Source: Somniosus microcephalus
Lineage: Eukaryota
NCBI GenBank assembly: GCA_052327205.1
Contig: JBMRGM010000043.1
Span: 31,124,001-31,188,000, forward strand
Length of the DNA stretch: 64,000 nt
Direction of reading: 5' to 3'
Shown here: positions 1 to 64,000 of the stretch, in pieces
Layout of the letters: every line of letters starts with the position of its first letter
Position numbering within the stretch: position 1 is the first letter of the stretch
Translations under genes and position numbers: made by a program
The notes under the pieces: model-generated
The model's input: only the letters and a program-made list of their open reading frames with translations
What the model was told of the DNA's origin: nothing
Databases searched by the model: none

Positions 1-69
1 TTGTTTACAAAATGGTAAAGACAATTGTAGATTCATTCCCCCGAAAGTTCATTGCAATCATGGGTGCAG

Positions 70-650
70 TAGCTTAGTGGTGACATAACTGGACTAATAA
101 TCCAGAGGCTTCGACTAATGATCCGAAGAAATGAATTCAAATCCCACCACCGGCAGCTGGGGAATGTAAACTCAGTTAAATAAATAAATCTGGGATAAAA
201 AGCTGATAACAGTAAAGGCGACCACGACACTCTCAGGTTGTTGTAAAACCCAACTAATGTCCTCCAGGAAGGAAATTGGCTGTCCTTACCTGGTCTACCC
301 TATATGTGACTCCAGACCCACTGCCAATGTGGTTGACAGTTAACTGCCCCTGAAATGGCCGAGCAAGTGGCGCAATTGCAACAAACCATTACGAAAAGAT
401 GTTACCCCTATGGTAACACCTTCCCCTCCAAGTCACACACCATCCTGACTTGGAAGTACATTGCCATTCCTTCATCGTCGCTGGGTCAAACTCCTGGAAA
501 TCCCTGTCTAACAGCACTGTGGGATAACCTTCACCACACAGATGCAGCATTCCAAGAAGGCGGCTCACCACCACCTTCTCCAAGGCAATTAGGGAGGAGC
601 AATAAATGCGGGCCTTGCCAGTGATGCCCACATCCTGTGAATGAATAAAA
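70..650 (+). mobile_element. Internally deleted non-LTR retroelement (tRNA-like head joined to LINE 3' tail)
   Basis: A/B-box-like head (agcttagtgg...gaattcaaatccc). The 3' tail 'aagaaggcggctcaccaccaccttctc..ggcaattaggga..aataaatg..tgaatgaataaaaaa' recurs at 17695-17805(-), 59080-59680(-) and 62340-62670(+). Confidence 0.6.
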
Positions 651-953
651 AATTATCATCCCTTGTTTAAATTTAGTCGTTGGTTTATTCATTGCTCGTT
701 TCATTCCAACCATTTTCTTTAATTTTTTTGCTATAAAATAAATTCAGAGAGGAATCATAAGTGTATTTTTGTGTGACCTCAGCCAGTTAATTGTCAGTAG
801 TTTTGAACACACTGAAAATCGGGCGATATTGAATTGGCCATCCATTATCCATCTCTCCCGACTTCCCTTCCACTGAAATAACCACTGATTCTACCTCGCC
901 AGCTGTGCACCACCGCCTGAGACCAATTTCAGCTTCCTGTTCATTAATTCCAG

Positions 954-1082
954 GCTAACAAGAATGGTCCCAACGACTATTGTGTCACATACGCCATAGT
1001 TAACCGTGCAAACACTGAAGCTAGTTTGGAAGGAGGCCCAATGGAAGAAGGCTGTGTCTACGAAAACTTTCCACGGAAATAA
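954..1082 (+). CDS. Terminal cytoplasmic exon of an upstream FCRL-like paralog: ANKNGPNDYCVTYAIVNRANTEASLEGGPMEEGCVYENFPRK* (ITIM plus distal Tyr motif)
   Basis: Pyrimidine-rich acceptor ttcctgttcattaattccag ending at 953, phase 0, stop TAA 1080-1082. VTYAIV fits the ITIM consensus (I/V/L/S)xYxx(L/V). AATAAA near 1663 and 1759. This frame is not in the ORF track. Confidence 0.75.
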   Translation, partial: ANKNGPNDYCVTYAIVNRANTEASLEGGPMEEGCVYENFPRK

Positions 1083-2059
1083 GAGCAAAGCAGGATTAAC
1101 AAGCATAGAAACAACAAAGAAAACAGAATGGAGGCAACGGCAATCAACTTGTGCTCTGCGCAAATTACCTGCCCTCAGGGACTTTAGTCTGAAGGCAGGT
1201 TAGGCCATTGTTCCTTGTGCAAGGCCTTCTAGGCACAGAGTTCGTGCCCGCCAGCCATTCAATTTATACGTATGTTTTACTCTGACAGGACTTTATATCT
1301 CTGCAGCTTATATTTTGCAGAGGGCTCCTACCTCTGGCTTTGGTGGTGCTACCTGCAAGACTATACTGTTTGTAAGACCATTACATCAGAATGTATACCC
1401 ATTTTATCCATGTTAAAATGCAATTAACTAACGGGCGTGTTGGGGCTCTTGCTCTAATATTCTGCCAGTGTTCTTGAATGCTTCCGTAACTGCAGAGGGA
1501 GATCAGTAGATCTTCTGGAGAAATTATGCAAATGGCCGAAGGTGGGAGAAAACCTGTAGCAATTTCCAGGGTCAATTTTTTCTTTAATAATGTTGTAAAA
1601 TGAATGCTATCAAATTGACCGCTTGTATAACCCCACGGCCTATTTACTTTTCCATTATTTTGAATAAAGGAAAAGCGGGCATGATGTACAATGGGAGCCT
1701 TGATTGATATCATACATTTCCCATCCTCGCCCAAATTCCAATCTATCTGACTGCCACAAATAAACTGTGTATAGAGTAACTGGTTACTGCTTAATCTTCA
1801 TCACCTTAGGGTTTAGCATTCGAGGGGCAGAGCGCAGGGTAATACATCTGGCGGGGAGGATGGCTTGTTACTTGCAAAACCCATCGAATTTTGCTTTCTT
1901 TCAGCCTTTAAACATCAGGCCATTCCGTTACCGGTATCCCTCTTGCCAAATCTTCCATCCACATTCTGGCGGTAAAGTCTGAACTCTACCTCACCATATA
2001 TTAGTGCCAAATGCATAAGACATAGCGTTTTGTATTGCTACATGATATGATGGGATTTT

Positions 2060-3010
2060 AAAAATTACACAGAATTTAAAGCACAGTAACCGGCCATTCT
2101 GACCAACTGGTCTGTGCTTGTGTTTATGATGCACACGAGACTCTTCTCACCTTCTTTCGTCTAATCCTATCAATATCTCCTTTAATTCCTTTCTCTCATA
2201 TGTACTTATCTAGATTACCCTTTAAGATATCTGTGTTGTTAGCCTCCACCACCTAAACTTCTGGAATTTCTATAAGTGGACTCCTCTTCTCTATGCCTAC
2301 CCTATCAAACCCCTTCATAATTTAAAATAACTCTACTCGTTCTCCCCTCAGACTTCTGTTTTCTACAGAAAAGAATCCCGATCTATTAGTTATATCTTGA
2401 GAGTTAAGACGTTTCATTTCTGGTATAATGCTCCTCAATACGTTTTACCTTCTCTTTTTCCTCTATGCATTTTGTAATATATAACAATAAAGAACATAAG
2501 AAGTAGGAGCAGGAGTAGACCATATGGAGCCTCGAGGCTGCTCTTGCATTCAATAAGATCATGGCTGATCTTCAAACTTAACTGCACTTGTTTGCCCGGT
2601 CTCCATGTCCCATGTATCCACTAGAATCCAAAAATCGATCTTATCTCAGCCTTGAATGTACTGAACGATTCTGCATGCACAGCTAATTCGGAAAGAGAAT
2701 TCCAAAGAGTAACTAACCTCTGAGTGAAGACATTTCTCCTCATCGCTGACCCATATCTTGAGACTATGCCCCCTAGTTATAGACTCTCCAGCCAGGGGAA
2801 ACAGCCTGTCAGCATATAACCTGCAAATCCCCCTCTGAATCTTATGTTTCAATGAGCTCACCCCTCATTCTTCTAAAATCCAGTGCTTATGGTCTCAATC
2901 TACTCAATCTCTCCTCATCGGACAACCCTCTCATCCCGGGAATCAATCTAGTGGAGCTGCATTGAACCGCCTCTAAAATGGAGACCACAAGTGTACACAA
3001 TACTTTAATG
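2060..3010 (-). mobile_element. Two adjacent CR1-type LINE 3' fragments
   Basis: ORF 2646-2861(-) 'RLFPLAGESITRGHSLKI' is the CR1 ORF2 C-terminus; tail aagaacataagaagtaggagcagg near 2490. Confidence 0.8.
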
Positions 3011-3889
3011 TGGCCCAACTACGTTTCTATACAAATTTGACATGGCTTCTCTGCTTTTCAATGCATTTCCTCTAGAAATGCACGCCAATACTTTGGTAGC
3101 ATTTTTAGGGCCTTGTCAAATTGCGTTACTAATTTTAATGATTTGTGAATGTGTACCCCTGGATACCTTTGCTCCTCTGCCACATTTAGATTCTTATTTT
3201 GCGAGGATAAAGTGCTTCCTCATTCCTTCTACCAAAATTCACAACCTAACTATGGTAAAATTCGCTTGCCATGTAGATGCCCATTCAGCATGATTATTAC
3301 CGTCTTTTTACATTTTATCGTGCTTCGACAATAACTTTTTATCGCTGAATAATAAATATAATGTTAAGAAATATTCCCTGTTGTTCACAGATTGAGACAT
3401 AAGTGTAAGTCTATTCACTAGGATTTCAACAAACCTTCTGCTAATTCAATGCACAAATAAAATGGCTTTAGTTTGAAACTGGGCAATGACCATGCCTTTC
3501 TGCCGGTGTTTCACTGGAGACTCTCTCCCAATGATTGGGTAGGACAGGGGAGGAAAAATGTATTTCTGGTGTCTTTCACTCATATTCCGGTGCATATTTA
3601 AAATATATATATTTATTTTAATCAATAAGTATTCTTGGATGCAGCACAATATGAATATGGTAACAATTAATTCTGAAGATGGCTCCAAAATGATTAATTA
3701 CTTTTTCGGAAAATTAGAGAATGTAATAACAAAAAATTTGTTAGTTTCTTATGGGCATTCCATATATTTATATAGCGCATTCTCAGTCTGTTTTAATCTA
3801 CCTATCGAACTAACACTCTGTGTTTGACTTACGACCTATCTAAATATCTGTCTGTTTCTTCATCCTCAGTCTAACAAATAATCAAAGGC

Positions 3890-5290
3890 ATGCATCAATA
3901 GGACAGTTTTAGTTCCAATGATAGATTTTATCAGTAGAATCGTACAGGTACTAACCATAGAACTCTTTCAGTCGGCAAGTATATGTAATCAACATAGGCC
4001 TGTACGAGTAGGAGTATAAAGTTTGAAAAATGTTCCTGTAACAAAAGGACAGTATACTCACTAATCAAAGATCCGCAGCACTAGGACAATATAAACAGTC
4101 ATTAAAATATCTGAGCCAGTATGACAGTTAAGTTATTAATCAAAGGCCTGTACCAATAGGACAGTATAGATAATGATTAGAGACCTGCAGCAGTCGGACA
4201 TTATAGGCACTAGTCATAGACCTGTAGCAAAAGGACAGATATTGGCCCAGAAATTCGGGTCTCCATGGGTGAGTACGCACGGGGTACTCACCAGTAAGGC
4301 CGATGGAAGTGCCGGTTTCCTGCATGCACTGCGCATTCGCGGGAAACTGGCACTTCCTTTCCACTGAAAGCAGGGGTTCAGAGGTCACGTGCGCGGGGGA
4401 GGCTGCGTGTGCGCATCTAACTTACGTTTTTCTTACAGGTTTTTCCGTGAGGGTAAGTCTGCAGAATTTAGAAATACAAAAAGCAGGCGTAAGGTCTGCT
4501 TCTTACAAGGTAAATGGTGAATTAATTAAATTAAAACATTTTTTTCCACAGGTTTATTATTTTTAAATACTTTACAGTTAGGTAAGTTGATTATTAGTCC
4601 CGTTAGAATAAAAAAATATTTTTTTCAAAAATTTCTATTATTGTTTAAAATAGTTATTTCTTGTAATTTATAGTTTGTTTAGTGCTATTTTGGGGCCGGT
4701 GCACTTCCTGTCAAGACTTATGAATGGAGCATTCCCTGCTCCGATTGGCTGCTCATGGCCCACGTAATCCCAGGGGACGCTTCAAACTAACTGTGCCCCT
4801 GGGATACGCAAGCACTGTGCGCCGGCAGTTTGACCAGGACCCGGATCGGAATCCCACGGGAGCCCACAACTCAACCGCTGGCGCGCTAGGTTAGTGCAGA
4901 TCAGGGGCTTACACCCGCAGGAAGCAACCGACCTACAATTCTGGGCCAATGTAATGAGCAATGACCGGCACCTCTAGGGCTATATATGTGCTAATAACGA
5001 ACGGCACGGTTAGTAAATTACAGGTTGCTTATCCAGTAGCTCTGTATCGGTCCCAGTCATAGACCAACACCAATGGAACTGTGCAGATTCTAATTAGAGT
5101 TTGCCACGATATTATAGATTGGGTATTTATCGGAGATCTGTGCAAAGAGGACAGTATAGCTACTAATAGCTGGCCTGTACTAGAAGTCGTGTCTAAGTAC
5201 TGATCATATACATTCTGCAGTAGGACAGTCGAGGCAGCAATCATAGACCTGCACCAGTAGGTGATACCTACAGTGAGCCCGAGAGAGGAA
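3890..5290. repeat. Degenerate ~37-bp minisatellite interrupted by a MITE
   Basis: Adjacent 37-bp units cctgtaccaataggacagtatagataatgattagaga / cctgcagcagtcggacattataggcactagtcataga. An uninterrupted paralogous array lies at about 35730-36430. Confidence 0.75.
4244..4947 (+). mobile_element. Non-autonomous DNA transposon (MITE, PIF/Harbinger-like)
   Basis: TIRs ggcccagaaatt.../...aattctgggcc, AT-rich core, flanks ATT/AAT. Absent from the paralogous site near 36090. Confidence 0.75.
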
Positions 5291-5479
5291 CAATATTGTG
5301 TGGCTCAAGGAGATGCCCCATTTAAGCCTCGTTTTGGGCTTCAGTTATTTGAGAGTCGAATCACCTATTTGCTAAACATTATTGACGGAATTAAGCTCTC
5401 GGGACTTAAATGGTTAATCGTGCCAGGGTGTACCACCTCCCTTACCCCTCTACCGTTGTACCAGGCCACATACACAGAG

Positions 5480-5857
5480 CGGGAGTTGACCACTTCCCTA
5501 AGCCCGTGAAAAAAACAAGCCTTCACCCTGGGGCCACAGACCAGGCCAGTCTCTCTGTTAACGTTACAAACTGCGGTTAGAATAAATCATATTTGAAACA
5601 GTTTGAACAGATTACTACGGCCTGGATTCCAACTGTTCGCTTCTGATAAGAATTCAGTTTAAAACTGACAGGGCTCAGGTAACTTTTCAGCGTTAGGGTG
5701 GATTCGTCATCGTGTCCGGTTTAATTTCCTCTTGGCTCCAATGTGGTCAGAAGTCACAGTGATCACAGTGTGCAGTCGGCTGGTGCATGGGCAGCGAGCA
5801 ATACAGCTGCAGACTGCTCTCGGGGAACTCGCTCCAGCCGCTGTCTCCTCATTCCCC
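5480..5857 (+). promoter_or_regulatory. Putative promoter and non-coding first exon of gene A
   Basis: Ets CACTTCC 5491, RUNX-like TGCGGTT 5572 and TGTGGT 5742, GATA TGATAA 5644, PU.1-like TTCCTC 5726. Donor gtaagt at 5858 and acceptor ttttcag ending 5955. Homologous blocks precede all four leader exons. Confidence 0.5.
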
Positions 5858-6039
5858 GTAAGTACCGACTCGGGATCTGCGCGTGCGGGCGTTTGGTAAT
5901 GAAGAAGTCGAACAGTGTCAGCGGCTGAATGTGATTCTATGATATCAGTTTTCAGGTGAACAGAACTGAAAACAGCTGATCCGAAGCGCGGGTCTTCACA
6001 GAGGGAGGTGGACTGCTTCTCGGATCCCCCGCATTCGAA

Positions 6040-6070
6040 ATGATTCACATCTGTCGCCTTCTGACCTTGT
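6040..6070 (+). CDS. Gene A leader exon S1 (MIHICRLLTL)
   Basis: ATG 6040, 31 coding nt, phase-1 donor gtaagt; conserved in four copies. Confidence 0.7.
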
Positions 6071-6641
6071 GTAAGTAAATCTCAAATATTTCCAGTGCCT
6101 TTGAAAATCAACGTCACTCACCCCTGACCGTTAACCAGATTAATAAGACTCATTCAGTGAGAGGGTGCTTCACAGTAAATTAATATTCAGACTTTATTAA
6201 GGTCAAACATTCAATTATACTGCATTGAAATGTCATTTCCATGCTTCAGTTTTAATCAGAATTTAGTGGAACAACAGAAATAAGTTTGATTAGTCAGGCA
6301 AACAGGATCTTTCTGCTCATCTAAGGTTGCAGCCGACCTTAGTCACATCTAAACGGTCCAATATTTATTATTTCACCAATTATTTAGCCTCACCTGCAGA
6401 AACTGCTTGCACGTTTCTTATTGTTGTCGTTTTGTTTATTAGAAAAAAATAAATGTTTTATGCGCTTCATCTCAAGTATCAGAGTTGGCTCAGTTGACTC
6501 ACTCTTACAAATTGCTCTTAATACATGCGGTGAGATTTACAGTGCGTGGGTTCTGTGGCTAGATGTTAAACTTGGTCCATGTCATTGCTTGATGATTTCG
6601 TGTGCGGCAGGCACGCTTCTTGTTAACAACTGCCACAGTGC

Positions 6642-6675
<34 letters not shown>

Positions 6676-6810
6676 GGCGGAGCGGGAGAGGGAGTCAGTG
6701 CGAAAGACAATCAGATAGGGACAGAGAGAGACAGATAGACAGAGATTGTAAGAAAGTAACAATTAAGCTGTCCACGAAGGAGAGTGACAGAGAGAGAGAG
6801 AGAGAGAGGG
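6642..6810. repeat. (GA)n microsatellite and purine-rich tract
   Basis: gagagagaga runs; paralogous tract at about 37800-37950. Confidence 0.9.
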
Positions 6811-7842
6811 CAGGAGTTTTTTTTTCAACTCAGTTTTGCAGATTCACGATGAAGGGCTTCTTTTATTTTCTGTTGTGAGGGAGAAAATAGACATTAACGG
6901 GACGACAACACTTGAGTTAACAAAGCTGAGGAGAACATATTTACTATGATTATACTTGACCTAAACTGACGGCTTAAGGGTGTTTGGCAAGGAAATTTAA
7001 AATGCTGCATCTTTAAAATTAATTTCTGATGCTGTTTATTGGAATTTAGACAGAAATGACTCTTTATGGCCACAGGACATTGAGGCTGCCTTCCTGTGAG
7101 ATGCTGACGTCAGCGCTCTATTGGCTTGTTAACCACTGGATCACAAGCCCAGCAAACAGGAACAAACAACAGGGTTTGCATCTTTAATGTACCACCGACT
7201 CTTTCACCAGAATCTCATCTATTTTAGTAACTTGACATCAGTTGTGGGACCATGTTGGTCACAGCTACTTCCACAGATTAATGAGGTAGAGCTTAAAATA
7301 TGTGAAGTTAACCTCAAGTTGTTCATTCTTGAGCATATAATAGGCCCCATGATTTATTTGTTGCACAGCACATGAAACCCACTTTTTGGAAATATTGGCC
7401 TAACTGAATGCTTGAAACATTCACCCTATTGAATCCTAGCTGGACAAAAGTCCCAGGTTCTACATGTTGAACAATGAAATACAGACACATCTGCATTGAC
7501 CATTGACCCTTTTGCAATTATATTTGCAAGGTTTGCAGCAGCAGGCATTGCCTTAGTAGTCTGATTCCTGTGGCCTGAGGCGCGACAAAAGCTTCCTGCT
7601 GCTTTCTGCTGCTAGCGGCTGGGTCATGTATTGTCTTCACGAGTATCAGTTGCAACCCAGGTAATACTTGTGATTCTGAATCGATTAAAGATGAGTTAAC
7701 TGATGATAGGAACATACCAACAGGAGTAGGCCATTCAGCCCTTCGACGCTGCTCTGTCATTCAATTATATGATGGTTAATCTGTACCTCCACTCCAATTA
7801 CCCCACTTTGCTCAACATCCATTGTTACGCTTACTCAACTCG

Positions 7843-8235
7843 TGTCAGCCGTGGCTCAGTGTATAGCATTCTCGCCTCTGAGTCAGAAGGTTCGTGTGAT
7901 TCCGGTCCCACTACAGGGACTTGAGCACAATCAACTAAGCTGATACTCCAGTGCAGTGCTGAGGGAGTGCCGCACTGTCGGATTGGCCGTTTTTTATAAT
8001 AGACGTTAAAGTGAGGCCCCTTCCAGGGTGTTTATCCCTGGTGCCCTGGGCAATATTTGTCCCTCAATCAACATGACAAAAACAGATAATCTGGTCATTA
8101 TCAACATCATTGTGTGAACATTGGCTGCCACATTTCCTACACTGACTAAACTTTAAATGTCCTTCATTGGTTTTAAAACGCTTTGGGAAGTTCGGAGGTC
8201 TTGAAAGGCGCTATAGGAATGCAACTATTTCTTTC
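7843..8235 (+). mobile_element. tRNA-derived SINE, SacSINE1/DeuSINE-like
   Basis: A box tggctcagtg, core 'ccctgggcaatatttgtccctcaatcaacat...ctggtcattatc', L2-like tail 'gaaaggcgctata'. The same insertion recurs in each leader module. Confidence 0.75.
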
Positions 8236-8801
8236 ATTTTTTAACGAAGATCTATCGATCTCCGTCTTCGAAGTACCAATTTACCCGCAAAATCCACAGC
8301 GGTTTTTGTAAAGAGCGTTGAAATTTCTCACTACACATTGTGTGAAAAAGTGCTTCCTGATTTCCATCCTAAATGGCCTATAAACAATTTTAATGAAATA
8401 TTCCCTTCTCCTTGACAGAACAATCACACTCATTGGCTCTCAGAACAATGATACATTTCAATATTTGTCAGTTTCCTTTCATCCGGCAGCAACTTTTCCA
8501 TATAGTCCTCAGACCATGGGGAACTTCCACAAAATAACAATTTATCTTTGTCTGTGAGAGGGACAATTGGCATCATTCGATATATTAATATTTTACATTT
8601 ACTTCAACTGAACTGAATACCTCGTGGCATGTATGGACTGGCAGCAAATGTGTTTCCGCCTGTTTTGTGTCCCTGCCGAAGTCAAATTTCAACCCCTGGG
8701 TGTTTCCTCTATTCAGCTGCCTTACAGCTGAGCAGCTGAGGTCAAACTTGAAGATGGTCTCAGATAATGAAACATATTTTACATTGTCTTCTCTCTTGCA
8801 G

Positions 8802-8831
8802 TGCAAATTACTCATCAGGCGACCACACAAG
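8802..8831 (+). CDS. Gene A leader mini-exon S2 (LQITHQATTQ)
   Basis: ttctctcttgcag | 30 nt | gtatga, phase 1-1; copies at 34877 and 44211. Confidence 0.75.
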
Positions 8832-9724
8832 GTATGATGACAATAATGTCCTTTATTGATAATAATCCAGTTGTGGAATGAACGCTTCCAATTTATATCT
8901 ATAGGACAACAACAATCCAGCAATGGAGTAATTATCAGCTGTTCGCCCGTGCGTAAAACTGTGGTTCTGGACTCGCCACCTATGAGAAACTTTCGGTCAT
9001 CATTTTCATTGATTCGGTGGGAATGTAAAGTGGGCGGTTTCTCTCACGGTCGGCCAATCAGAACCCCAGTTTTAAGCCTCGGCGCCAAGTTTAATGTCTA
9101 CCACAATATATTAAAGAAAAAGCGACCTAGAAATTTGTCTGTGTAACTGCTAGATCATTTAACTGTGGGTTGGCAGCGAGTAATCATAACTGAGTAAATA
9201 AATGGATGGATAGATAGACAGTTCTTTGTTGAAGTAACAGGGAATGCTAATCAAATTAGTGCAGTTCACTGTCGTGTATATAGACTTTCAAAAAATGCCT
9301 AATGAAGTACCACACAACTGATTTGTTCGCAAAAATCGTATTGTTATCATTGCGATTAAGGGGTACGGACAGCGTGGATAAGAAATTGTCTGAGACAAGG
9401 AAGCAGAGAATAGTTTTCAATTTTCGTTTTCTGTGATTGGAAGGGAATATTCAGTGTTATTCATAGTCATAGAGTTATACAGCACAGAAAGAGGCCCTTC
9501 GGCCCATCGTGTACACGCCAGCCATCAAGCCCTATCTATTCTAATCCCATTTTCGAGCTCTTGGTCCGTAGCCTTGTATGCTGTTGCGTTTCAAGTGCTC
9601 ATCTGAATGCTTCTTGAATGTTGTGAGGGTTCCTGCATCTACCATTTCATGATGATATGGAAATATATGGAAAGCGTACTTATTCTGTGTCGCTTTTATG
9701 CTTTCGCTAGTAAATCTGATGGGA

Positions 9725-10817
9725 GAGTGCATGGAGCACACTCCGACCATTCTGTTCTGCAATGACATACGGGGTGGGAGGCGGTGACTAGTGGTGTTTT
9801 GCAAGGATCAGTGCTTGGGCACCAGCTATTCACAATAAATATCAATGATTTGGATGAGGGAACCAAATATAATATTTCCAAGTTTGCTGATGAAATGACA
9901 CGAGGTGGGATCGTGAGTTGTTATTAGGAGGCAAAGTGTCTTCAAGGAGATTTAGACAAGTTGAGTGAGTGGGCAAAACCATTGCAGATGCAGCATAACG
10001 TGGATAAATGTGAAGTTATCCACTTCGGTTGGAAAAACAGAAAGGCAGAGTACTAAATAAATGGTGATAGATTGGGAAATGTTCATGTATAAAGGGACCT
10101 GTGTGTCCTTGTACCCCAAACACTGAAAGCAAATATGCAGGTACAGCAAGCAGTTAGGAAGGCAAGTGGTATGTTGATATTCATTGCAAGAGGATTTGAG
10201 TACAGGAGCAAGGATGTCTTTCTACAGTTATAGAGGGCCTTGGTGAGACAACACCTGGAGTACTGTGTGCAGTTTTGGTCTCCTTACCTAAGAAAGGATG
10301 TACTTGACATAGAGGGAGTGCAGCGAAAGTTCACCAGACTGGTTGCCGGGATGGCAGGACTGTCGTATGAGGACAGACTGGGTCGACTAGGCCTGTGTTC
10401 ACTACAGTTTAGAAGACTGTGTGGATCTCATTGAAACGGTTAAAATTCTGGCAGGGCTACGCAGACTGGATGCAGGGAGGATGTTTCCCCTGGCTGGCGT
10501 GTCTAGAACGAGGGGTCACAGTCTCAGGATACGGGGTAGGAAGTTTAGGACTGAGACGAGGAGAAACGTCTTCACTCATAGGGTGGTGAACCTGTGGAAT
10601 TCTCTACCACAGAAGGCTGTGGAGGGCGAGTCACTGAATATATTTAAGAAGGGGATAGATAGATTTCTAGACACAAAAGGCATCAAGGGGCATGGGGAGA
10701 GAGCTGGAATATGTTTGTGAGACGTAGGATCTGCCATGATCATATTGAATGGCAGAGCATGCTCGAAGGGCTGAATGGCCTACTCCTTCTCCTATTTTTC
10801 CATGTTTCTGTGTTTCT
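9725..10817 (+). mobile_element. 5'-truncated CR1 LINE (RT C-terminus and 3' UTR)
   Basis: 'HLEYCVQFWSPYLRKD' and 'RTRGHSLRIRG...VVNLWNSLP'; tail catgtttctgtgtttct. Confidence 0.92.
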
Positions 10818-11130
10818 AAGCTGGGTCCGGTGTAAATCACAAAATCCTGATTTGCATGGTGACAGAGGAGTACCGCCAGGAAAAGGCAGGTGCTTCTGCC
10901 GCCCAAAGGTCGGCCATTCTAAAAGTTTAAGCAGCCAGGGAGTTTCCGTTTACAACGTGCTGAGGTCGATATCAACGATGTAAAGTCATCACCAACTCAA
11001 AAGATCGATCCATGGGCACCCGATAGGTAGCGCCCATTTTGGACAGCGACTAGAAATTCTCTGTAGTGGATATTGCACAGATTAGTTTCAACAATTCTAA
11101 TCAGAACATTATTTTAATTTCATTCTACAG

Positions 11131-11379
11131 CCCATGTCCCAGAAGTAGTCCTTAGCAATCCGAGCGATGGAATCGTGAAAGAAGGGGAGATATTTTACCT
11201 GCAGTGTCGATACAGAGGCATGAATAAATGGGCTTATTGGTATAAAGATGAGACTTATATTCATTTTAAATATATGTTCTTTGAAAGATATGCAGATAGT
11301 CGCAGTGGAGCGTCTTACCAGTGTTCAGTGCCTTGGTCCTCCTCTGAGAAGAGTAAACCTCTGGATTTAGTCACCATTG
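11131..11379 (+). CDS. Gene A Ig domain exon 1
   Basis: ttctacag | 249 nt | gtaggt, phase 1-1; KEGEIFYLQC...WYKD...SGASYQC. Confidence 0.85.
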
Positions 11380-13195
11380 GTAGGTAAACTTCGACACCAA
11401 TGATCATAGCTCAGTTTTAGTCGAGAAATGTGTCGCTTATAAAGGGGCCTCACAGTCAAATATAGTACAGGATATCAAGCACATGCAATACTGGGATAAA
11501 ATTGGACCACTGGGCAGAAGTGTATCTTCATCCCTCCTCCTAACAGGGGGACCTCTCGGTTTCCCCAGAGTTGAAATATATGCCGCTATTTTGTGCGGTA
11601 GTATCAGCCAGTTTCACCTCCCATTTATATCACATTAACTTCAATTGAAATATCGCACAGAGTCTAAATCTACCCAAATTCTTACATGTTGTTAGGTCAA
11701 TCAAATGTTATTTATTTCAAGAGAGACCTTAAACCGCTAATTGTGCATGGAACAGCGGCTCTCTAAAACAGCAGATACGAGAAAGCCACCGTTAATATCT
11801 CCTAGAGTAATTTTAAGACTGTGTTGAAAGCTTAAATTCTATTTCCAAAGTTCAAACTACAAAATCTGTGATCTGCAAACTAGTTTATATTAATAATAAT
11901 GACATCTGAGAATTGCTGTGTCGCCTTCTGGCTCCGTTGTGTCGCTGGTCTGATATGCAATGACTTCTCCATTTAAACATTACTTCATCCTCTGCGAAAT
12001 AGGTTGTAGGGTGACCCATCACAGGTTTAAAATCCAACTTTGGTGGAAGCACGTAATGGGCTCTACTCTCTCCAACCCTGTTACAAATCAAATGTAAAAG
12101 TCATAAAACCGACTGCTGTTTCGTATTCGCTCATTTGCCGCCAATGTGTATTGCAAATTTATACCGGAGTGGGAATAACTTTACCTTTCATCGCAGGGTG
12201 AAATAAACAGGCGAGGTCCAATCAATCGCCATGTTTTAGATTCAGGTGGAGTCGCATTTCTATTTACTTCAGTGTTAAATAAATCGAGAGTGGTTTGAAA
12301 CTTATGGCTGCTCCATTACTGCCCTTTGGCCTCTTGGCGGTAAAAGTGAAAAGTAGCTCAAGTGTATCCTCCCGGCGCTCCCCTGGGATCAGGATTGGTT
12401 GGAAGTGCATCTGCAGACCCGAGGCATGGTGAGAAGTGGAGTGTACATTTATCTTGTGTCTCTCAGAAAACAAATTATTATGAGGTGCAACGAATGCTTT
12501 TATCTAGGTAATAAGCAATGCTAGAAAAATTGTTGATAGGTGACTAACTAGGGGCGCTCCTTGAGCACTGCCACAAGTTTATTGTATGTGCAGTGCAAAA
12601 ACCCTTTACATACATAAATGGGGTTCCCTTCCGCACACCTGGCGAAGTTACAGTGGAGGAGCGAAGGCAGGAAATTGCCCTGTGTTTCCACAAAAGGTAA
12701 TGGGACAATGAGCAGCTAATTTGTTTGGTCTTGCTGGACGAACGAGCAATACCCCAGGACACTGGAACGACTTCTTCGTCTTGGCGTCGTTCAATGGGAT
12801 TTTTAACTGATATCAGAAGCACCTGAACAGGTGAAAGCGGCCACGGTTTTAATATCTTGATTCCACAACATTTACAAATACCAGACGTTTATTTAGAGAG
12901 GGCTGGGCATCTGCCTGGCTGTTGAATCGATCCTCGCCATTGAACTTCGTTGATGAAACCTTGAAGGGCAATATGAGCAGTGATAGCTCAGCATTAGAAA
13001 GGGAACGGTCACTCTCTGAACCAATAAACATTAGTTTGGCTTTTCAGGTCTTAAAATTACTTTTAGTTACTGAGGTGATACCGATTGCTCTGGATATTGA
13101 GCTGCACTTTCAAGCCAATGTTTTTTAACATTGAAGAATGGTGCTTTAACATATTTTAATTTGTATTTCGTTCATATGTTTCACTTTTTTTGCAG

Positions 13196-13462
13196 CTTCT
13201 GATATGAATTTAACTCTGGAAGTGAATCCAACATCTGCACTGTCAGGTGACAGTATTATCCTGAAATGTTTGATGCCTTCCTGGAAATGGAGAGAAGGTT
13301 TTCCCTTCCTGTGGTATCGAGATAAACAGTTAATAGCAGAAACTGACGAATCTCAGTACACCATAGAAAACGCAAAAGAGTCAGATACGGCACCATATCG
13401 GTGTGAACTCAAAATACGTTACAGGAAGTGGATCTCCCCGAATGTAACCATCACCATAAAAA
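13196..13462 (+). CDS. Gene A Ig domain exon 2
   Basis: ttttttgcag | 267 nt | gttggt; SGDSIILKC...FLWYRD...DTAPYRC. Confidence 0.85.
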
Positions 13463-13544
13463 GTTGGTCACTGCTTTTCTTTTTCATTTTCTTTATTTGA
13501 TCTGGTAATGAGCTGTTGAAGGATGTGAAGTATTCTAAGAATCC

Positions 13545-13850
13545 TTGGCCTATATATGACTGCACAACCACAGAAATGTGGTTGACTCTTAATCCCCTCT
13601 GAAATGGCTTGGCAAGCTACTAAGTTTTATCAAAGCACTAGAAAAAACTGTAAGATTAAAACTTGGAGGAACACCTGGCATTGAACTAGGCATCATATTC
13701 GGACACAGATAAGACACACAGTCAACCCTGCAAAGCCCTCCTCCCTAACATCTGGGGACTTCTGCAAAAATTGGGACAGCTGTCCCACAGACCAGTCAAG
13801 CAATAGCCTGTCATAGTGATGATCACAGAATCATACCTTCCAACCAATGT
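13545..13850 (+). mobile_element. LINE 5' fragment (UTR and start of endonuclease)
   Basis: Shares 'aatgtggttgac...ctgaaatggc' with 70-650; degenerate NIWGL..KLG.LSHR.VKQ endonuclease-like start. Confidence 0.55.
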
Positions 13851-14250
13851 GGTGGCTGGGTGGTGACAGAGTGATGTAACTGTGAATATTTGCAGAATTC
13901 ACAGTGATCATAGTAGATGTTGAGACACAGCAGGGAATAGCGAAAAGAGCAAAGTTCTATTGAAGGATTCATACTTGAATAAGTCTTGCACAGCGTGGAG
14001 TTCCTGTATCAGCAGAATATATTAAGCAGATTAAGTTCTCCGCAAACAAAGCAGCGAGTGGAAATCCATAACAATATAGTAATGCTGCCTACTGGAGTGT
14101 TCCACAATACAGCTGCTGGTTACCATTTAGTACAGTCGCACCTCGTGGTGGTTCTTGGTATATCCTTGCTCTTGTTATCAATAATCTCTGCTATTTGTTT
14201 AACTATATGAGATGAATTCTTACCTCCCAATCCATATTCTGTTTTCACCG

Positions 14251-14527
14251 AACTCTTCTCCAAACCTAAACTGAGGACTGAGCCTGCAGTTAAAATATTT
14301 GAGGTAGACCAGTTAAAATTCATTTTTTTATTGAAACAATGCTGTTCAATATTAGGCTTCAATACACATTTCACAAAAATGGCAAAGCTCTGCAGTTGAA
14401 TTCATACATCAACTCTAAGCACATGGGGGCAGCTTCTTTGAAGGGCTCGGTGACTTAGCCTTGTTGAGCAAATGCTTTCTACCACCGTGATAACAACAGA
14501 GTGATGAGGTTTCCATTACGGTAGAAG
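14251..14527 (+). pseudogene. Dead Ig pseudo-exon in gene A (paralog of 49909 and 55974 exons)
   Basis: Acceptor reads ttttcacCG instead of cacAG; first Cys codon lost, indels and stops. Confidence 0.85.
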
Positions 14528-15860
14528 GTAAATAGAACCAGCTGTAATTACTGTTCATCTTTCATTTAAAGAATTCTTCAGGGGATTATAGATAAATAAA
14601 TATACGGGAGGGATCCAATGTGGAAAAAGATTTACTCCCAGCTTTATCACATAATAAATCAATTTTGGATGTGATCTGTTTAAATCAAAGCGCCACCTGG
14701 TTCTATAAAAAATCCATACATTTACTGAAACCCACACTTGTAATAGCTGCAACGTTTGAAGACCAGTGTCCACTCCCAGTGGCTAATATTAGCTTCCTGC
14801 AATAGTGTCGAATGGGCGATACTGAATTTGCCTCCCATTATATGTCCCTCCCGTGTTTGCGTCGCATCATTATCATTGGACAGGAACATCGTGCGTGGTG
14901 TACAATTGGTGCAAGATTCGATACCACGCGTTTTACACCATGGATCCAAGGTCAAGTTACCTCCTCTGTTTCTGTCTGACTGAATCAGCAACGAGCAGAA
15001 CCTGGTCAGGAACAGCACGGTGTTTAATCAGACAGTGCCTTACCACTTACTAGTCCCGGCAATCGTTGCTAGCTGAAATCTCGGTGCTAAAATTTAACTT
15101 GGAGAGTGCAGTAGATAATTGGCAGACAAGGAAATCGAATTTCACCTGTGTGTAGATAGTATGGCCAATGAGCTACTACCGGTTTTGCACCCCAGACAAA
15201 CTTGAATTTCCACCCCTCCAATTTCAGTAGAGGGGGATGACGGGGTGGCAAAACGCCGGAGGCTATTGAAGGCTGAGCCTCTGATGTCCGGCCTCTCGAT
15301 TGCATTCAGTTAGAATCTGCCAATCATAACTCTATCTTTACATTTTAAAAGGAGCAGGCAATCAGAACACCAAGTGGGTGTTATCGATCCTGTGTCATCA
15401 GTGGATTTTCAAAGAATTGCATTGTCCATAGCTGAGCGTTTAACATGAATGTCCTAAAATGTGAAGGTGCTGCAACAATGACCAATGAGGTTTCAGTATT
15501 TAAGACTTGGGCATAAAGCATCGCCTGGGCGGAGAGCAGAGTCCAAAATCTGAGTGGGGGGAATGGGGTGGGCTGAAGAGGGATAATCTCACAGGACCCG
15601 CAGGATGTTTCCTCCATTCATTTTAACGGAAGGGTTAACTTCTCCCCAAATCTAGCCACGAGAGTATGTTCAGATGTCGGTGTTCCAAAATGCATCTTCC
15701 TATAAACCGAGTGCAATCAAGGATTATTGAACGGCTCTTTCTTTGAACCGCTGTCAGCATTTCATTGCTCTGATCATTAACTTGTGTTATCCAAACAAAT
15801 ACTTTCATAAATCTTTGAGAGATGCTTCAGCTGGTAAATCTATTTTTTACTCTTTTATAG

Positions 15861-16139
15861 AGCTCTTCTCCAAACCTACATTGAGGGCTGATTCTGAAGC
15901 TCAAATATTTGAGGGCCAACAGTTAAATCTCGCATGTTCGGCTGAAATATTTCGCTCCAGTTCGTCTTTGAGATATGTATTTTTCAAAGATGAACAAGCT
16001 CTCAATTCAGCGGCAGACCACAACTATTACATCAAGGAGACAGCACTGCTGGACGATTCGGGGATTTACCAGTGTGAAGCAAGTACTTTGAACAGTGAGG
16101 TGAAGAAACTGAGTAATCAGGTTTCTGTTTCAGTCAGAC
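15861..16139 (+). CDS. Gene A Ig exon, FcR/FCRL D3-type
   Basis: ttttatag | 279 nt | gtgagt; ELFSKPTL..FEGQQLNLAC..LRYVFFKD..DSGIYQC. Confidence 0.88.
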
Positions 16140-17018
16140 GTGAGTACAATTTACTGTTAGAATTTAGCATCTTTCATCCACAAAATTCCCAGCAGGTTCG
16201 CACACGGGGATTGATCCGTGAAGTAAGGGCCTTACCTATATGTTCAACATGCACTGAATACATAAATAACTAAATTATTGTCGCATAGACAACAGGGGAA
16301 AGGAAATAATAGCATGTTTATACAACACATTCGTGAGGCCACAGATACTGTGTCCAATGTCCTGCCTTCCATTTTAAAGAGAACAGTAAAATCACAGAAA
16401 ACGGGAAGCGTTGATTCACCAGATGACGCCAGGGATGGAAAACCTTATTCACCAGAATAGACTTGAGCTACTGGCACGAACACTACCGGAGTAGCCATGG
16501 CTAAGAGTTATTTCATTACTGTTTATTACATGATAAGACCGAGATAGGGTGATAAGGGAATGGTATTTACTCTGATTGCGAAGACAGGAAGGAGGGATCA
16601 TTGATGTATAATTATCAATATAAGCGGGAGGATAGCTTAGAAGAACGTTCTTTATTCGAGGATTGCTGGAACAAAGAATGATTGGCCAAGTGGAGCAGTG
16701 GAGTTAGATGCAATTGCATTTAGGTAGATAGTGTTTATGGTACTGGAATAGTGCAGAGTTAGTAGGAATCAGTACCAGGCCAGAGATAGTAGGGTGGCCA
16801 CTAGTGGATTGCAATAGGAATCATTGCAGTTCCAGAATCAGTTTTTCCTCTATTAATTCCACTGACTGCTGAAGTAGGAGAGGGGCACGGGCGCCCAAGA
16901 TTGGAGTGGTAACCTAAATGACGAGGCTCTTTATTTTGATGAGAGCCCTATTTCACTTTGAAAGTAATACTACAAATTCCACAAAAGCAATGTAATTGAC
17001 AAATGGTTATATTTACAG

Positions 17019-17306
17019 GAATCCCAGTGTCCAAACCGGAACTGGCAATCAGCCCTGGTAAAGAGTTACTGGAAGGCGACACAGCGTCGTTAACCTGCTC
17101 AGTGTTCAACGGTTCTACCCCGATTACCTACATATTGTACAAAGGCCCAAATAAAGAACTCTTCCGAGAGGAGTCCAACCTAACCGAAATTACTTACCAA
17201 ATCGGTAAAGTCAACCAAAGCACCCAAGGGGATTATATTTGTGGTGTTTCAAACGAAGCGACCAGACGTCCTCTACACAGCGATTTTGTTACGGTTGCAG
17301 TGCTAG
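17019..17306 (+). CDS. Gene A membrane-proximal Ig exon, FCRL D5-like
   Basis: tttacag | 288 nt | gtgagt; IPVSKPEL..LTCSV..GSTPITYILYK..GDYICGVSN. Confidence 0.88.
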
Positions 17307-17694
17307 GTGAGTTATTATAAATACCTCTGAGGCAGAACGAAACAAGTGACTCAGTGAGAACAGTCCGGGAATCACTGCTTTTGCCAATAGCTTGGACGTT
17401 GTAACATCTTCTTTGACATTCTTCTGTGTGAAGTGAGGCACTGCGCCATTTACATTAAACAGGTGAATGCCTAAAAAGAACAAGAATGTCATCTGATTGC
17501 ATCAAGTATTGGTCTACAAACTGCAACTGTTAGTTGTAGATTTAAAACGGCTGATCACTCTGTTTAATTGACAAATTGAGAGAAGTTATACGGAGAGGTT
17601 AATGACGACTCAAATCTTAATACCATCGGCAGTAATTTTTGGGCTATAAATTTTAGAACATCATCTCTTAACCGTAGCTGCTAATACTTTTGTA

Positions 17695-18282
17695 TTTGTA
17701 TATGGGATTGGGCGTCGCTGGCAACATTTGCTTTAATTGGCCATCCCTAATTGCCCTTGAGAAGGTAGTGGTGAGCCACCTTCTTGAACCGCTGCAGTCC
17801 ACGTGGTGATCATCCAAATTCAGTACCCTGTCCCTGCTTTCTACCCACATCCCTTGATCCTGTTAGCCTTAAGCAACATATCTAACTCCTTCTTGAAAAT
17901 AATTAATGAATTGGCCTCAACTTCCTTTTGTGGTAGAGAATTCCACAGGTTCTCCACTCTCTGGGTGAAGAAATTCCTCCTCATCTCTGTTCTAAATGGC
18001 TTACCCCTTATCCTTAGACTGTGACCCCTGGTTCTGGACTCCCCGACTATCGGGAACATCCTTCCTGCATCTAATCTGTCGAGTCCTTTTAGAATTTTAT
18101 ACGTTTTATTGAGATCCCCTCTCATTCTTCAAAACTCCAGTGAATATAAGCCCAATTGACCCAATCACTCCTCATACGGCATTCCTGTCATCCCAGGTAT
18201 CCGTCCAGTTAATCAGCGCTGTACTCCCTCCATGGCGAGAACATCCTTCCTCAGATAAGGAGAACATCCTTCCTCAGATAAG
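17695..18282 (-). mobile_element. LINE 3' tail fused to a CR1 3' fragment
   Basis: 17695-17805 matches the insertion at 59080; ORF 17841-18125(-) is the CR1 ORF2 C-terminus; 22-bp tandem duplication at 18238-18282. Confidence 0.85.
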
Positions 18283-18472
18283 TTACTTGAGGGCCAACAG
18301 TTAAAACTCGCCTGTTTGGTTGAAATATTTCGCTCCAGTTCAGCGGCAGACCACAACTATTACATTAAGGAAACATCACGGCCTGACGATTCGGGGACTT
18401 ACCTTGGTAAAGCAACTACTTTGCACAGCGAGGTGAAGAAACTGAACAATCAGGTTTCAGTTTCAGTCAGAC
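18283..18472 (+). pseudogene. Truncated, internally deleted D3-type Ig pseudo-exon
   Basis: 5' end and acceptor missing, the LRYVFFKD segment deleted, second Cys lost (YLG); donor gtgagt retained. Confidence 0.85.
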
Positions 18473-18665
18473 GTGAGTACAATTTACTGCAATTATCTAT
18501 CATCTTTCATCCACTAAATTACCAACACATGCACACAATGGGATTCTTCATTCTGGCACAGGGCTTATCTATATGTTTAAGATGCACTGTATAAATAAAT
18601 GAATATATCCGTACATACTTGAAACCGTATTATGTTATTCATGGGATATGTTTATTTTATTCCAG

Positions 18666-18767
18666 TGCAGATTCACACAACCGCGATCAGAGCCTCAGTT
18701 TTTACACTTTTTCTTGTTGCTGCCCTGATTGCACTGGTACTCGTCAATCGTCCCAACAAGAAACAAG
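18666..18767 (+). CDS. Gene A transmembrane exon VQIHTTAIRASVFTLFLVAALIALVLVNRPNKKQ
   Basis: ttttattccag | 102 nt | gtgagt; same length as and alignable to 60551-60652. Confidence 0.85.
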
Positions 18768-19291
18768 GTGAGTCATGTTTTACAGGCAGGTGATTGGCTC
18801 TATAGTCACGTGAAGGGCTTCAGTGTATTCTATATTCAGTTGCGACATTCAAAATGCAACCATATTATTTGGGCAAAAGAGGGATAGTCTGGGCTGGAAA
18901 AAGAAAAATGTTATTTGAAATGACGATCTCAGAACAGACAGGAGCTTAAGACTGGGGCGAATTTGCCCAGTTAAGTGTTTTTATTTCCCTTTGTGCTGTT
19001 CAGAATTGATATGCATGTGGCCGAGGGGTAGAACAATAAGTGGCAGCATCATTCGTGGTTAGTGTGAGGAGACGATGCATCCTAAAGGATTTGTAACGCG
19101 GTATATGGTAATATCTTACATGTTTCTGTATATCTTTTCTGTATTGATTCTGTATTAATAAGTCATTTAATGCACGTTTGTAAAAGTTTAGATTTAATGT
19201 GAATGAATACGTTTGCAGTTAAACAAATCCACCTGTACAGCAATATTTATTGTACAACTTGCTGAAGTAGGTCTCTTCCTGTTTTATCCAG

Positions 19292-19322
19292 AAAATTCTT
19301 CAAGAATTTCACAATCGTTTGG
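19292..19322 (+). CDS. Gene A cytoplasmic exon 1 (ENSSRISQSFG)
   Basis: ttttatccag | 31 nt | gtaagt, phase 1-2; homolog at 61179-61209. Confidence 0.78.
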
Positions 19323-20239
19323 GTAAGTCCACGCAATTTTTAGCTGAATAAGCCATAGCTATATCCCTGAATATACTCAGTCTCTGTATAGCTGAACTAA
19401 ACGCGGTAAATGCTTGTGCGGTAGATTTTATCAATTGCATTGAACTTTAATCTGGCATTACGGATCAGCCTCCTGTTATAGAAAACACCATATTTTAATT
19501 TAATTTGAGTTGAATGGGATTGAAAAACATGTGGTTTCTACAACGCGTGTCTGTTCTGCTACACCACTTTTTATTCCGGGCACCGAGTTGGAAAATCTGC
19601 CCCATTGACGATAAGCCTTTACTGTAGCTCGCACTCAAACGATTACACTCCCTGCAGTCTATAAGGAGTGATCATTTTCTAAGTTATGTCAGTTGTACCT
19701 GAACTTCCTAACTTAAACAGAGTGAAATTCGCCCTGCGTGGCACAGTAAAAGGGGTGATTACAAATCGTTTTACAGTCCGCAGATTAGATTCCAGTGACT
19801 TGTAAACAAATATTGGGCGGAGTGTAAAAACTGTTGGAGTTTCGTTTAACCCTGCTCTCCACCACCGCCCAAGAAGAAATTATACCCCAAACTCTTCAAT
19901 CACTCAGTGAGCTGGACTATTCTTTAATCCTCCAATTTAATCCTCATGTAAATCACAGGGACCTGAAGCATTCTAGGATTTGGTGTGCAGGGCGATTGCG
20001 CATGTAGTTAATTTTAGTAACATTCACACAGTGACTATCTCAGGCAGTGGTCCATTTAACTGAACAAGCTTTTCTGGATACAGTTCTACTATTGATCAGC
20101 TTGAACAGTGTTTGTTGGCTTGGAATATCTAGTCCCCTTGTGAATCCAGTCGCTGTTTATTTTCCGACTCCCCTATGCTGGACATCATTCCACATGTGTT
20201 TTAACCTCTGACTGAATGTTGCTTGAACTTTCGATACGT

Positions 20240-21660
20240 TTGTGTGGCCCTCAATTTGAAACTGTGGCACTCTTCTAGAGCTTCGGTATGGAAGCACATC
20301 TCTATACGCATTACCCAATCCTGTCATAACCATAAATAATAATTTTTAAAACTTCTCCATCTTCTTTCAAGATTGATTTTTTTTTAAATTACTCCAACTC
20401 CTTTCAAGGCTTTATCTCCCTGGTTTTGTAACTAATCTAGTGACCCAGCCTTTATATTCAACAAGCGTCTAGTATGTTTCTCTTATTAAAAAGATATCAA
20501 CATTGTATTCACTGCGCCAGATGTGGGACATCTGCTGGGCAGAGCACAGAAAGGAAGATCTGGTCGGAATGATCTCTTGCTGAAAGCAGAAACGCTTGAT
20601 TTCTGTTCCATTAAGTACCGTGAAAGGAAAATCCTGCATGTTCTGTAAAAGATGTGTTAACCTCTCCACCATATTCTCATCTTTGCATTCCTTCAACATG
20701 ATTCTTAACAAACAAATGGCAGGAAAAATCATTGATACCCCATGAACTTGCATCAATACCAATTATAAATTTACGGTTATCTTTCTTGATTTCTGTGGCC
20801 CTCAATTTGTAACTGTGGCACTCTTCTTGAGCTTCGGTATTAAAACGCATCTCTAAGCACATTCCACCATCCTGTCATAATCATAAATAATATTTCAAAA
20901 AACTTCTCATTCTTCTTTCAAGACTATTTTTTTCAAAATACTCCAACTCCTTTCATCACTCTGTCCCCTTGGTTTTGGAACTAATCTAATGATCCTGCCT
21001 TTACATTCATCAAGAGTCTAATATGTTTCTCTTATAAAAATGATATCAACACTGTACTCACTGCGCCAGATGTGGGACATCTGCTGGGCTGACAGCATAA
21101 CGTATGTTCAGTTGGAAGGTATCCCTTGCTGAACGCAGAACCGCTTGATATAAACACATATAAAACACATCTGTATGCACATTTCCCAAAAACCTCTTAA
21201 TCATAAATAATTATTGCTAAACTTCGCATTATTCTTTCAAGACTGAATTTTATCACAATACTCCAACTCCTTTCAAGGCTCTATCGCCCTGGTTTTGAAT
21301 GTAAGCTCGTGACACGCCCTTTATATTCAACAAAAGAATCAATGTTTATTTTATTAAAATGATACCAGCACTGTACTCCCTGCGCCAGATGTGGGACATC
21401 TGCTGGGCAGAACACAGAAAGGAAGCTTGGTTGGGAAGGAGCTCTTGCCGAAAGCAGAACCACTTGCTCCCTGTTCCATTAAGCTGCGTGCAAGGAAAAT
21501 GCTGCCTGTTCTGTAAATGATGTGTGAACCTCTCCACCAGGTTCCTCTTTGATTTCCTCCAACGTGATTTTTAGCACAAAAATCATAGAAAAAATGTTTT
21601 TAACAAAGGACATGCTCCAATACCAACTATAATTTTAAGGTTATCTCCCGTGATTTATAA
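20240..21660. repeat. Three diverged tandem copies of a ~550-bp unit of unknown origin
   Basis: Anchor cgccagatgtgggacatctgctgggc near 20515, 21064 and 21383 (spacings about 549 and 319). Confidence 0.85.
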
Positions 21661-22657
21661 GTTACACGGTGGTGATATATCTCAACATTCTCTACAGTTC
21701 CTAATTCACTTTCAACACTGCACCCACTTTTTTTTTTAAACTGATACCCAAATATCAATGATACATTCTTCCTTTTATTTGGTATTGAATCCTCCCTTCC
21801 ATTTAGGACACAATGGGTCAAATTTGCTTTTCCAATGGAGTTGAAAGCAGGTGGTAAGGGATGGCCGGCCAGTTTTACACACAGCCTACTTTCCATTTCC
21901 AAATTCGGCTGGAGTGTAAAACGAGCGGCTGAGCCTTTACCACCCATATTCTGCTGGACGGTAAAAGTGAATATTAACTTCAACTTTCCAACTTGCCGCT
22001 CGGGCATAAACTGCCGTTTCTGGTCAGCCGTCCAATTGAGATTGCGCCCGATTATCCTGTGAAACAATTTCGAAGCTATGAAAATCCGGCGAGTGCTGTT
22101 TCTTACTGCCCAGCAGTAATGTGGATCATATACCCCCCGCCAGGAGACACTCTTACTACGTTACAATCTTCAACCATAATCAGTATAACTTAATTTGGGG
22201 CCGCAGCACACAGCGAGCACTAACGAATCTATTGCACATTTTGGACTCGACCGATTTTATTTTCCATAAATTTCAATGGATCAAAAATGATCTAGAGGAT
22301 TTCTAAATGGACAGCCGATTCGCTACATTTCGCTTTGCGGTGTCTTCAAGGACCAATTTCTACTGAAGTGAGTCATGATAAGGGAAATCTGGAAAATATC
22401 TGAGGTAATTCAGGATCTGCTGAGAGAACGACGTTAGACCCCTGGGGAGGAAAGTGCCACGGATCGGCAACCTGTCTACCTTGAGCTTCTTCAACTGGTC
22501 CAATGGATGTGGACTTGCAAGTTTAAGGTTATGTCTCTTGTAAACTGCTTGCTTGTTTTTGATATTTATTCTACTATTTCATCTTATTTGAAAGTAACAT
22601 TTCCGTTGTCCACGATTATTGTTAAACTTTAATCTCTGTGAACATTTCCGCACTTAG

Positions 22658-22743
22658 GGAGGCAACTAGAAACAGACCTCCAAGTGAAGAGAATTCTGCA
22701 GACAATTCCGAGTCTGCAGGTGTGCGATCAGCTCAAAGCACCG
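22658..22743 (+). CDS. Gene A cytoplasmic exon 2 (EATRNRPPSEENSADNSESAGVRSAQST, no Tyr)
   Basis: cacttag | 86 nt | gtaagt, phase 2-1; aligns to 63238-63329. Confidence 0.78.
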
Positions 22744-23009
22744 GTAAGTTCAACCTGATCAGCATGTGATGAACCGTAGATTGTTTGGGGTAACATTTCC
22801 ATCGGAAGTTCTCTCCAATATCGTTATCACTTCGGCAGAAGTTAGGCTACAACTCCAGAGAGATCACCCTTTCTGCAAGTTTTCCACGGAAATTCCACCA
22901 ACGTTACGACGAGACATTGGGAAAAACCACATAGAGTTTCTATTTCCTTCTCTGCGTACACTCAGCACAATCTAGCGTTAGGTTTTCTTCTTCACTGTCT
23001 GGATATTGA

Positions 23010-23710
23010 CCTATTATATCTCTAACATTATCTCAAAGTCTATGTCAATGGCTGGTCTACATCTATATCTGTGTCTATGTCTATGTCTCTCTCTATGTCT
23101 ATTCCTATCTCGAACTCTATGTTGATCTCTATGTCCACCTCCATCAATCAGTCTTTACCTATCTCCATATCTATGTCTAGCTCTATCTTTATATCTCTAC
23201 TTCTTTATCCACCTCCATCTCTCTATCTCTACGTATATCCCAGTCTCTCGCAATCTATCATCATGCCTCACTATATTTCTTTACATTTATCTTGCTTTCC
23301 ATCGCTCCATCTCTCTCTCTATCTATCTATTTGTATCTATCTCTATTGATCACTCTGTCTTGCTGGTTACAACTCTATCTCTCTCTGTCTATGTCCATTT
23401 AGATATCGATCTCTAGCTCCCCTATCTCTACATCTATGCCAGACTCTTTCTATATGTTTATGCACCTCTATTTGTATCAAATAATTTATTAGTATCTCTA
23501 TCACTGGCTCTAGTTATTTGTCTACCAGTAACTCCAAATTTATGTCGGTCTCAATCATCTCTCTGTCTCTGTGCCTATCAATATCTATTTCGATTTATAT
23601 CCCTCTTTCTCTATATTCTATCTCTATCTTTATCTCTATCACTATCACTATCTCTGTCTCTATCTCTACCTCTGTCTAAAATCTCTACTCCCTATCTCTT
23701 TCTCTAAACC
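23010..23710. repeat. Low-complexity (TCTA/TCTCTA)-rich tract
   Basis: Degenerate tctatc/tctcta repeats over about 700 bp. Confidence 0.9.
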
Positions 23711-24093
23711 GTCATTAATCTCTGATATTACAGTCATACTCTTATGGACACCTGTTGCTTGCGAAACTGTGTAAATCCTGAGTGAAATATGATGGCTCTC
23801 TACAGAATAAAATTGTGCCTTATGTAAAGAATCAAAGTTAAGTTATACTAATATTGCAGTTAATTTACTTGGATACTCTTAAGAGCCGAGATGGATTTCC
23901 TTCTCCACCACTCGGTCGAACGAAATAAAAGTGATCTTACTGTCCTTAGATATCTTTTTCTTAATCTTTATATTCGATCTGATAATTAATTCCTTGTGAA
24001 AACATATCAAACGAGTAACAGAAATGGACTCAAAATGTGCAATACAATAGAGAATTTTGCATTGATAGAATGTTAACTTCCTTTCATGGAAAG

Positions 24094-24220
24094 TTTGAAT
24101 CTTCTGACTGTAACGAGGCCCATGTGACATGAATCATCAGCAACTGGAAGGCAATCGAGAGCCTGAGCACCAAGAAGATAAATACAGATGTTCGGAGTCT
24201 ACAGGAATCTACAGAAAATT
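24094..24220 (+). pseudogene. Degenerate ITIM-type terminal exon of gene A
   Basis: NEAHVT*IISN and, after a +1 shift, FGVYRNLQK align to NDYCVTYAIVN and GCVYENFPRK of exon 954-1082; TGA at 24130-24132. Confidence 0.55.
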
Positions 24221-24774
24221 CTGAAGGCAATAGTTGAAGCAAGCATGTTATTCCTACAAGTGACTAAAGAACGATATTGCTGGGGAGCACCTCAGTTCGT
24301 GATGTTCATTCAAAGCAAAAACTGTCAATCGTCACGATTCAACCACGATTTGGATTTTTCTTCACAAGAGCCTCTATGTACAGAAGCTGATTCATTTCAT
24401 TGCTGTATACAGCTGTTGATGCCTCATCACAGAGAATAAGGGGCCCAAGTTGAATAACTTCAGCATCTGTTTCTGGATGTAGATGCCATGAGGCCAATGA
24501 TCTAATGAAACTTTTGATAAACTAGCTTCCTGACTGTGCCTGAAATATTTTCATTCTGACCTAAATGACTTTCGATCGCTTGGACATTTCGCTTGTATAC
24601 GCCAGATTAATAACTGCTTACCTCCCAGATGTTTCGGGACATCTTCTGATTGATTGATTTCGCCTGGAGTTTCTGTATTGGTACTAATTGTCTGCTTATA
24701 AACCTGGATGTATCATTTCAGCTACTGAAGAATTGGATTAGGTTCTGGACAGTTTCATGTGTAAGCCTTATTCA

Positions 24775-25190
24775 TAAGAACATAAGAAATAGGAGCAGGA
24801 GTAGGCCAATCGGCCCCTCGAGCCTGCTCCGCCATTGAATTAGATCATGGTTGATCTGATCCTAACCTCAAATCTACTTCCACTCTCCATCCCACCCGAA
24901 CCTATGTGATCTACAAGGAGAGGAGAAAAACCAGATAAAAAAACCCAATGGCCAATTTGGGAGAAAAAATCTGGGAAATTCCTCTCCGACCTATCTAGGC
25001 GATCGAAACTCGTCCAGGAGAGCACTCTGTCCATGTCATTCCTACAGTACTTACCTTCTGTAAAAGGTGATCCCCACCCCAGCCAGCAACAGGCCCAATT
25101 TACTCTTGAAGGACACCTAGCTGGCAGCCTGTTCCCGAGGTCTCCACTAATTCCTGTGAATAGAACCATCTCCTGAAATGTAGCACAGAA
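24775..25190 (-). mobile_element. Stacked LINE 3' UTR fragments
   Basis: cataagaacataagaaataggagcagg tail at 24775, followed by a second tail-like segment. Confidence 0.55.
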
Positions 25191-25192
25191 TT

Positions 25193-28120
25193 AGAACACA
25201 AGAAGTAGGAGCAGGACCAGGCTACACGGTCCCTGGGCCCACTCCGCCACCCACAGAGCCATGACCGATCCGAACCTAGACTCATGTCCAATTTCCTGCC
25301 CGCTCCCCGTAACCCCTAATTCCCTTTACTTCTCGGAAACTGTCTATTCCTGTTTTAAATTTATTTAATGATGTAGCTTCCACAGCTTTCTGGGGCAGCA
25401 AGTTCCACAGACCTACTACCCTCTGTGTGAAGAAGTTTCTCCTCATCTCAGTTTTGAAAGTGCAGTTTCTTATTCTAAGATTATGCCCCCTAGTTCTAGT
25501 TTCACCCATCATTGGGAACATCCTCACCGCATCCACCCGATCAAGCCCCTTCACAATCTTATATGTTTCAATAAGATCGCCACTCATTCTTCTGAACTCA
25601 AATGAGTAGAGTCCCAATATACTCAACCACTCCTCATATGTCCACCCCCTCATCCCCGGGATTAACCGAGTGAACCTTCTTTGTACTGCCTCGAGAGCAA
25701 GTATGTATTTTCTTAAGTATCGACACCAAAACTGTATGCAGTATTCCAGGTGCGGTCTCACCAATACCGTGCATAACTGCAGCAATACCTCCCTGTTCTT
25801 ATATTTTATCCCCCTAGCAATAAAGGCCAACATTCCATTGGCCACCCATGCCAGACTATTTCCCCAATTCCATGATCACCTGCTGCACCTGCATACTAAC
25901 ATTTGGAGTTTCATGCACCAGGACCCCCAGTTCCCTTTGTACTGCAGTACTTTCCAGTTTCTTGCCATTAAGATAATAACTTGCTCTATGATTTTTCCTG
26001 CCAAAGTGCATAACCTCACACTTTCCAATATTGTATTCCATCTGCCAAATCTCTGCCCACTTATTAGCCTGTCTATGTTCCTTTGCAGGTTTTTTATGTC
26101 CTCCACACTCACTACTTTCCCTCCCATCTTTACATCTTCTGCAAACTTTGCTATGTTACACTCGGTCCCCTCCTCCAAATCGTTAATATAGATTGTAAAG
26201 AGTTGAGGACCCATCTCTGACCCCTGCTGAACACCACTAGTTACTGATTGCCAGTCTGAGAATTAACCATTTATCCCAACTCTCTGCTTTCTGTTAGATA
26301 ACCAATCCTCCACCCATGCCAGACTATTACCCCAATTCCATGATTTTTTATCTTGAGCAATAATCTTTTGTGTGGCACCTTGTCAATTGCCTTTTGGAAG
26401 TCTAAATACACTACTTCCACTCGATCCCCTTTAATCACCCTGTATGTTACGTCCTCAAAAAACTCAAGCAAATTTGTCAAACATGACTTCCCCTTCATAA
26501 AAGCATGCTGACTTTGTCCTATTAAATTATGTTTATCCAAATGTCCCGTTACTGTCTCCTTATTAATGGACTCCAAAATTTTACCAACCACAGATGTTGG
26601 GCTAACTGGTCTATAGTTTCCAGCCTTCTGCCTACTACCCTTTTTAAATAAGGGTGTTACATTAGCAGTTTTCCAATCTGCCAGGACCTTTGAATACAGG
26701 GAGTTTTGGAAAATTATTACCAATGCATCCACAACCCCTACCGCCACTTCCCTCAAGACCCTAGGATGTAAGCCATCAGGCCCAGGGGATTTATCCGCCT
26801 TGAGTCTCATCCTCTAAGGGACCAACATTTACTTTAACCACCCTTTAACTTTTTATATAACTATAGAAACTCTTGCTATCTGTTTTTATATTTTATTTAA
26901 TTTACTTTCATAATCTATCTTCCCTTTCTTAATCAATTTTTTAGATATTTTTTACTGTCTTTTGAAGACTTCACAATCTTCTATCCTCCCACTAGATTTG
27001 GCTACCTTATATGCCCTTGTTTTTAGATGGATACTTTACTTAATTACTTTACTTAGCCACAGATGGCTGTCATTTCTTTTACACCCTTTTTTCCTCAGTG
27101 GAATATATATTTTTTGAAAGTTGTAAAATAACTCCTTAAATGTACACCACTGCTCATGTACCGTCTTACCCTTTAATCTATTTTCCCAGTCCACTCTAAT
27201 CAATTCCGCACTCATAACTTCATAGTCTCCTTAATTCAAGCTCAGTACGCTTGTTTGAGATCCAACCTTCTCGCCCTCTAATTGAATATGGAATTCAACC
27301 ATGTTATGGTCACTCATTACAAGGGGATCCTTTACTAGGACATTTTTAATTAATCCTGACTCATTAAACAGGACCAGATATAAGGTTGCTTGCCCCCTGG
27401 TCGGTTCAGTTGCATACTGCTCAAGAAACCCATCCCTAATGCACTCAATAAACTCTTCCTCAAGGCTGCCCTGCCCAATTTGATTTGTCCAGTTAATATG
27501 ATAGTTAGAATCCCCCATAATTATAGCTGTTCCCTTATTCCAAGCCCCAACTAGTTCCTGATTAATACTCCGTCCAACAGATTTGCAACTTTTAGGAAGC
27601 CTATAGACTATGCCCACTAGTGTTTTCTTCCCCTTATTATTCCTTATCTCACAATCCTGATCCTTTGACCCAATATCATTTCTCTGTATTAGTGATTCCT
27701 TCCTTTATTAACATAGCCACCTCACATCCCCTTCCTTCCTGCCTGTCCTTCCTGATTGTTAAATACCCTGGTATGTTTAATTCCCAGTCATGGTCAACCT
27801 GCAGCCATGTTTCTCTAATGGCCACAAGATCATACCCATATGTCGTTATTTGTGCCGTTAACTCGTCCATTGCGTTACGAATGCTACGTGCATTCAGATA
27901 AAGAACTTTCAAATATGTTTTATATACTTAGTCCTTGCTTTTTCCCCTTTTACTACTTTACATTTTACTCCATACCTTCTGTCCCTTCCTGACACGCTCT
28001 GATTTTTAATTCCCCTACTGTTACCTAGGTCTATGACCTTCTCCGTTGTCATTTTTATTATTTGCTCTCTAGAAACCTCCCCCCCACCACTTATTAGTTT
28101 AAAGCCCTCTCTACAGCCCT
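25193..28120 (-). mobile_element. Long degenerate CR1 LINE (endonuclease and RT of ORF2)
   Basis: 'KVLYLNARSIRN', 'GIVYR..IIMGD..SDHN', 'KSPGPDGLHPRVLRE..NYRPVS..YLDFQKA.DKVPH', 'HLEYCIQFW'; frameshifts and stops. Confidence 0.95.
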
Positions 28121-29429
28121 GAAGCTATTCTTTCTGAAGCATTCCGAATATTTGTTACCCTAATAATTCTCTGCAGGACAATTTATTTCAGTGCTATGTT
28201 TCCTTGAATATAACATATTGACGTTGGAGCACACCGATTGGCCGATTTTAACTTGGCTGTATCATTTCAGCTCCTGATCAGTTAGGTTCGGGCCTCGATA
28301 TTTTCACGTAATAGCTGATTGGCTTTATGTAAACTTGGCACTCTATTTTGGCAGCTGAATAAATAATTTTAACTGGAATGATTCTCTGCTGGCTGCCCTC
28401 TTTCAGTGACGGGATATTCCAACATTTCTCATGGCATTCGGAGAAAACTGATTGGCTGATTGTAAGCACAGTGGGCTCTTCCAATATAAAAATAATCGCA
28501 ATTACTATTGCAACACATATGATCAGGAGATGGTAACGTACCCGTCTGAAGTCTGTTCCCCATTACTGAATGAACAACACAGTACTGAGCGCATTCTGCT
28601 TTTCAATGGCAGGTGGAATCAATATCTTAGGAAGGGAATATTCTGACTGATCTGTAACATGAATCGTCTTTCTTATAAGATAACTAATTAGATGAATGAT
28701 TAACTATTAGAAAGCCTGAACATGAAATAGCTACGTTGGTTATTGTTGAACAGACTGGGGAAGGGGACGAATCTCTGGTTGAAAGGGTGAAGAAGTGCGA
28801 ATTTTTGAAATAAATCTGAGTGTGGAGATGCCGTGTTGGATAGTTTGAACATGAGCGCCGGGTCTGATACACTTGTTTATTAACCTGACCTGTATCACCC
28901 GTGACTTGACTCACTGAAAGTGATGGAGGGGTGGAGGGGGGGACTCTTGCATGTTTAACGCTGCTGTGTATGAAAATGTTGCTGCAGTTAGTCCAAGCAC
29001 AGTATGTGACTTAAAGGAAGTCGACAGCGGTACAGGTGATTTACTGATACATTGGGTACAAACACAATTTCAGATGGATGACAGCATAAGTGCAGGCAGC
29101 ATCATTGATTAGTGAGGACAATGATATTGAAGCATATTTAAAAGCTACTCACAGTTTGATGTGGTGTAAATGATTCACAGCATAATAGTTTCGCCACAGA
29201 CTGAGGCAGGCAGGATTGGTGCTCGACACATGGCATTTTAGTGCCTTGAAGAAAGACTGGGGAGGATAGTATTTTGTGACTGAATGTCGAGGAGAACTGA
29301 AGATTCGCTGACAGACTGCATTTTACAGACTGGAACAATGGTATTATCCTTTGCAGTTAAAATCCAGACAAAGCGACATGGACAAGATTTAATTGGTTTA
29401 TAACATATTAGTAAAAATATAACTTTTTA

Positions 29430-30260
29430 AATACAGGATAACAAAACTGAGTAAGTGTTATAATCATTACTATTTAGATTGTTGTTAGACAACCGATATT
29501 CTGGTCATGCTTGGGACAGGAGTACAATTATTGATTCACAGCCAGCCTGCTCAGGGACACGAATTATCAAAATAAAATAGAAGCTGATGGTGTGAATGAC
29601 TTGCAGGCAGGTTGGGGATGAAAGTTATTACCAACATCCAAAGACTTGGACATCTGAAGTATAATTTGAGAACCAGCAATGGACAGGGTTGATGCCAGTA
29701 CGAGAGCAGGAACTAATAGAGATGCAGTGGAGAGGGTCAATATTGGGACTGTACCCAAACTTATAGGGCAATTTAGAGAGGGTGCAGAAGAGATTTATTA
29801 GAATGGTTCCCGGGATCAGGGTTTACAGTTACGTGGATAGACTACAGTAGCTGGGGTTGTTCTCCTTAGAGCAGAAAAGGCTAAGAGGAGATTTGATAAA
29901 TGTATTTAAAATCATGAAATGTTTATGTAGATTAAATAATTGAAAATCTTTCCAATGACTGAAGGATCGATAACCAGGGGGGAGAGAATTAAGTTGATTG
30001 GCATAAAAACAGACGCGACATGAGGAAAAATTATTTTAATGCAACGAGTGGTTATGATATTGAATTCATTGCCCAATAGAGTGATGGATGCAGATTCAAT
30101 AGCAGCCTTCAATAGGGAATTGGATAAATACTGGTAGGAGAAACAAACTTCAGGGATATGGGGCATAAGCGGTGCTGTGGTACCTTGAAAGAGCCGGTGC
30201 AGATTCGATGGACCGAATGGCCTCCTTCTGTGCTGTACTATCCCATGCTTCTATAAAATT
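29430..30260 (+). mobile_element. Old CR1 3' fragments
   Basis: Degenerate RT C-terminus and tail 'gaccgaatggcctccttctgtgctgtac'. Confidence 0.75.
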
Positions 30261-31640
30261 ATATACCCGTGCCAGTAGGACACTGATATGGTTAATAGAT
30301 TCATACAACACATACTCAGTAATTAGAATGTTGCACCACCACAATAACAACTTGAATGGACACATTTTTTAAACACAGTCAGCACTGAATGTGTAAGATA
30401 TTCCATTGCCCTGCATGTCTGCAATTAGATGGCTAAACTTATCTAGAGTGCAAAAATTAACGTTAAATTATAATTAGAATATTGGCTCTGTAGAGCCAAG
30501 TTAACGGTTACCTGGAGTGAGCCAGATGCTGGGACGAGATTGGGCAGCTAAAGCAGATACACTGGATAAGCCTGTGTTTAGGCTTCAGTAATTTGTGAGT
30601 TGAATCGCCTCTTTGTAAAACACCGGGTTAAACTCTCGGGACTTTAATGGTTAATGGTGCCAGTGTGAAACACGTTCAGTGGTCACAGCTCACATTAGTT
30701 GCAGCCCTTCACCTCGGTTCCCTCTCAACCGTTGTGCCAGGCCACACACACAGAGCGGGTCTGACCGCTTCCGTAAACCCGTGAAAATAACAAGCCTTCA
30801 GCCTGGGGCCACAGATCAGTCCAGTCTATGTGTTAACGGTACAAGATGCGCTTACAATAAATCATGTTCAAAACAGTTTCCAGAGATGTCTCCGGCCTGT
30901 ATTCCAACTGTTCGCTTCTGATAAGAATGTATTTTAAAACTGCCAGGGCTCATTTCACGTTTCAACGTTAGGGTGAACTCGTCATCACGGTTTAAGTTCC
31001 CCTTTTCTCCAATGTGGTCAGAAGTCACACTGATCTCAGTGCGCAGTCGCGTGGTGCATGGGCAGTGAGCTCCACAGCTGCAGACTGCTCTCGTGGAACT
31101 CGCTCCAGCCGCTGTCTCCTCATTCCCCATAAGTACAGACTCGGGATCTGCGCGTGTGGGCGTTTGGTACTGAAGAAGTAGAACAGTGTCATCGGCTGAA
31201 TGTGGGCGGGTACATTTGTCGGGAACAGGAGTGGGAAGCGGAGCAATGCGCTTGGGAATAGATTGTTCTGTGTTTGACGGAATCGATCTGTTCTGGCTCT
31301 CAGTGCAAATGTTCACCCACACCTGACTAAATAGAGGCTGCATTGAAAAAAAAAAAATTATGATCCATGAGTTCTTAAAAATTGGCTTGGCTCTCTCGAA
31401 GGCGAGTGACTGTCTGCAAAGTGGAAAAATGCAATGATTTGGGGAAAGGGCAGGGGAGTGGGATCAGTTAGCAAGTGCTTTCGAAGGTCCGGCACAGGCA
31501 CCAAGGGCCGAATGGCCTCCTTTTGTGCTGTATGATTCTATGACCTCACTTTTCAGTTAAAATGAACTGAAAACAGCTGAACCGAAGCGAGCGGTTTCAC
31601 AGATGGAATGGAGCTTCTGCTTGGAGCCCCCGCTTTCTAA

Positions 31641-31671
31641 ATGAAGAACATCTGTCGCCTTCTGATCCTCT
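31641..31671 (+). pseudogene. Orphan leader exon S1, module 2 (MKNICRLLIL)
   Basis: 31 nt with donor gtaagg; upstream non-coding donor mutated to ataagt (31129); no Ig exon before the next leader. Confidence 0.65.
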
Positions 31672-32239
31672 GTAAGGGAATCTCAAATATCACTAGTGCC
31701 TTTGAAAATCTGCGTCATTCACCCCGGACCCACAATCAGATTAATAAGGCTCATTCTGTAAAAGGCAGCGACGCACTAAATTGATAGACAGTTTCTGAAA
31801 GTAAGACATTTATTTAAAATGCGTTGAAATGTCCTTACTATGTTTCAATTTTAATCTGAATTTAGTGCAACAATGCTGAGTTTGATTAGTCAGGGTAACA
31901 GGATCTTTCTGCTCATCTAAAGAGATCCACTTTACTATAACAGGTTGCTTCTAAACAGCATAATATTTTTGCTTTACCAATTATTTAGCCTCACCTGCAG
32001 AAACAGCTTTCAAATGTCTAATTTTTTTAGTTTTGTTTATAAGTAGGAATTAACAGCTTATGCACTTCATATGAAGTGTCGGCGTTGTCCCATTTGTTTC
32101 ACTCTTACTAAATGCTATTAATAAATGCGGTGAGCTTTGCAGTGCTTGGTTTCTGTGGCTAGCTGTTAATCTTGGTCTAAAGCATTGCTTCATGGTTTTG
32201 TGTGGCACAGGCTGGCTTCTTGTTTAACATCTGCTATAG

Positions 32240-32870
32240 AGAGACTGGGATAAAGATAGATTTATAGAGAGATAGAGAGGGACAAACTTTCACACAGACA
32301 CAAACACACACACACAAGCAGATAACGAAAAATGCAGAGAGAGACCGAGACAGAGATAGAGTCAAAGAGAGAGAGATGGAGTCAATGAGTCAGAGTGAAA
32401 GAGGAAGATTAACACACGAGAGAGAAAGAGTCACAGAGATACCTCAAGTCATAGACACAGATGACTGAGAGAGAGAGACACACAAAAAGAGGCAGAGAGA
32501 GAGAGAGAACATGAGGGAGAGACAAGGAGGTACAGACACATAGTTAGACACACAGGTAGAATGGAACAACATGCAGTGGCACAGATAGCCAATGAGAGAG
32601 AGAGAGCAACAGAGAGTGACATGCAGACAGTTACACTGACATATAAGGCAAGTCAGAGAGAGAGTGAGACCGAGAGTTATAGAGGCAAACAGATGAAGAC
32701 CGGGAAAGTGTGACAGAGAAAGATTCAGCAAGGGACAGACAGAGAGAGCCAGAGACAGACAAGCAGAAGGCAAACATTCAGGGAGGCGGTGGGCTAAAGA
32801 TTCCGTGAGAGAGAGCGAAAGAGAGAGAGGCAGAGCGAGAGACACACAGATAGGGACAGAGCGAGAGCAT
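32240..32870. repeat. GA/CA-rich low-complexity tract
   Basis: Degenerate (GA)n/(GACA)n; paralog at about 40870-41540. Confidence 0.9.
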
Positions 32871-33920
32871 TAGTTTTTTTTCACTCACCTATGAGCAAAC
32901 ATTATGATTATATTTTTTAAATTACTGGTGTAAGGGAGAGCAACATACCGGGCACCATTTTGAATTTCAGGCTCATTTAATATCTGCTGCCAAACCTGGA
33001 GTTAACAAAGCTGAAGAGATAACAGTTACTTTGATTTAGCTTGAACTAAACTGACGGCTTCAAGGCTTTTGGCAACGAAATTTATAATTGTAGATCTTTA
33101 ATGTTAATGTCTGATGCAATTTACTGGCATTTAGACTGAAGTGATTCCTTACGGTCAAATGTCATTGAGACTGCCTTGCTGTGAGATGCTGATGTCAGCG
33201 CTCTGTTGTCTGGTTAGCCAATACACCACAAGAGATGAAAACAGGAACAAATAACGGGGTTTGCATCTTTAGTGTACCACAGGCTCTTTTAGCAGAACCT
33301 CATCTATTTTAATAACATGACATTAGTTGTGGGACCATGTCAGCCACAGCTAGTTCCACAGCTTAATGCGGTAAATCTTAAATGATGATAAGTAATTCTT
33401 AACTTGTCTGTTCTTGGCCTTATAATCGCCCCCATGTTTTATTTGTTGCACAGCACATAAAATCCACCTTGTGAAAATAATTGGCCAAATTAAATACTTG
33501 AATCATTCACCTCATTGAATCCTAGCTGGACAAAAGGCCCAGGTTCTACATGCTAAACAATGAAATACACACACATCTGCATTGATCATTGACCTTTTTG
33601 CAATTATTTTTGAAAAGGTTGCAGCATTAGGCGTTGCCTTAGTAGTGTGATTCCTCTGGTCTGAGGCGTGTTAAAATATTTCTGCAGCCAGCTGCTTGAT
33701 CATGCACTGTCTTCACGAGCAACATTTGCCACCCAGTCAAAACTTGTGATGCTGATTAGGCTAAAGATGATTTAAATGATGATAGAAACATTTGAAATGG
33801 AGTAGCCCATTCAGCCCTTCGAGGCTGCTGATTTTTCATTCAACTATACAATGGGTGATCTGTACCTCAACTCCAATGACCCCCTTTTGCTCAATATACA
33901 TTGTTGCCCTCACTCAACTA

Positions 33921-34310
33921 GTGTCAGCCGTGGCTCAGTGAGCAGCATGCTCGACTCTGAGTCAGAAGGCTCGTGCATTCAAGTCGCACTCCAGAGATTT
34001 GGGCAAAAAATCTGGGATCAAACTCCAGTGCAGTGCTGTGGGAGTGCAGCATTTTCAGAGGTGCCGTCTTTCGGATGGTACGTTAAAGCGAGGCCCCGTC
34101 GGGGAGATTATCCCCGGTGCCCTGGGCAATATTTGTCCTTCAGTCAACATAACATAAACAGATTATCTGGTCATTATCATCATCACTGTGTGAAAATTGA
34201 CTGCTACTCTTCCTACAGTGACTACACTTCAAAAGTACTCCACTGGCTGCAAAGCGCTTTGGGAAGTCCTGAGGTTGTGAATGGCGCTCTAAAAATGCAA
34301 GTCTTTCTTT
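33921..34310 (+). mobile_element. SacSINE1/DeuSINE-like SINE (module 2 copy)
   Basis: Aligns to 7843-8235 in the same flanking context. Confidence 0.75.
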
Positions 34311-34876
34311 TTTTAACTAAAATATATCTTGATCGCCGTATTGGCCGTTCCAATTTACCACCAGATTCCACAGCGCTCTTAGCGGAGTGAGTTGCAATTT
34401 CTCAATACACAATGCATGAAAAGGTGCTTCCTGATTTCCATCCTAAATGGACTACCACTAATTTTGAAGAAATGTTCTCTTCTCCATGACAGAACAAACA
34501 CACTCATTGGCTCTCAGAACAATGACTCATTTCAATCTTTGTCAGTTTCCTTTCATCTGGCAGCAACTTTTCCATGTAGTACTCAGACCATTAGGATCTT
34601 CAACAATAAAAACATCTTATCTTTCTTCGTGAGATGGTCAATTGACATAATTCGATGTATTAATATTTTACATTTACATCAACAGAACTGAATACCTGGC
34701 AGAACGTATAGACTAGCAGCAAATGTGGTACCGCCTGTTTTGTGTCCCTGCCGAAGTCGAATTTCTCCTCCTGGGTATTTCCTCTATTCAGCTGCTTTAC
34801 AGATGAGCAGCTTTGGTCCAATTTGAAGATGGTCTCAGATAATGAAACACATTTTACATTGTCTTCTCTCTTTCAG

Positions 34877-34906
34877 TGCAAGTTACTCATCAGTCGAACA
34901 CACAAG
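34877..34906 (+). pseudogene. Orphan leader mini-exon S2, module 2 (LQVTHQSNTQ)
   Basis: tctctttcag | 30 nt | gtatga; 3 substitutions versus the other two copies. Confidence 0.65.
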
Positions 34907-35729
34907 GTATGATGACAATAATCTGCATTATTGATAATCCAGTTTGTGGAATGAACGCTTCCAATTTATAGCTATAGGACAGCAGCAATCAAGCAATGAA
35001 GTCATTTTCAGCTTCCGCCCGAGCATGAAACTGCGTTCTGGAATCGCCACCTATAACGGAAAAGCTCGATCATCATTTTCATTGATTCAGGGTGAATTGA
35101 AAGTGGGCGGTTTCTCTAATGGTCGGCCAATCAGAACCCCATTTGTAAGCCTTAACGTAAAGTTTAATGTCTACCACAATATATTAAAGACAAAGTGACC
35201 TATAAATTGGTGTGGGTAACTGTCAGCTCATCGGCTGAGGATTGGAAGCGTGTAATCATAATTGAGTAAATAAATGGATGGATAGATCGACAGGTCTAAG
35301 ATGAAATAACAACAAATGTTGATGAAATTAGGGTGTTACTCTTGTGATTAGACTTTGCAAAAGCGCTTAATGAAGTTCCACATAATAGACTTGTTTGTGA
35401 AATAGAAATCAAAGTATTAAGGACAACATAAGGGGCGTCAGCTTATCATAAGAAGGGACACGTGACCTTCAATTGCCACGATTGTCGCTATGGCTTTTCG
35501 GGTTATAGATCTATTGGTCGTTAATCAAGTGCTTTTAAGGAAATATTCTAAAGGATGTCATACCTGTACTTTAACATATTCCAATATATACTTACTTTAT
35601 ATTTCTTCTGATTAATATACAACATTTTCAGTCTGTTGTTATCTACATATCGATGTATCTCTTTTTGATTGTCTTACCATCTATCTAAGTATCTGTCTGT
35701 TTATTCATCGACAGTATAGCAAATAATCA

Positions 35730-36430
35730 AAGGCAGGCACCAATAGGACAGATTAGGTTCCAGTCATAAATTGTATCAGTAAAATAGTCCAGGTACTAAC
35801 CATAGACCTGTATCATTAGGACAGTGTAATTGATAAACATAGGCCTGTACGAGTAGGAAATAAAGTTTGAAAAATGTGCCGATACCAAAAGGACAGTATA
35901 GTTACAAATCAAAAACCTGCAGCAATAGGACAACAGAAACAGTCATCAAAATACCTCAGCCAGTATGACAGATAAGGTATTAATCATAGGCCTGCATCAA
36001 TAGGACGGTATAGATAGATAATGATTAGAGACATGCAGCAGTCGGACACTGCAGGCATTAATCATAGACCTGTATCAGAAGGACTGTGAATGTACTGAGC
36101 ATTGACCAGCACCAGTAGGGCTATATATGTTGTAATTACTAACTGCATGAGTAGTAAATTAAAAGTTCCTTATCTAGCGCATCTGTGTCGCATCCAGTTC
36201 TAGACCAACACCAATAGAACTGTGGAGATTCTAAATAGATTTCACTGCAGTAGTATAGAGTTGGTATTTATCGGCGATCTGGGCAATGGGGACAGTATAG
36301 CTACTAAAAGCTGACCTGTACTAGTGGTGGAGTCAAGTACTGATGACATACATTCTGCAGTGGGAGAGTCGAGGCAGCAATCATAGACCTGCACCAGTAG
36401 GTGATACCTAGAGAGAGCCCCAGAGAGGAA
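35730..36430. repeat. Degenerate ~37-bp minisatellite
   Basis: Paralog of 3890-5290 without the MITE. Confidence 0.75.
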
Positions 36431-37215
36431 CAGAACTATGCGGCTCAAGGAGTCGCCCCATATAATCCTGGTTTTAGGCTTCATTAATTTGAGTCGAATC
36501 ACCTAGTTGCTAAACATTACTGACTGGATTAAACTCTCGGGACTTAAATGGTTAATTGTGCCAGGGTGCAACAGTTTCAGTGGTCTGATGTTTCACTGGT
36601 ATTAGCACTTCGCCTCCGTTCCCCCTCTACAGATGTACCAGGCCACACACACAGAGCTGGGGTGACCACTTCCCTAAGCCCTTGAAAAAAACAAGCCTTC
36701 AAACTGGGGCCACAGAGCAGGCCAGTCTCTCTTTTAACGTTATAAACTGCGGTTAGAATAAATCGTATTTATAACAGATTCAAGCGATGACTCCGGCCTG
36801 GAATCCAACTGTTCTCTTCTGATAAAAATTAATTTTAAAACTGACAGGGCTCAGTTAACTTTTCAGCGTTAGGTTGGATTCGTCACCGTGTACGGTTTAA
36901 TTTCCTCTTGTCTCAAATGTGGTCAGAAGTCAAAGTGATCTCAGTGTGCAGTCGCCTGGTGCATGGACAGTGAGCCCCACAGCTGCAGACTGCTGTCGGG
37001 GCACTCGCTCCAGCCGCTGTCTCCTCATTCCCCATAAGTACAGACTCGGGATCTGCGTGTGCGGGCGTTTGGTACTGAAGAATTAGCACAGAGTCAGCGG
37101 CTGAATGTGATTCTATGATCTCACTTTTCAGGTGAACAGAACTGAAAACAGCTGATCCGAAGCTCGCGTCTTCACAGAGGGAGGTGGACTGCTGCTCAGG
37201 TCCCCCGCATTCGAA

Positions 37216-37246
37216 ATGAAGCACATCTGTCGCCTTCGGATCTTCT
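37216..37246 (+). pseudogene. Orphan leader exon S1, module 3 (MKHICRLRIF)
   Basis: 31 nt with gtaagt donor; Leu to Arg in the hydrophobic core; upstream donor ataagt (37034); module ends near 39370 without S2. Confidence 0.65.
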
Positions 37247-38979
37247 GTAAGTGAATCTCAAATACTTCCAGTGCCTTTGAAAATCAACGCCACTCACCCC
37301 TGACCGTTAATCAGGTTAATAAGACTCATCCCGTGAGAGGGATCATCACACTAAATTAATATTCAGAGTTTATTAAGTTCAAACATTCAATTATACTGCA
37401 TTGAAATGTCATTTCCATGCTTCAGTTTTAATCAGAATTTAGTGGAACAACAGAAATAAATTTGATTAGTCAGGCTAACAGGATCTTTCTGCTCATCTAA
37501 GTTTGCAGCCGACTTTAGACACATCTAAACGGTCCAATATTTATTATTTTACCAATTATTTACCCTCACCTGCAGAAACTGCTTGCACTTTTCTTATTGT
37601 TGTCGTTTTGTTAATTAAAAAAAAAAAATTCATGCGCTTCATATCAAGTTTCAGCGTTGGCTCAGTTGACTCACTCTTACAAATTGCTATTAATACATGC
37701 GGTGAGATTTACAGTGCGTGGGTTCTGTGGGTAGATGATAAACTTGGTGCACTTGATGATTTCGAGTGCGGCAGGCACGCTTCTTGTTAACAACTGCCAC
37801 AGAGAGAGAGAGAAAGAGAGAGAGGGGGAGAGAGGGAGTCAGAGCGAGATACAATCAGATAGGGACAGAGAGAGACAGATAGACAGAGATTGTAAGAAAG
37901 TAACAATGAAGCTGTCCACGAAGGAGAGTGACAGAGAGAGGGAGAGAGGGCAGGAGTTTTTTTTTCAACTCAGTTTTGCAGATTCACTATATGAAGGGCT
38001 TATTTTATTTTCTGTTGTGAGGGAGAAAATACACATTAACGGGACGACATCCCTTGAGTTAATAAAGCTGAGGAGAACAAATTTACTATGATTTTACTTG
38101 ACCTAAACTGACGGCTTAAGGGTGTTTGGCAGGGAATTTTAAAATGCTGGATCTTTAAAATTAATTTCTGATGCTGTTTACTGGAATTTAGACAGAAGTG
38201 ACTCTTTATGGTTACAGGACATTGAGGCTGCCTTCCTGTGAGATGCTGGCGTCAGCGCTCTATTGTCTTGTTAACCACTGGACCACAAGACCAGCAAACA
38301 GGAAAAAACAACAGGGTTTGCATCTTTAATGTACCATCGACTCTTTCGCCAGAATCTCATCTATTTTAACAACTTGACATTAGTTGTGGGACCATGTTGG
38401 TCACAGTTAGTTCCACAGATTAATGAGGTAGAGCTTAAAATATGTGGTTAATCTTAAATTGTTCTTTCTTGAGCTTATAATAAGCCACATGAGTTATGTG
38501 TTGCACTGCACATAAAACCCACTTTTTGGAAAGAATTGTCCTAACTGAATGCTTCAATCATTCACCCTATTGAATCCTAGCTTGACAAGTCCCAGGTTCG
38601 ACATGTTGAACAATGAAATGCAGACACATCTCATTGACCATTGACCATTTTGCAATTATTTTTGCAAAGTTTGCAGCAACAGGTATTGCCTTAGTAGTGT
38701 GATTCCTGTGGTCTGAGGCCGACAAAAGCTTTCTGCTGCTTTCTGCTTCTAGCTGCTGGGGCATGTACTGTCTTCACGAGTATCAGTTGCAACCAAGTCA
38801 ATACTTGTAATTCTGATTCGGTTAAAGATGAGTTAACTGATAATAGGAACATAACAACAGGAGTAGGTCATTCAGCCCTTCGAGGCTGCTCTGTCATTCA
38901 ACTATATCATGGTTAATCTGTACCTCCACTCCAATTACCCCACCTTGCTCAATATCCAATGTTACTCTTCCTCAACTAG

Positions 38980-39365
38980 TGTCAGCCGTGGCTCAGTGTA
39001 TAGCATTCTCGCCTCTGAGTCAGAAGGTTCGTCCATTCCGGTCCCACAACAGGGACTTGAGCACAATCAACTAAGCTGACACTCCAGTGCAGTGCTGAGG
39101 GAGTGCTGCAATGTCGGATTTGCCGCCTTTCGGAGGAGACGCTAGAGTGAGGCCCCGTCAGGGGAGTTATCCCAGGTGCCCTGGCCAATATTTCACCCTC
39201 AATCACCTAACAAAAACAGATAATCCTGTCATTATCAACATCACTGTGTGGAAATTGACAGCTACGTTTCCTACAGTGACTGCACTTCAAAGGTACTCCA
39301 TTGGCTGCAAAGCGCATTGTGAAGCCCTGAGGTTGTGAAAGGCGCTATAGGAATGCAAGGCCTTT
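38980..39365 (+). mobile_element. SacSINE1/DeuSINE-like SINE (module 3 copy, at the module junction)
   Basis: Aligns to 7843-8235; the sequence right after it matches about 30415 instead of 8240. Confidence 0.75.
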
Positions 39366-40251
39366 TTTCGTTGTCTGCAATGAGATGGGTAAACTTATCT
39401 AGAGTCACAAAATTAATGTTAAAATATAATTAGAATATTTGTTCTGGTAGAGCAAAGTTAACGGTTACCTGGAGTGAGTCGGATAGGCGGAATAGATTGG
39501 GCAGCTCAAGCAGATACACTGGATAAGCCTGTGTTTAGAATTTATTTTAAAATTGCAAGAGCTCATTTCAATTTTCAGCGTTAGGTTGGAATCGTCATCA
39601 CGTTAGGTTTAAGTTCCCCTTTTCTCCAATTTGGTCAGAAGTCATAGTGATCTCTGCGCGCAGTCGCGTGGAGCATGGCCAGTGAGCTCCACAGCTGCAG
39701 ACTGCTCCTGGGGAACTCACTCCAGCCGCTGTCTCCTCATTCCCCGTAAGTACACCCTCGGGATCTGCGTGTGCGGGCGTTTGGTACTGAAGAAGTAGAA
39801 CAGTTTCAGCGGCTTATTGTGGGCGGGTACATTTGTTGGGTGCAGGAGTGGGAAGCGGAGCCATGCGCTTGGGAATAGGTTGCTCTGTGTTTGATGGATT
39901 CGATTTGTTCAGGCTCTCTGTGGAAATGTTAACCCAAATCTGAATAAATAGAGGCTGCATTGAAATAAACAGAATTATGATCCATGAGTTTTAAAAATTG
40001 GCTTGGCTCTCTTAAAGGCGTGCGACTGTCTGCAAAGTGGAAAAATGCAATGTTGGGGAATGGCAGGGGAGTGGGAACAATTTGCAAGTTCTTTCGAAGA
40101 ACCGGCACAGGCATCATGGCCGAATGGCCTCCTTCTGTGCTGTATGATTTTTAATTTCACTTTTCAGATAAAAGGAACTGAAAACAGCTGATACGAAGGG
40201 AGCCTTTTCACAGAGGGAAAGGAGCTTCTGCTTGGAGCCCCCGCTTTCGAA

Positions 40252-40282
40252 ATGAAGCACATCTGTCGCCTTCTGATTTTCT
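40252..40282 (+). CDS. Gene B leader exon S1 (MKHICRLLIF)
   Basis: ATG 40252, 31 nt, gtaagt donor; upstream non-coding donor intact at 39746. Confidence 0.72.
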
Positions 40283-42539
40283 GTAAGTGATTCTCAAATA
40301 TTGCCAGTGCCTTTGAAAATCTGCGTCACTCACCCCGGACCCACAATCAGAATAATAAGGCTCATTCTGTAAACGTCAGCGACGCACTAAATTGATATTG
40401 ACAGTTTCTGAAAGGAAGACATTTATTTAAAATGCGTTGAAATGTCATTTCTATGTTTCTGTTTTAATCAGAATTTAGTGCAACAACAGACCTAAGTTTG
40501 ATTATTCAAGGTAACAGGATCTTTCCGCTCATCTAAGAGATCACTTTTACTATAACAGGTTGCAGCTCAATAGGATTGCTTCTAAACAGCCTAATATTTT
40601 TTAATTTACCAATTATTTAGCCTCACCTGCAGAAACTGCTTTCAAATTTCTAATTCTTGTAGTTTTGTTTATAAGTAGGAATTAACATTTTTATGCAATT
40701 CATACCAAGTGTCAGCGTTGTCCCAGTTGTTTCACTCTTACTAAATGCTATTAATAAATGCGGTGAGCTTTGCTGTGCTTGGTCTCTGTGGCTAGCTGTT
40801 AATCTTGGTCTGTATCATTGCTTCATGATTTTGTGTGGCCCAGGCTGGCTTCTTGTTTAACATCTGCTATAGGGAGACAGGGAGATAGATGCATTTAAAG
40901 AGAGGGAGAAACTTTCACACATACACACACACACAGCTAACGAAAAATGTGGAGAGAGACCGAGGCAGAGATAGAGTCAAAGAGAGAGAGAGCAAAAGAG
41001 AGAGAAAGAGATGGAGTCAATGTGTCAGAGTGAAAGTGGAAGATTAACACACGAGAGAGACAGAGTCAAAGAGATACAGCAAGTCATAGACACACATGAC
41101 TGGGAGAGACACACAAAAAGAGGCAGAGAGAGAGAAAATGAGGGAGAGACAAGGAGGTGCAGACTCAGAGTGAGAGAGACATAGATTGAATGAAACAACA
41201 TGCAGTGACACTGATAGTCAATGAGAGAGAGAGCATCAAATTGACAGACAGAGCAACTGAGAGTGACATTCAGAAAGTGAGACTGACATAAGGTAGGTCA
41301 GAGAGAGGGTGAGGCCGAGGGATCTACGGGCAAACAGATGAAGACTGGCAAAGTTTGAAAGAGAGAGATTGAGTCAGCGAGGGAGAGACAGAGAGAGCGA
41401 GAAACAGACAAACAGAAGGCAAACATTCAGAGAGGCGGTGGGCTAAAGTTTTCGTGAGAGAAAGCGAGAGAGAGCCAAAGAGAGATATGCAGTGCGAGAG
41501 ACACACAGATAGCGACATAGCGAGACAGAGATAGAGCATTAGTATTTTTTTCAATGCAGCAATATAATTATATTTTTTTAATTCCTGGTGTAAGGGAGAA
41601 CAAAATACAGCAATGTGCTAACCGGGCACCATTTTGAATTTCAGGCTCATTTAATATCTGCTGCCTAACCTGGAGTTAACAAAGCTGAAGAGATAACATT
41701 TACTTTGATTTAACTTGACCTAAACTGGCGGCTTCAAGGATTATGGCAGCGAACTTCATAATTGTGGATCTTTAATATTAATGTCTCATGCAATTTACTT
41801 GAATTTAGACAGAAGTGACTGATTATGGTCAAATGCCATTGAAACTGACTTGCTGTGAGATGCTGACGTCAGCACTCTATTGTCTTGTTAACCACTGGAC
41901 CACAAGAGCAGAAAACAGGAACAAACAAGAGGGTTTGCATCTTTAGTGTACCACCGACTCTTTCACCACAATCTCAACTATTTTAATAACATGACATTAG
42001 TTGTGGGACCATGGTAGCCACAGCTAGTTCCACAGCTTAATGCGCTAATTCTTAAATGATAATTAGTAATTCGTAACCTGTTTGTTCTTGAGCTTATAAT
42101 CACCCCCATGTTTCATTTGTTGCACAGCACATAACACCCACCTTGTGAAAATAATTGGCCAAATTGAATACTTGAAACATTCACCCTATTGAATCCAAAC
42201 TGGACAGAAGGCCCAGGTTTTACATGTTAAACAATGAAATACAGAGACATCTGAATTGATCATTGAACCAGCATCAGATATTGCCTAATTAGTGTGATTC
42301 CTCTGGTCTGAGGCGTGAAAAAATCGTCCTGCAGCCAGCTGCTTGATCATGTACTGTCTTCACGAGCAACATTTGCAACCCAGTCAAAACTTGACATGCT
42401 GATTAGGATAAAGATGTTTTAAATTATGATGGAAACATATGAAAACGAGTAGCCCATTCAGCCCTTCGAGGCTGCTCTGTTATTGAATTATATCATGGTT
42501 GAACTGTACCTCTACTCCAATGAGCCCCCTTTGCTCATG

Positions 42540-42880
42540 TTCGTGGATTCAAGTCGCAGACCAAAGACTTGAGCACAAAAATCTGGGATCAAATTCCAGT
42601 GCAGTGCTGTAGGAGTGCTGCACTTTCGGTGGTGCCGTGTTTCAGATGATACGTTAATGCGAGGCCCCTTCGGGGAGATTATCCCTGGAGCCCTGGGCAA
42701 TATTTGTCCTTCAATCAACATAACAAAAACAGATTATCTGGTCATTATTATCAACACTGTGTGAAAATTGACAGCTATGTTTCCTACAGTGACTACACTT
42801 CAAAAGTACACCTTTGGCTGCAAAGCGCTTTGGGAAGTCCTGAGGTTGTGATAGGCGCTATAGAAATGCACGTCTTTATT
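42540..42880 (+). mobile_element. SacSINE1/DeuSINE-like SINE with 5' deletion (module 4 copy)
   Basis: Aligns to 33970-34310. Confidence 0.7.
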
Positions 42881-43184
42881 TTATTAACTAAAATCAATCT
42901 TGATCTCCATAATCAAAGTTCCAATTTATGCGCAGATTGCACAGCGTTCTTAGCGGATTGAGTTGCAATTTCTCACTACGCATTGTGTGAAAAGGTGCTT
43001 CTTCATTTCCATTTTAAATGGCCTATCACAAATTTTAAAGTAAAATTTCCTTCTCCATGACAGAGCAAACACACTCAGTGGCTCTCGGAACAATGATTCA
43101 TTTCAATCTTTGTCAGTTCCCTTTCATCTGGCAGCAACTTTTCCATGTAGTCCTCAGACCATTAGGATCTTCAAAAAAAACCTT

Positions 43185-43950
43185 GGCCCGTAAATTCGGT
43201 TCTCCACGGGTGAGCACGCATGGGGTACTCTCCCGTAAGCCCAATGGAAGTGCCGGTTTAGTGCAAGCACTTTGTATGCGGGGGAAACCGGCGCTTCTGT
43301 TCCCCCGAAAGAAGGGATTCAGAGGTTGACAGCGTGCACGGGAGAAGCTGCGCATGCGCATCCAAGTTACGTTTATTTTGCAGATTTTCCCGGGAGGGTA
43401 TGTCTCCAGAAGTTACACGTTAAAAACCAGGTGTGAGGCCTGCTTTTTACAAGGTAAGTGCGGTGAATTAACTAAAATTTAAAAAAAATTTCCTCAGGTT
43501 TATTATTTTAAAATACTTTAAAGCAAGGTAAGTTTATTTTTAAACCCGTTAGAAAATAAAATTATTCTTTTCATAAATGTAAATTATTGTTTAAAATAGT
43601 TATTTCATGTAATTTATAGTTTATTTAAAAAACTGTGACGAATTTTTAAAATCATTTGAAGATTTAGTGATGTTTTGGGGCCCGTAGTATTGATAAGTTT
43701 TGACAGCTCTTCCTGTCAAACTTATGAATGGGCATTCCCTGCTCCGATTGGCTCTCCATGGCGCACGTGATCCGAGGGAATGCATTGAACTAACTGCGCC
43801 CTTGGGATACGCAAGCACTCTGCGCCGGCAGTTGGAGCATGCCCAGGATCGGAATTCCACGCGGGCCCACAGCTCAACATCAGGCGCGCAAAGTAAGTGC
43901 AGGTCGGGGGCTTGCACCCGCGGGAAGCCCACGACCCGAATTTCTGGGCC
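43185..43950 (+). mobile_element. MITE, same family as 4244-4947
   Basis: TIRs ggcccgtaaattcgg / ccgaatttctgggcc, 3-bp TSD CTT; empty site near 34616. Confidence 0.82.
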
Positions 43951-44210
43951 CTTCTCTTTGTTCGTGAGAGGGTCAATCGACATAATTCGATGTATTATTA
44001 TTTACATTCACATCACCTGAACTGAATACCTGGCGGCACGTATAGACTGGCGGCAAATGCGGTACCGCCTATTTTATGTCCCTGCCAAAGTCGAATTTCA
44101 CCCCCTCGGTGTTCCCTCTATTCAGCTGCATTACAGCTTAGCAGCTTAGGTCAAACTTGAAGATGGTCTCAGATAATGAAACATATTTTACATTGTCTTC
44201 TCTCTTTCAG

Positions 44211-44240
44211 TGCAAATTACTCATCAGGCGACCACACAAG
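44211..44240 (+). CDS. Gene B leader mini-exon S2 (LQITHQATTQ)
   Basis: tctctttcag | 30 nt | gtatga; identical to 8802-8831. Confidence 0.75.
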
Positions 44241-44619
44241 GTATGATGACAATAATGTCCATTCGGTTTGTGGAATGAACGCTTCCAATTTATAGCTAAA
44301 GGACAGTAACAATCCAACAATTGAGTAATTTTCAGTTGTTCGCCCGAGCATAAAACTGACCACCTGGATACGCGAAGTTAAGAGAAACATTCGATCATCA
44401 TTTTCATTGATTCAGTGGGAATGTAAAGTGGGCGGTTTCTCTCACGGTCGGCCAATCAGAACCGCAGTTTTAAGCCTCAGCTCCAAATTTAATGTCGACC
44501 ACAATATGTTAAAGACAAAGTGACCTATAAATTGGTCTGGGTAACTGCCAGCTCAGTCACCTGAGGATTGGCAGCGAGTAATAATAAATGAGTAATTATA
44601 TGGATTGATAAAAAAACAG

Positions 44620-45220
44620 TTCTTTGATGAAGTAACAGCATGTGTTGATGAAATTAGTGCGTTAATGTTGTGTATAGGCTTTCAAAAAGCGCTTAATGAA
44701 GTTCCACATAACAGATTTGTTAGCAAAATTGAAATCCATGTGAATAAGGGGAAGTGGCAGTGTGGATAAGAAATGGACTGAGACAAATAGCAGAGATTGG
44801 TTGTGAAGTGAATATTCAGTGGTGTCTCGCAGAGGTCTGTATTGGGACCTCTGTTCTGTCTGATAATTATATATCACTAGGACTTGGGTATACAGGGGTA
44901 CAATTACAAACCTTGCAGAAGTCATGAAGCTCGGAAATGTAGCCAGCAATGCGAAAGATAGAAACAGACATCAGAAGGATAAAGACAGACTGGTGAAATG
45001 GGCAGACACATGGCTGATGCAAATTAATGCTGGAAATTGCAAAGGACATTTACTAAAAGTGTACCAGGGACACGGGATTTCAGTTGCATGGAGAAACGAG
45101 AGCTGTTCTCCTTTGAGCACAGAAGTTTAAGGTGTGACTTGATAGAGGTGTTCAAAATCATGAAAGGTTTTGATACTGTAAATAAGGAGACACTGTTAAG
45201 ATTTAAGTTAATTGATAGAT
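44620..45220 (+). mobile_element. Old fragmented CR1 RT remnants
   Basis: 'DRLVKWADTWLMQINAGNC' and 'LRCDLIEVFKIMKGFD'. Confidence 0.7.
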
Positions 45221-45536
45221 TTAAAACGCCTACCGCCTGATACAGGGAGGCGATTGTGCCGCCCAAACATTGGTCCTTGTGAAAATGGTAGGGGGCAAAG
45301 TGTCGGCGTTAAATGGATGGTAAGTCTACCGACCCCATGTCGAGGCCGTTACCACCCGATTTCAGCAAGTTAATTTCACTTCATGAATAGAAATTTCGAT
45401 CAATAGACACCCGATATGTCGCACCTGGTTGGGACACTGAGTAGAAATTACCCACTGTACTTACTACAGTGTATAGTGCAAAGACTGGAAGTTTCCAAAT
45501 TTCGAATCATAAATTCCATTTATTGTCTTTCTGCAG

Positions 45537-45788
45537 CTCCTGGGCCGGAAGTGCTGGTTAGTTTTCCCAGCAGTGGTGTGGTAAAGGAAGGAGAGGAATT
45601 TAAGCTGCAGTGTCGATACAGTGGCAAAGCTACTTACACTAATTGGTTAAAAAATAATATACATTTACATGAACCTCAGAGTGAGTTTTATGAATCACTA
45701 GCAGACAGCAGCAGTGGAGGCTCTTACCAGTGTGATGTATGGTCAAACAAATCGGAGAGGAGTGAGGCTCTGGAAGTGGTCACGATCG
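45537..45788 (+). CDS. Gene B Ig domain exon 1
   Basis: ctttctgcag | 252 nt | gtaggt; KEGEEFKLQC..W..SGGSYQC. Confidence 0.87.
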
Positions 45789-45829
45789 GTAGGTGAAATT
45801 TGACACTTAATATCATTGAAAATAGACAA

Positions 45830-46200
45830 AAGACAGAATAATAAGCATTCATATAGCGTCTATCACGACCTCCGATTGCACTTCACAGACAATTAAGTAC
45901 TTTTCAATATAGTCACTGATGTAACGTGAGATAAGTGACGGCTAGTTCGGGCAGAGCAAAGCTCCCACAAAGAGCATTGTAATAATGACCAGATCATTTT
46001 ACACTTCTATCCTTGCTCTAATGATTGCTCTTTCAATTATTTTTGTTGGATTTTTGACGTCCATCTAAGTGGGGATATGGGGCCTCAGTATAATGTCTCA
46101 TTGGAAAGGAACCGTTTCCTGCAATAACGACACCGGGAGTCTCTGGTGTGGGATTCGAACCAACGCCTTATTGTCGCAGAGGCGATTGAGCCACGCCTAC
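45830..46200 (-). mobile_element. Degraded SacSINE1-like SINE
   Basis: 'ataatgaccagatc' core, B-box-like 'gggattcgaacc', tail 'tatagcgtct'. Confidence 0.55.
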
Positions 46201-46785
46201 TGTTGATTATTGGCTGCTGAGTCAAACCGCTGGAAGTGGCCACCATCAGTCGCTGAACTTTGACCCATAGTCAGCTCAGCTCTTGTCACGAAAATTTACG
46301 GTTTTAAAGAGGACTCTCAGTATATATTGTGAGACAGTGTATCAAACATATTACTTACTTGAGCAAAATTGCCAAGTGGACACTGGGATGAATGATACCA
46401 TTCTGCCGCACCTCCCTTCAACCAGCTCTGCTCTAAATAGAACAATCCCAGCTCCTTTAGTCTCACCACACCCAATGAACAAATACCAGTCGTTCCTTGA
46501 GATAGGGCCGAGTTTGTTGCTGATTTGTGGAATCGGGTTTCGAAGTAAAAGTTATTTGATGAACATTTGAAGGACAACATACGGGGCATCAGCTGAACAT
46601 AAGAAGGGACACGTGACTTTCTAATGCCACATTTGTCACTACAGCTTTTCGGGTTATAGGTCTGTTGTTCTTTATTGAAGTGATTACTATAGATGCACTC
46701 TAATGGAAATATACTATAGGATGTCATACCTGTAGTTTAACATATTACAATTTGTACTTACTTAATATTTCTTACATATTTTCAG

Positions 46786-47046
46786 CTTCTGATATGATTT
46801 TAACTCTTGAAGTAAAACCAAGAGCCAAGCTGTCAGGTGAACGAATTATCCTGAATTGTTTGGTGTCTGACCAGAAAGGGAGAGGATACTTCCTGTGGTA
46901 TCGGAAAGAAGAGATAATACATGGAAGTTCTCAATCTCAGTACATCATAACTAAAGCAGAAATTGCAGATGGGGCATCTTATCGGTGTGAATGCAAAATA
47001 GGCTACAGGAAGTGGGTCTCGCAGGAAGTAAACCTCACCGTAACAG
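46786..47046 (+). CDS. Gene B Ig domain exon 2
   Basis: attttcag | 261 nt | gttggt; SGERIILNC..FLWYRK..DGASYRC. Confidence 0.87.
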
Positions 47047-48627
47047 GTTGGTCGCTGGCTTTGCTGTTTTCCTCCCAAAGTTGCTGCTTGTTAATTTGCT
47101 GAAAGATAGAAAACGATGCGAAGAACATTCTTTGGCTGGACAATTTTTGTTTAAGTTGGTAAATATTTGCAATTACTGGGAAAACATTCCAAGCTGTGCA
47201 TTGTAGGCAAGCTTCTGGGTCGCATGTGGCAAAATCAGACACTGCGTTAACTGTAAGGGCCCCATGAATCCGTAGGAGGGGAGGTCTCCTTCTCGGTTGC
47301 TCCTGAGAATTATCGGGAAATGTCGTTGGAGTTCATCTGCATTTCATTTCCGTGCTCTCACGCTGCTGGGCGATTGTATGGGCATCCCCGTGCTCATATC
47401 ATTAGGCCTGCATATGGGCTAGTAATAAGAGTGTGGTTAGAATGTGGAACTCGCTCCCACAGGGAGTAGTTAAGGAGAACTGCATTTAAGGTGAAGCTAG
47501 ATAATTACATGAGCGAGAAAGGAATAGAAGGATATCTTGATGGGGTAGATGATGAAGGCTGGGAAGAGACCCGTGTGGAAGATAAGCACCTGCATGGACC
47601 TATTGGGCCGAATGGCCTGGCTCTCTGCTCTAAATACCGTGTACAATGTACTATGAGTCTGGAGGGATGTTTCTGGTCTTCCACAAAAGTTTCCTATTCA
47701 TTTACAATGGCGGACCCCAAGAGAGGAGGGCTCTTGAAGGACACTGGTGGTGGAGCTTTCGTCCGCTTAATCTGCCAACCAAAGTCTTTGTGAGGATCCA
47801 AGGGCATCCTAAAGTGGTAGCAAGGTAGGTAGTTATTTGAATTAAATTCTCACCCCCAAACTCCTGCCTGTCGATCGTAGATATTGGAAGATTTTGAACT
47901 GCTAATTTGTGACTGCAACCAGAAAGCCCCATTTCAAAGTTAACATGAGTCTCCTGGCAGTGATCTCGGTCCTACTGATGTGTATGCAAACCAACGTAAG
48001 ACCATCCCAACATAGGCGGATTTGATGCTAATGGATGGAAGATTGTAGCTGGTTCAGGCTTACAGCTGAGGCCTGGAATATTTGGGGCACTCTTTACCTT
48101 AAGTTCACAACGCACCAAGGCACCTTGTGCCCACTGGCCGATTCAGAAGGCAAAATGAGCTGGATGCACTCCTTCCAGAATCTGGTGCTGTGGATGGAAT
48201 GCTCCTCAAAAAATCCAGCGTAATTTCCTTCTTTTGAAATCAAAAGTATACATATACGGCGGGTTCAGTAAGCAATACGTGATCCTTTGTGCCGGATTTT
48301 CTATTCCCTTTTCTGCTTATGAGTTTCTTAACCGCCGTACCCAACGTAGATTATTTTCAGTGTTCCAACCTAAGAGTAGCTGGGCCAAATGGTGGGGAAG
48401 TGCTGCAGGAGGAGAGCAATATCAATGAACCCAAATTGGAACCATCAGTATATTCAACAGCAACTGTCCACTGCTTCCTTTCTGTTCTGTATTTGCCCCA
48501 GCCTGGATTGGATTTGGGATTGGGATTATATAACGTGTCCAATGTATTCGGGCTGTTGTCGAAGCAGTTCTTCGTTTGATTTAATCATTTGTTAAACTAA
48601 ACTACTAAATTTTGTTCCCAACATTAG

Positions 48628-48859
48628 ATGGCGATGTGGCCTTCCAGGTCGAACCACCTTCGGTTTTGGAAGGAGATGTTCTGAATCTGAATTGTCGGTA
48701 CAGAAAATATTATTTGTGGAAATAGAAGGATCCACTCAATGAAGTTGTATTATTGGAACGCTCTGCATAGCATTAGGGTGAATAGTTCAAAAGACAGTGG
48801 ATCATACCATTGTACTATTGACGAGAAAATTTCTCGAAGTGTTCATGTTCACGTTCACG
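48628..48859 (+). pseudogene. Frameshifted FcR D2-like Ig exon (first duplicate)
   Basis: 232 nt versus 258 nt in the copy at 52859; in-frame TAG after CRYRKYYLWK; both splice sites intact. Confidence 0.82.
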
Positions 48860-49908
48860 GTACGTATGCAAAATTTCAATTGGTGATATCCCTCTTTAAT
48901 ATTTATAAATATTACTGGTCCGAGAATTTCTGAATCTGTACAAAATTATATATAGTTCTGTGATCTCGGAATAATTTGTTCACGTTAGGTCATATGATGT
49001 TTATCTAACAACGTGCTACTTTAGTCGATATTTAACACGGGCGGGTCTCCTCCCATGCCAGCTCCAGCAGATTTCTTTCTCCTCCCGACCCACCTTTGAG
49101 GAGAATTTGGCGGCTTCCTCCATTACCACCATGTGACATCTAGAGGCTGACGGGCAGTTTTCTGCCACGAAACCGAAATTTGATGCTGCCTCTGTCCTTA
49201 ATAAGCACGATGAGTATATTTGACATAAAGTACCAGCAGGTCCTCGTGAGACCCTGGAACGTCAGTGGTCGGTCCGCTGACGAACATTGTGGAAGGATAG
49301 AATAAGCAGTGTGCTCCTCTCCACTCTGTTTTGCTATTTTCACTTACGTGTTTGGCGCAAACTTCGCCACAGACCCCTAATAAACTATGGGAGCAGATTC
49401 CCTTGGATGCCCTTGTCATCGCAGCGGGTGTGTTATATCATCACTGATCCATCGCCCTGGCCGTGAGAATCTGGAGTCTTTGTAAATTCAGATGGTGACA
49501 ATGGAGCAGGGGGCTTTGTTGGGGACAGAGCGACTTTGCTGCGACCAATTGTGGAGTTCACCGTGGTCATAGTAGATGGTGAGACACGGCAGATAATGGC
49601 TAAAAGAGAAAAGAGCTATGGGAGGATTCCTGCTGAAATATAAGTCTTGTCCTGGTTGGAATTTCTGTTTCAGCACTTTATATTAAGCAGATTAAGATCT
49701 CCGCAAACAAAGCAGCGAGAGGAATTCCACAACAATATAGTAATGCTTCCTGCTCTAGTGTTCCACAATACAGCTGCTAGTTACCGTTAATTGTAGACGC
49801 CCCTCGTGGCGATTTGCGGTATTGCCTTGCTCCTATTAAAAAGCTCTGCTGTCTGTTTAACTCAGTGATAGGAAATGTTACCTGTCAATCCAGATTCTGC
49901 TTTCACAG

Positions 49909-50184
49909 AACTCTTCTCCAAACCTAAACTGAGGACTGACCCTGCAGTTGAAATATTTGAGGGACACCAGTTAGTATTCATCTGTATTATTGAAACAATG
50001 CCGTACAGTAATGGGCTTCAATACTCATTTTACAAAAATGGCGAAGCTCTGATATTGACTTCATACAACACATTTAAGCTCACGGAGACAGCTTCTTTGA
50101 AGGACTCGGGGACTTACCTGTGTGAAGCAAATATTTCCTACCGCGTTGTGAAAAAGAGTGATGAGGTTTCCATTGCGGTTAAAG
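49909..50184 (+). CDS. Gene B D3-type Ig exon (a, first duplicate)
   Basis: tttcacag | 276 nt | gtaagg; ELFSKPKL..FICI..LQYSFYKNG..DSGTYLC. Confidence 0.83.
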
Positions 50185-50729
50185 GTAAGGACAGCCAGCT
50201 GTAATTATTGTTGAATGAAAGAATTCTTCAGGGGATTATACTTAAATAAACATACGAGAGGGATCCAGTCTGGTAAAGGATTTACCCACAAGTTTATCAC
50301 GTAATAATCAATTTTGAATGCAACCTGCTAAATGACAGCGCCACCTGGTTCTTACACTATCCATACATTTGCTGAAAACCGAAGTTTTAAAAGCTGCTAC
50401 GTTTGAGGACCAGCGCCCACTCCCAGTGGGTAATAGTAGCTTCTTGAAATAGTGTGGAATTGGGCGATTTTGAATTTATCTCCCATTATATGTCCCGACC
50501 GTTTTTGCATCCATTGATTTCAATGGACAGGAATATCGCGCGTAGTGTAGAATTGGTGCAAGATTCGATGCCGTGCATTTTAACCCATAGCCCCAAGGTA
50601 AAGTTACCTTCCCTGTTTCTAACTGGCATATTCAGCAGCGAGCAGAACCTGATCAGGAACAGCAGGGTGATTAATCAGCCAATGCCTTACCACTTACTAG
50701 CCCCGGAAATCTTTTATAGTTGAAAACTC

Positions 50730-50863
50730 GGGGGTAAAATTTAACATTGAGAGCGCTAAAACTGAACAGCAGAAAATTGAATTGAAATTGGCCTGTGTTT
50801 ATAAAGGGTGATCAATCTGCTACCACCGGTTTTTTACCCCAGACAAACTTGAATTTTCACCCC
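50730..50863. mobile_element. Short ~135-bp palindromic MITE (also at about 15083-15216 and 56806-56939)
   Basis: TIRs gggggtaaaatt / aattttcacccc, flanked by CTC on both sides. Confidence 0.65.
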
Positions 50864-51517
50864 CTCCAATTTCAGTAGCGGTGGATGCAAAATGCCCGAG
50901 GTCACTAACGTCTGTGCCTCTGGTGCCCGGGGATTCCTTCCCAATCTTTTAGATCCGGCCAATCATAACTCGAGCTTCACATTTTCAATGGAGCAGGCAA
51001 TCTGAAAACAAGGTGGGAGTTATCAATCCTGTGTCGGCAGTGGATTTCAGAAAAATTGTATTGATAGTAGCTGAGCGTTTAACATGAAGGTCCTAAAATT
51101 TGCAGGTGCAGCCACAACGACCAAGGATATTTCAGTATTTAAGACCCGGGAGTAAAGCATCGCCTGGGCTGAGAGCTGAGTTCAAATGATGGGGTTGTGG
51201 GGTTGGGGTGTTGGGGGATAATCTCACAGGACCCGCAGGATGTTTCTTCCATTCATTTCAATGGAAGCGTTAACTTGTTCCCAAACATCGGCTAGCCACG
51301 ACAGGATGTTCAGATCTCAAGTGATAACTGTGTCAATGTCCCGAACTGCCTATTCCCGTAGCAGAGCGCAATCAAGGATTATTGAAAGCCTCTTTCTCTG
51401 AGCTGCTGTCGGCTTTTCATTCTTCTGCTCATTAACGTGAGTTGTCCAAACACATAAATTGTTAAGTCTGTGATGGATGTGGAACCCGGAAAATCCATGC
51501 ATTATTCTATTTTATAG

Positions 51518-51796
51518 AGGTCTTCTCCATACCTACACTGAGGGCTGAGTCTGGAGCTCAATTATTTGTGGACCAACAGTTAAATCTCGCCTGTTTGGTT
51601 AAAATATTTCGATCCAATACTTCCTTGAGACTCGTATTTTACAAAGATGGACAATCTCTCACTTCAGCGGCAGACAACAACTATTACATCAAGAAGGCAT
51701 CTCGGCCGGACGATTCGGGGAATTACTGGAGCGAAGCAACTACTTTGAACAGTGAGGTGAAGAAACTGAGTAATCAGGTTTCCGTTTCAGTCAGAT
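51518..51796 (+). CDS. Gene B D3-type Ig exon (b, first duplicate), second Cys lost
   Basis: ttttatag | 279 nt | gtgagt; open frame, but DSGNYWS replaces DSGIY(Q/R)C. Confidence 0.65.
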
Positions 51797-52858
51797 GTGA
51801 GTACAATTTAAGACAATGTTATAACACTTTTAAAGAGAACATGAAAATCATAGAATACGGGTAGCGTACACCAGGGAAGTAAAAGTGTATTCACCAGGAT
51901 AGACTTGAGGTATTGGGACTAACACTACCGGGTTAGCCATAGCTAAAGGTTATTTCATTAGTGGTTTTTAAATGCAAATTCCGAAATTGGGCGATTAGGG
52001 AAAGATATTTTCTCTGATTGCGAAGACAGGAAGGAGGGATCAGTAATGTATAATTATCATTAAAGCGGGAGGGTAGCGCTTAGAAGGACGTTCCGAGTGC
52101 TGGAACATAGAATGATTTGCCAGGTGGAGCGGTGGAGTTAGATAGAATTTTACAGTGAACATGAGGCTAGTGGCAGTGCCCTCGGGCCTACTGATGTGCG
52201 CCTGTCACTGCCCTACAGAAACCAGCGTAAGCCCGTCCCAACATAAGCAGATCTCTTGCTAATGGATGAGAGAGTGTAGCTGAGCCAGGCATATAGCTGA
52301 GGCCAGGAAGGTTTGGCGCACTCTTTCCTTATCGTCACAACGCAACTCGGGCACTGTGTGCCCTCTGGGAGGCTCAGAAATCAAAAGGAGCTGGATGCAC
52401 ACCTTCCATAATCTGGTCGAAGGGGGGGATGGAATGCACCTCACAGAATCCGGTGGAGTTTCCTTCTGTTGAGATCAATGGAGTACATTTACTGTGAGTT
52501 CGGTAAGCAATAAGTGATCACTAGTGCTAGATTTTCTAATCCCTTATGTGCTCGGGCGTTGCTTAACCGTCGTTCCCAAAATAGTTTATTTTCAGTGTAT
52601 CAAACTAAGAAGAGCTGGGCCAAATGGTGGGGAGCTGCTGCACGAGGATAGATTATCAATAAACCCCATTTACAACCATCAGTAAATTCAACACCACCCG
52701 ACTGCTGTTTCCTTTCTGTTCTTCTTTTTCCCAGACTTGCCTGGAGTTGGGATTGGGGTTTTCTCGTGTCCAATGTATACGGGCTGTTGTGGAGCAGTTC
52801 TCAGTTTGAGTTAAGCATTTGTTAAGCTAAAACCGCCACATTTTGTTCCCAACATTAG

Positions 52859-53116
52859 ATCGCAAAGTGGCCTTCAATGTCGACCCACCTTCGGTTTTGG
52901 AAGGAGGTGTTCTGAATCTGAATTGTTGGTTCAGAATGCATTATTGGAGGCATAAAGATGTTGGCTTTTACAAGGGCAATATAAGGATTCACTCAATGAA
53001 GTTGACCGATCGGAAAGCTCTGCATAGCATTAGAGTGAATAGTTCAAAAGACAGCAGATCATACCATTGCACTGTTGGCAATAAGGAATCACGAAGTGTT
53101 CATGTTCACGTTCAAG
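52859..53116 (+). CDS. Gene B FcR D2-like Ig exon (second duplicate, intact)
   Basis: aacattag | 258 nt | gtacgt; VLEGGVLNLNC..VGFYKG..DSRSYHC. Confidence 0.82.
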
Positions 53117-53253
53117 GTACGTCGGCAATATTTCAATTGGCGATATCGCTCTTGGATATTTATCCATATTACAGGTCCGGGAGGTTCTGAATCTGTCCAC
53201 ATTTATGCATAGCTGTGTGAGCTCGGAAGAATTTGTTCGTGTTAGGTCATAGA

Positions 53254-53970
53254 GGCCTTGAATTTCCGTTCGGCGGTTTCCTGCCGGTAGATGCCTCCAA
53301 TCGGAAACAAATCTATGAACTTACCTGCTGGTTTGGAGAGCCCGAGGCTTCCGATCCTGGGCCTCTCCTGTTGGAAATGCGCAGAGGCCCAGGTATCCCA
53401 GGGGCACATACGGTTTGCAAGCGCTCCTGGGATCACGTGAGAAAGGCGAACAAATCAAAGAAGGGAATCCCCCTTCATACATTTGACAGGTCTGTAGGGA
53501 CTGAACTGTCAAAAGTATGATTGGGAACCACATTTAAAAACACACTAAAACAGTAAATAAACTATTTAAAATTACAAAATTAAAATGAATTAAAATTCCA
53601 TTTAATTAAATATTTTAAACATAATTTATAGAAAAAAAATTAAACATTTTTACTGGGCTATAAATAATTTACCGTTTCAAGAGTATTTCTAACTTATAAG
53701 TGAGTGATCAAATTTGTTATTTCTAACTTTCATCACTCTTATGCCTACTTTTACCAGTCGGACGAATTCTACAGCCTTTCAGCTGCCGGAAGTTGTGCAA
53801 ACTCTCCAGCCACAGAGGCTCTTTTCTTGGGCAAGTGGATCATCTGTCAAGAGAATTCTTGACAGATCGCAGGTGCCGGTTTTAAGCGCATACCTGAAAT
53901 CGGTACCTGCAAGGCCCCTATGGGTGAGTACACAGCTCGTATGCACCCGTGGGGGTTGGAAAACTTGGCC
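53254..53970 (-). mobile_element. MITE related to 4244-4947, inverted
   Basis: Ends ggccttgaattt / aaaacttggcc, AT-rich core; empty site near 48993. Confidence 0.72.
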
Positions 53971-54784
53971 CATGATGGCTGTCTAACACCGTGCTACTTT
54001 AGCCAATAATTAACCCAGGGTGGGTCTCCTCCCGTGCTAACGCCGGCAGCTTTCTTTCTCCTCCCGCCCCACCTCAGAGGAGAATTTGGCGGCTTCCCAT
54101 TACCAGCCTGTTACATCAAGAGGCTGACGGGGAGTATTCCACCACTAAACCGAAATATGATGGTGCCTCTCTCCCTAACAACCACGATGATGAGTTGACA
54201 AAATGCACCAGCAGGTACTCCTGAAAATTCAGTGGCGGGTCCGCTGATGGACTGTGTGGAAGGACACAATAAGCAGTGTGCTCCTCTCCCCTCTCTTTTG
54301 CCCTTTCCACTTACCTGTTTGGCATAAGCTTAATCACAGGCTCCTAATAAAATCTGTACGCTGATGCCGTTGGATGCCCTTATCATCGCAACGGGTGAGT
54401 TATATCATCACTGATCCATCACCCTGGCCGGGAGAATCGGGAGTCTTTTTAATTTCAGATGGTGACAGCTGAGCTGGGGGCTGGCTAGGGACAGAGCAAT
54501 GTAGCTGTGGATATTGGTGGAGTTCACCCTGGTCATACTAGATGGTGAAGACGCAGCAGAGAATGGCTAAAAGAGAAAAGATCTAAGGGAGGATATTCCT
54601 GCTGATAATTAAGCCTTGCCCAGTATGGAATTCCGGTTTCAGCAGAATAAATTAAGCAGGTTAAGTTCTCCGCAAACAAAGCAGCGAGAGGAAATCCATA
54701 AAAACATAATAATGCTTCCTGCTCTAGTGATCCACAATACAGCTGCTGGTTACCATTAAGTATAGGCGCCCATCGTGGCTATTC

Positions 54785-55880
54785 TCTAGATGTAATCTCT
54801 CCAAATTTGCAGACAACACAAAGCTTGCTGGGCGTGTGTGCTATGAGGAGGATGCCAAGAAACTCCAGGCTGATTTGGAGAGATTGGGTGATTGGGCAAA
54901 AGCGTGGCAGATGCAATATAACGTGGATAAATGTGAGGTTATCCACTTTGGTGGCAAAAACAGGAAGGCAGATTATTATCTGAATCGCAATAGATTGGGA
55001 GAAGGGGAAGTGCAACGAGACCTGTGTGTCCTTGTGCACCAGTCGCTGAAGGTAAGCATGCAGGTGCAGCAGGTGGTTAAGAAGGGAATTGGCATGTTGG
55101 CCTTCGTAGCGAGATGGTTTGAGTACAGGAACAAGGATGTCTTGCTGCAGTTATACAGGGCCGTGGTGAGACCACACCTTGAGTATTGTGTGCAGTTTTG
55201 GTCAGCTTATCTGAGGAAGGATCACAGATCACAGAAACCCCACAGTGCAGATAGAGGCCATTTCGGCACATATCCCACCCAATCCCCGTAACCCCTACAC
55301 CAAAACATATCCCCATTTAATCCCCCTAACACTAAGGGTCAATTTATCATAGCCAATCAACCTAACCCGCCATGGAAGGAGTTCAGCGAAGATTCACCAG
55401 GCTGATACCTGGGATGGCAGGAATGACGTATGAGGAGAGATTGGGTCGATTGGGCTTGTCCTTGCTGGAGTTTAGAAGAATGAGAGGGGATCTCATTGAA
55501 ACTTATAAAATTCTGACGGGACTGGACAGACTAGATGCAGGAAGAATGTTCCCGATGGTCGGGCAGTCCAGAACCAGGGGTCACATTCTAAGGATAAGGG
55601 GTAAGCCATTTAGGACAGCAATGAGGAGGAATTTCATCACCCAGAGAGTGGTGAACCTGTGGAATTCTCTGCCACAGAAGGCAGTAGAGGCCAATTCATT
55701 AAATATATTCAAGAAGGAGTTGTATATATTTCTTAAGGCTAAAGGGATCAAGGGGTATGGGGATAAAGCAGTGACCAGGTACTGAATTTGGTTGATCGGC
55801 CATGATCGCATTGAATGGCGGAGAAGGCTCGTGGGGCCGAATGCCAACTCCTGCTCCTATCTTCTATGTTTCTATGTTTC
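54785..55880 (+). mobile_element. 5'-truncated CR1 LINE
   Basis: ORFs 54836 and 55372 are the CR1 RT C-terminus; tail (ttctatgt)n; absent at paralogous sites near 49810 and 14150. Confidence 0.93.
55222..55371 (-). mobile_element. HE1-like (V-SINE) 3' fragment nested in CR1
   Basis: Reverse strand 'gttaggttgattggctatgataaattgacccttagtgttagggg...' splits the CR1 frame between RKD and MEGVQRR. Confidence 0.65.
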
Positions 55881-55973
55881 TCGGTATTGGCTTGCTCTTA
55901 TTATCAATCTCTGCTATTTGTTTAACACAGTGATAGGAACTGTTACCTATCAATCCATATTCTGTTTTCACAG

Positions 55974-56252
55974 AACTCTTCACCAAACCTAAACTGAGGT
56001 CTGAGCCTGCAGTTGAAATACTTGAGGGAGACCAGTTAAAATTCATCTGTTTTATTGAAAATATACCGTCAAATATTTGCTTAAAATATTCATTTTACAA
56101 AAATGGCACAGCTCTGATCTTGACCCCATACTACAAATATATTCTCACTGAGGCAGCTTCATTGAAGGACTCAGGGACTTACCAGTGCGTAGCAAATGCT
56201 TTCGACTTTGGTGTGAAAAAGAAGAGTGATGAGGTTTACATTTCGGTAACAG
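55974..56252 (+). CDS. Gene B D3-type Ig exon (a, second duplicate)
   Basis: ttttcacag | 279 nt | gtatgg; ELFTKPKL..LKFICFIE..LKYSFYKNG..DSGTYQC. Missed by the ORF track. Confidence 0.85.
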
Positions 56253-57440
56253 GTATGGACATCCAGCTTTAATTATTGTTCATCATTCATTTAAAGAATT
56301 CTTCAGGGCATTATAGTTAAGTAACCATACGGGAGGGATCCGGTCTGGTAAAGGGTTAACCCTCAAGTTTATCGGGTATAAATCAATTTGAATGCAATCT
56401 TTTCAAATCTTATCACCACGTGGCTCTTATACAATCCTTACATTTGCTGAAAACCGCATTTGTAGGAGCTGCAAAATTTGAAGTCCAGTGCCCACTCTCA
56501 GTGGGTAACATTAGCTTCCTTCAGTAGTGTGGAAATGGGCGATTATGAAATTGCCTCCCATTATTTGTCCCGCCCGTTTTTGCTTCCCATCATCTTCAGC
56601 AGACAGGAAAATCGTGCGTGGTGTACAATTGGCGCAAGCTTCGATATTGGAAATTTTACCCCATGGCTCCAAGGTAAAGATACTTGCTCTGTTTCTGTCT
56701 GGCTGAATGAGAAACCAGCAGAACCTGGTCAGGAATAGCAGGGTGTTTAATCAGACAAAGCCTTAGCACTTACTAGTCCCGGAAATCTTTGATAGTTGAA
56801 TACTCGGGGGTAAAATTTAACTTTGAGAGCGCAGTAGCGGATCAGCAGACAATGGAATTGAAATTTGCCTGTGTTTATAACGGGAGGCCAATCTGCGACC
56901 ACCGGTTTTGCACCCCATCGAAATTTGAAATTTCACCCCGTCCAATTTCAGTAGAGGTGGAAGAGGATGAGGAAAAACGCCCGAGGTCACTAAAGTGTGA
57001 GCCTTTGATGCCCAGGAATTCCGTTTCCACTCCGTTAGATCCGGTCAATCATAACGCTATCTTTGCATTTTCTATGGAGCAGGCAATCTGATGACAAGGT
57101 GGGAGTTATCGATCCTGTGTTGGGAGTGGATTTCCAAAGAATGGCATTGTCAGTTGCTGAGCTTCTAGCATGAATGTCGCAAAGTTTGCAGGCGCTGCAA
57201 CAATGACGAAGGAGACTTCAGTATTTAAGGCCTGGGCGCAAAGCATCATCTAGGCAGAGAGCTGAGTTAAAATTCTGGATCAGGGGCGCGTTCTGGTGTT
57301 GTGGGCTAATCTCACAGGACCCGCAGGATGTGTCTTCCACTCAATGTTCCAAAGATTAACATTTGCTGCACAAATCCGAAATTGTAATGTCTGTGATAGT
57401 TGTGGAATCTGTCAAATCCATAATTCGGTCTATTTTATAG

Positions 57441-57719
57441 AGCTCTTCTCCGAACCTACTTTGCGGGCTGATTCTGGAGCTCAATTATTTGAGGGCCAAC
57501 AGATAAAACTCGCCTGTTTGGTAGAAATATTTCGATCCAATTCTTCCTTGAGACTCGTATTTTACAAAGATGGACAACCTCTCAATTCAGCGGCAGACCA
57601 CAGCTATTACATCAGGGAAGCATCTCGGCCGGAAGATTCGGGGATTTACCGGTGTGAAGCAACTACTTTGAACCGTGAGGTGAAGAAACTGAGTAATCAG
57701 GTTTCAGTTTCAGTCAGAC
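57441..57719 (+). CDS. Gene B D3-type Ig exon (b, second duplicate)
   Basis: ttttatag | 279 nt | gtgagt; both Cys present. Confidence 0.87.
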
Positions 57720-58409
57720 GTGAGTACAATTTAAGATAATTGTTTATCACTTTTAAAGAGAACAGGAAAATCATAGAGAACGAGTAACGCTGATTCAACA
57801 GATGATGCCAGGGAATGGAAATTTTATTCAACAGGATAGACTTGAGCCACTGGGACTAACACGGGTTTGCCATGCCTAAGAGTTATTTCATCAGTGCTTA
57901 GTACATGCCAATTGCGAGATAGGGCGATTAGGGAAAGCTATTCCCTCTGTTTGCGAAGACAGGAAGGAGGATCAGTAAAGTATAATTATCACTAAAAGCG
58001 AGAGGGTAGCGCTTACGTGAACATTTTATGTGTAGCTGACTGCTGGAAAGTAGAATTATTTGTCAGGTGGAACGGTGAAGTTAGATACCACTGCATTTAG
58101 GTAGAGTAATGTTTATGGTATTGGAATAGTGCAGAGTTCCTGCTTTTCACTAGCAGAGTCAGGAGGAATAAGGACCAGGCCAACATAGTAGGGTGGCCAT
58201 AAGTGGATTGCAGTAGGAATCATTGTCGTTCCAGGATCAGGCTTTCCTCTATTAATTCCACCTACTGCTAAAGTAGGAGAGGGAGACGGGCGCCCAATAT
58301 TGGTGTGGTAACCTATATGTCGAGCCTTCTTTATTATGATGAGAACCCTATTTCACTTTGAAAGTAATGCTACAAATTCTGCAAAAGCAATGTAATTAAC
58401 AATTTGCAG

Positions 58410-58697
58410 GAACCCCAGTGTCAAAACCGGAACTGGCAATCAGCCCTGGTAAAGAGTTAATAGAAGGAGACACAGCGTCGTTAACCTGCTCAGTGTTCAA
58501 CGGTTCTACCCCGATTACTTACATTTTCTACAAAGACCCGGATAAAGAACTCTTCCGTGAGGAGTCCAACCTAACCGAAATTAATTACCAAATCAGTGAA
58601 ATCAACCAAAGCACCCAAGGGGATTATAGTTGCGGTGTTTCAAACAAAGCGACAGGACGTCCTCTGCAAAGCGATGTTGTTACAGTTTCAGTGATAG
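58410..58697 (+). CDS. Gene B membrane-proximal Ig exon, FCRL D5-like
   Basis: tttgcag | 288 nt | gtgagt; 80/96 aa identical to 17019-17306 by hand count. Confidence 0.87.
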
Positions 58698-59079
58698 GTG
58701 AGTTATTATAAGTACCCCTGAGGCAGAACGAAACAAGTGGCTCAAAGTCAGATGAGCCCGGTAATCACTGCTTGTGCCATCAGCTTGGATGGTGTAACAT
58801 TTTCTTTGACATTCCTCTATGTGAAGTGAGGCACTGCACCATTTACATTAAACAGGTGAATTACTAAAAAGAACTAGAATGTCATCTGATCGCATCAAGT
58901 ATTGGTCTATAAACTGCAACAGTTATTTGTAGGTTTAAAAAGGCCGATCAGTATGTTTAATTGACAAATTGAGGGAAGTAATACGGATAATTTAAGGACT
59001 CAAAACTTAATACCATAGGTAGTAGTTTCTGGGCTATATGTTTTAGACCACCATTTCTCGACAGTTGTTGCTAATATAT

Positions 59080-59680
59080 TTGTATTCGTTTATGTGATGT
59101 GGGTATCTCTGGCAATGCCAGAATTTATTGCCTATCCCTAATTGCCCTTGAGAAGGTAGTGCTGAGTGGCCTTCTTGAACCGTTGCTGTCCGTGTGTTGA
59201 CGGTACTCCCGTAGTGCTGTGAGGGAGGGAGTTCCAGGAATTTGATGCAGTGACGATGAAGGATCGGCGATAAACTTTTAAATCAGGATGGTAGATGATT
59301 TGTAAAGGATCTTACAGGTGCGGTGTCCCCATGCCTCTTCTGCTCTTGTCCTTCTAAATGGAAGAAGTATCGGGTTTGGGAGGTGCTGCCGAAGAAGTCT
59401 TGGCATGTTGCTGCAGTGCATCTTGTAGATGGTGCACACTGCAGCCATGATACGCTGGTGGTGGAGGGAGTGAATTTGTTACTTGTTGGATGATGTGCCA
59501 ATCAAGGAGGCTGCTTTGTACTGGCTGGTGTCGAGCTTCTTGAGTGTTGTTGGAGCTGCACTTATCCAGGCAAGTGGAGAGTATTCCGTCACACGACTTA
59601 CTTGTGCCTTGTAGATGGTTGAAAGGCTTTGGGGAGTCAGGAGGTGAGACACACGCCGCGGATTACCCAGCCTCTGCCCT
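59080..59680 (-). mobile_element. CR1/L2-group LINE 3' end
   Basis: Reverse strand encodes YKAQV..EYSPLAWISAAPTTLKKLDT; same tail as 70-650. Confidence 0.8.
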
Positions 59681-60550
59681 ATATCGATATCATGGTACCA
59701 GGTAGAAGTTTCATAAAGCTTGATCTGATTTCATGAAATACTTTTCTTTCGACAACGCAAAAAGTATATTGATTTCGTATGATTTATACGTCATAAAGGA
59801 CACATCACACCTCAGGTGAACATTTATAAGTCTAGTTTCTGATTAAGAAATTGATCGTAACTAGATGGAAATAGACCTGAAATAAACTAGCAGAATTTCC
59901 CACAAGCGCTTTAGAATTTGAAATTGATAAGGTCAAAAGCAGAGCCATGGTTATAAAGCGAGAGAGAGGGAGAGATTGGAAGGGGTGAGCAAAAAACTGG
60001 CTGCAAATATGGGTCTGGTAGGAAGTTTGAAGCAGGCTGTAGTAGAGATGTAAATGCAATTAATGAGATGGTTTAAGAGAGCAGAATCAAATTACTTTCA
60101 CTAATGGTGTGACAAAGGAAGCGTATATGCCCAATCGGCCACAAATCAATTGACTGAACTGTGTAAAGACAGAGATAAAATTGGAGGAGATTTGTCAGAG
60201 ATATAGTGAACAGGAGGACCAGGAGTTTAAGTTTATTACATTGGAGGACAGGGAGCTAGATGAAAACAATGGCGAGTAAGAATTAACGTGGGACAGGGAC
60301 GTTTGGATTAGTTGGAATTAGTGGACAGCGGGGTCAGGAGCCCAGAAAGGAAGTCATTGTAATAATCGAGGCTAGAGCTTACAAATCCACGGATCAGTGT
60401 TTCAGCGTGCAGGGGTTGAGGTGGGTAGAAAGGGAATCAATTTAGTGCAGATTAAAAAATAAAAATTAATTCTGCGTATGGTGCGAGGTTGAATTTGTTA
60501 TGATTGGAACGGTTTTATATGATTCATGGAATAATTTTGTTTGATTCCAG

Positions 60551-60652
60551 CACAAAGTCACACAACCGCGATCACAGCAGCCGTTCTTCCACTTTTTCTG
60601 ATCGCTACCCTGATTGCACTGGTTTCCTTCAAACTTCGGAAAAAGAAACAAG
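60551..60652 (+). CDS. Gene B transmembrane exon AQSHTTAITAAVLPLFLIATLIALVSFKLRKKKQ
   Basis: ttgattccag | 102 nt | gtgagc; uncharged hydrophobic span followed by a basic stop-transfer cluster. Confidence 0.87.
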
Positions 60653-61178
60653 GTGAGCAGTGTCTTACGGGCAGGTGAGTGGCTTGACAGTTACGTGAGG
60701 GGATTCAATCCCCTCCATATTCAGATGCAGCATTCGAAATGTAACAGAATGATTTGAGAGGGAGACCAATAGTGTGGGCTGGAGAACGAAGACTTAATTA
60801 CCAGGATAAGTTCGGATCATGAAGTCAGCTTACTGGTTTGAGGGTATTTTTCACCTTCTTTCATTCTGAAAATGTCTGCATCTTGGCGAGGGACAGACAA
60901 ATAACTGGCAGGTGGGTAGTAAGAGAATGTGAAATCTGATAGCGGATGTCTAATGCCTGGTAACATCTTAAAGTTTCCCAGACGCTCTTTGTGCATTCGT
61001 CCTCTGTTTTAGTTAGTGATTCATTTAAATGCACGTTTGCAACAGTTTCTGATTAATAATCAACGAAAAAGTTTACTGTTTGGAGATTACTTAAGGTAAC
61101 TCAAGCCAGCTCTAGCCAGGAAGAGCGCAATATTTACTGCACAACTTGTTGAAATATGTCTCTTCCTATTTTATCCAG

Positions 61179-61209
61179 ACAATTCCTCAAGTGTTTCACA
61201 GCCGCAGGG
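61179..61209 (+). CDS. Gene B cytoplasmic exon 1 (DNSSSVSQPQG)
   Basis: ttttatccag | 31 nt | gtaagt. Confidence 0.78.
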
Positions 61210-61509
61210 GTAAGTCTGCAAAATATTTGTATTTGTCAGTCATAACTATATCCATGATTATACTGAAAGGGTGAAAATCGTCTTTGGCATGGTTGCAAAT
61301 CAGGCGGCATTGCATCTACCACCATTTATACGCCCCTGAATTGAACTGAATATTGGATGGACATTGATGGGCGGTAGGGGCACTTCCGTCAGTTATTCCT
61401 CCACGCCCAATTCGAATTCTCCCCGTAGTATCTGATATAGCTCCGCTGGAGACAGTTACAATTTTTAAGAGCTAAATATTACCTTATTTTTGTTTTTGCT
61501 TTTTAGTTT

Positions 61510-63115
61510 ATCAACAGGCCAGTCAGCCTAACATAGTTATTTGAAACCATTATTAGGGAAAAAATAAACTTTTATTTGGAAATCATGGTTTAATCAAGGA
61601 GATCCAACATGGATTTGTTGAAGGCAAATCGTGTCTGACAAACTCGATTGAATTCTTTGATGAGGTAACAGAAACTTTTGATCAAGGTAGTGTAGTAAAT
61701 GTTGTATATATAGACTTTCGGAAGGCAGTCGACCGAGGCTTGTTAAAAAATATGTAAACTCATGGGATTAAGGGAACGTGGCGGTATGGATAGGGAATTG
61801 GCTCGGTGACAGGATGCAGAGTGTGGTGGTGGATGGATGTTTCTCAGACTGGGAGGCGGTTTTGCAGTTGTGTTCCCCAAGGGCCAGTTTGGGGTCCATA
61901 ACTCTTTGCAATTGCAATGAGCGACCGAGATTAAGGTGTTGGGGGCAACATTGTAAACTTGCAGATGACACATAACTTGGCCAGGTAGTAGATAGTGATG
62001 AGGATACTTGTAGTCTTCAGGGTAACATAGACAGGAATGGTTAAATGGGCAGAAGCATGGCAGTTGGAGTTCAACCCTGAGAACTGCGAAGTGATGTACT
62101 TCTGGAGAACTAATCTGGAAAGACAATATACAATAAAGGATTCGATTTTGAAAATGGTGGATGAGCAGAGATGACTTGATGTGCTTATAAACAAATTCTT
62201 AAATATGGCAGGACAAGTTGCTAAGTTGGTTAAAGCAGCATAGGGAACACTTGTATTTTTTAAATATCGGCTTAGAATATAAAAGCAAAGAGAACATGCT
62301 AGAACTTTTGAAATCAGTAGTTAGACCTCAGCTGGCCAATTCTAGGCAGCAACTTGCCAAGGCTGCTTCGACAGCACCTCCGAAACCCGCTATCTCTTCC
62401 ACCTAGAAGGACAAGGCGCATCAGAACACCACCTCCGAGTTCCCCTCCAAGTCAAACACCATTCTGCCTTAGAAGTATATCGCCGCTCCTTAATCGTCGC
62501 TTGGGCCAATGTCCTGGAACTCCCTCCCTAACAGCACTGTGGGAGTACCTTCACCGCACGGACTGCAGCGGTTCAAGAAGGCGGCTAACCACCACCTTCT
62601 CAAGGGCAATTAGCGATGGGGAGTATATGCTGGCGTTGTCAGCGACGCCCACATCCCAAATACAAATAAAATCACACTTCAGGAAACATGCAAGAGGCAA
62701 AGAAAGCATACAGAGGATGTTTACAGGATATTACCAGGGATGAGGGACTTTATTTACGAGGAGTGGTTGGAAAATTAGGAGGTGGAAGAGAGAAGGTTAA
62801 GGGGTGAGTCAATAGTGATTTTCAAGAGGACGAGAGGTTTTGTTAGAGTAGATAGAGAAACAATATTCCCTCTTGATCAATAACTAGAGTTCATAGATTT
62901 AACATCATTGTAAAAAGATCTTGAGGGGAGATGTGGAGAACTATTTTTCATTCAGAGAGTTGTCGGTATCTAGAACACTCCAACTGAAAATTTGGTGGAA
63001 GCGATTTCCATCAATAACTTTAGCAGTTAATTGGACGGATCTTTGAGGATGAGGACCTTACAGGGCTGCAGACAAAAGCCAGGGATATGGGACTAAGCAA
63101 GATTGCTCCTTCACG
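61510..63115 (+). mobile_element. Old CR1 RT fragment with a nested LINE 3' end (about 62340-62670)
   Basis: Degenerate QHGF..GKSCLTN.IEFFDEVT and WIGNWL.DR.Q.VVV motifs; the insert matches the 70-650 tail. Confidence 0.82.
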
Positions 63116-63237
63116 GAGTTCGATGTTCTCTGTAGCTACTGCTGAATGTTTCTATGATGCTGTAACATTTCGTTGAAAGTGAACTTTGAGTTGTTGATGC
63201 ATGAATCCTTAATATCTAAGAATATTTTCGTGCAAAG

Positions 63238-63329
63238 GGTGACAACTGAAAATAGATCTGTACCTCCGAGTGAAGAAACATCTGCGAGCAATTTCGAGTA
63301 TGCAGTTGGGGGATCAGCCCCAAATACTG
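63238..63329 (+). CDS. Gene B cytoplasmic exon 2 (VTTENRSVPPSEETSASNFEYAVGGSAPNT); gene continues past the window
   Basis: gtgcaaag | 92 nt | gtaagc, phase 2-1; aligns to 22658-22743. Confidence 0.75.
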
Positions 63330-64000
63330 GTAAGCATGAACTGACACTTGAAAAATATGGTAGATTGTTCATGGTAACATTTGTTCTGCTGGTAACCCAC
63401 TGTCACATCAGTGGAAGTTCAGTGAAAACTTTAGGGAGACGGCCGTTTCACATGACTTGCACCAATATTCCGCCGACATTGCGACGGGACATGGTGGAAA
63501 TCGACCATGGACATTGGAGATCTTCATCTGCAAGCATTCAGCATATTTTGTTAGATTTATAACTTACTGCCTGGACAGGTAGCATCGCATGGGTTGAGCA
63601 TACGAAGGGAAATAGTTTGGGGTCGTTGGCACGGTCCATTTGAACCATGTTGATAGAAAGAAATGCAGGTGGTTCAGTAAAGGATGTGCCTGTTGCCCCA
63701 GCAGACTGAGCTGTCTGCGCTCTTTGCAGATGATGCTAACTGCTCCGACGCCAAGACAAAAAGCTACCCCTTATTCCCTTTTCCTTTTGAATTAATTATT
63801 TCCTCTACTTCTCATTCTTCTTTTTCTGAAGTTAGTGGGTCCCAATCGGCCGGGATTGATAGGAAGGCATCTGGGTGCTAGTCCATATGTGTTAATCTCA
63901 GAAACTGATAATCAGACATAATGAGCAATATCTTGAGTACTCAATTGACATTGGGACCTGTCTCCTCACAACCACTACAAATCAAATTTCCAAGCAAAGA

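Follow-up and report, generated by a model that had tools for sequence, protein, structure and literature searches.

Organisation of the locus

The window analysed here is the whole stretch of 64,000 nt at positions 31,124,001-31,188,000 (forward strand) of contig JBMRGM010000043.1 in the Somniosus microcephalus assembly GCA_052327205.1. It contains two types of Ig receptor gene, A and B, within a repeat unit of about 70 kb (Table 1). A preliminary description had counted three tandem paralogs, but the end of the supposed upstream gene (901-1150) is identical in 250/250 positions (100%) to the last exon of gene B itself 70 kb downstream, and the "upstream gene" is therefore another copy of B; the same segment is also 100% identical to a copy 71.6 kb upstream. 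The motifs reported for it, VTYAIV (984) and VYENF (1056), are present in a phase-0 last exon.

The whole exon model of gene B is open and encodes 913 aa, with one Ig exon (51518-796) having no second Cys. Its transmembrane (TM) segment is uncharged, as described, with a Thr codon (ACA, 60574-76) at the place where gene A has Arg (AGA), and the ITIMs expected in its downstream exons were found beyond the window, three in number (VTYSLV, LVYSEV and VTYAIV). The motif NFEYAV is indeed present at 63290, but it is not an ITIM because Gly comes next. The Ser reported in gene A (TCT) stands at the position of the Tyr of B (TAT, 63299-301). Gene B was considered as the twin of A and rejected, since the two share only 50% of D1 (41/82 residues), together with 46/88 in D2, 70/92 in D3 and 79/95 in D5, and gene K, outside the window, is far closer. 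The pseudo-exon common to A and K is broken in most copies (stop, lost Cys, frameshift), and its in-frame skipping is possible.

Table 1. Features of the window, with the continuation of gene B beyond it (positions in window count)
Feature	Position	Strand	Remark
Last coding exon of preceding gene B copy (VTYAIV, terminal VYENF)	954..1082	+	100% match to B's last exon
First leader exon of gene A (31 nt)	6040..6070	+	K copies 100% identical
Second leader exon of gene A, of 30 nt rather than 21 nt	8802..8831	+	
Distal Ig exon D1 of gene A, hypervariable across A/K copies	11131..11379	+	
Gene A Ig exon D2	13196..13462	+	
Broken D3-type Ig pseudo-exon, common to A and K	14250..14530	+	
Gene A D3-type Ig exon	15861..16139	+	Top PDB matches FCRL5 D3, Fc-gamma-RI D3
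Gene A membrane-proximal Ig exon	17019..17306	+	Top PDB match FCRL5
Fusion junction, two cut repeats with a 3-nt word in common	17807..17809	+	
Partial D3-type pseudo-exon brought in with E cassette	18280..18474	+	
Gene A TM exon, Arg codon 18689-91, then 18 uncharged residues	18666..18767	+	
Gene A cytoplasmic exon S1	19292..19322	+	
Gene A cytoplasmic exon S2, Ser for Tyr (22713-15)	22658..22743	+	
First copy of candidate last coding exon, stop after 6 codons	24722..24741	+	Putative splicing
LINE insertion (reverse transcriptase) between both candidate last exons	24773..28090, ends approximate	-	
Second copy of candidate last coding exon, no Tyr, TAA 28309-11, common to Arg-type genes	28271..28311	+	Putative splicing
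Stretch homologous to distal 3' UTR of inhibitory genes	28784..29558	+	E 8.7e-43
Orphan leader exons between A and B	31641-71, 34877-906, 37216-46	+	
Gene B leader exons	40252-82, 44211-40	+	
Gene B Ig exons 1-4 of eight	45537-788, 46786-47046, 49909-50184, 51518-796	+	
Gene B Ig exons 5-8 of eight	52859-53116, 55974-56252, 57441-719, 58410-697	+	
Gene B uncharged TM exon	60551..60652	+	
Gene B cytoplasmic exons S1, S2	61179-209, 63238-329	+	
Gene B four further exons past the window, three ITIMs	64310-66, 65116-81, 69554-85, 71069-197		

Gene A as a fusion of K and E

From 3500 to 17809 the window is 99.3% identical (14.3 kb) to K, an ITIM gene located directly before gene E at C43:31.34-31.40 Mb, and from 17807 onward it is 97.7% identical to E. 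Gene A is a fusion, in which the promoter and four-Ig ectodomain of K are joined to the Arg-TM and short tail of E. Both junction repeats are cut in A and uninterrupted in K and E, which identifies A as the derived form. The junction is found in 6/6 copies of A and 0/4 copies of K, and no sequence bridging it was among the sequencing-run contigs listed. The reading frame of all six A copies stays open up to and including S2, and their exons are bounded by AG..GT; three have four Ig exons, and the other three lack whole exons with the frame kept.

Across six A copies and four K copies, 149 sites are variable in the 11,784 columns of the shared block, none of them a fixed difference between A and K, and the A/K labels need 4 changes on the copy tree. 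Residues are identical at 76-80/82 positions in D1, 86-88/88 in D2, 87-91/92 in D3 and 94-95/95 in D5. The K copy at 31.75 Mb is open and encodes 672 aa with three ITIMs. A and K have the design of paired receptors, i.e. near-identical ectodomains with an ITIM tail in one and a charged TM and short tail in the other. The proposal of an FcR-type Ig family split between inhibitory and charged-TM members has gained stronger support, with A and K, not A and B, forming the pair. Gene A arose when the inhibitory ectodomain of K was fused to an older Arg-TM cassette, and not by stepwise decay of an inhibitory gene. A deletion of ~42 kb between K and its neighbour E may have given rise to the fusion, and unequal crossover or conversion would have kept A alike to K. 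The copies are 99.5% alike and could include assembly duplicates.

The Arg transmembrane cassette and the absence of ITIM exons

The Arg is invariant in 7/7 distinct Arg-type TMs of this genome, which form one branch (100/100) and have four other TM changes fixed in all of them; in the comparison with Heptranchias, the eight Arg rows also form one branch (88/98). The cassette has one origin and is present in a second shark. Its TM is separated from the shark's own inhibitory TM by one Thr-to-Arg codon change, and the Asn of the NxxR pattern, three residues before the Arg, is Thr in A and is found in 1/7 Arg-type TMs.

ITIM exons were detected after 7/7 uncharged TMs and after 0/7 Arg-type TMs, a link which has one origin and does not represent seven independent events. 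The expected co-occurrence of TM Arg with loss of the S2 Tyr was contradicted, as the Tyr is kept in 6/7 Arg-type tails: the Arg tracks the absence of ITIM exons, not the Tyr-to-Ser change, which is confined to A and E. Profiles of the ITIM exons S3, S4 and S5, built from 6-7 inhibitory genes, were searched in the seven Arg-type 3' regions. S3 and S5 gave no match in the exon itself, and S4 matched only composition-biased stretches with bias near or above the score. Only the distal 3' UTR is homologous between Arg-type and inhibitory genes (E 1e-35 to 1e-75 in 5/7), and the reverse profile search matched the 3' UTR only. No ITIM exon is placed by these searches where gene A was thought to stop at an ITIM Tyr. 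The codon corresponding to the TAA of its candidate last exon is TAC in one paralog, so a Tyr-to-stop change is possible, though in no shown ITIM. A by-eye likeness of 28488-28520 to the last exon of B was unsupported by the profile searches.

Within this genome, the TM exon of the Arg type gives no sign of constraint (pN/pS 0.96), the value for the uncharged type being 1.82; the exon's divergence is about half that of the intron in both types, and the ratio is uninformative for this exon. Many Arg-type neighbours are damaged, with lost ectodomains, stops and altered donors.

Related receptors in other sharks and rays

The annotated Heptranchias protein model P0172 has the same Arg TM and a Tyr-free tail. 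Its TM is identical in 25/33 residues to that of the 25.30-Mb gene of this genome, with Ig domains at 50-66%, and it is accompanied by an ITIM twin, P0173, which is 93% identical to it outside the cell (366/394). The Arg form was seen in 0/29 TM-bearing shark and ray proteins among P0001-P0030, and only in P0172; a protein search with the D5 exon returned one protein, and a search of 50% representative proteins added, among the entries examined, no other shark protein of Arg type. The RefSeq models of sharks and rays (P0001-P0030, P0172 and P0173), named only automatically as Fc receptor-like or PECAM-like, belong to the same family and have the same tail motifs. The best PDB sequence match of the Heptranchias relative is FCRL5 (E 7e-59).

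In 8/29 ITIM-type shark and ray homologs, Arg or Lys occurs 1-3 residues further out, and a basic border residue is thus not diagnostic alone. Such residues, together with the short, Tyr-free tail of A and its lack of the NxxR Asn, would also suit an expressed decoy, with its Arg at the outer membrane border, that binds the ligand of K without signalling and tunes down K's brake. However, a decoy does not need a charged anchor, and this role is quite unlikely given that the Arg and four other changes are fixed in 7/7 Arg types and that, compared with Heptranchias, conservation is higher in the TM than in the Ig domains.

Variation of the distal domain and Ig fold

Among nine copies, 14/249 sites are variable in D1 versus 72/6,539 in introns and the pseudo-exon (binomial p about 1e-6, with sites not independent). 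Eleven D1 codons change the residue and none is silent only; the variable clusters map to the BC and FG loops of the model, and the amino-acid-biased variants occur in both A and K copies. A and K would see the same, changing ligand through D1.

According to the best-match ranking of the D3 and D5 sequences and the D1 model, in which FcR-family entries stand above LILR, the Ig domains of A and B are FcR-type, not LRC-type. The predicted structure of D1 is most like Fc-gamma receptors in the fold ranking (the fold alignment had 11 rows, one from the other Ig family), and its sequence search of PDB returned weak unrelated matches only, with no FcR match.

Expression and predicted signalling partner

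In two shallow RNA runs of unknown tissue, of which 24% and 31% was read, no read fell on the TM, S1 or S2 exons of gene A and none of those listed crossed an exon joint; the D2 and D3 exons had a few reads, which could stem from K or other paralogs. At this low depth, the missing TM and tail reads would fit a view of A as a leftover of a recent deletion, silent or neutral, that was passively carried along as the 70-kb repeat multiplied, as would the many broken neighbours and pseudo-exons and the copies (99.5% alike) too young to have gathered stops. This account is unlikely, since A carries the whole upstream region of K, its copies too have amino-acid-biased D1 variants, and a pair of the same design is annotated in Heptranchias.

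Gene A is an intact K-E fusion gene that probably acts as the activating twin of K via an FcR-gamma adaptor, as the fusion of a braking ectodomain to a charged anchor and short tail suggests. Its exons would be spliced as modelled and its Arg would pair with the Asp pair of the adaptor, and the ITIMs of K and B would bind SHP-1/2 to exert the brake. C40 has an exon whose best match is FcR-gamma (E 9e-13 vs 1.5e-9 for CD3-zeta) and which keeps the TM Asp. The Arg of A lies in the N-terminal TM segment, as in NxxR-TM partners of FcR-gamma; in the accessible part of the source, this location marks FcR-gamma partners, with neighbouring residues mattering little, and DAP12 partners use a central Lys (PMC1440944). 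When the Arg TM was modelled in complex with a pair of TM chains of FcR-gamma-like type, the score was 0.07 (mark 0.34), which speaks neither way. Activation through a CD3-zeta-like or a DAP10/DAP12-type chain is very improbable: C14 carries another TM exon of the zeta family, and catfish LITR 2.6b associated with FcR-gamma-like as well as CD3-zeta-like chains (PMC4810170, accessible part), but the N-terminal Arg follows the FcR-gamma pattern. Points against the activating role of A are that LITR 2.6b could do without its TM charge in binding adaptors (PMC4810170), that A has no NxxR Asn and keeps separate tail exons, and that many Arg-type neighbours are damaged.

Comparison with known receptor systems

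As far as the accessible text of PMC2413239 goes, the Xenopus XFL genes resemble those of the shark in being a large tandem FcR-type family with exon shuffling and a split leader, composed of uncharged-TM ITIM members and Arg-TM short-tail members. Their TM1, thought to be ancestral, has NxxR and combines TM and tail in one exon, whereas the shark Arg TM is mostly without Asn and has two separate tail exons. The rule of a 21-nt second leader exon holds for only a fraction of XFL genes, and XFL-FcR-gamma binding has been shown, whereas the shark pairing is predicted from sequence. Mammalian FCRL1-6 share D3- and D5-like domains and multi-exon ITIM tails with the shark genes, which differ in a leader split into 31 + 30 nt, the second exon not being 21 nt, in lying off the contig of FCER1G-like and PEX19, and in their many near-identical paired copies.

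The 3' exons of human FCGR2C come from FCGR2A and have their own ITAM. Gene A is without a Tyr motif and would need an adaptor, and its junction is a 3-nt join between unrelated repeats; in the portion of PMC6786274 available, FCGR2C is similar to A as a chimera of an inhibitory ectodomain and activating-type 3' exons in a segmental repeat. LILRB3 and LILRA6 are, like K and A, twins of opposite signal with common variable ectodomain positions, undergoing unequal-crossover exchange and copy-number variation, but with LRC-type domains and an NxxR TM instead of FcR-type domains (PMC3894450, in part). Catfish LITRs are paired Ig receptors of fish related to both FcR and LRC families, the activating LITR 2.6b having a TM Lys, unlike gene A (PMC4810170, same part).

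Paired receptors and chimeric activators are already known as a principle, and the genes are in RefSeq. A literature search covering few subscription papers and no supplements brought up no account of paired shark receptors of the FCRL-like kind, and for sharks an earlier survey, in its accessible part, recorded none of the FCRL, FcR-gamma or LRC-type genes (PMC4016189). FCRL-like, FcR-gamma-like and LRC-type genes are all present in this genome, in addition to FcR-type twins with opposing designs. Paired receptors of FcR type, like coupling to FcR-gamma, would then reach back as far as the base of the jawed vertebrates. As A and K differ only after one junction and have a hypervariable distal domain, they offer a ready system for studying the origin of activating twins and the targets they pursue.

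Genomic setting

FCER1G-like and PEX19, two markers only, are on C40, and the receptor cluster is on a different contig, C43, from these FcR-locus neighbours, which in human are at 1q21-23. The cluster sits among LRC-fold genes. This family comprises >100 exons at C43 21.5-42.5 Mb, and its modelled domain ranks CHIR-AB1, NKp46, PirB and LILR first; the placement is by fold only, as a PDB sequence search with an LRC-type exon gave no match to LRC proteins. No convincing NxxR TM exon was found in 11 blocks (10-40 kb, not whole genes) around LRC-type exons. The leukocyte receptor complex is linked to TTYH1, PRPF31, CNOT3 and RPS9 (PMC6557307). In favour of such a position, PRPF31 is on C43 at 16.3 Mb and a third TTYH gene, TTYH1 by elimination only, at 26.9-27.1 Mb; against it, CNOT3 is on C28, RPS9-like on C41, and L28e-family matches are on C30 and C23.

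A broader scenario is put forward tentatively. A portable activating cassette (Arg TM and short tail) may have evolved in sharks from their own inhibitory TM, independently of NxxR, and have been fused repeatedly to different inhibitory FcR-type ectodomains, giving on/off twins under pathogen-driven selection of D1, in a mixed FcR/LRC cluster that might preserve the condition of jawed vertebrates from before the separation of the Fc-receptor and KIR/LILR loci. The LRC-fold setting bears on the common ancestry of FcR and KIR/LILR families proposed in the accessible part of PMC2413239. LRC-related exons also occur on C40, C39 and C41.

Structure and origin of gene A

Gene A, which joins an arginine-bearing transmembrane segment (Arg TM) to a short tail, is a recent fusion of genes K and E within a real paired FcR-type receptor system of the shark. 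K denotes four ITIM genes outside the window, in each of which the A-type proximal exon precedes one additional Ig exon, then an uncharged TM and the ITIM exons, while E is the gene supplying A's cassette of Arg TM and short tail. One part of the window is 99.3% identical to K and the adjoining part 97.7% identical to E, with a 3-nt word common to both sides of the join. Repeat-derived RNA reads continue beyond the join, with K's letters in the repeat on one side and nearly E's in that on the other; two repeats are therefore cut at this junction, and A is the derived form. K directly precedes E elsewhere on contig C43 and, by arithmetic on positions, a deletion of ~42 kb between the adjacent genes would yield A. 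The junction is present in all six A copies, all open through the second cytoplasmic exon (S2), three of which miss whole Ig exons, in frame. The remaining five TMs identical to A's are assigned to E (two read directly, three by position), and the first Ig exon (D1) is interrupted in the one E gene examined for it.

For six A and four K copies, identity averages 99.66% (A-A), 99.55% (K-K) and 99.61% (A-K), none of the 149 variable sites is fixed between A and K, and the copies are intermixed on the tree. A comparable pattern is reported for LILRB3/LILRA6 (PMC3894450), and FCGR2C has the same kind of origin as gene A (PMC6786274). One K copy is wholly open (672 aa, three ITIMs), and the others carry a frameshift in Ig exon D6, a missing exon or a changed acceptor. 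K genes such as L065 have two copies of the first ITIM exon, one keeping Tyr and the other with His.

All motifs quoted in the preliminary description were found in the window, along with codons for Arg, Thr, Ser and Tyr at the sites in question, and the ITIM exons expected downstream in gene B, the uncharged-TM gene starting in the window, were located beyond the window's end (three ITIMs). The proposed third, upstream paralog dissolved: the exon in question is a 100% match to the last exon of B, found 70 kb downstream, so that the window represents one repeat unit (end of B, A, B). Gene models predicted via splice signals and homology are open over 913 aa for B, with eight Ig exons, and over 467 aa for A, whose model comprises four Ig exons plus the Arg TM and Tyr-free tail, two broken Ig pseudo-exons being omitted. 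Two candidate last exons of A flank a LINE, each yielding a short Tyr-free end; since neither is detectably related to any ITIM exon, the suggestion that A stops at the ITIM Tyr is unsupported. One Ig exon of B is without the second Cys and joins in frame to the next D2-like exon only, joining one further leading to a stop. With B's proximal Ig exon as query, at least 41 matches were obtained (150 of 280 candidates scored), 36 of them strong and on C43.

Two RNA runs of unspecified tissue, which carry the same species label as the best-matching DNA run and were read to 24% and 31%, were dominated by LINE reads. Among the reads listed, depth over the first two cytoplasmic exons of A (S1 and S2) was 0 in both runs, and 0 over TM, S1 and S2 even at relaxed likeness in one of them. 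Mean depth was ~3.5 over Ig exons D2 and D3 on the transcript-expected strand (one run, relaxed likeness), from reads that could stem from K or other paralogs. Cassette introns match contigs from three DNA runs, one of which may be the source of the assembly, at 99-100%. In run X1, contigs over the A/E cassette are ~4x as deep as the paralog contigs, and in X3 about equally deep, hinting at a copy-number difference, although depth is no copy number.

Coordinates of features on the Somniosus contigs (window positions are relative to the window start)
Feature	Location	Handle or strand
Window	G000:C43:31124001-31188000
Exon identical to B last exon	window 954-1082
K-like part	window 3500-17809
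E-like part	window from 17807
A/E cassette	window 18777-24651
B Ig exon lacking second Cys	window 51518-51796
Strong matches to B proximal Ig exon	C43:25.3-25.5 and 30.3-31.8 Mb
Adjacent K and E	C43:31.34-31.40 Mb
Arg TM with NxxR	C43:31540893	L051:593-694
Arg TM near LRC-type exons	C43:21.515-21.534 Mb	L043/L062, minus
Arg gene, counterpart of P0172	C43:25.27-25.30 Mb
Likely counterpart of P0173	C43:25.625-25.655 Mb	L109, L141, L142
LRC-fold Ig exons	C43:21.5-42.5 Mb	e.g. L123, L125, L128-L131
Inverted duplication	C43:30.39-30.92 Mb, centred ~30.67 Mb
Recurring genes	C43:25.28-25.33 and 30.28-30.33 Mb
Multi-Ig genes	G000:C21:69.79 and 69.91 Mb	L107, L108
TTYH last exon, twice	C43:26.89-27.08 Mb
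RPS9-like, twice	C41:30.93-30.96 Mb

The Arg-type TM clade and a candidate adaptor

Of 46 candidates in a DNA search with the TM exon of A, 40 were listed as matches, with 88-100% identity in 21 and 78-81% in the other 19. Among the 21 close matches, 11 are identical to A's and eight more were read; Arg is present in 19/19. These collapse to seven distinct types. On a tree built on the TM, S1 and S2 exons and their flanking sequence from these seven, seven distinct uncharged TMs and E (identical to A), Arg and uncharged TMs separate at 100/100, indicating one origin of the Arg TM. The suggested co-occurrence of TM Arg with loss of the S2 Tyr did not hold, as the Tyr is kept in six of the seven Arg types and lost only in A/E. 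No ITIM exons were found downstream of any Arg type, the search reaching the 3' UTR homolog in five and spanning 16 kb and 5 kb, short of it, in the other two; ITIM exons follow all seven uncharged types, with stops in one. Several Arg-type genes are damaged.

The 6.4 Gb genome surveyed holds two zeta-family TM exons, of which that on C40 best matches FcR-gamma and keeps the Asp, judged from the TM exon alone. FcR-gamma partners have an N-terminal TM Arg with largely exchangeable flanking residues (PMC1440944). The shark Arg TM is without the NxxR Asn found in Xenopus TM1 (PMC2413239) and mammalian LRC activators (PMC6557307), and its Arg codon is one base away from the inhibitory TM codon; convergence is therefore the simpler reading. 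Judged from sequence, activation through FcR-gamma would be the likeliest function of A, and we favour it moderately.

One Arg TM has an Asn three residues before the Arg, a full NxxR and apparently a secondary gain. Another is accompanied by S1 and S2 and has two LRC-type Ig exons 14.6 kb upstream; no FcR-type Ig exon was found in the interval. It is possibly a fusion of an LRC ectodomain with the Arg cassette, or else an orphan.

The cassette in a second shark

An Arg-TM profile matched one of 7,996 proteins scored, the 466-aa Heptranchias P0172, which has the Arg TM and a short tail free of Tyr. P0173, from the same cluster, combines a 93% identical ectodomain with an unrelated uncharged TM and an ITIM tail. 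The counterpart of the P0172 ectodomain is not that of A but that of another Somniosus Arg gene (50-66% per domain; TM 25/33), so that the cassette is older than the split of these sharks; as the domain comparison indicates, it sits on different ectodomains in Heptranchias and Somniosus. Arg was found in 0/29 other TM-bearing homologs; in eight of these a basic residue occupies a position a little farther out. The likely Somniosus counterpart of P0173 is a possible inhibitory twin of that Arg gene.

Variation among A and K copies

In nine copies, 14 of 249 D1 sites are variable, vs ~1.1% of intron sites, and 11 D1 codons change residue (two at an indel, which may be alignment effects), none being silent only. 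Residue-changing and silent-only codons number 6 and 0 in D3, 3 and 2 in D2, and 1 and 5 in Ig exon D5. One D1 protein sequence is common to one A and one K copy. The D1 variation, and the modelled placement of its clusters between strands B-C and F-G, suggests that the distal tip meets a changing ligand.

Family membership and genomic setting

All named relatives of the window Ig exons come from sharks and rays; domains of A/B-type genes rank with FCRL5 and Fc-gamma receptors, and leader exon 2 measures 30 nt. The genes would appear to work like FCRL/XFL paired receptors, with no claim to formal FCRL membership. According to PMC4016189, no homologs of FCRL, FcR-gamma or LRC were found in sharks; PMC11372145 mentions B-cell expression of genes named fcrl3/fcrl5 in the bamboo shark, and PMC4810170 covers LITRs. 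A search largely confined to literature outside subscription found no published description of shark paired FCRL-like receptors.

C40 carries FCER1G-like and PEX19, and C43 carries PRPF31 and, between two sub-clusters, a third TTYH gene, for which TTYH1 is not the top-ranked match (TTYH2 is on C21, TTYH3 on C11). C43 also holds >100 exons of a family whose modelled domain ranks CHIR-AB1, NKp46, PirB and LILRs first (Z 15.0, rmsd 1.5, 93 aligned against CHIR-AB1). CNOT3, RPS9-like and L28e matches lie on other contigs, and synteny is therefore only partial.

LRC-fold Ig exons flank the cluster on both sides, with at least 149 matches (of 150 scored), mostly on C43 and also on C40, C39, C41, C22 and C37. 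A large inverted duplication on C43 shows gene types in mirror order, and one gene set recurs 5 Mb along the contig. Two related multi-Ig genes, 33-38% identical to D5, lie on the TTYH2 contig; from their position they are possibly PECAM1-like. CNOT3 occurs on two contigs (C28 and C984), and this partial doubling of housekeeping markers, seen also in TTYH and RPS9-like, may be genuine duplication or an effect of copies left uncollapsed in the assembly.

Follow-up and report, generated by a model that had tools for sequence, protein, structure and literature searches.

The TM segments of activating LRC receptors are described as carrying an Arg within an NxxR motif, together with an N-terminal DYT and an acidic C-end (PMC6557307). 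In Xenopus, FcR-like receptors with NxxR TMs associate with FcR-gamma and have the TM and a short tail encoded on one exon, and uncharged TMs (i.e., the inhibitory class) have separate tail exons (PMC2413239); about 50 NxxR exons are described in each Xenopus genome (PMC4536121). The combination of an FCRL-type ectodomain and an Arg-bearing TM is therefore not new, as it is known from the Xenopus XFL proteins. Regarding sharks, a 2014 study did not find FcR-gamma, FcRL or LRC genes (PMC4016189), and the lack of FcRL in cartilaginous fish is repeated in PMC13337447; a single-cell study of the bamboo shark reports expression of cd247 as well as genes named fcrl3 and fcrl5 (PMC11372145). A literature search that covered few of the subscription journals listed no paper on a charged-TM FcR-like receptor in sharks, and a search for work on the positional sensitivity of the CD89 Arg likewise returned none.

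We analysed a 64,000-nt stretch of shark DNA (henceforth the window) for which an earlier note had described an LRC-style Arg at the start of the TM on an FCRL-type ectodomain, present in one of two genes (A) and replaced by Thr in the other (B), and had proposed adaptor coupling as a possible consequence. Besides genes A and B, the window contains several orphan leader exons and, at 951-1082, the final exon of a paralogue that lies upstream; no other gene was recognised in it. The shark Fc-receptor-like genes found here form a tandem, multi-gene cluster (6040-63329), which is at odds with the statements in PMC4016189 and PMC13337447 that cartilaginous fish lack FcRL. FcRL-type names for shark genes are themselves already in use, both in RefSeq automatic annotation and in PMC11372145. 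As we argue below, the Arg of gene A more probably reflects drift in a copy that does not signal than a step towards a new activating receptor.

Gene A lies on the forward strand, and in its predicted exon structure the signal peptide is split between a 31-nt exon with an ATG start (6040-6070; found by an ATG-to-GT scan and matching the N-terminus of homologue P0004) and a 30-nt mini-exon (8802-8831), an identical copy of which is present in gene B at 44211-44240. These are followed by four open Ig exons (11131-11379, with two Cys; 13196-13462; 15861-16139; 17019-17306), with a dead Ig exon between the second and the third (14251-14527), whose acceptor AG has become CG and which carries two 1-nt gaps relative to gene B as well as in-frame stops. 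The TM exon (18666-18767; 102 nt) has an AG acceptor and a GT donor and is in phase 1 at both ends. Upstream of it lie a high-copy repeat fragment on the reverse strand (17808-18260; detected by self-BLAST, with very high depth and loose ends at 17807 and 18260), which we take to be LINE-like, and just beyond this fragment a truncated forward-strand copy of an Ig-exon-3-type exon (18278-18472), which has lost its 5' end and its second Cys, contains an internal deletion and gave no Pfam match; an in-frame reading of this remnant is possible via a cryptic AG. The tail is encoded by a 31-nt exon (19292-19322) and a second cytoplasmic exon (22658-22769), in which a Tyr has become Ser (TAT to TCT). 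We infer that the transcript would read through the donor of this last exon (22743) to a stop at 22767-22769, and two AATAAA hexamers at 23806 and 23924 (23806-23929, forward strand) are candidate ends for such a transcript. The nine exons other than the dead one are all open and have canonical AG/GT sites (for the first exon, the donor only), and predicted splicing combined with read-through of the last donor would give an open ORF of 462 residues with a 54-residue tail lacking Tyr. Including the dead exon would cut the ORF at 241 residues, but its acceptor is itself mutated, so its skipping is expected.

Several further features of gene A were recorded along the way. Positions 11191, 15939 and 17137 within its exons differ in all covering contigs of a related organism (Ile/Thr, Ser/Leu and Leu/Phe, respectively), and the intron between the two tail exons contains three tandem copies of a unit of about 320-550 bp that are 77-83% identical (20239-21656). 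Contig depth in the related organism was 51, 34 and 40 in the bins holding the TM and tail exons (18619-19420, 22629-23000), compared with 14-38, mostly 14-28, in intron bins; this two- to threefold depth is a hint of more gene-A-like TM modules in that organism, depth being no copy number.

The FCRL-type ectodomain described in the earlier note holds by best match. Specifically, the membrane-proximal intact Ig exons 4 and 3 have FCRL5 as their first PDB match (E = 1e-23 and E = 5.9e-28), Ig exon 2 has Fc-gamma-RI (E = 1.3e-06) and Ig exon 1 gave no FcR match in the PDB, i.e., three of the four intact Ig exons match FCRL5 or Fc-gamma-RI first, a count made by best match. Ig exon 4 is moreover 63-65% identical to proteins of Heptranchias, Pristiophorus and Heterodontus that RefSeq calls ‘Fc receptor-like protein 2’. 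Shark proteins to which automatic RefSeq annotation has given the names ‘Fc receptor-like protein 2/3/5/6’ or ‘PECAM-like’ (e.g., XP_067833440.1 of Heptranchias and XP_067878182.1 of Heterodontus) resemble gene A in domain order, TM and the first two tail exons; they differ in having an uncharged residue in the column of the Arg (column 8 of the TM alignment) and a distal Tyr motif in all 15 aligned tails. The two homologues compared by tblastn (Heptranchias and Heterodontus) also have an extra membrane-proximal Ig domain, which is missing in genes A and B. The corresponding stretches of the two genes (17306-18666 and 58697-60551) contain no membrane-proximal Ig exon, and an annotated Heptranchias isoform (P0001) skips to the TM exon out of frame. 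As to the remaining hallmarks of the family, the multi-exon tail with Tyr motifs is present in the shark proteins and in the upstream paralogue and lost in gene A, and the signal peptide is split but in exons of 31 and 30 nt, which departs from the 30/21-bp rule of FCRL/FcR genes; in Xenopus, too, this rule holds in just a fraction of XFL genes (PMC2413239).

Gene B has its own irregularities. Its second cytoplasmic exon (63238-63329, forward strand), in which the Tyr is kept, has a weaker acceptor (AAG), and any later exons would fall outside the window. Among its duplicated Ig exons (48628-53116) some have decayed, with a frameshifted exon starting at 48628 and another lacking the second Cys (51518-51796). 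Upstream of its first Ig exon lie three leader exons and two signal mini-exons (31641-31671, 34877-34906, 37216-37246, 40252-40282 and 44211-44240) with no Ig exon between them, i.e., tandemly duplicated 5' ends that are either alternative promoters or orphans.

The TM peptides reported for the two genes gave two matches in the 64,000-nt window, both on the forward strand. The TM exons of gene A and gene B (60551-60652, forward strand) are identical at 79 of 102 nt in an ungapped alignment and are flanked by homologous introns, and the reported difference was confirmed: gene A has AGA (Arg) at 18689-18691, with 18 apolar residues behind it, and gene B has ACA (Thr), the ancestral state, at 60574-60576. 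In gene A the first cytoplasmic K/R lies 20 residues after the Arg, and in gene B the first Lys lies 19 after the Thr. We confined the comparison to seven Arg-bearing TMs that came from our homologue searches; the distance was 19 in four of them and 27 in one, while two ended before any K/R. The Arg was thus correctly placed at the outer edge, and a spacing so near to 19 makes its column, judged by these TMs, the positional equivalent of the NxxR Arg to within 1-2 residues, although the apolar run behind it is longer (18 residues vs. 16 in four of the seven), which puts it about half a helical turn further out. The weaker juxtamembrane basic cluster attributed to gene A was also borne out, if modestly (three K/R in the last seven exon residues vs. 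five in gene B). Prediction of the TM boundary, which had been suggested as a check, came out divided: the best 21-residue hydrophobic window includes the Arg, at position 3, and the best 19-residue window excludes it, each on all three scales used. The register of the Arg supports the earlier note without showing that the side chain is buried. Two other features of the segment have changed in gene A, namely a Pro conserved in 10 of 14 homologues and the Phe-Lys boundary.

To place the Arg in the wider family, we collected 17 distinct homologous TM segments from 34 of 42 homologous proteins (ungapped score of at least 38; the eight without a homologous TM were dropped). Column 8 holds Ala in seven of these, Thr in six, and Ser, Pro, Ile and Leu in one each; two of the segments may be one residue out of register, and all are counted as homologues, not as orthologues, of gene A. 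Given that none of the 17 has Arg or Lys there, the Arg is derived, and the Thr-to-Arg difference is, judging by these alignments, a derived point change. In nine of the 17 segments a K or E lies 1-3 residues ahead of column 8, meaning that the membrane edge is located there and tolerates charge. A homologue search with the gene A TM stretch yielded no scoring protein among 69 candidates (a weak test), and PDB searches with the gene A TM exon and with an NxxR TM gave no useful match. In the contigs of one related organism, depth was just 0.12 in the bin holding the Arg site; for those of another, the site did not appear among the differences listed, a further 232 rows lying beyond the listing. 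Separately, five annotated Chiloscyllium isoforms or partial models (P0160, P0162, P0168, P0173 and P0175) have short Tyr-free tails and a TM uncharged at column 8, so tail loss without the Arg is predicted elsewhere in the family.

The description of the TM as LRC-style did not withstand comparison with that class, in either sequence or gene structure. The Arg does lie near the TM N-terminus, but the residue at -3 is Thr and not Asn, the exon starts with QIHTT and not DYT, and it encodes no D or E, hence no acidic residue at the C-end. Furthermore, whereas the Xenopus TM1 type has the TM and a short tail on one terminal exon, the TM exon of gene A is internal, with a phase-1 donor and two subsequent tail exons homologous to those of gene B. 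On sequence, gene A is therefore not a member of the NxxR/LRC TM class. One could still suppose that the exon, like that of Xenopus XFL TM1, is of LRC/NxxR type on an FCRL ectodomain, whether by descent or by exon shuffling; the Arg and its spacing would speak for this. We consider it extremely improbable, as the exon aligns without gaps to the uncharged TM exon of gene B at the identity given above and lies between homologous introns, which refutes such an origin, as NxxR, DYT and an acidic C-end are all missing from it, and as it is internal whereas XFL TM1 exons include the tail (PMC2413239). Five large multi-Ig proteins of 868-1780 residues with NxxR or near-NxxR TMs also appeared in our searches (P0017, P0035, P0036, P0038 and P0097; P0035 is a frog protein named hemicentin-1-like), which suggests that other receptor families employ such TMs as well.

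We then asked what became of the Tyr-motif exons. A profile of the 15 homologous tails found tail exon 2 of gene A (E = 2e-4) and, as a positive control, the terminal Tyr-motif exon of the upstream paralogue (951-1082, forward strand; 58 bits, E = 1e-17), an exon type missing in gene A, for which no counterpart was found in the window. For the middle Tyr-motif exon the best value in the window was E = 5.9, and with no positive control there its absence is less firm. A stretch at 28939-28977 (tblastn, 24 bits, E = 0.058) was considered as a decayed terminal exon and rejected: 303 of 2543 DNA windows scored as high, at least ten of the 6384 protein windows ranked above it, and it was missing from the results of the profile search. 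The distal Tyr motif, as noted, is universal among the 15 aligned homologous tails. The Tyr of tail exon 2, on the other hand, is missing in six of the 15 homologues that retain distal motifs, and drift removed it in 32% of simulations, so its loss in gene A is not special and carries little weight. Contigs under a second organism label cover 18785-20541 (6 differences) and 21608-22791 (7 differences), so that an error of assembly does not account for the arrangement as far as tail exon 2. The predicted Tyr-free tail, which had gone unnoticed in the earlier note, adds context that would favour its activating reading.

To judge how readily chance could produce the Arg, we ran neutral simulations from the gene B TM exon (branch 0.10-0.22, kappa 2 or 4). 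Arg arose at the site itself in 2-3% of open outcomes, and within the six-residue edge in 2-6% (Arg or Lys, 4-11%); over the 21-residue segment, Arg or Lys arose anywhere in 13-36% and any charge in 22-54%. The edge Arg thus weakly exceeds chance. It is also one of about 14 gene-A-specific changes in the TM and tail module. With Heptranchias as outgroup, the 33-residue TM exon has 8 changes of its own in gene A and 2 in gene B (p = 0.11), and the TM plus two tail exons have 14 and 7 (p = 0.19; 15 and 7 with Heterodontus, p = 0.13), so the relative-rate excess is not significant. In the tree of the TM/tail module, branch A measures 0.47 and branch B 0.17, with A and B not resolved as sisters, and in the Ig3-4 tree 0.085 and 0.16, with A and B as sisters (97/96). 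Drift as fast as that of the introns would alter 31% of residues, which places the gene A module near neutral at the residue level. The module nevertheless has no frameshift, no stop and six intact splice sites, for which we estimate a neutral chance of about 0.06 × 0.38 × 0.10, i.e., about 0.002 (a rough product, with rough gap counts); this argues that it was retained as a membrane anchor even as its sequence relaxed or shifted. Pairwise dN/dS between A and B (Ig exons, 0.49, 1.29, 0.63 and 0.49; TM exon, 0.69) is based on too few sites to decide. Intron divergence between the two genes (JC) is 0.15-0.18 around Ig3-4 and 0.39-0.46 around the TM and tail, a mosaic which fits the homogenisation described for paired receptors (PMC3210942) and, equally, a chimera formed by unequal crossing-over. 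In both RNA runs that we searched (24% and 31% read; tissue not given; no expressed control), there were no splice joints on gene A and depth on its TM and tail bins was zero. These runs carry the same species label as the best-matching DNA, and we did not take zero depth as silence; in one run, a few reads in a single orientation fell on the Ig exon bins of gene A.

Taking this evidence together, we lean, with somewhat better than even confidence, towards gene A being a truncated, non-signalling paralogue with an incidental interfacial Arg. It would belong to a tandem shark family of Fc-receptor-like inhibitory receptors and have lost its distal Tyr-motif exons, probably in a local rearrangement that also left the orphan leader exons and the broken Ig exon. 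If expressed, its product would have four Ig domains, a membrane anchor and a tail free of Tyr, and would bind ligand but neither signal nor couple to an adaptor; it may serve as a decoy or competitor of the inhibitory paralogues, or be on its way to decay. Once the signalling constraint was gone, the TM and tail may have drifted near the neutral rate while staying open, and the Thr-to-Arg change could be one of these drift changes, tolerated because it would sit at the outer head-group interface, where the 18 apolar residues behind it could span the bilayer without it. The ancestral Thr, the lack of Arg or Lys in all 17 homologous segments, the fast module, the two decayed Ig exons and the missing NxxR context point this way, as do the 19-residue window without the Arg and the lack of shark FcR-gamma in PMC4016189. 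However, a module with a neutral survival chance of about 0.002 has not been long dead, the Arg falls in a near-NxxR register where drift puts it in 2-6% of outcomes and inside the 21-residue window, the Arg together with loss of all Tyr motifs has the look of an activating paralogue, and the mosaic introns fit the homogenisation of paired receptors; the FcR-gamma negative, too, comes from a 2014 study that also missed FcRL-like genes.

Gene A may accordingly be viewed in another way, namely as an activating partner that arose de novo out of an inhibitory receptor, whose outer-edge Arg would pair with the TM Asp of FcR-gamma or of a CD3-zeta-like ITAM adaptor, and which, by analogy with activating KIRs, would have lost its Tyr motifs while keeping an ectodomain similar to that of gene B. 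We regard this as possible but doubtful. It is a real rival because the Arg register (20 vs. 19 residues to the first K/R) and the tail loss both fit it: the predicted 462-residue ORF ends in 54 residues without Tyr, and the distal motif exons were not found although that of the upstream paralogue was, at 58 bits. The mosaic intron divergence and a module constrained against frameshifts are in line with it, and there is precedent in activating KIRs derived from inhibitory ones (PMC6557307), in the TM Arg of KIR2DL4, which allows FcR-gamma association (PMC1193534), and in the expression of CD247 in bamboo shark (PMC11372145). Against it stand the 0 of 17 homologous TMs with Arg, the fruitless TM-stretch search among 69 candidates (weak), the lack of NxxR, DYT or an acidic C-end, the two decayed exons and the apolar run of 18 vs. 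16; FcR-gamma is reported absent from sharks (PMC4016189), and adaptor binding by a catfish LITR was independent of TM charge (PMC4810170), making charge a poor predictor in fish. A further view is that gene A is a recently silenced pseudogene, or that its tail exons are missing just from this assembly, the Arg being without function in either case. The dead exon, which would truncate the ORF at 241 residues if included, the repeat insertion and the exon remnant that immediately precede the TM exon, and the local rearrangement reflected in the orphan leader exons at 31641 and 37216 are compatible with this, but skipping of the dead exon is expected from its mutated acceptor, the other nine exons are open with canonical sites, a few single-orientation RNA reads fall on Ig exon bins and the contigs of the second organism cover both segments around the tail exons (6 and 7 differences); we consider it unlikely.

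If gene A is indeed a non-signalling paralogue, the locus illustrates the birth-and-death process usual for multigene families of the immune system, and cautions that little can be predicted from a lone TM Arg. Only tentatively can one propose that in a cartilaginous fish an inhibitory Fc-receptor-like gene became, independently, an activating partner coupled to an adaptor, by deletion of the Tyr-motif exons and a one-base change to Arg at LRC depth. Were this so, sharks would have paired FCRL-like receptors and a zeta-family adaptor serving them, in a group where two papers state that FcRL is absent and one of the two did not find FcR-gamma; paired FcR-like signalling would extend to cartilaginous fish, the single-base difference would serve as a natural test of whether adaptor coupling can rely on an outer-edge Arg that has no NxxR around it, and it would point to a shark ITAM adaptor used outside the T-cell receptor.

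Several known systems share parts of this arrangement, and gene A may function like a paired activating receptor. Xenopus XFL TM1 receptors have an FCRL-type ectodomain, an Arg in the TM and no Tyr motifs, and their association with FcR-gamma has been shown (PMC2413239). Unlike gene A, they have NxxR in a TM homologous to those of the LRC, on one exon with a very short tail, whereas the TM of gene A descends from the uncharged type and retains separate tail exons. LILRA2, Fc-alpha-RI, GPVI, NKp46 and OSCAR also have an Arg near the outer TM end, but gene A has none of the NxxR, DYT and acidic C-end of LRC activating receptors (PMC6557307), and its ectodomain matched FCRL5 and Fc receptors far better than LILRB1. 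Catfish LITR 2.6b is an FcR-related receptor of fish in which a TM charge goes with a short tail lacking Tyr; here the charge is Lys and not Arg, and adaptor binding persisted without it (PMC4810170). KIR2DL4 and the activating KIRs are like gene A in that the charge arose in an inhibitory-type TM, with the Arg of KIR2DL4 allowing FcR-gamma association (PMC1193534). The Arg of KIR2DL4 is not known to form part of an NxxR motif. KIR2DL4 differs in belonging to another family and clade and in keeping an ITIM-bearing tail.
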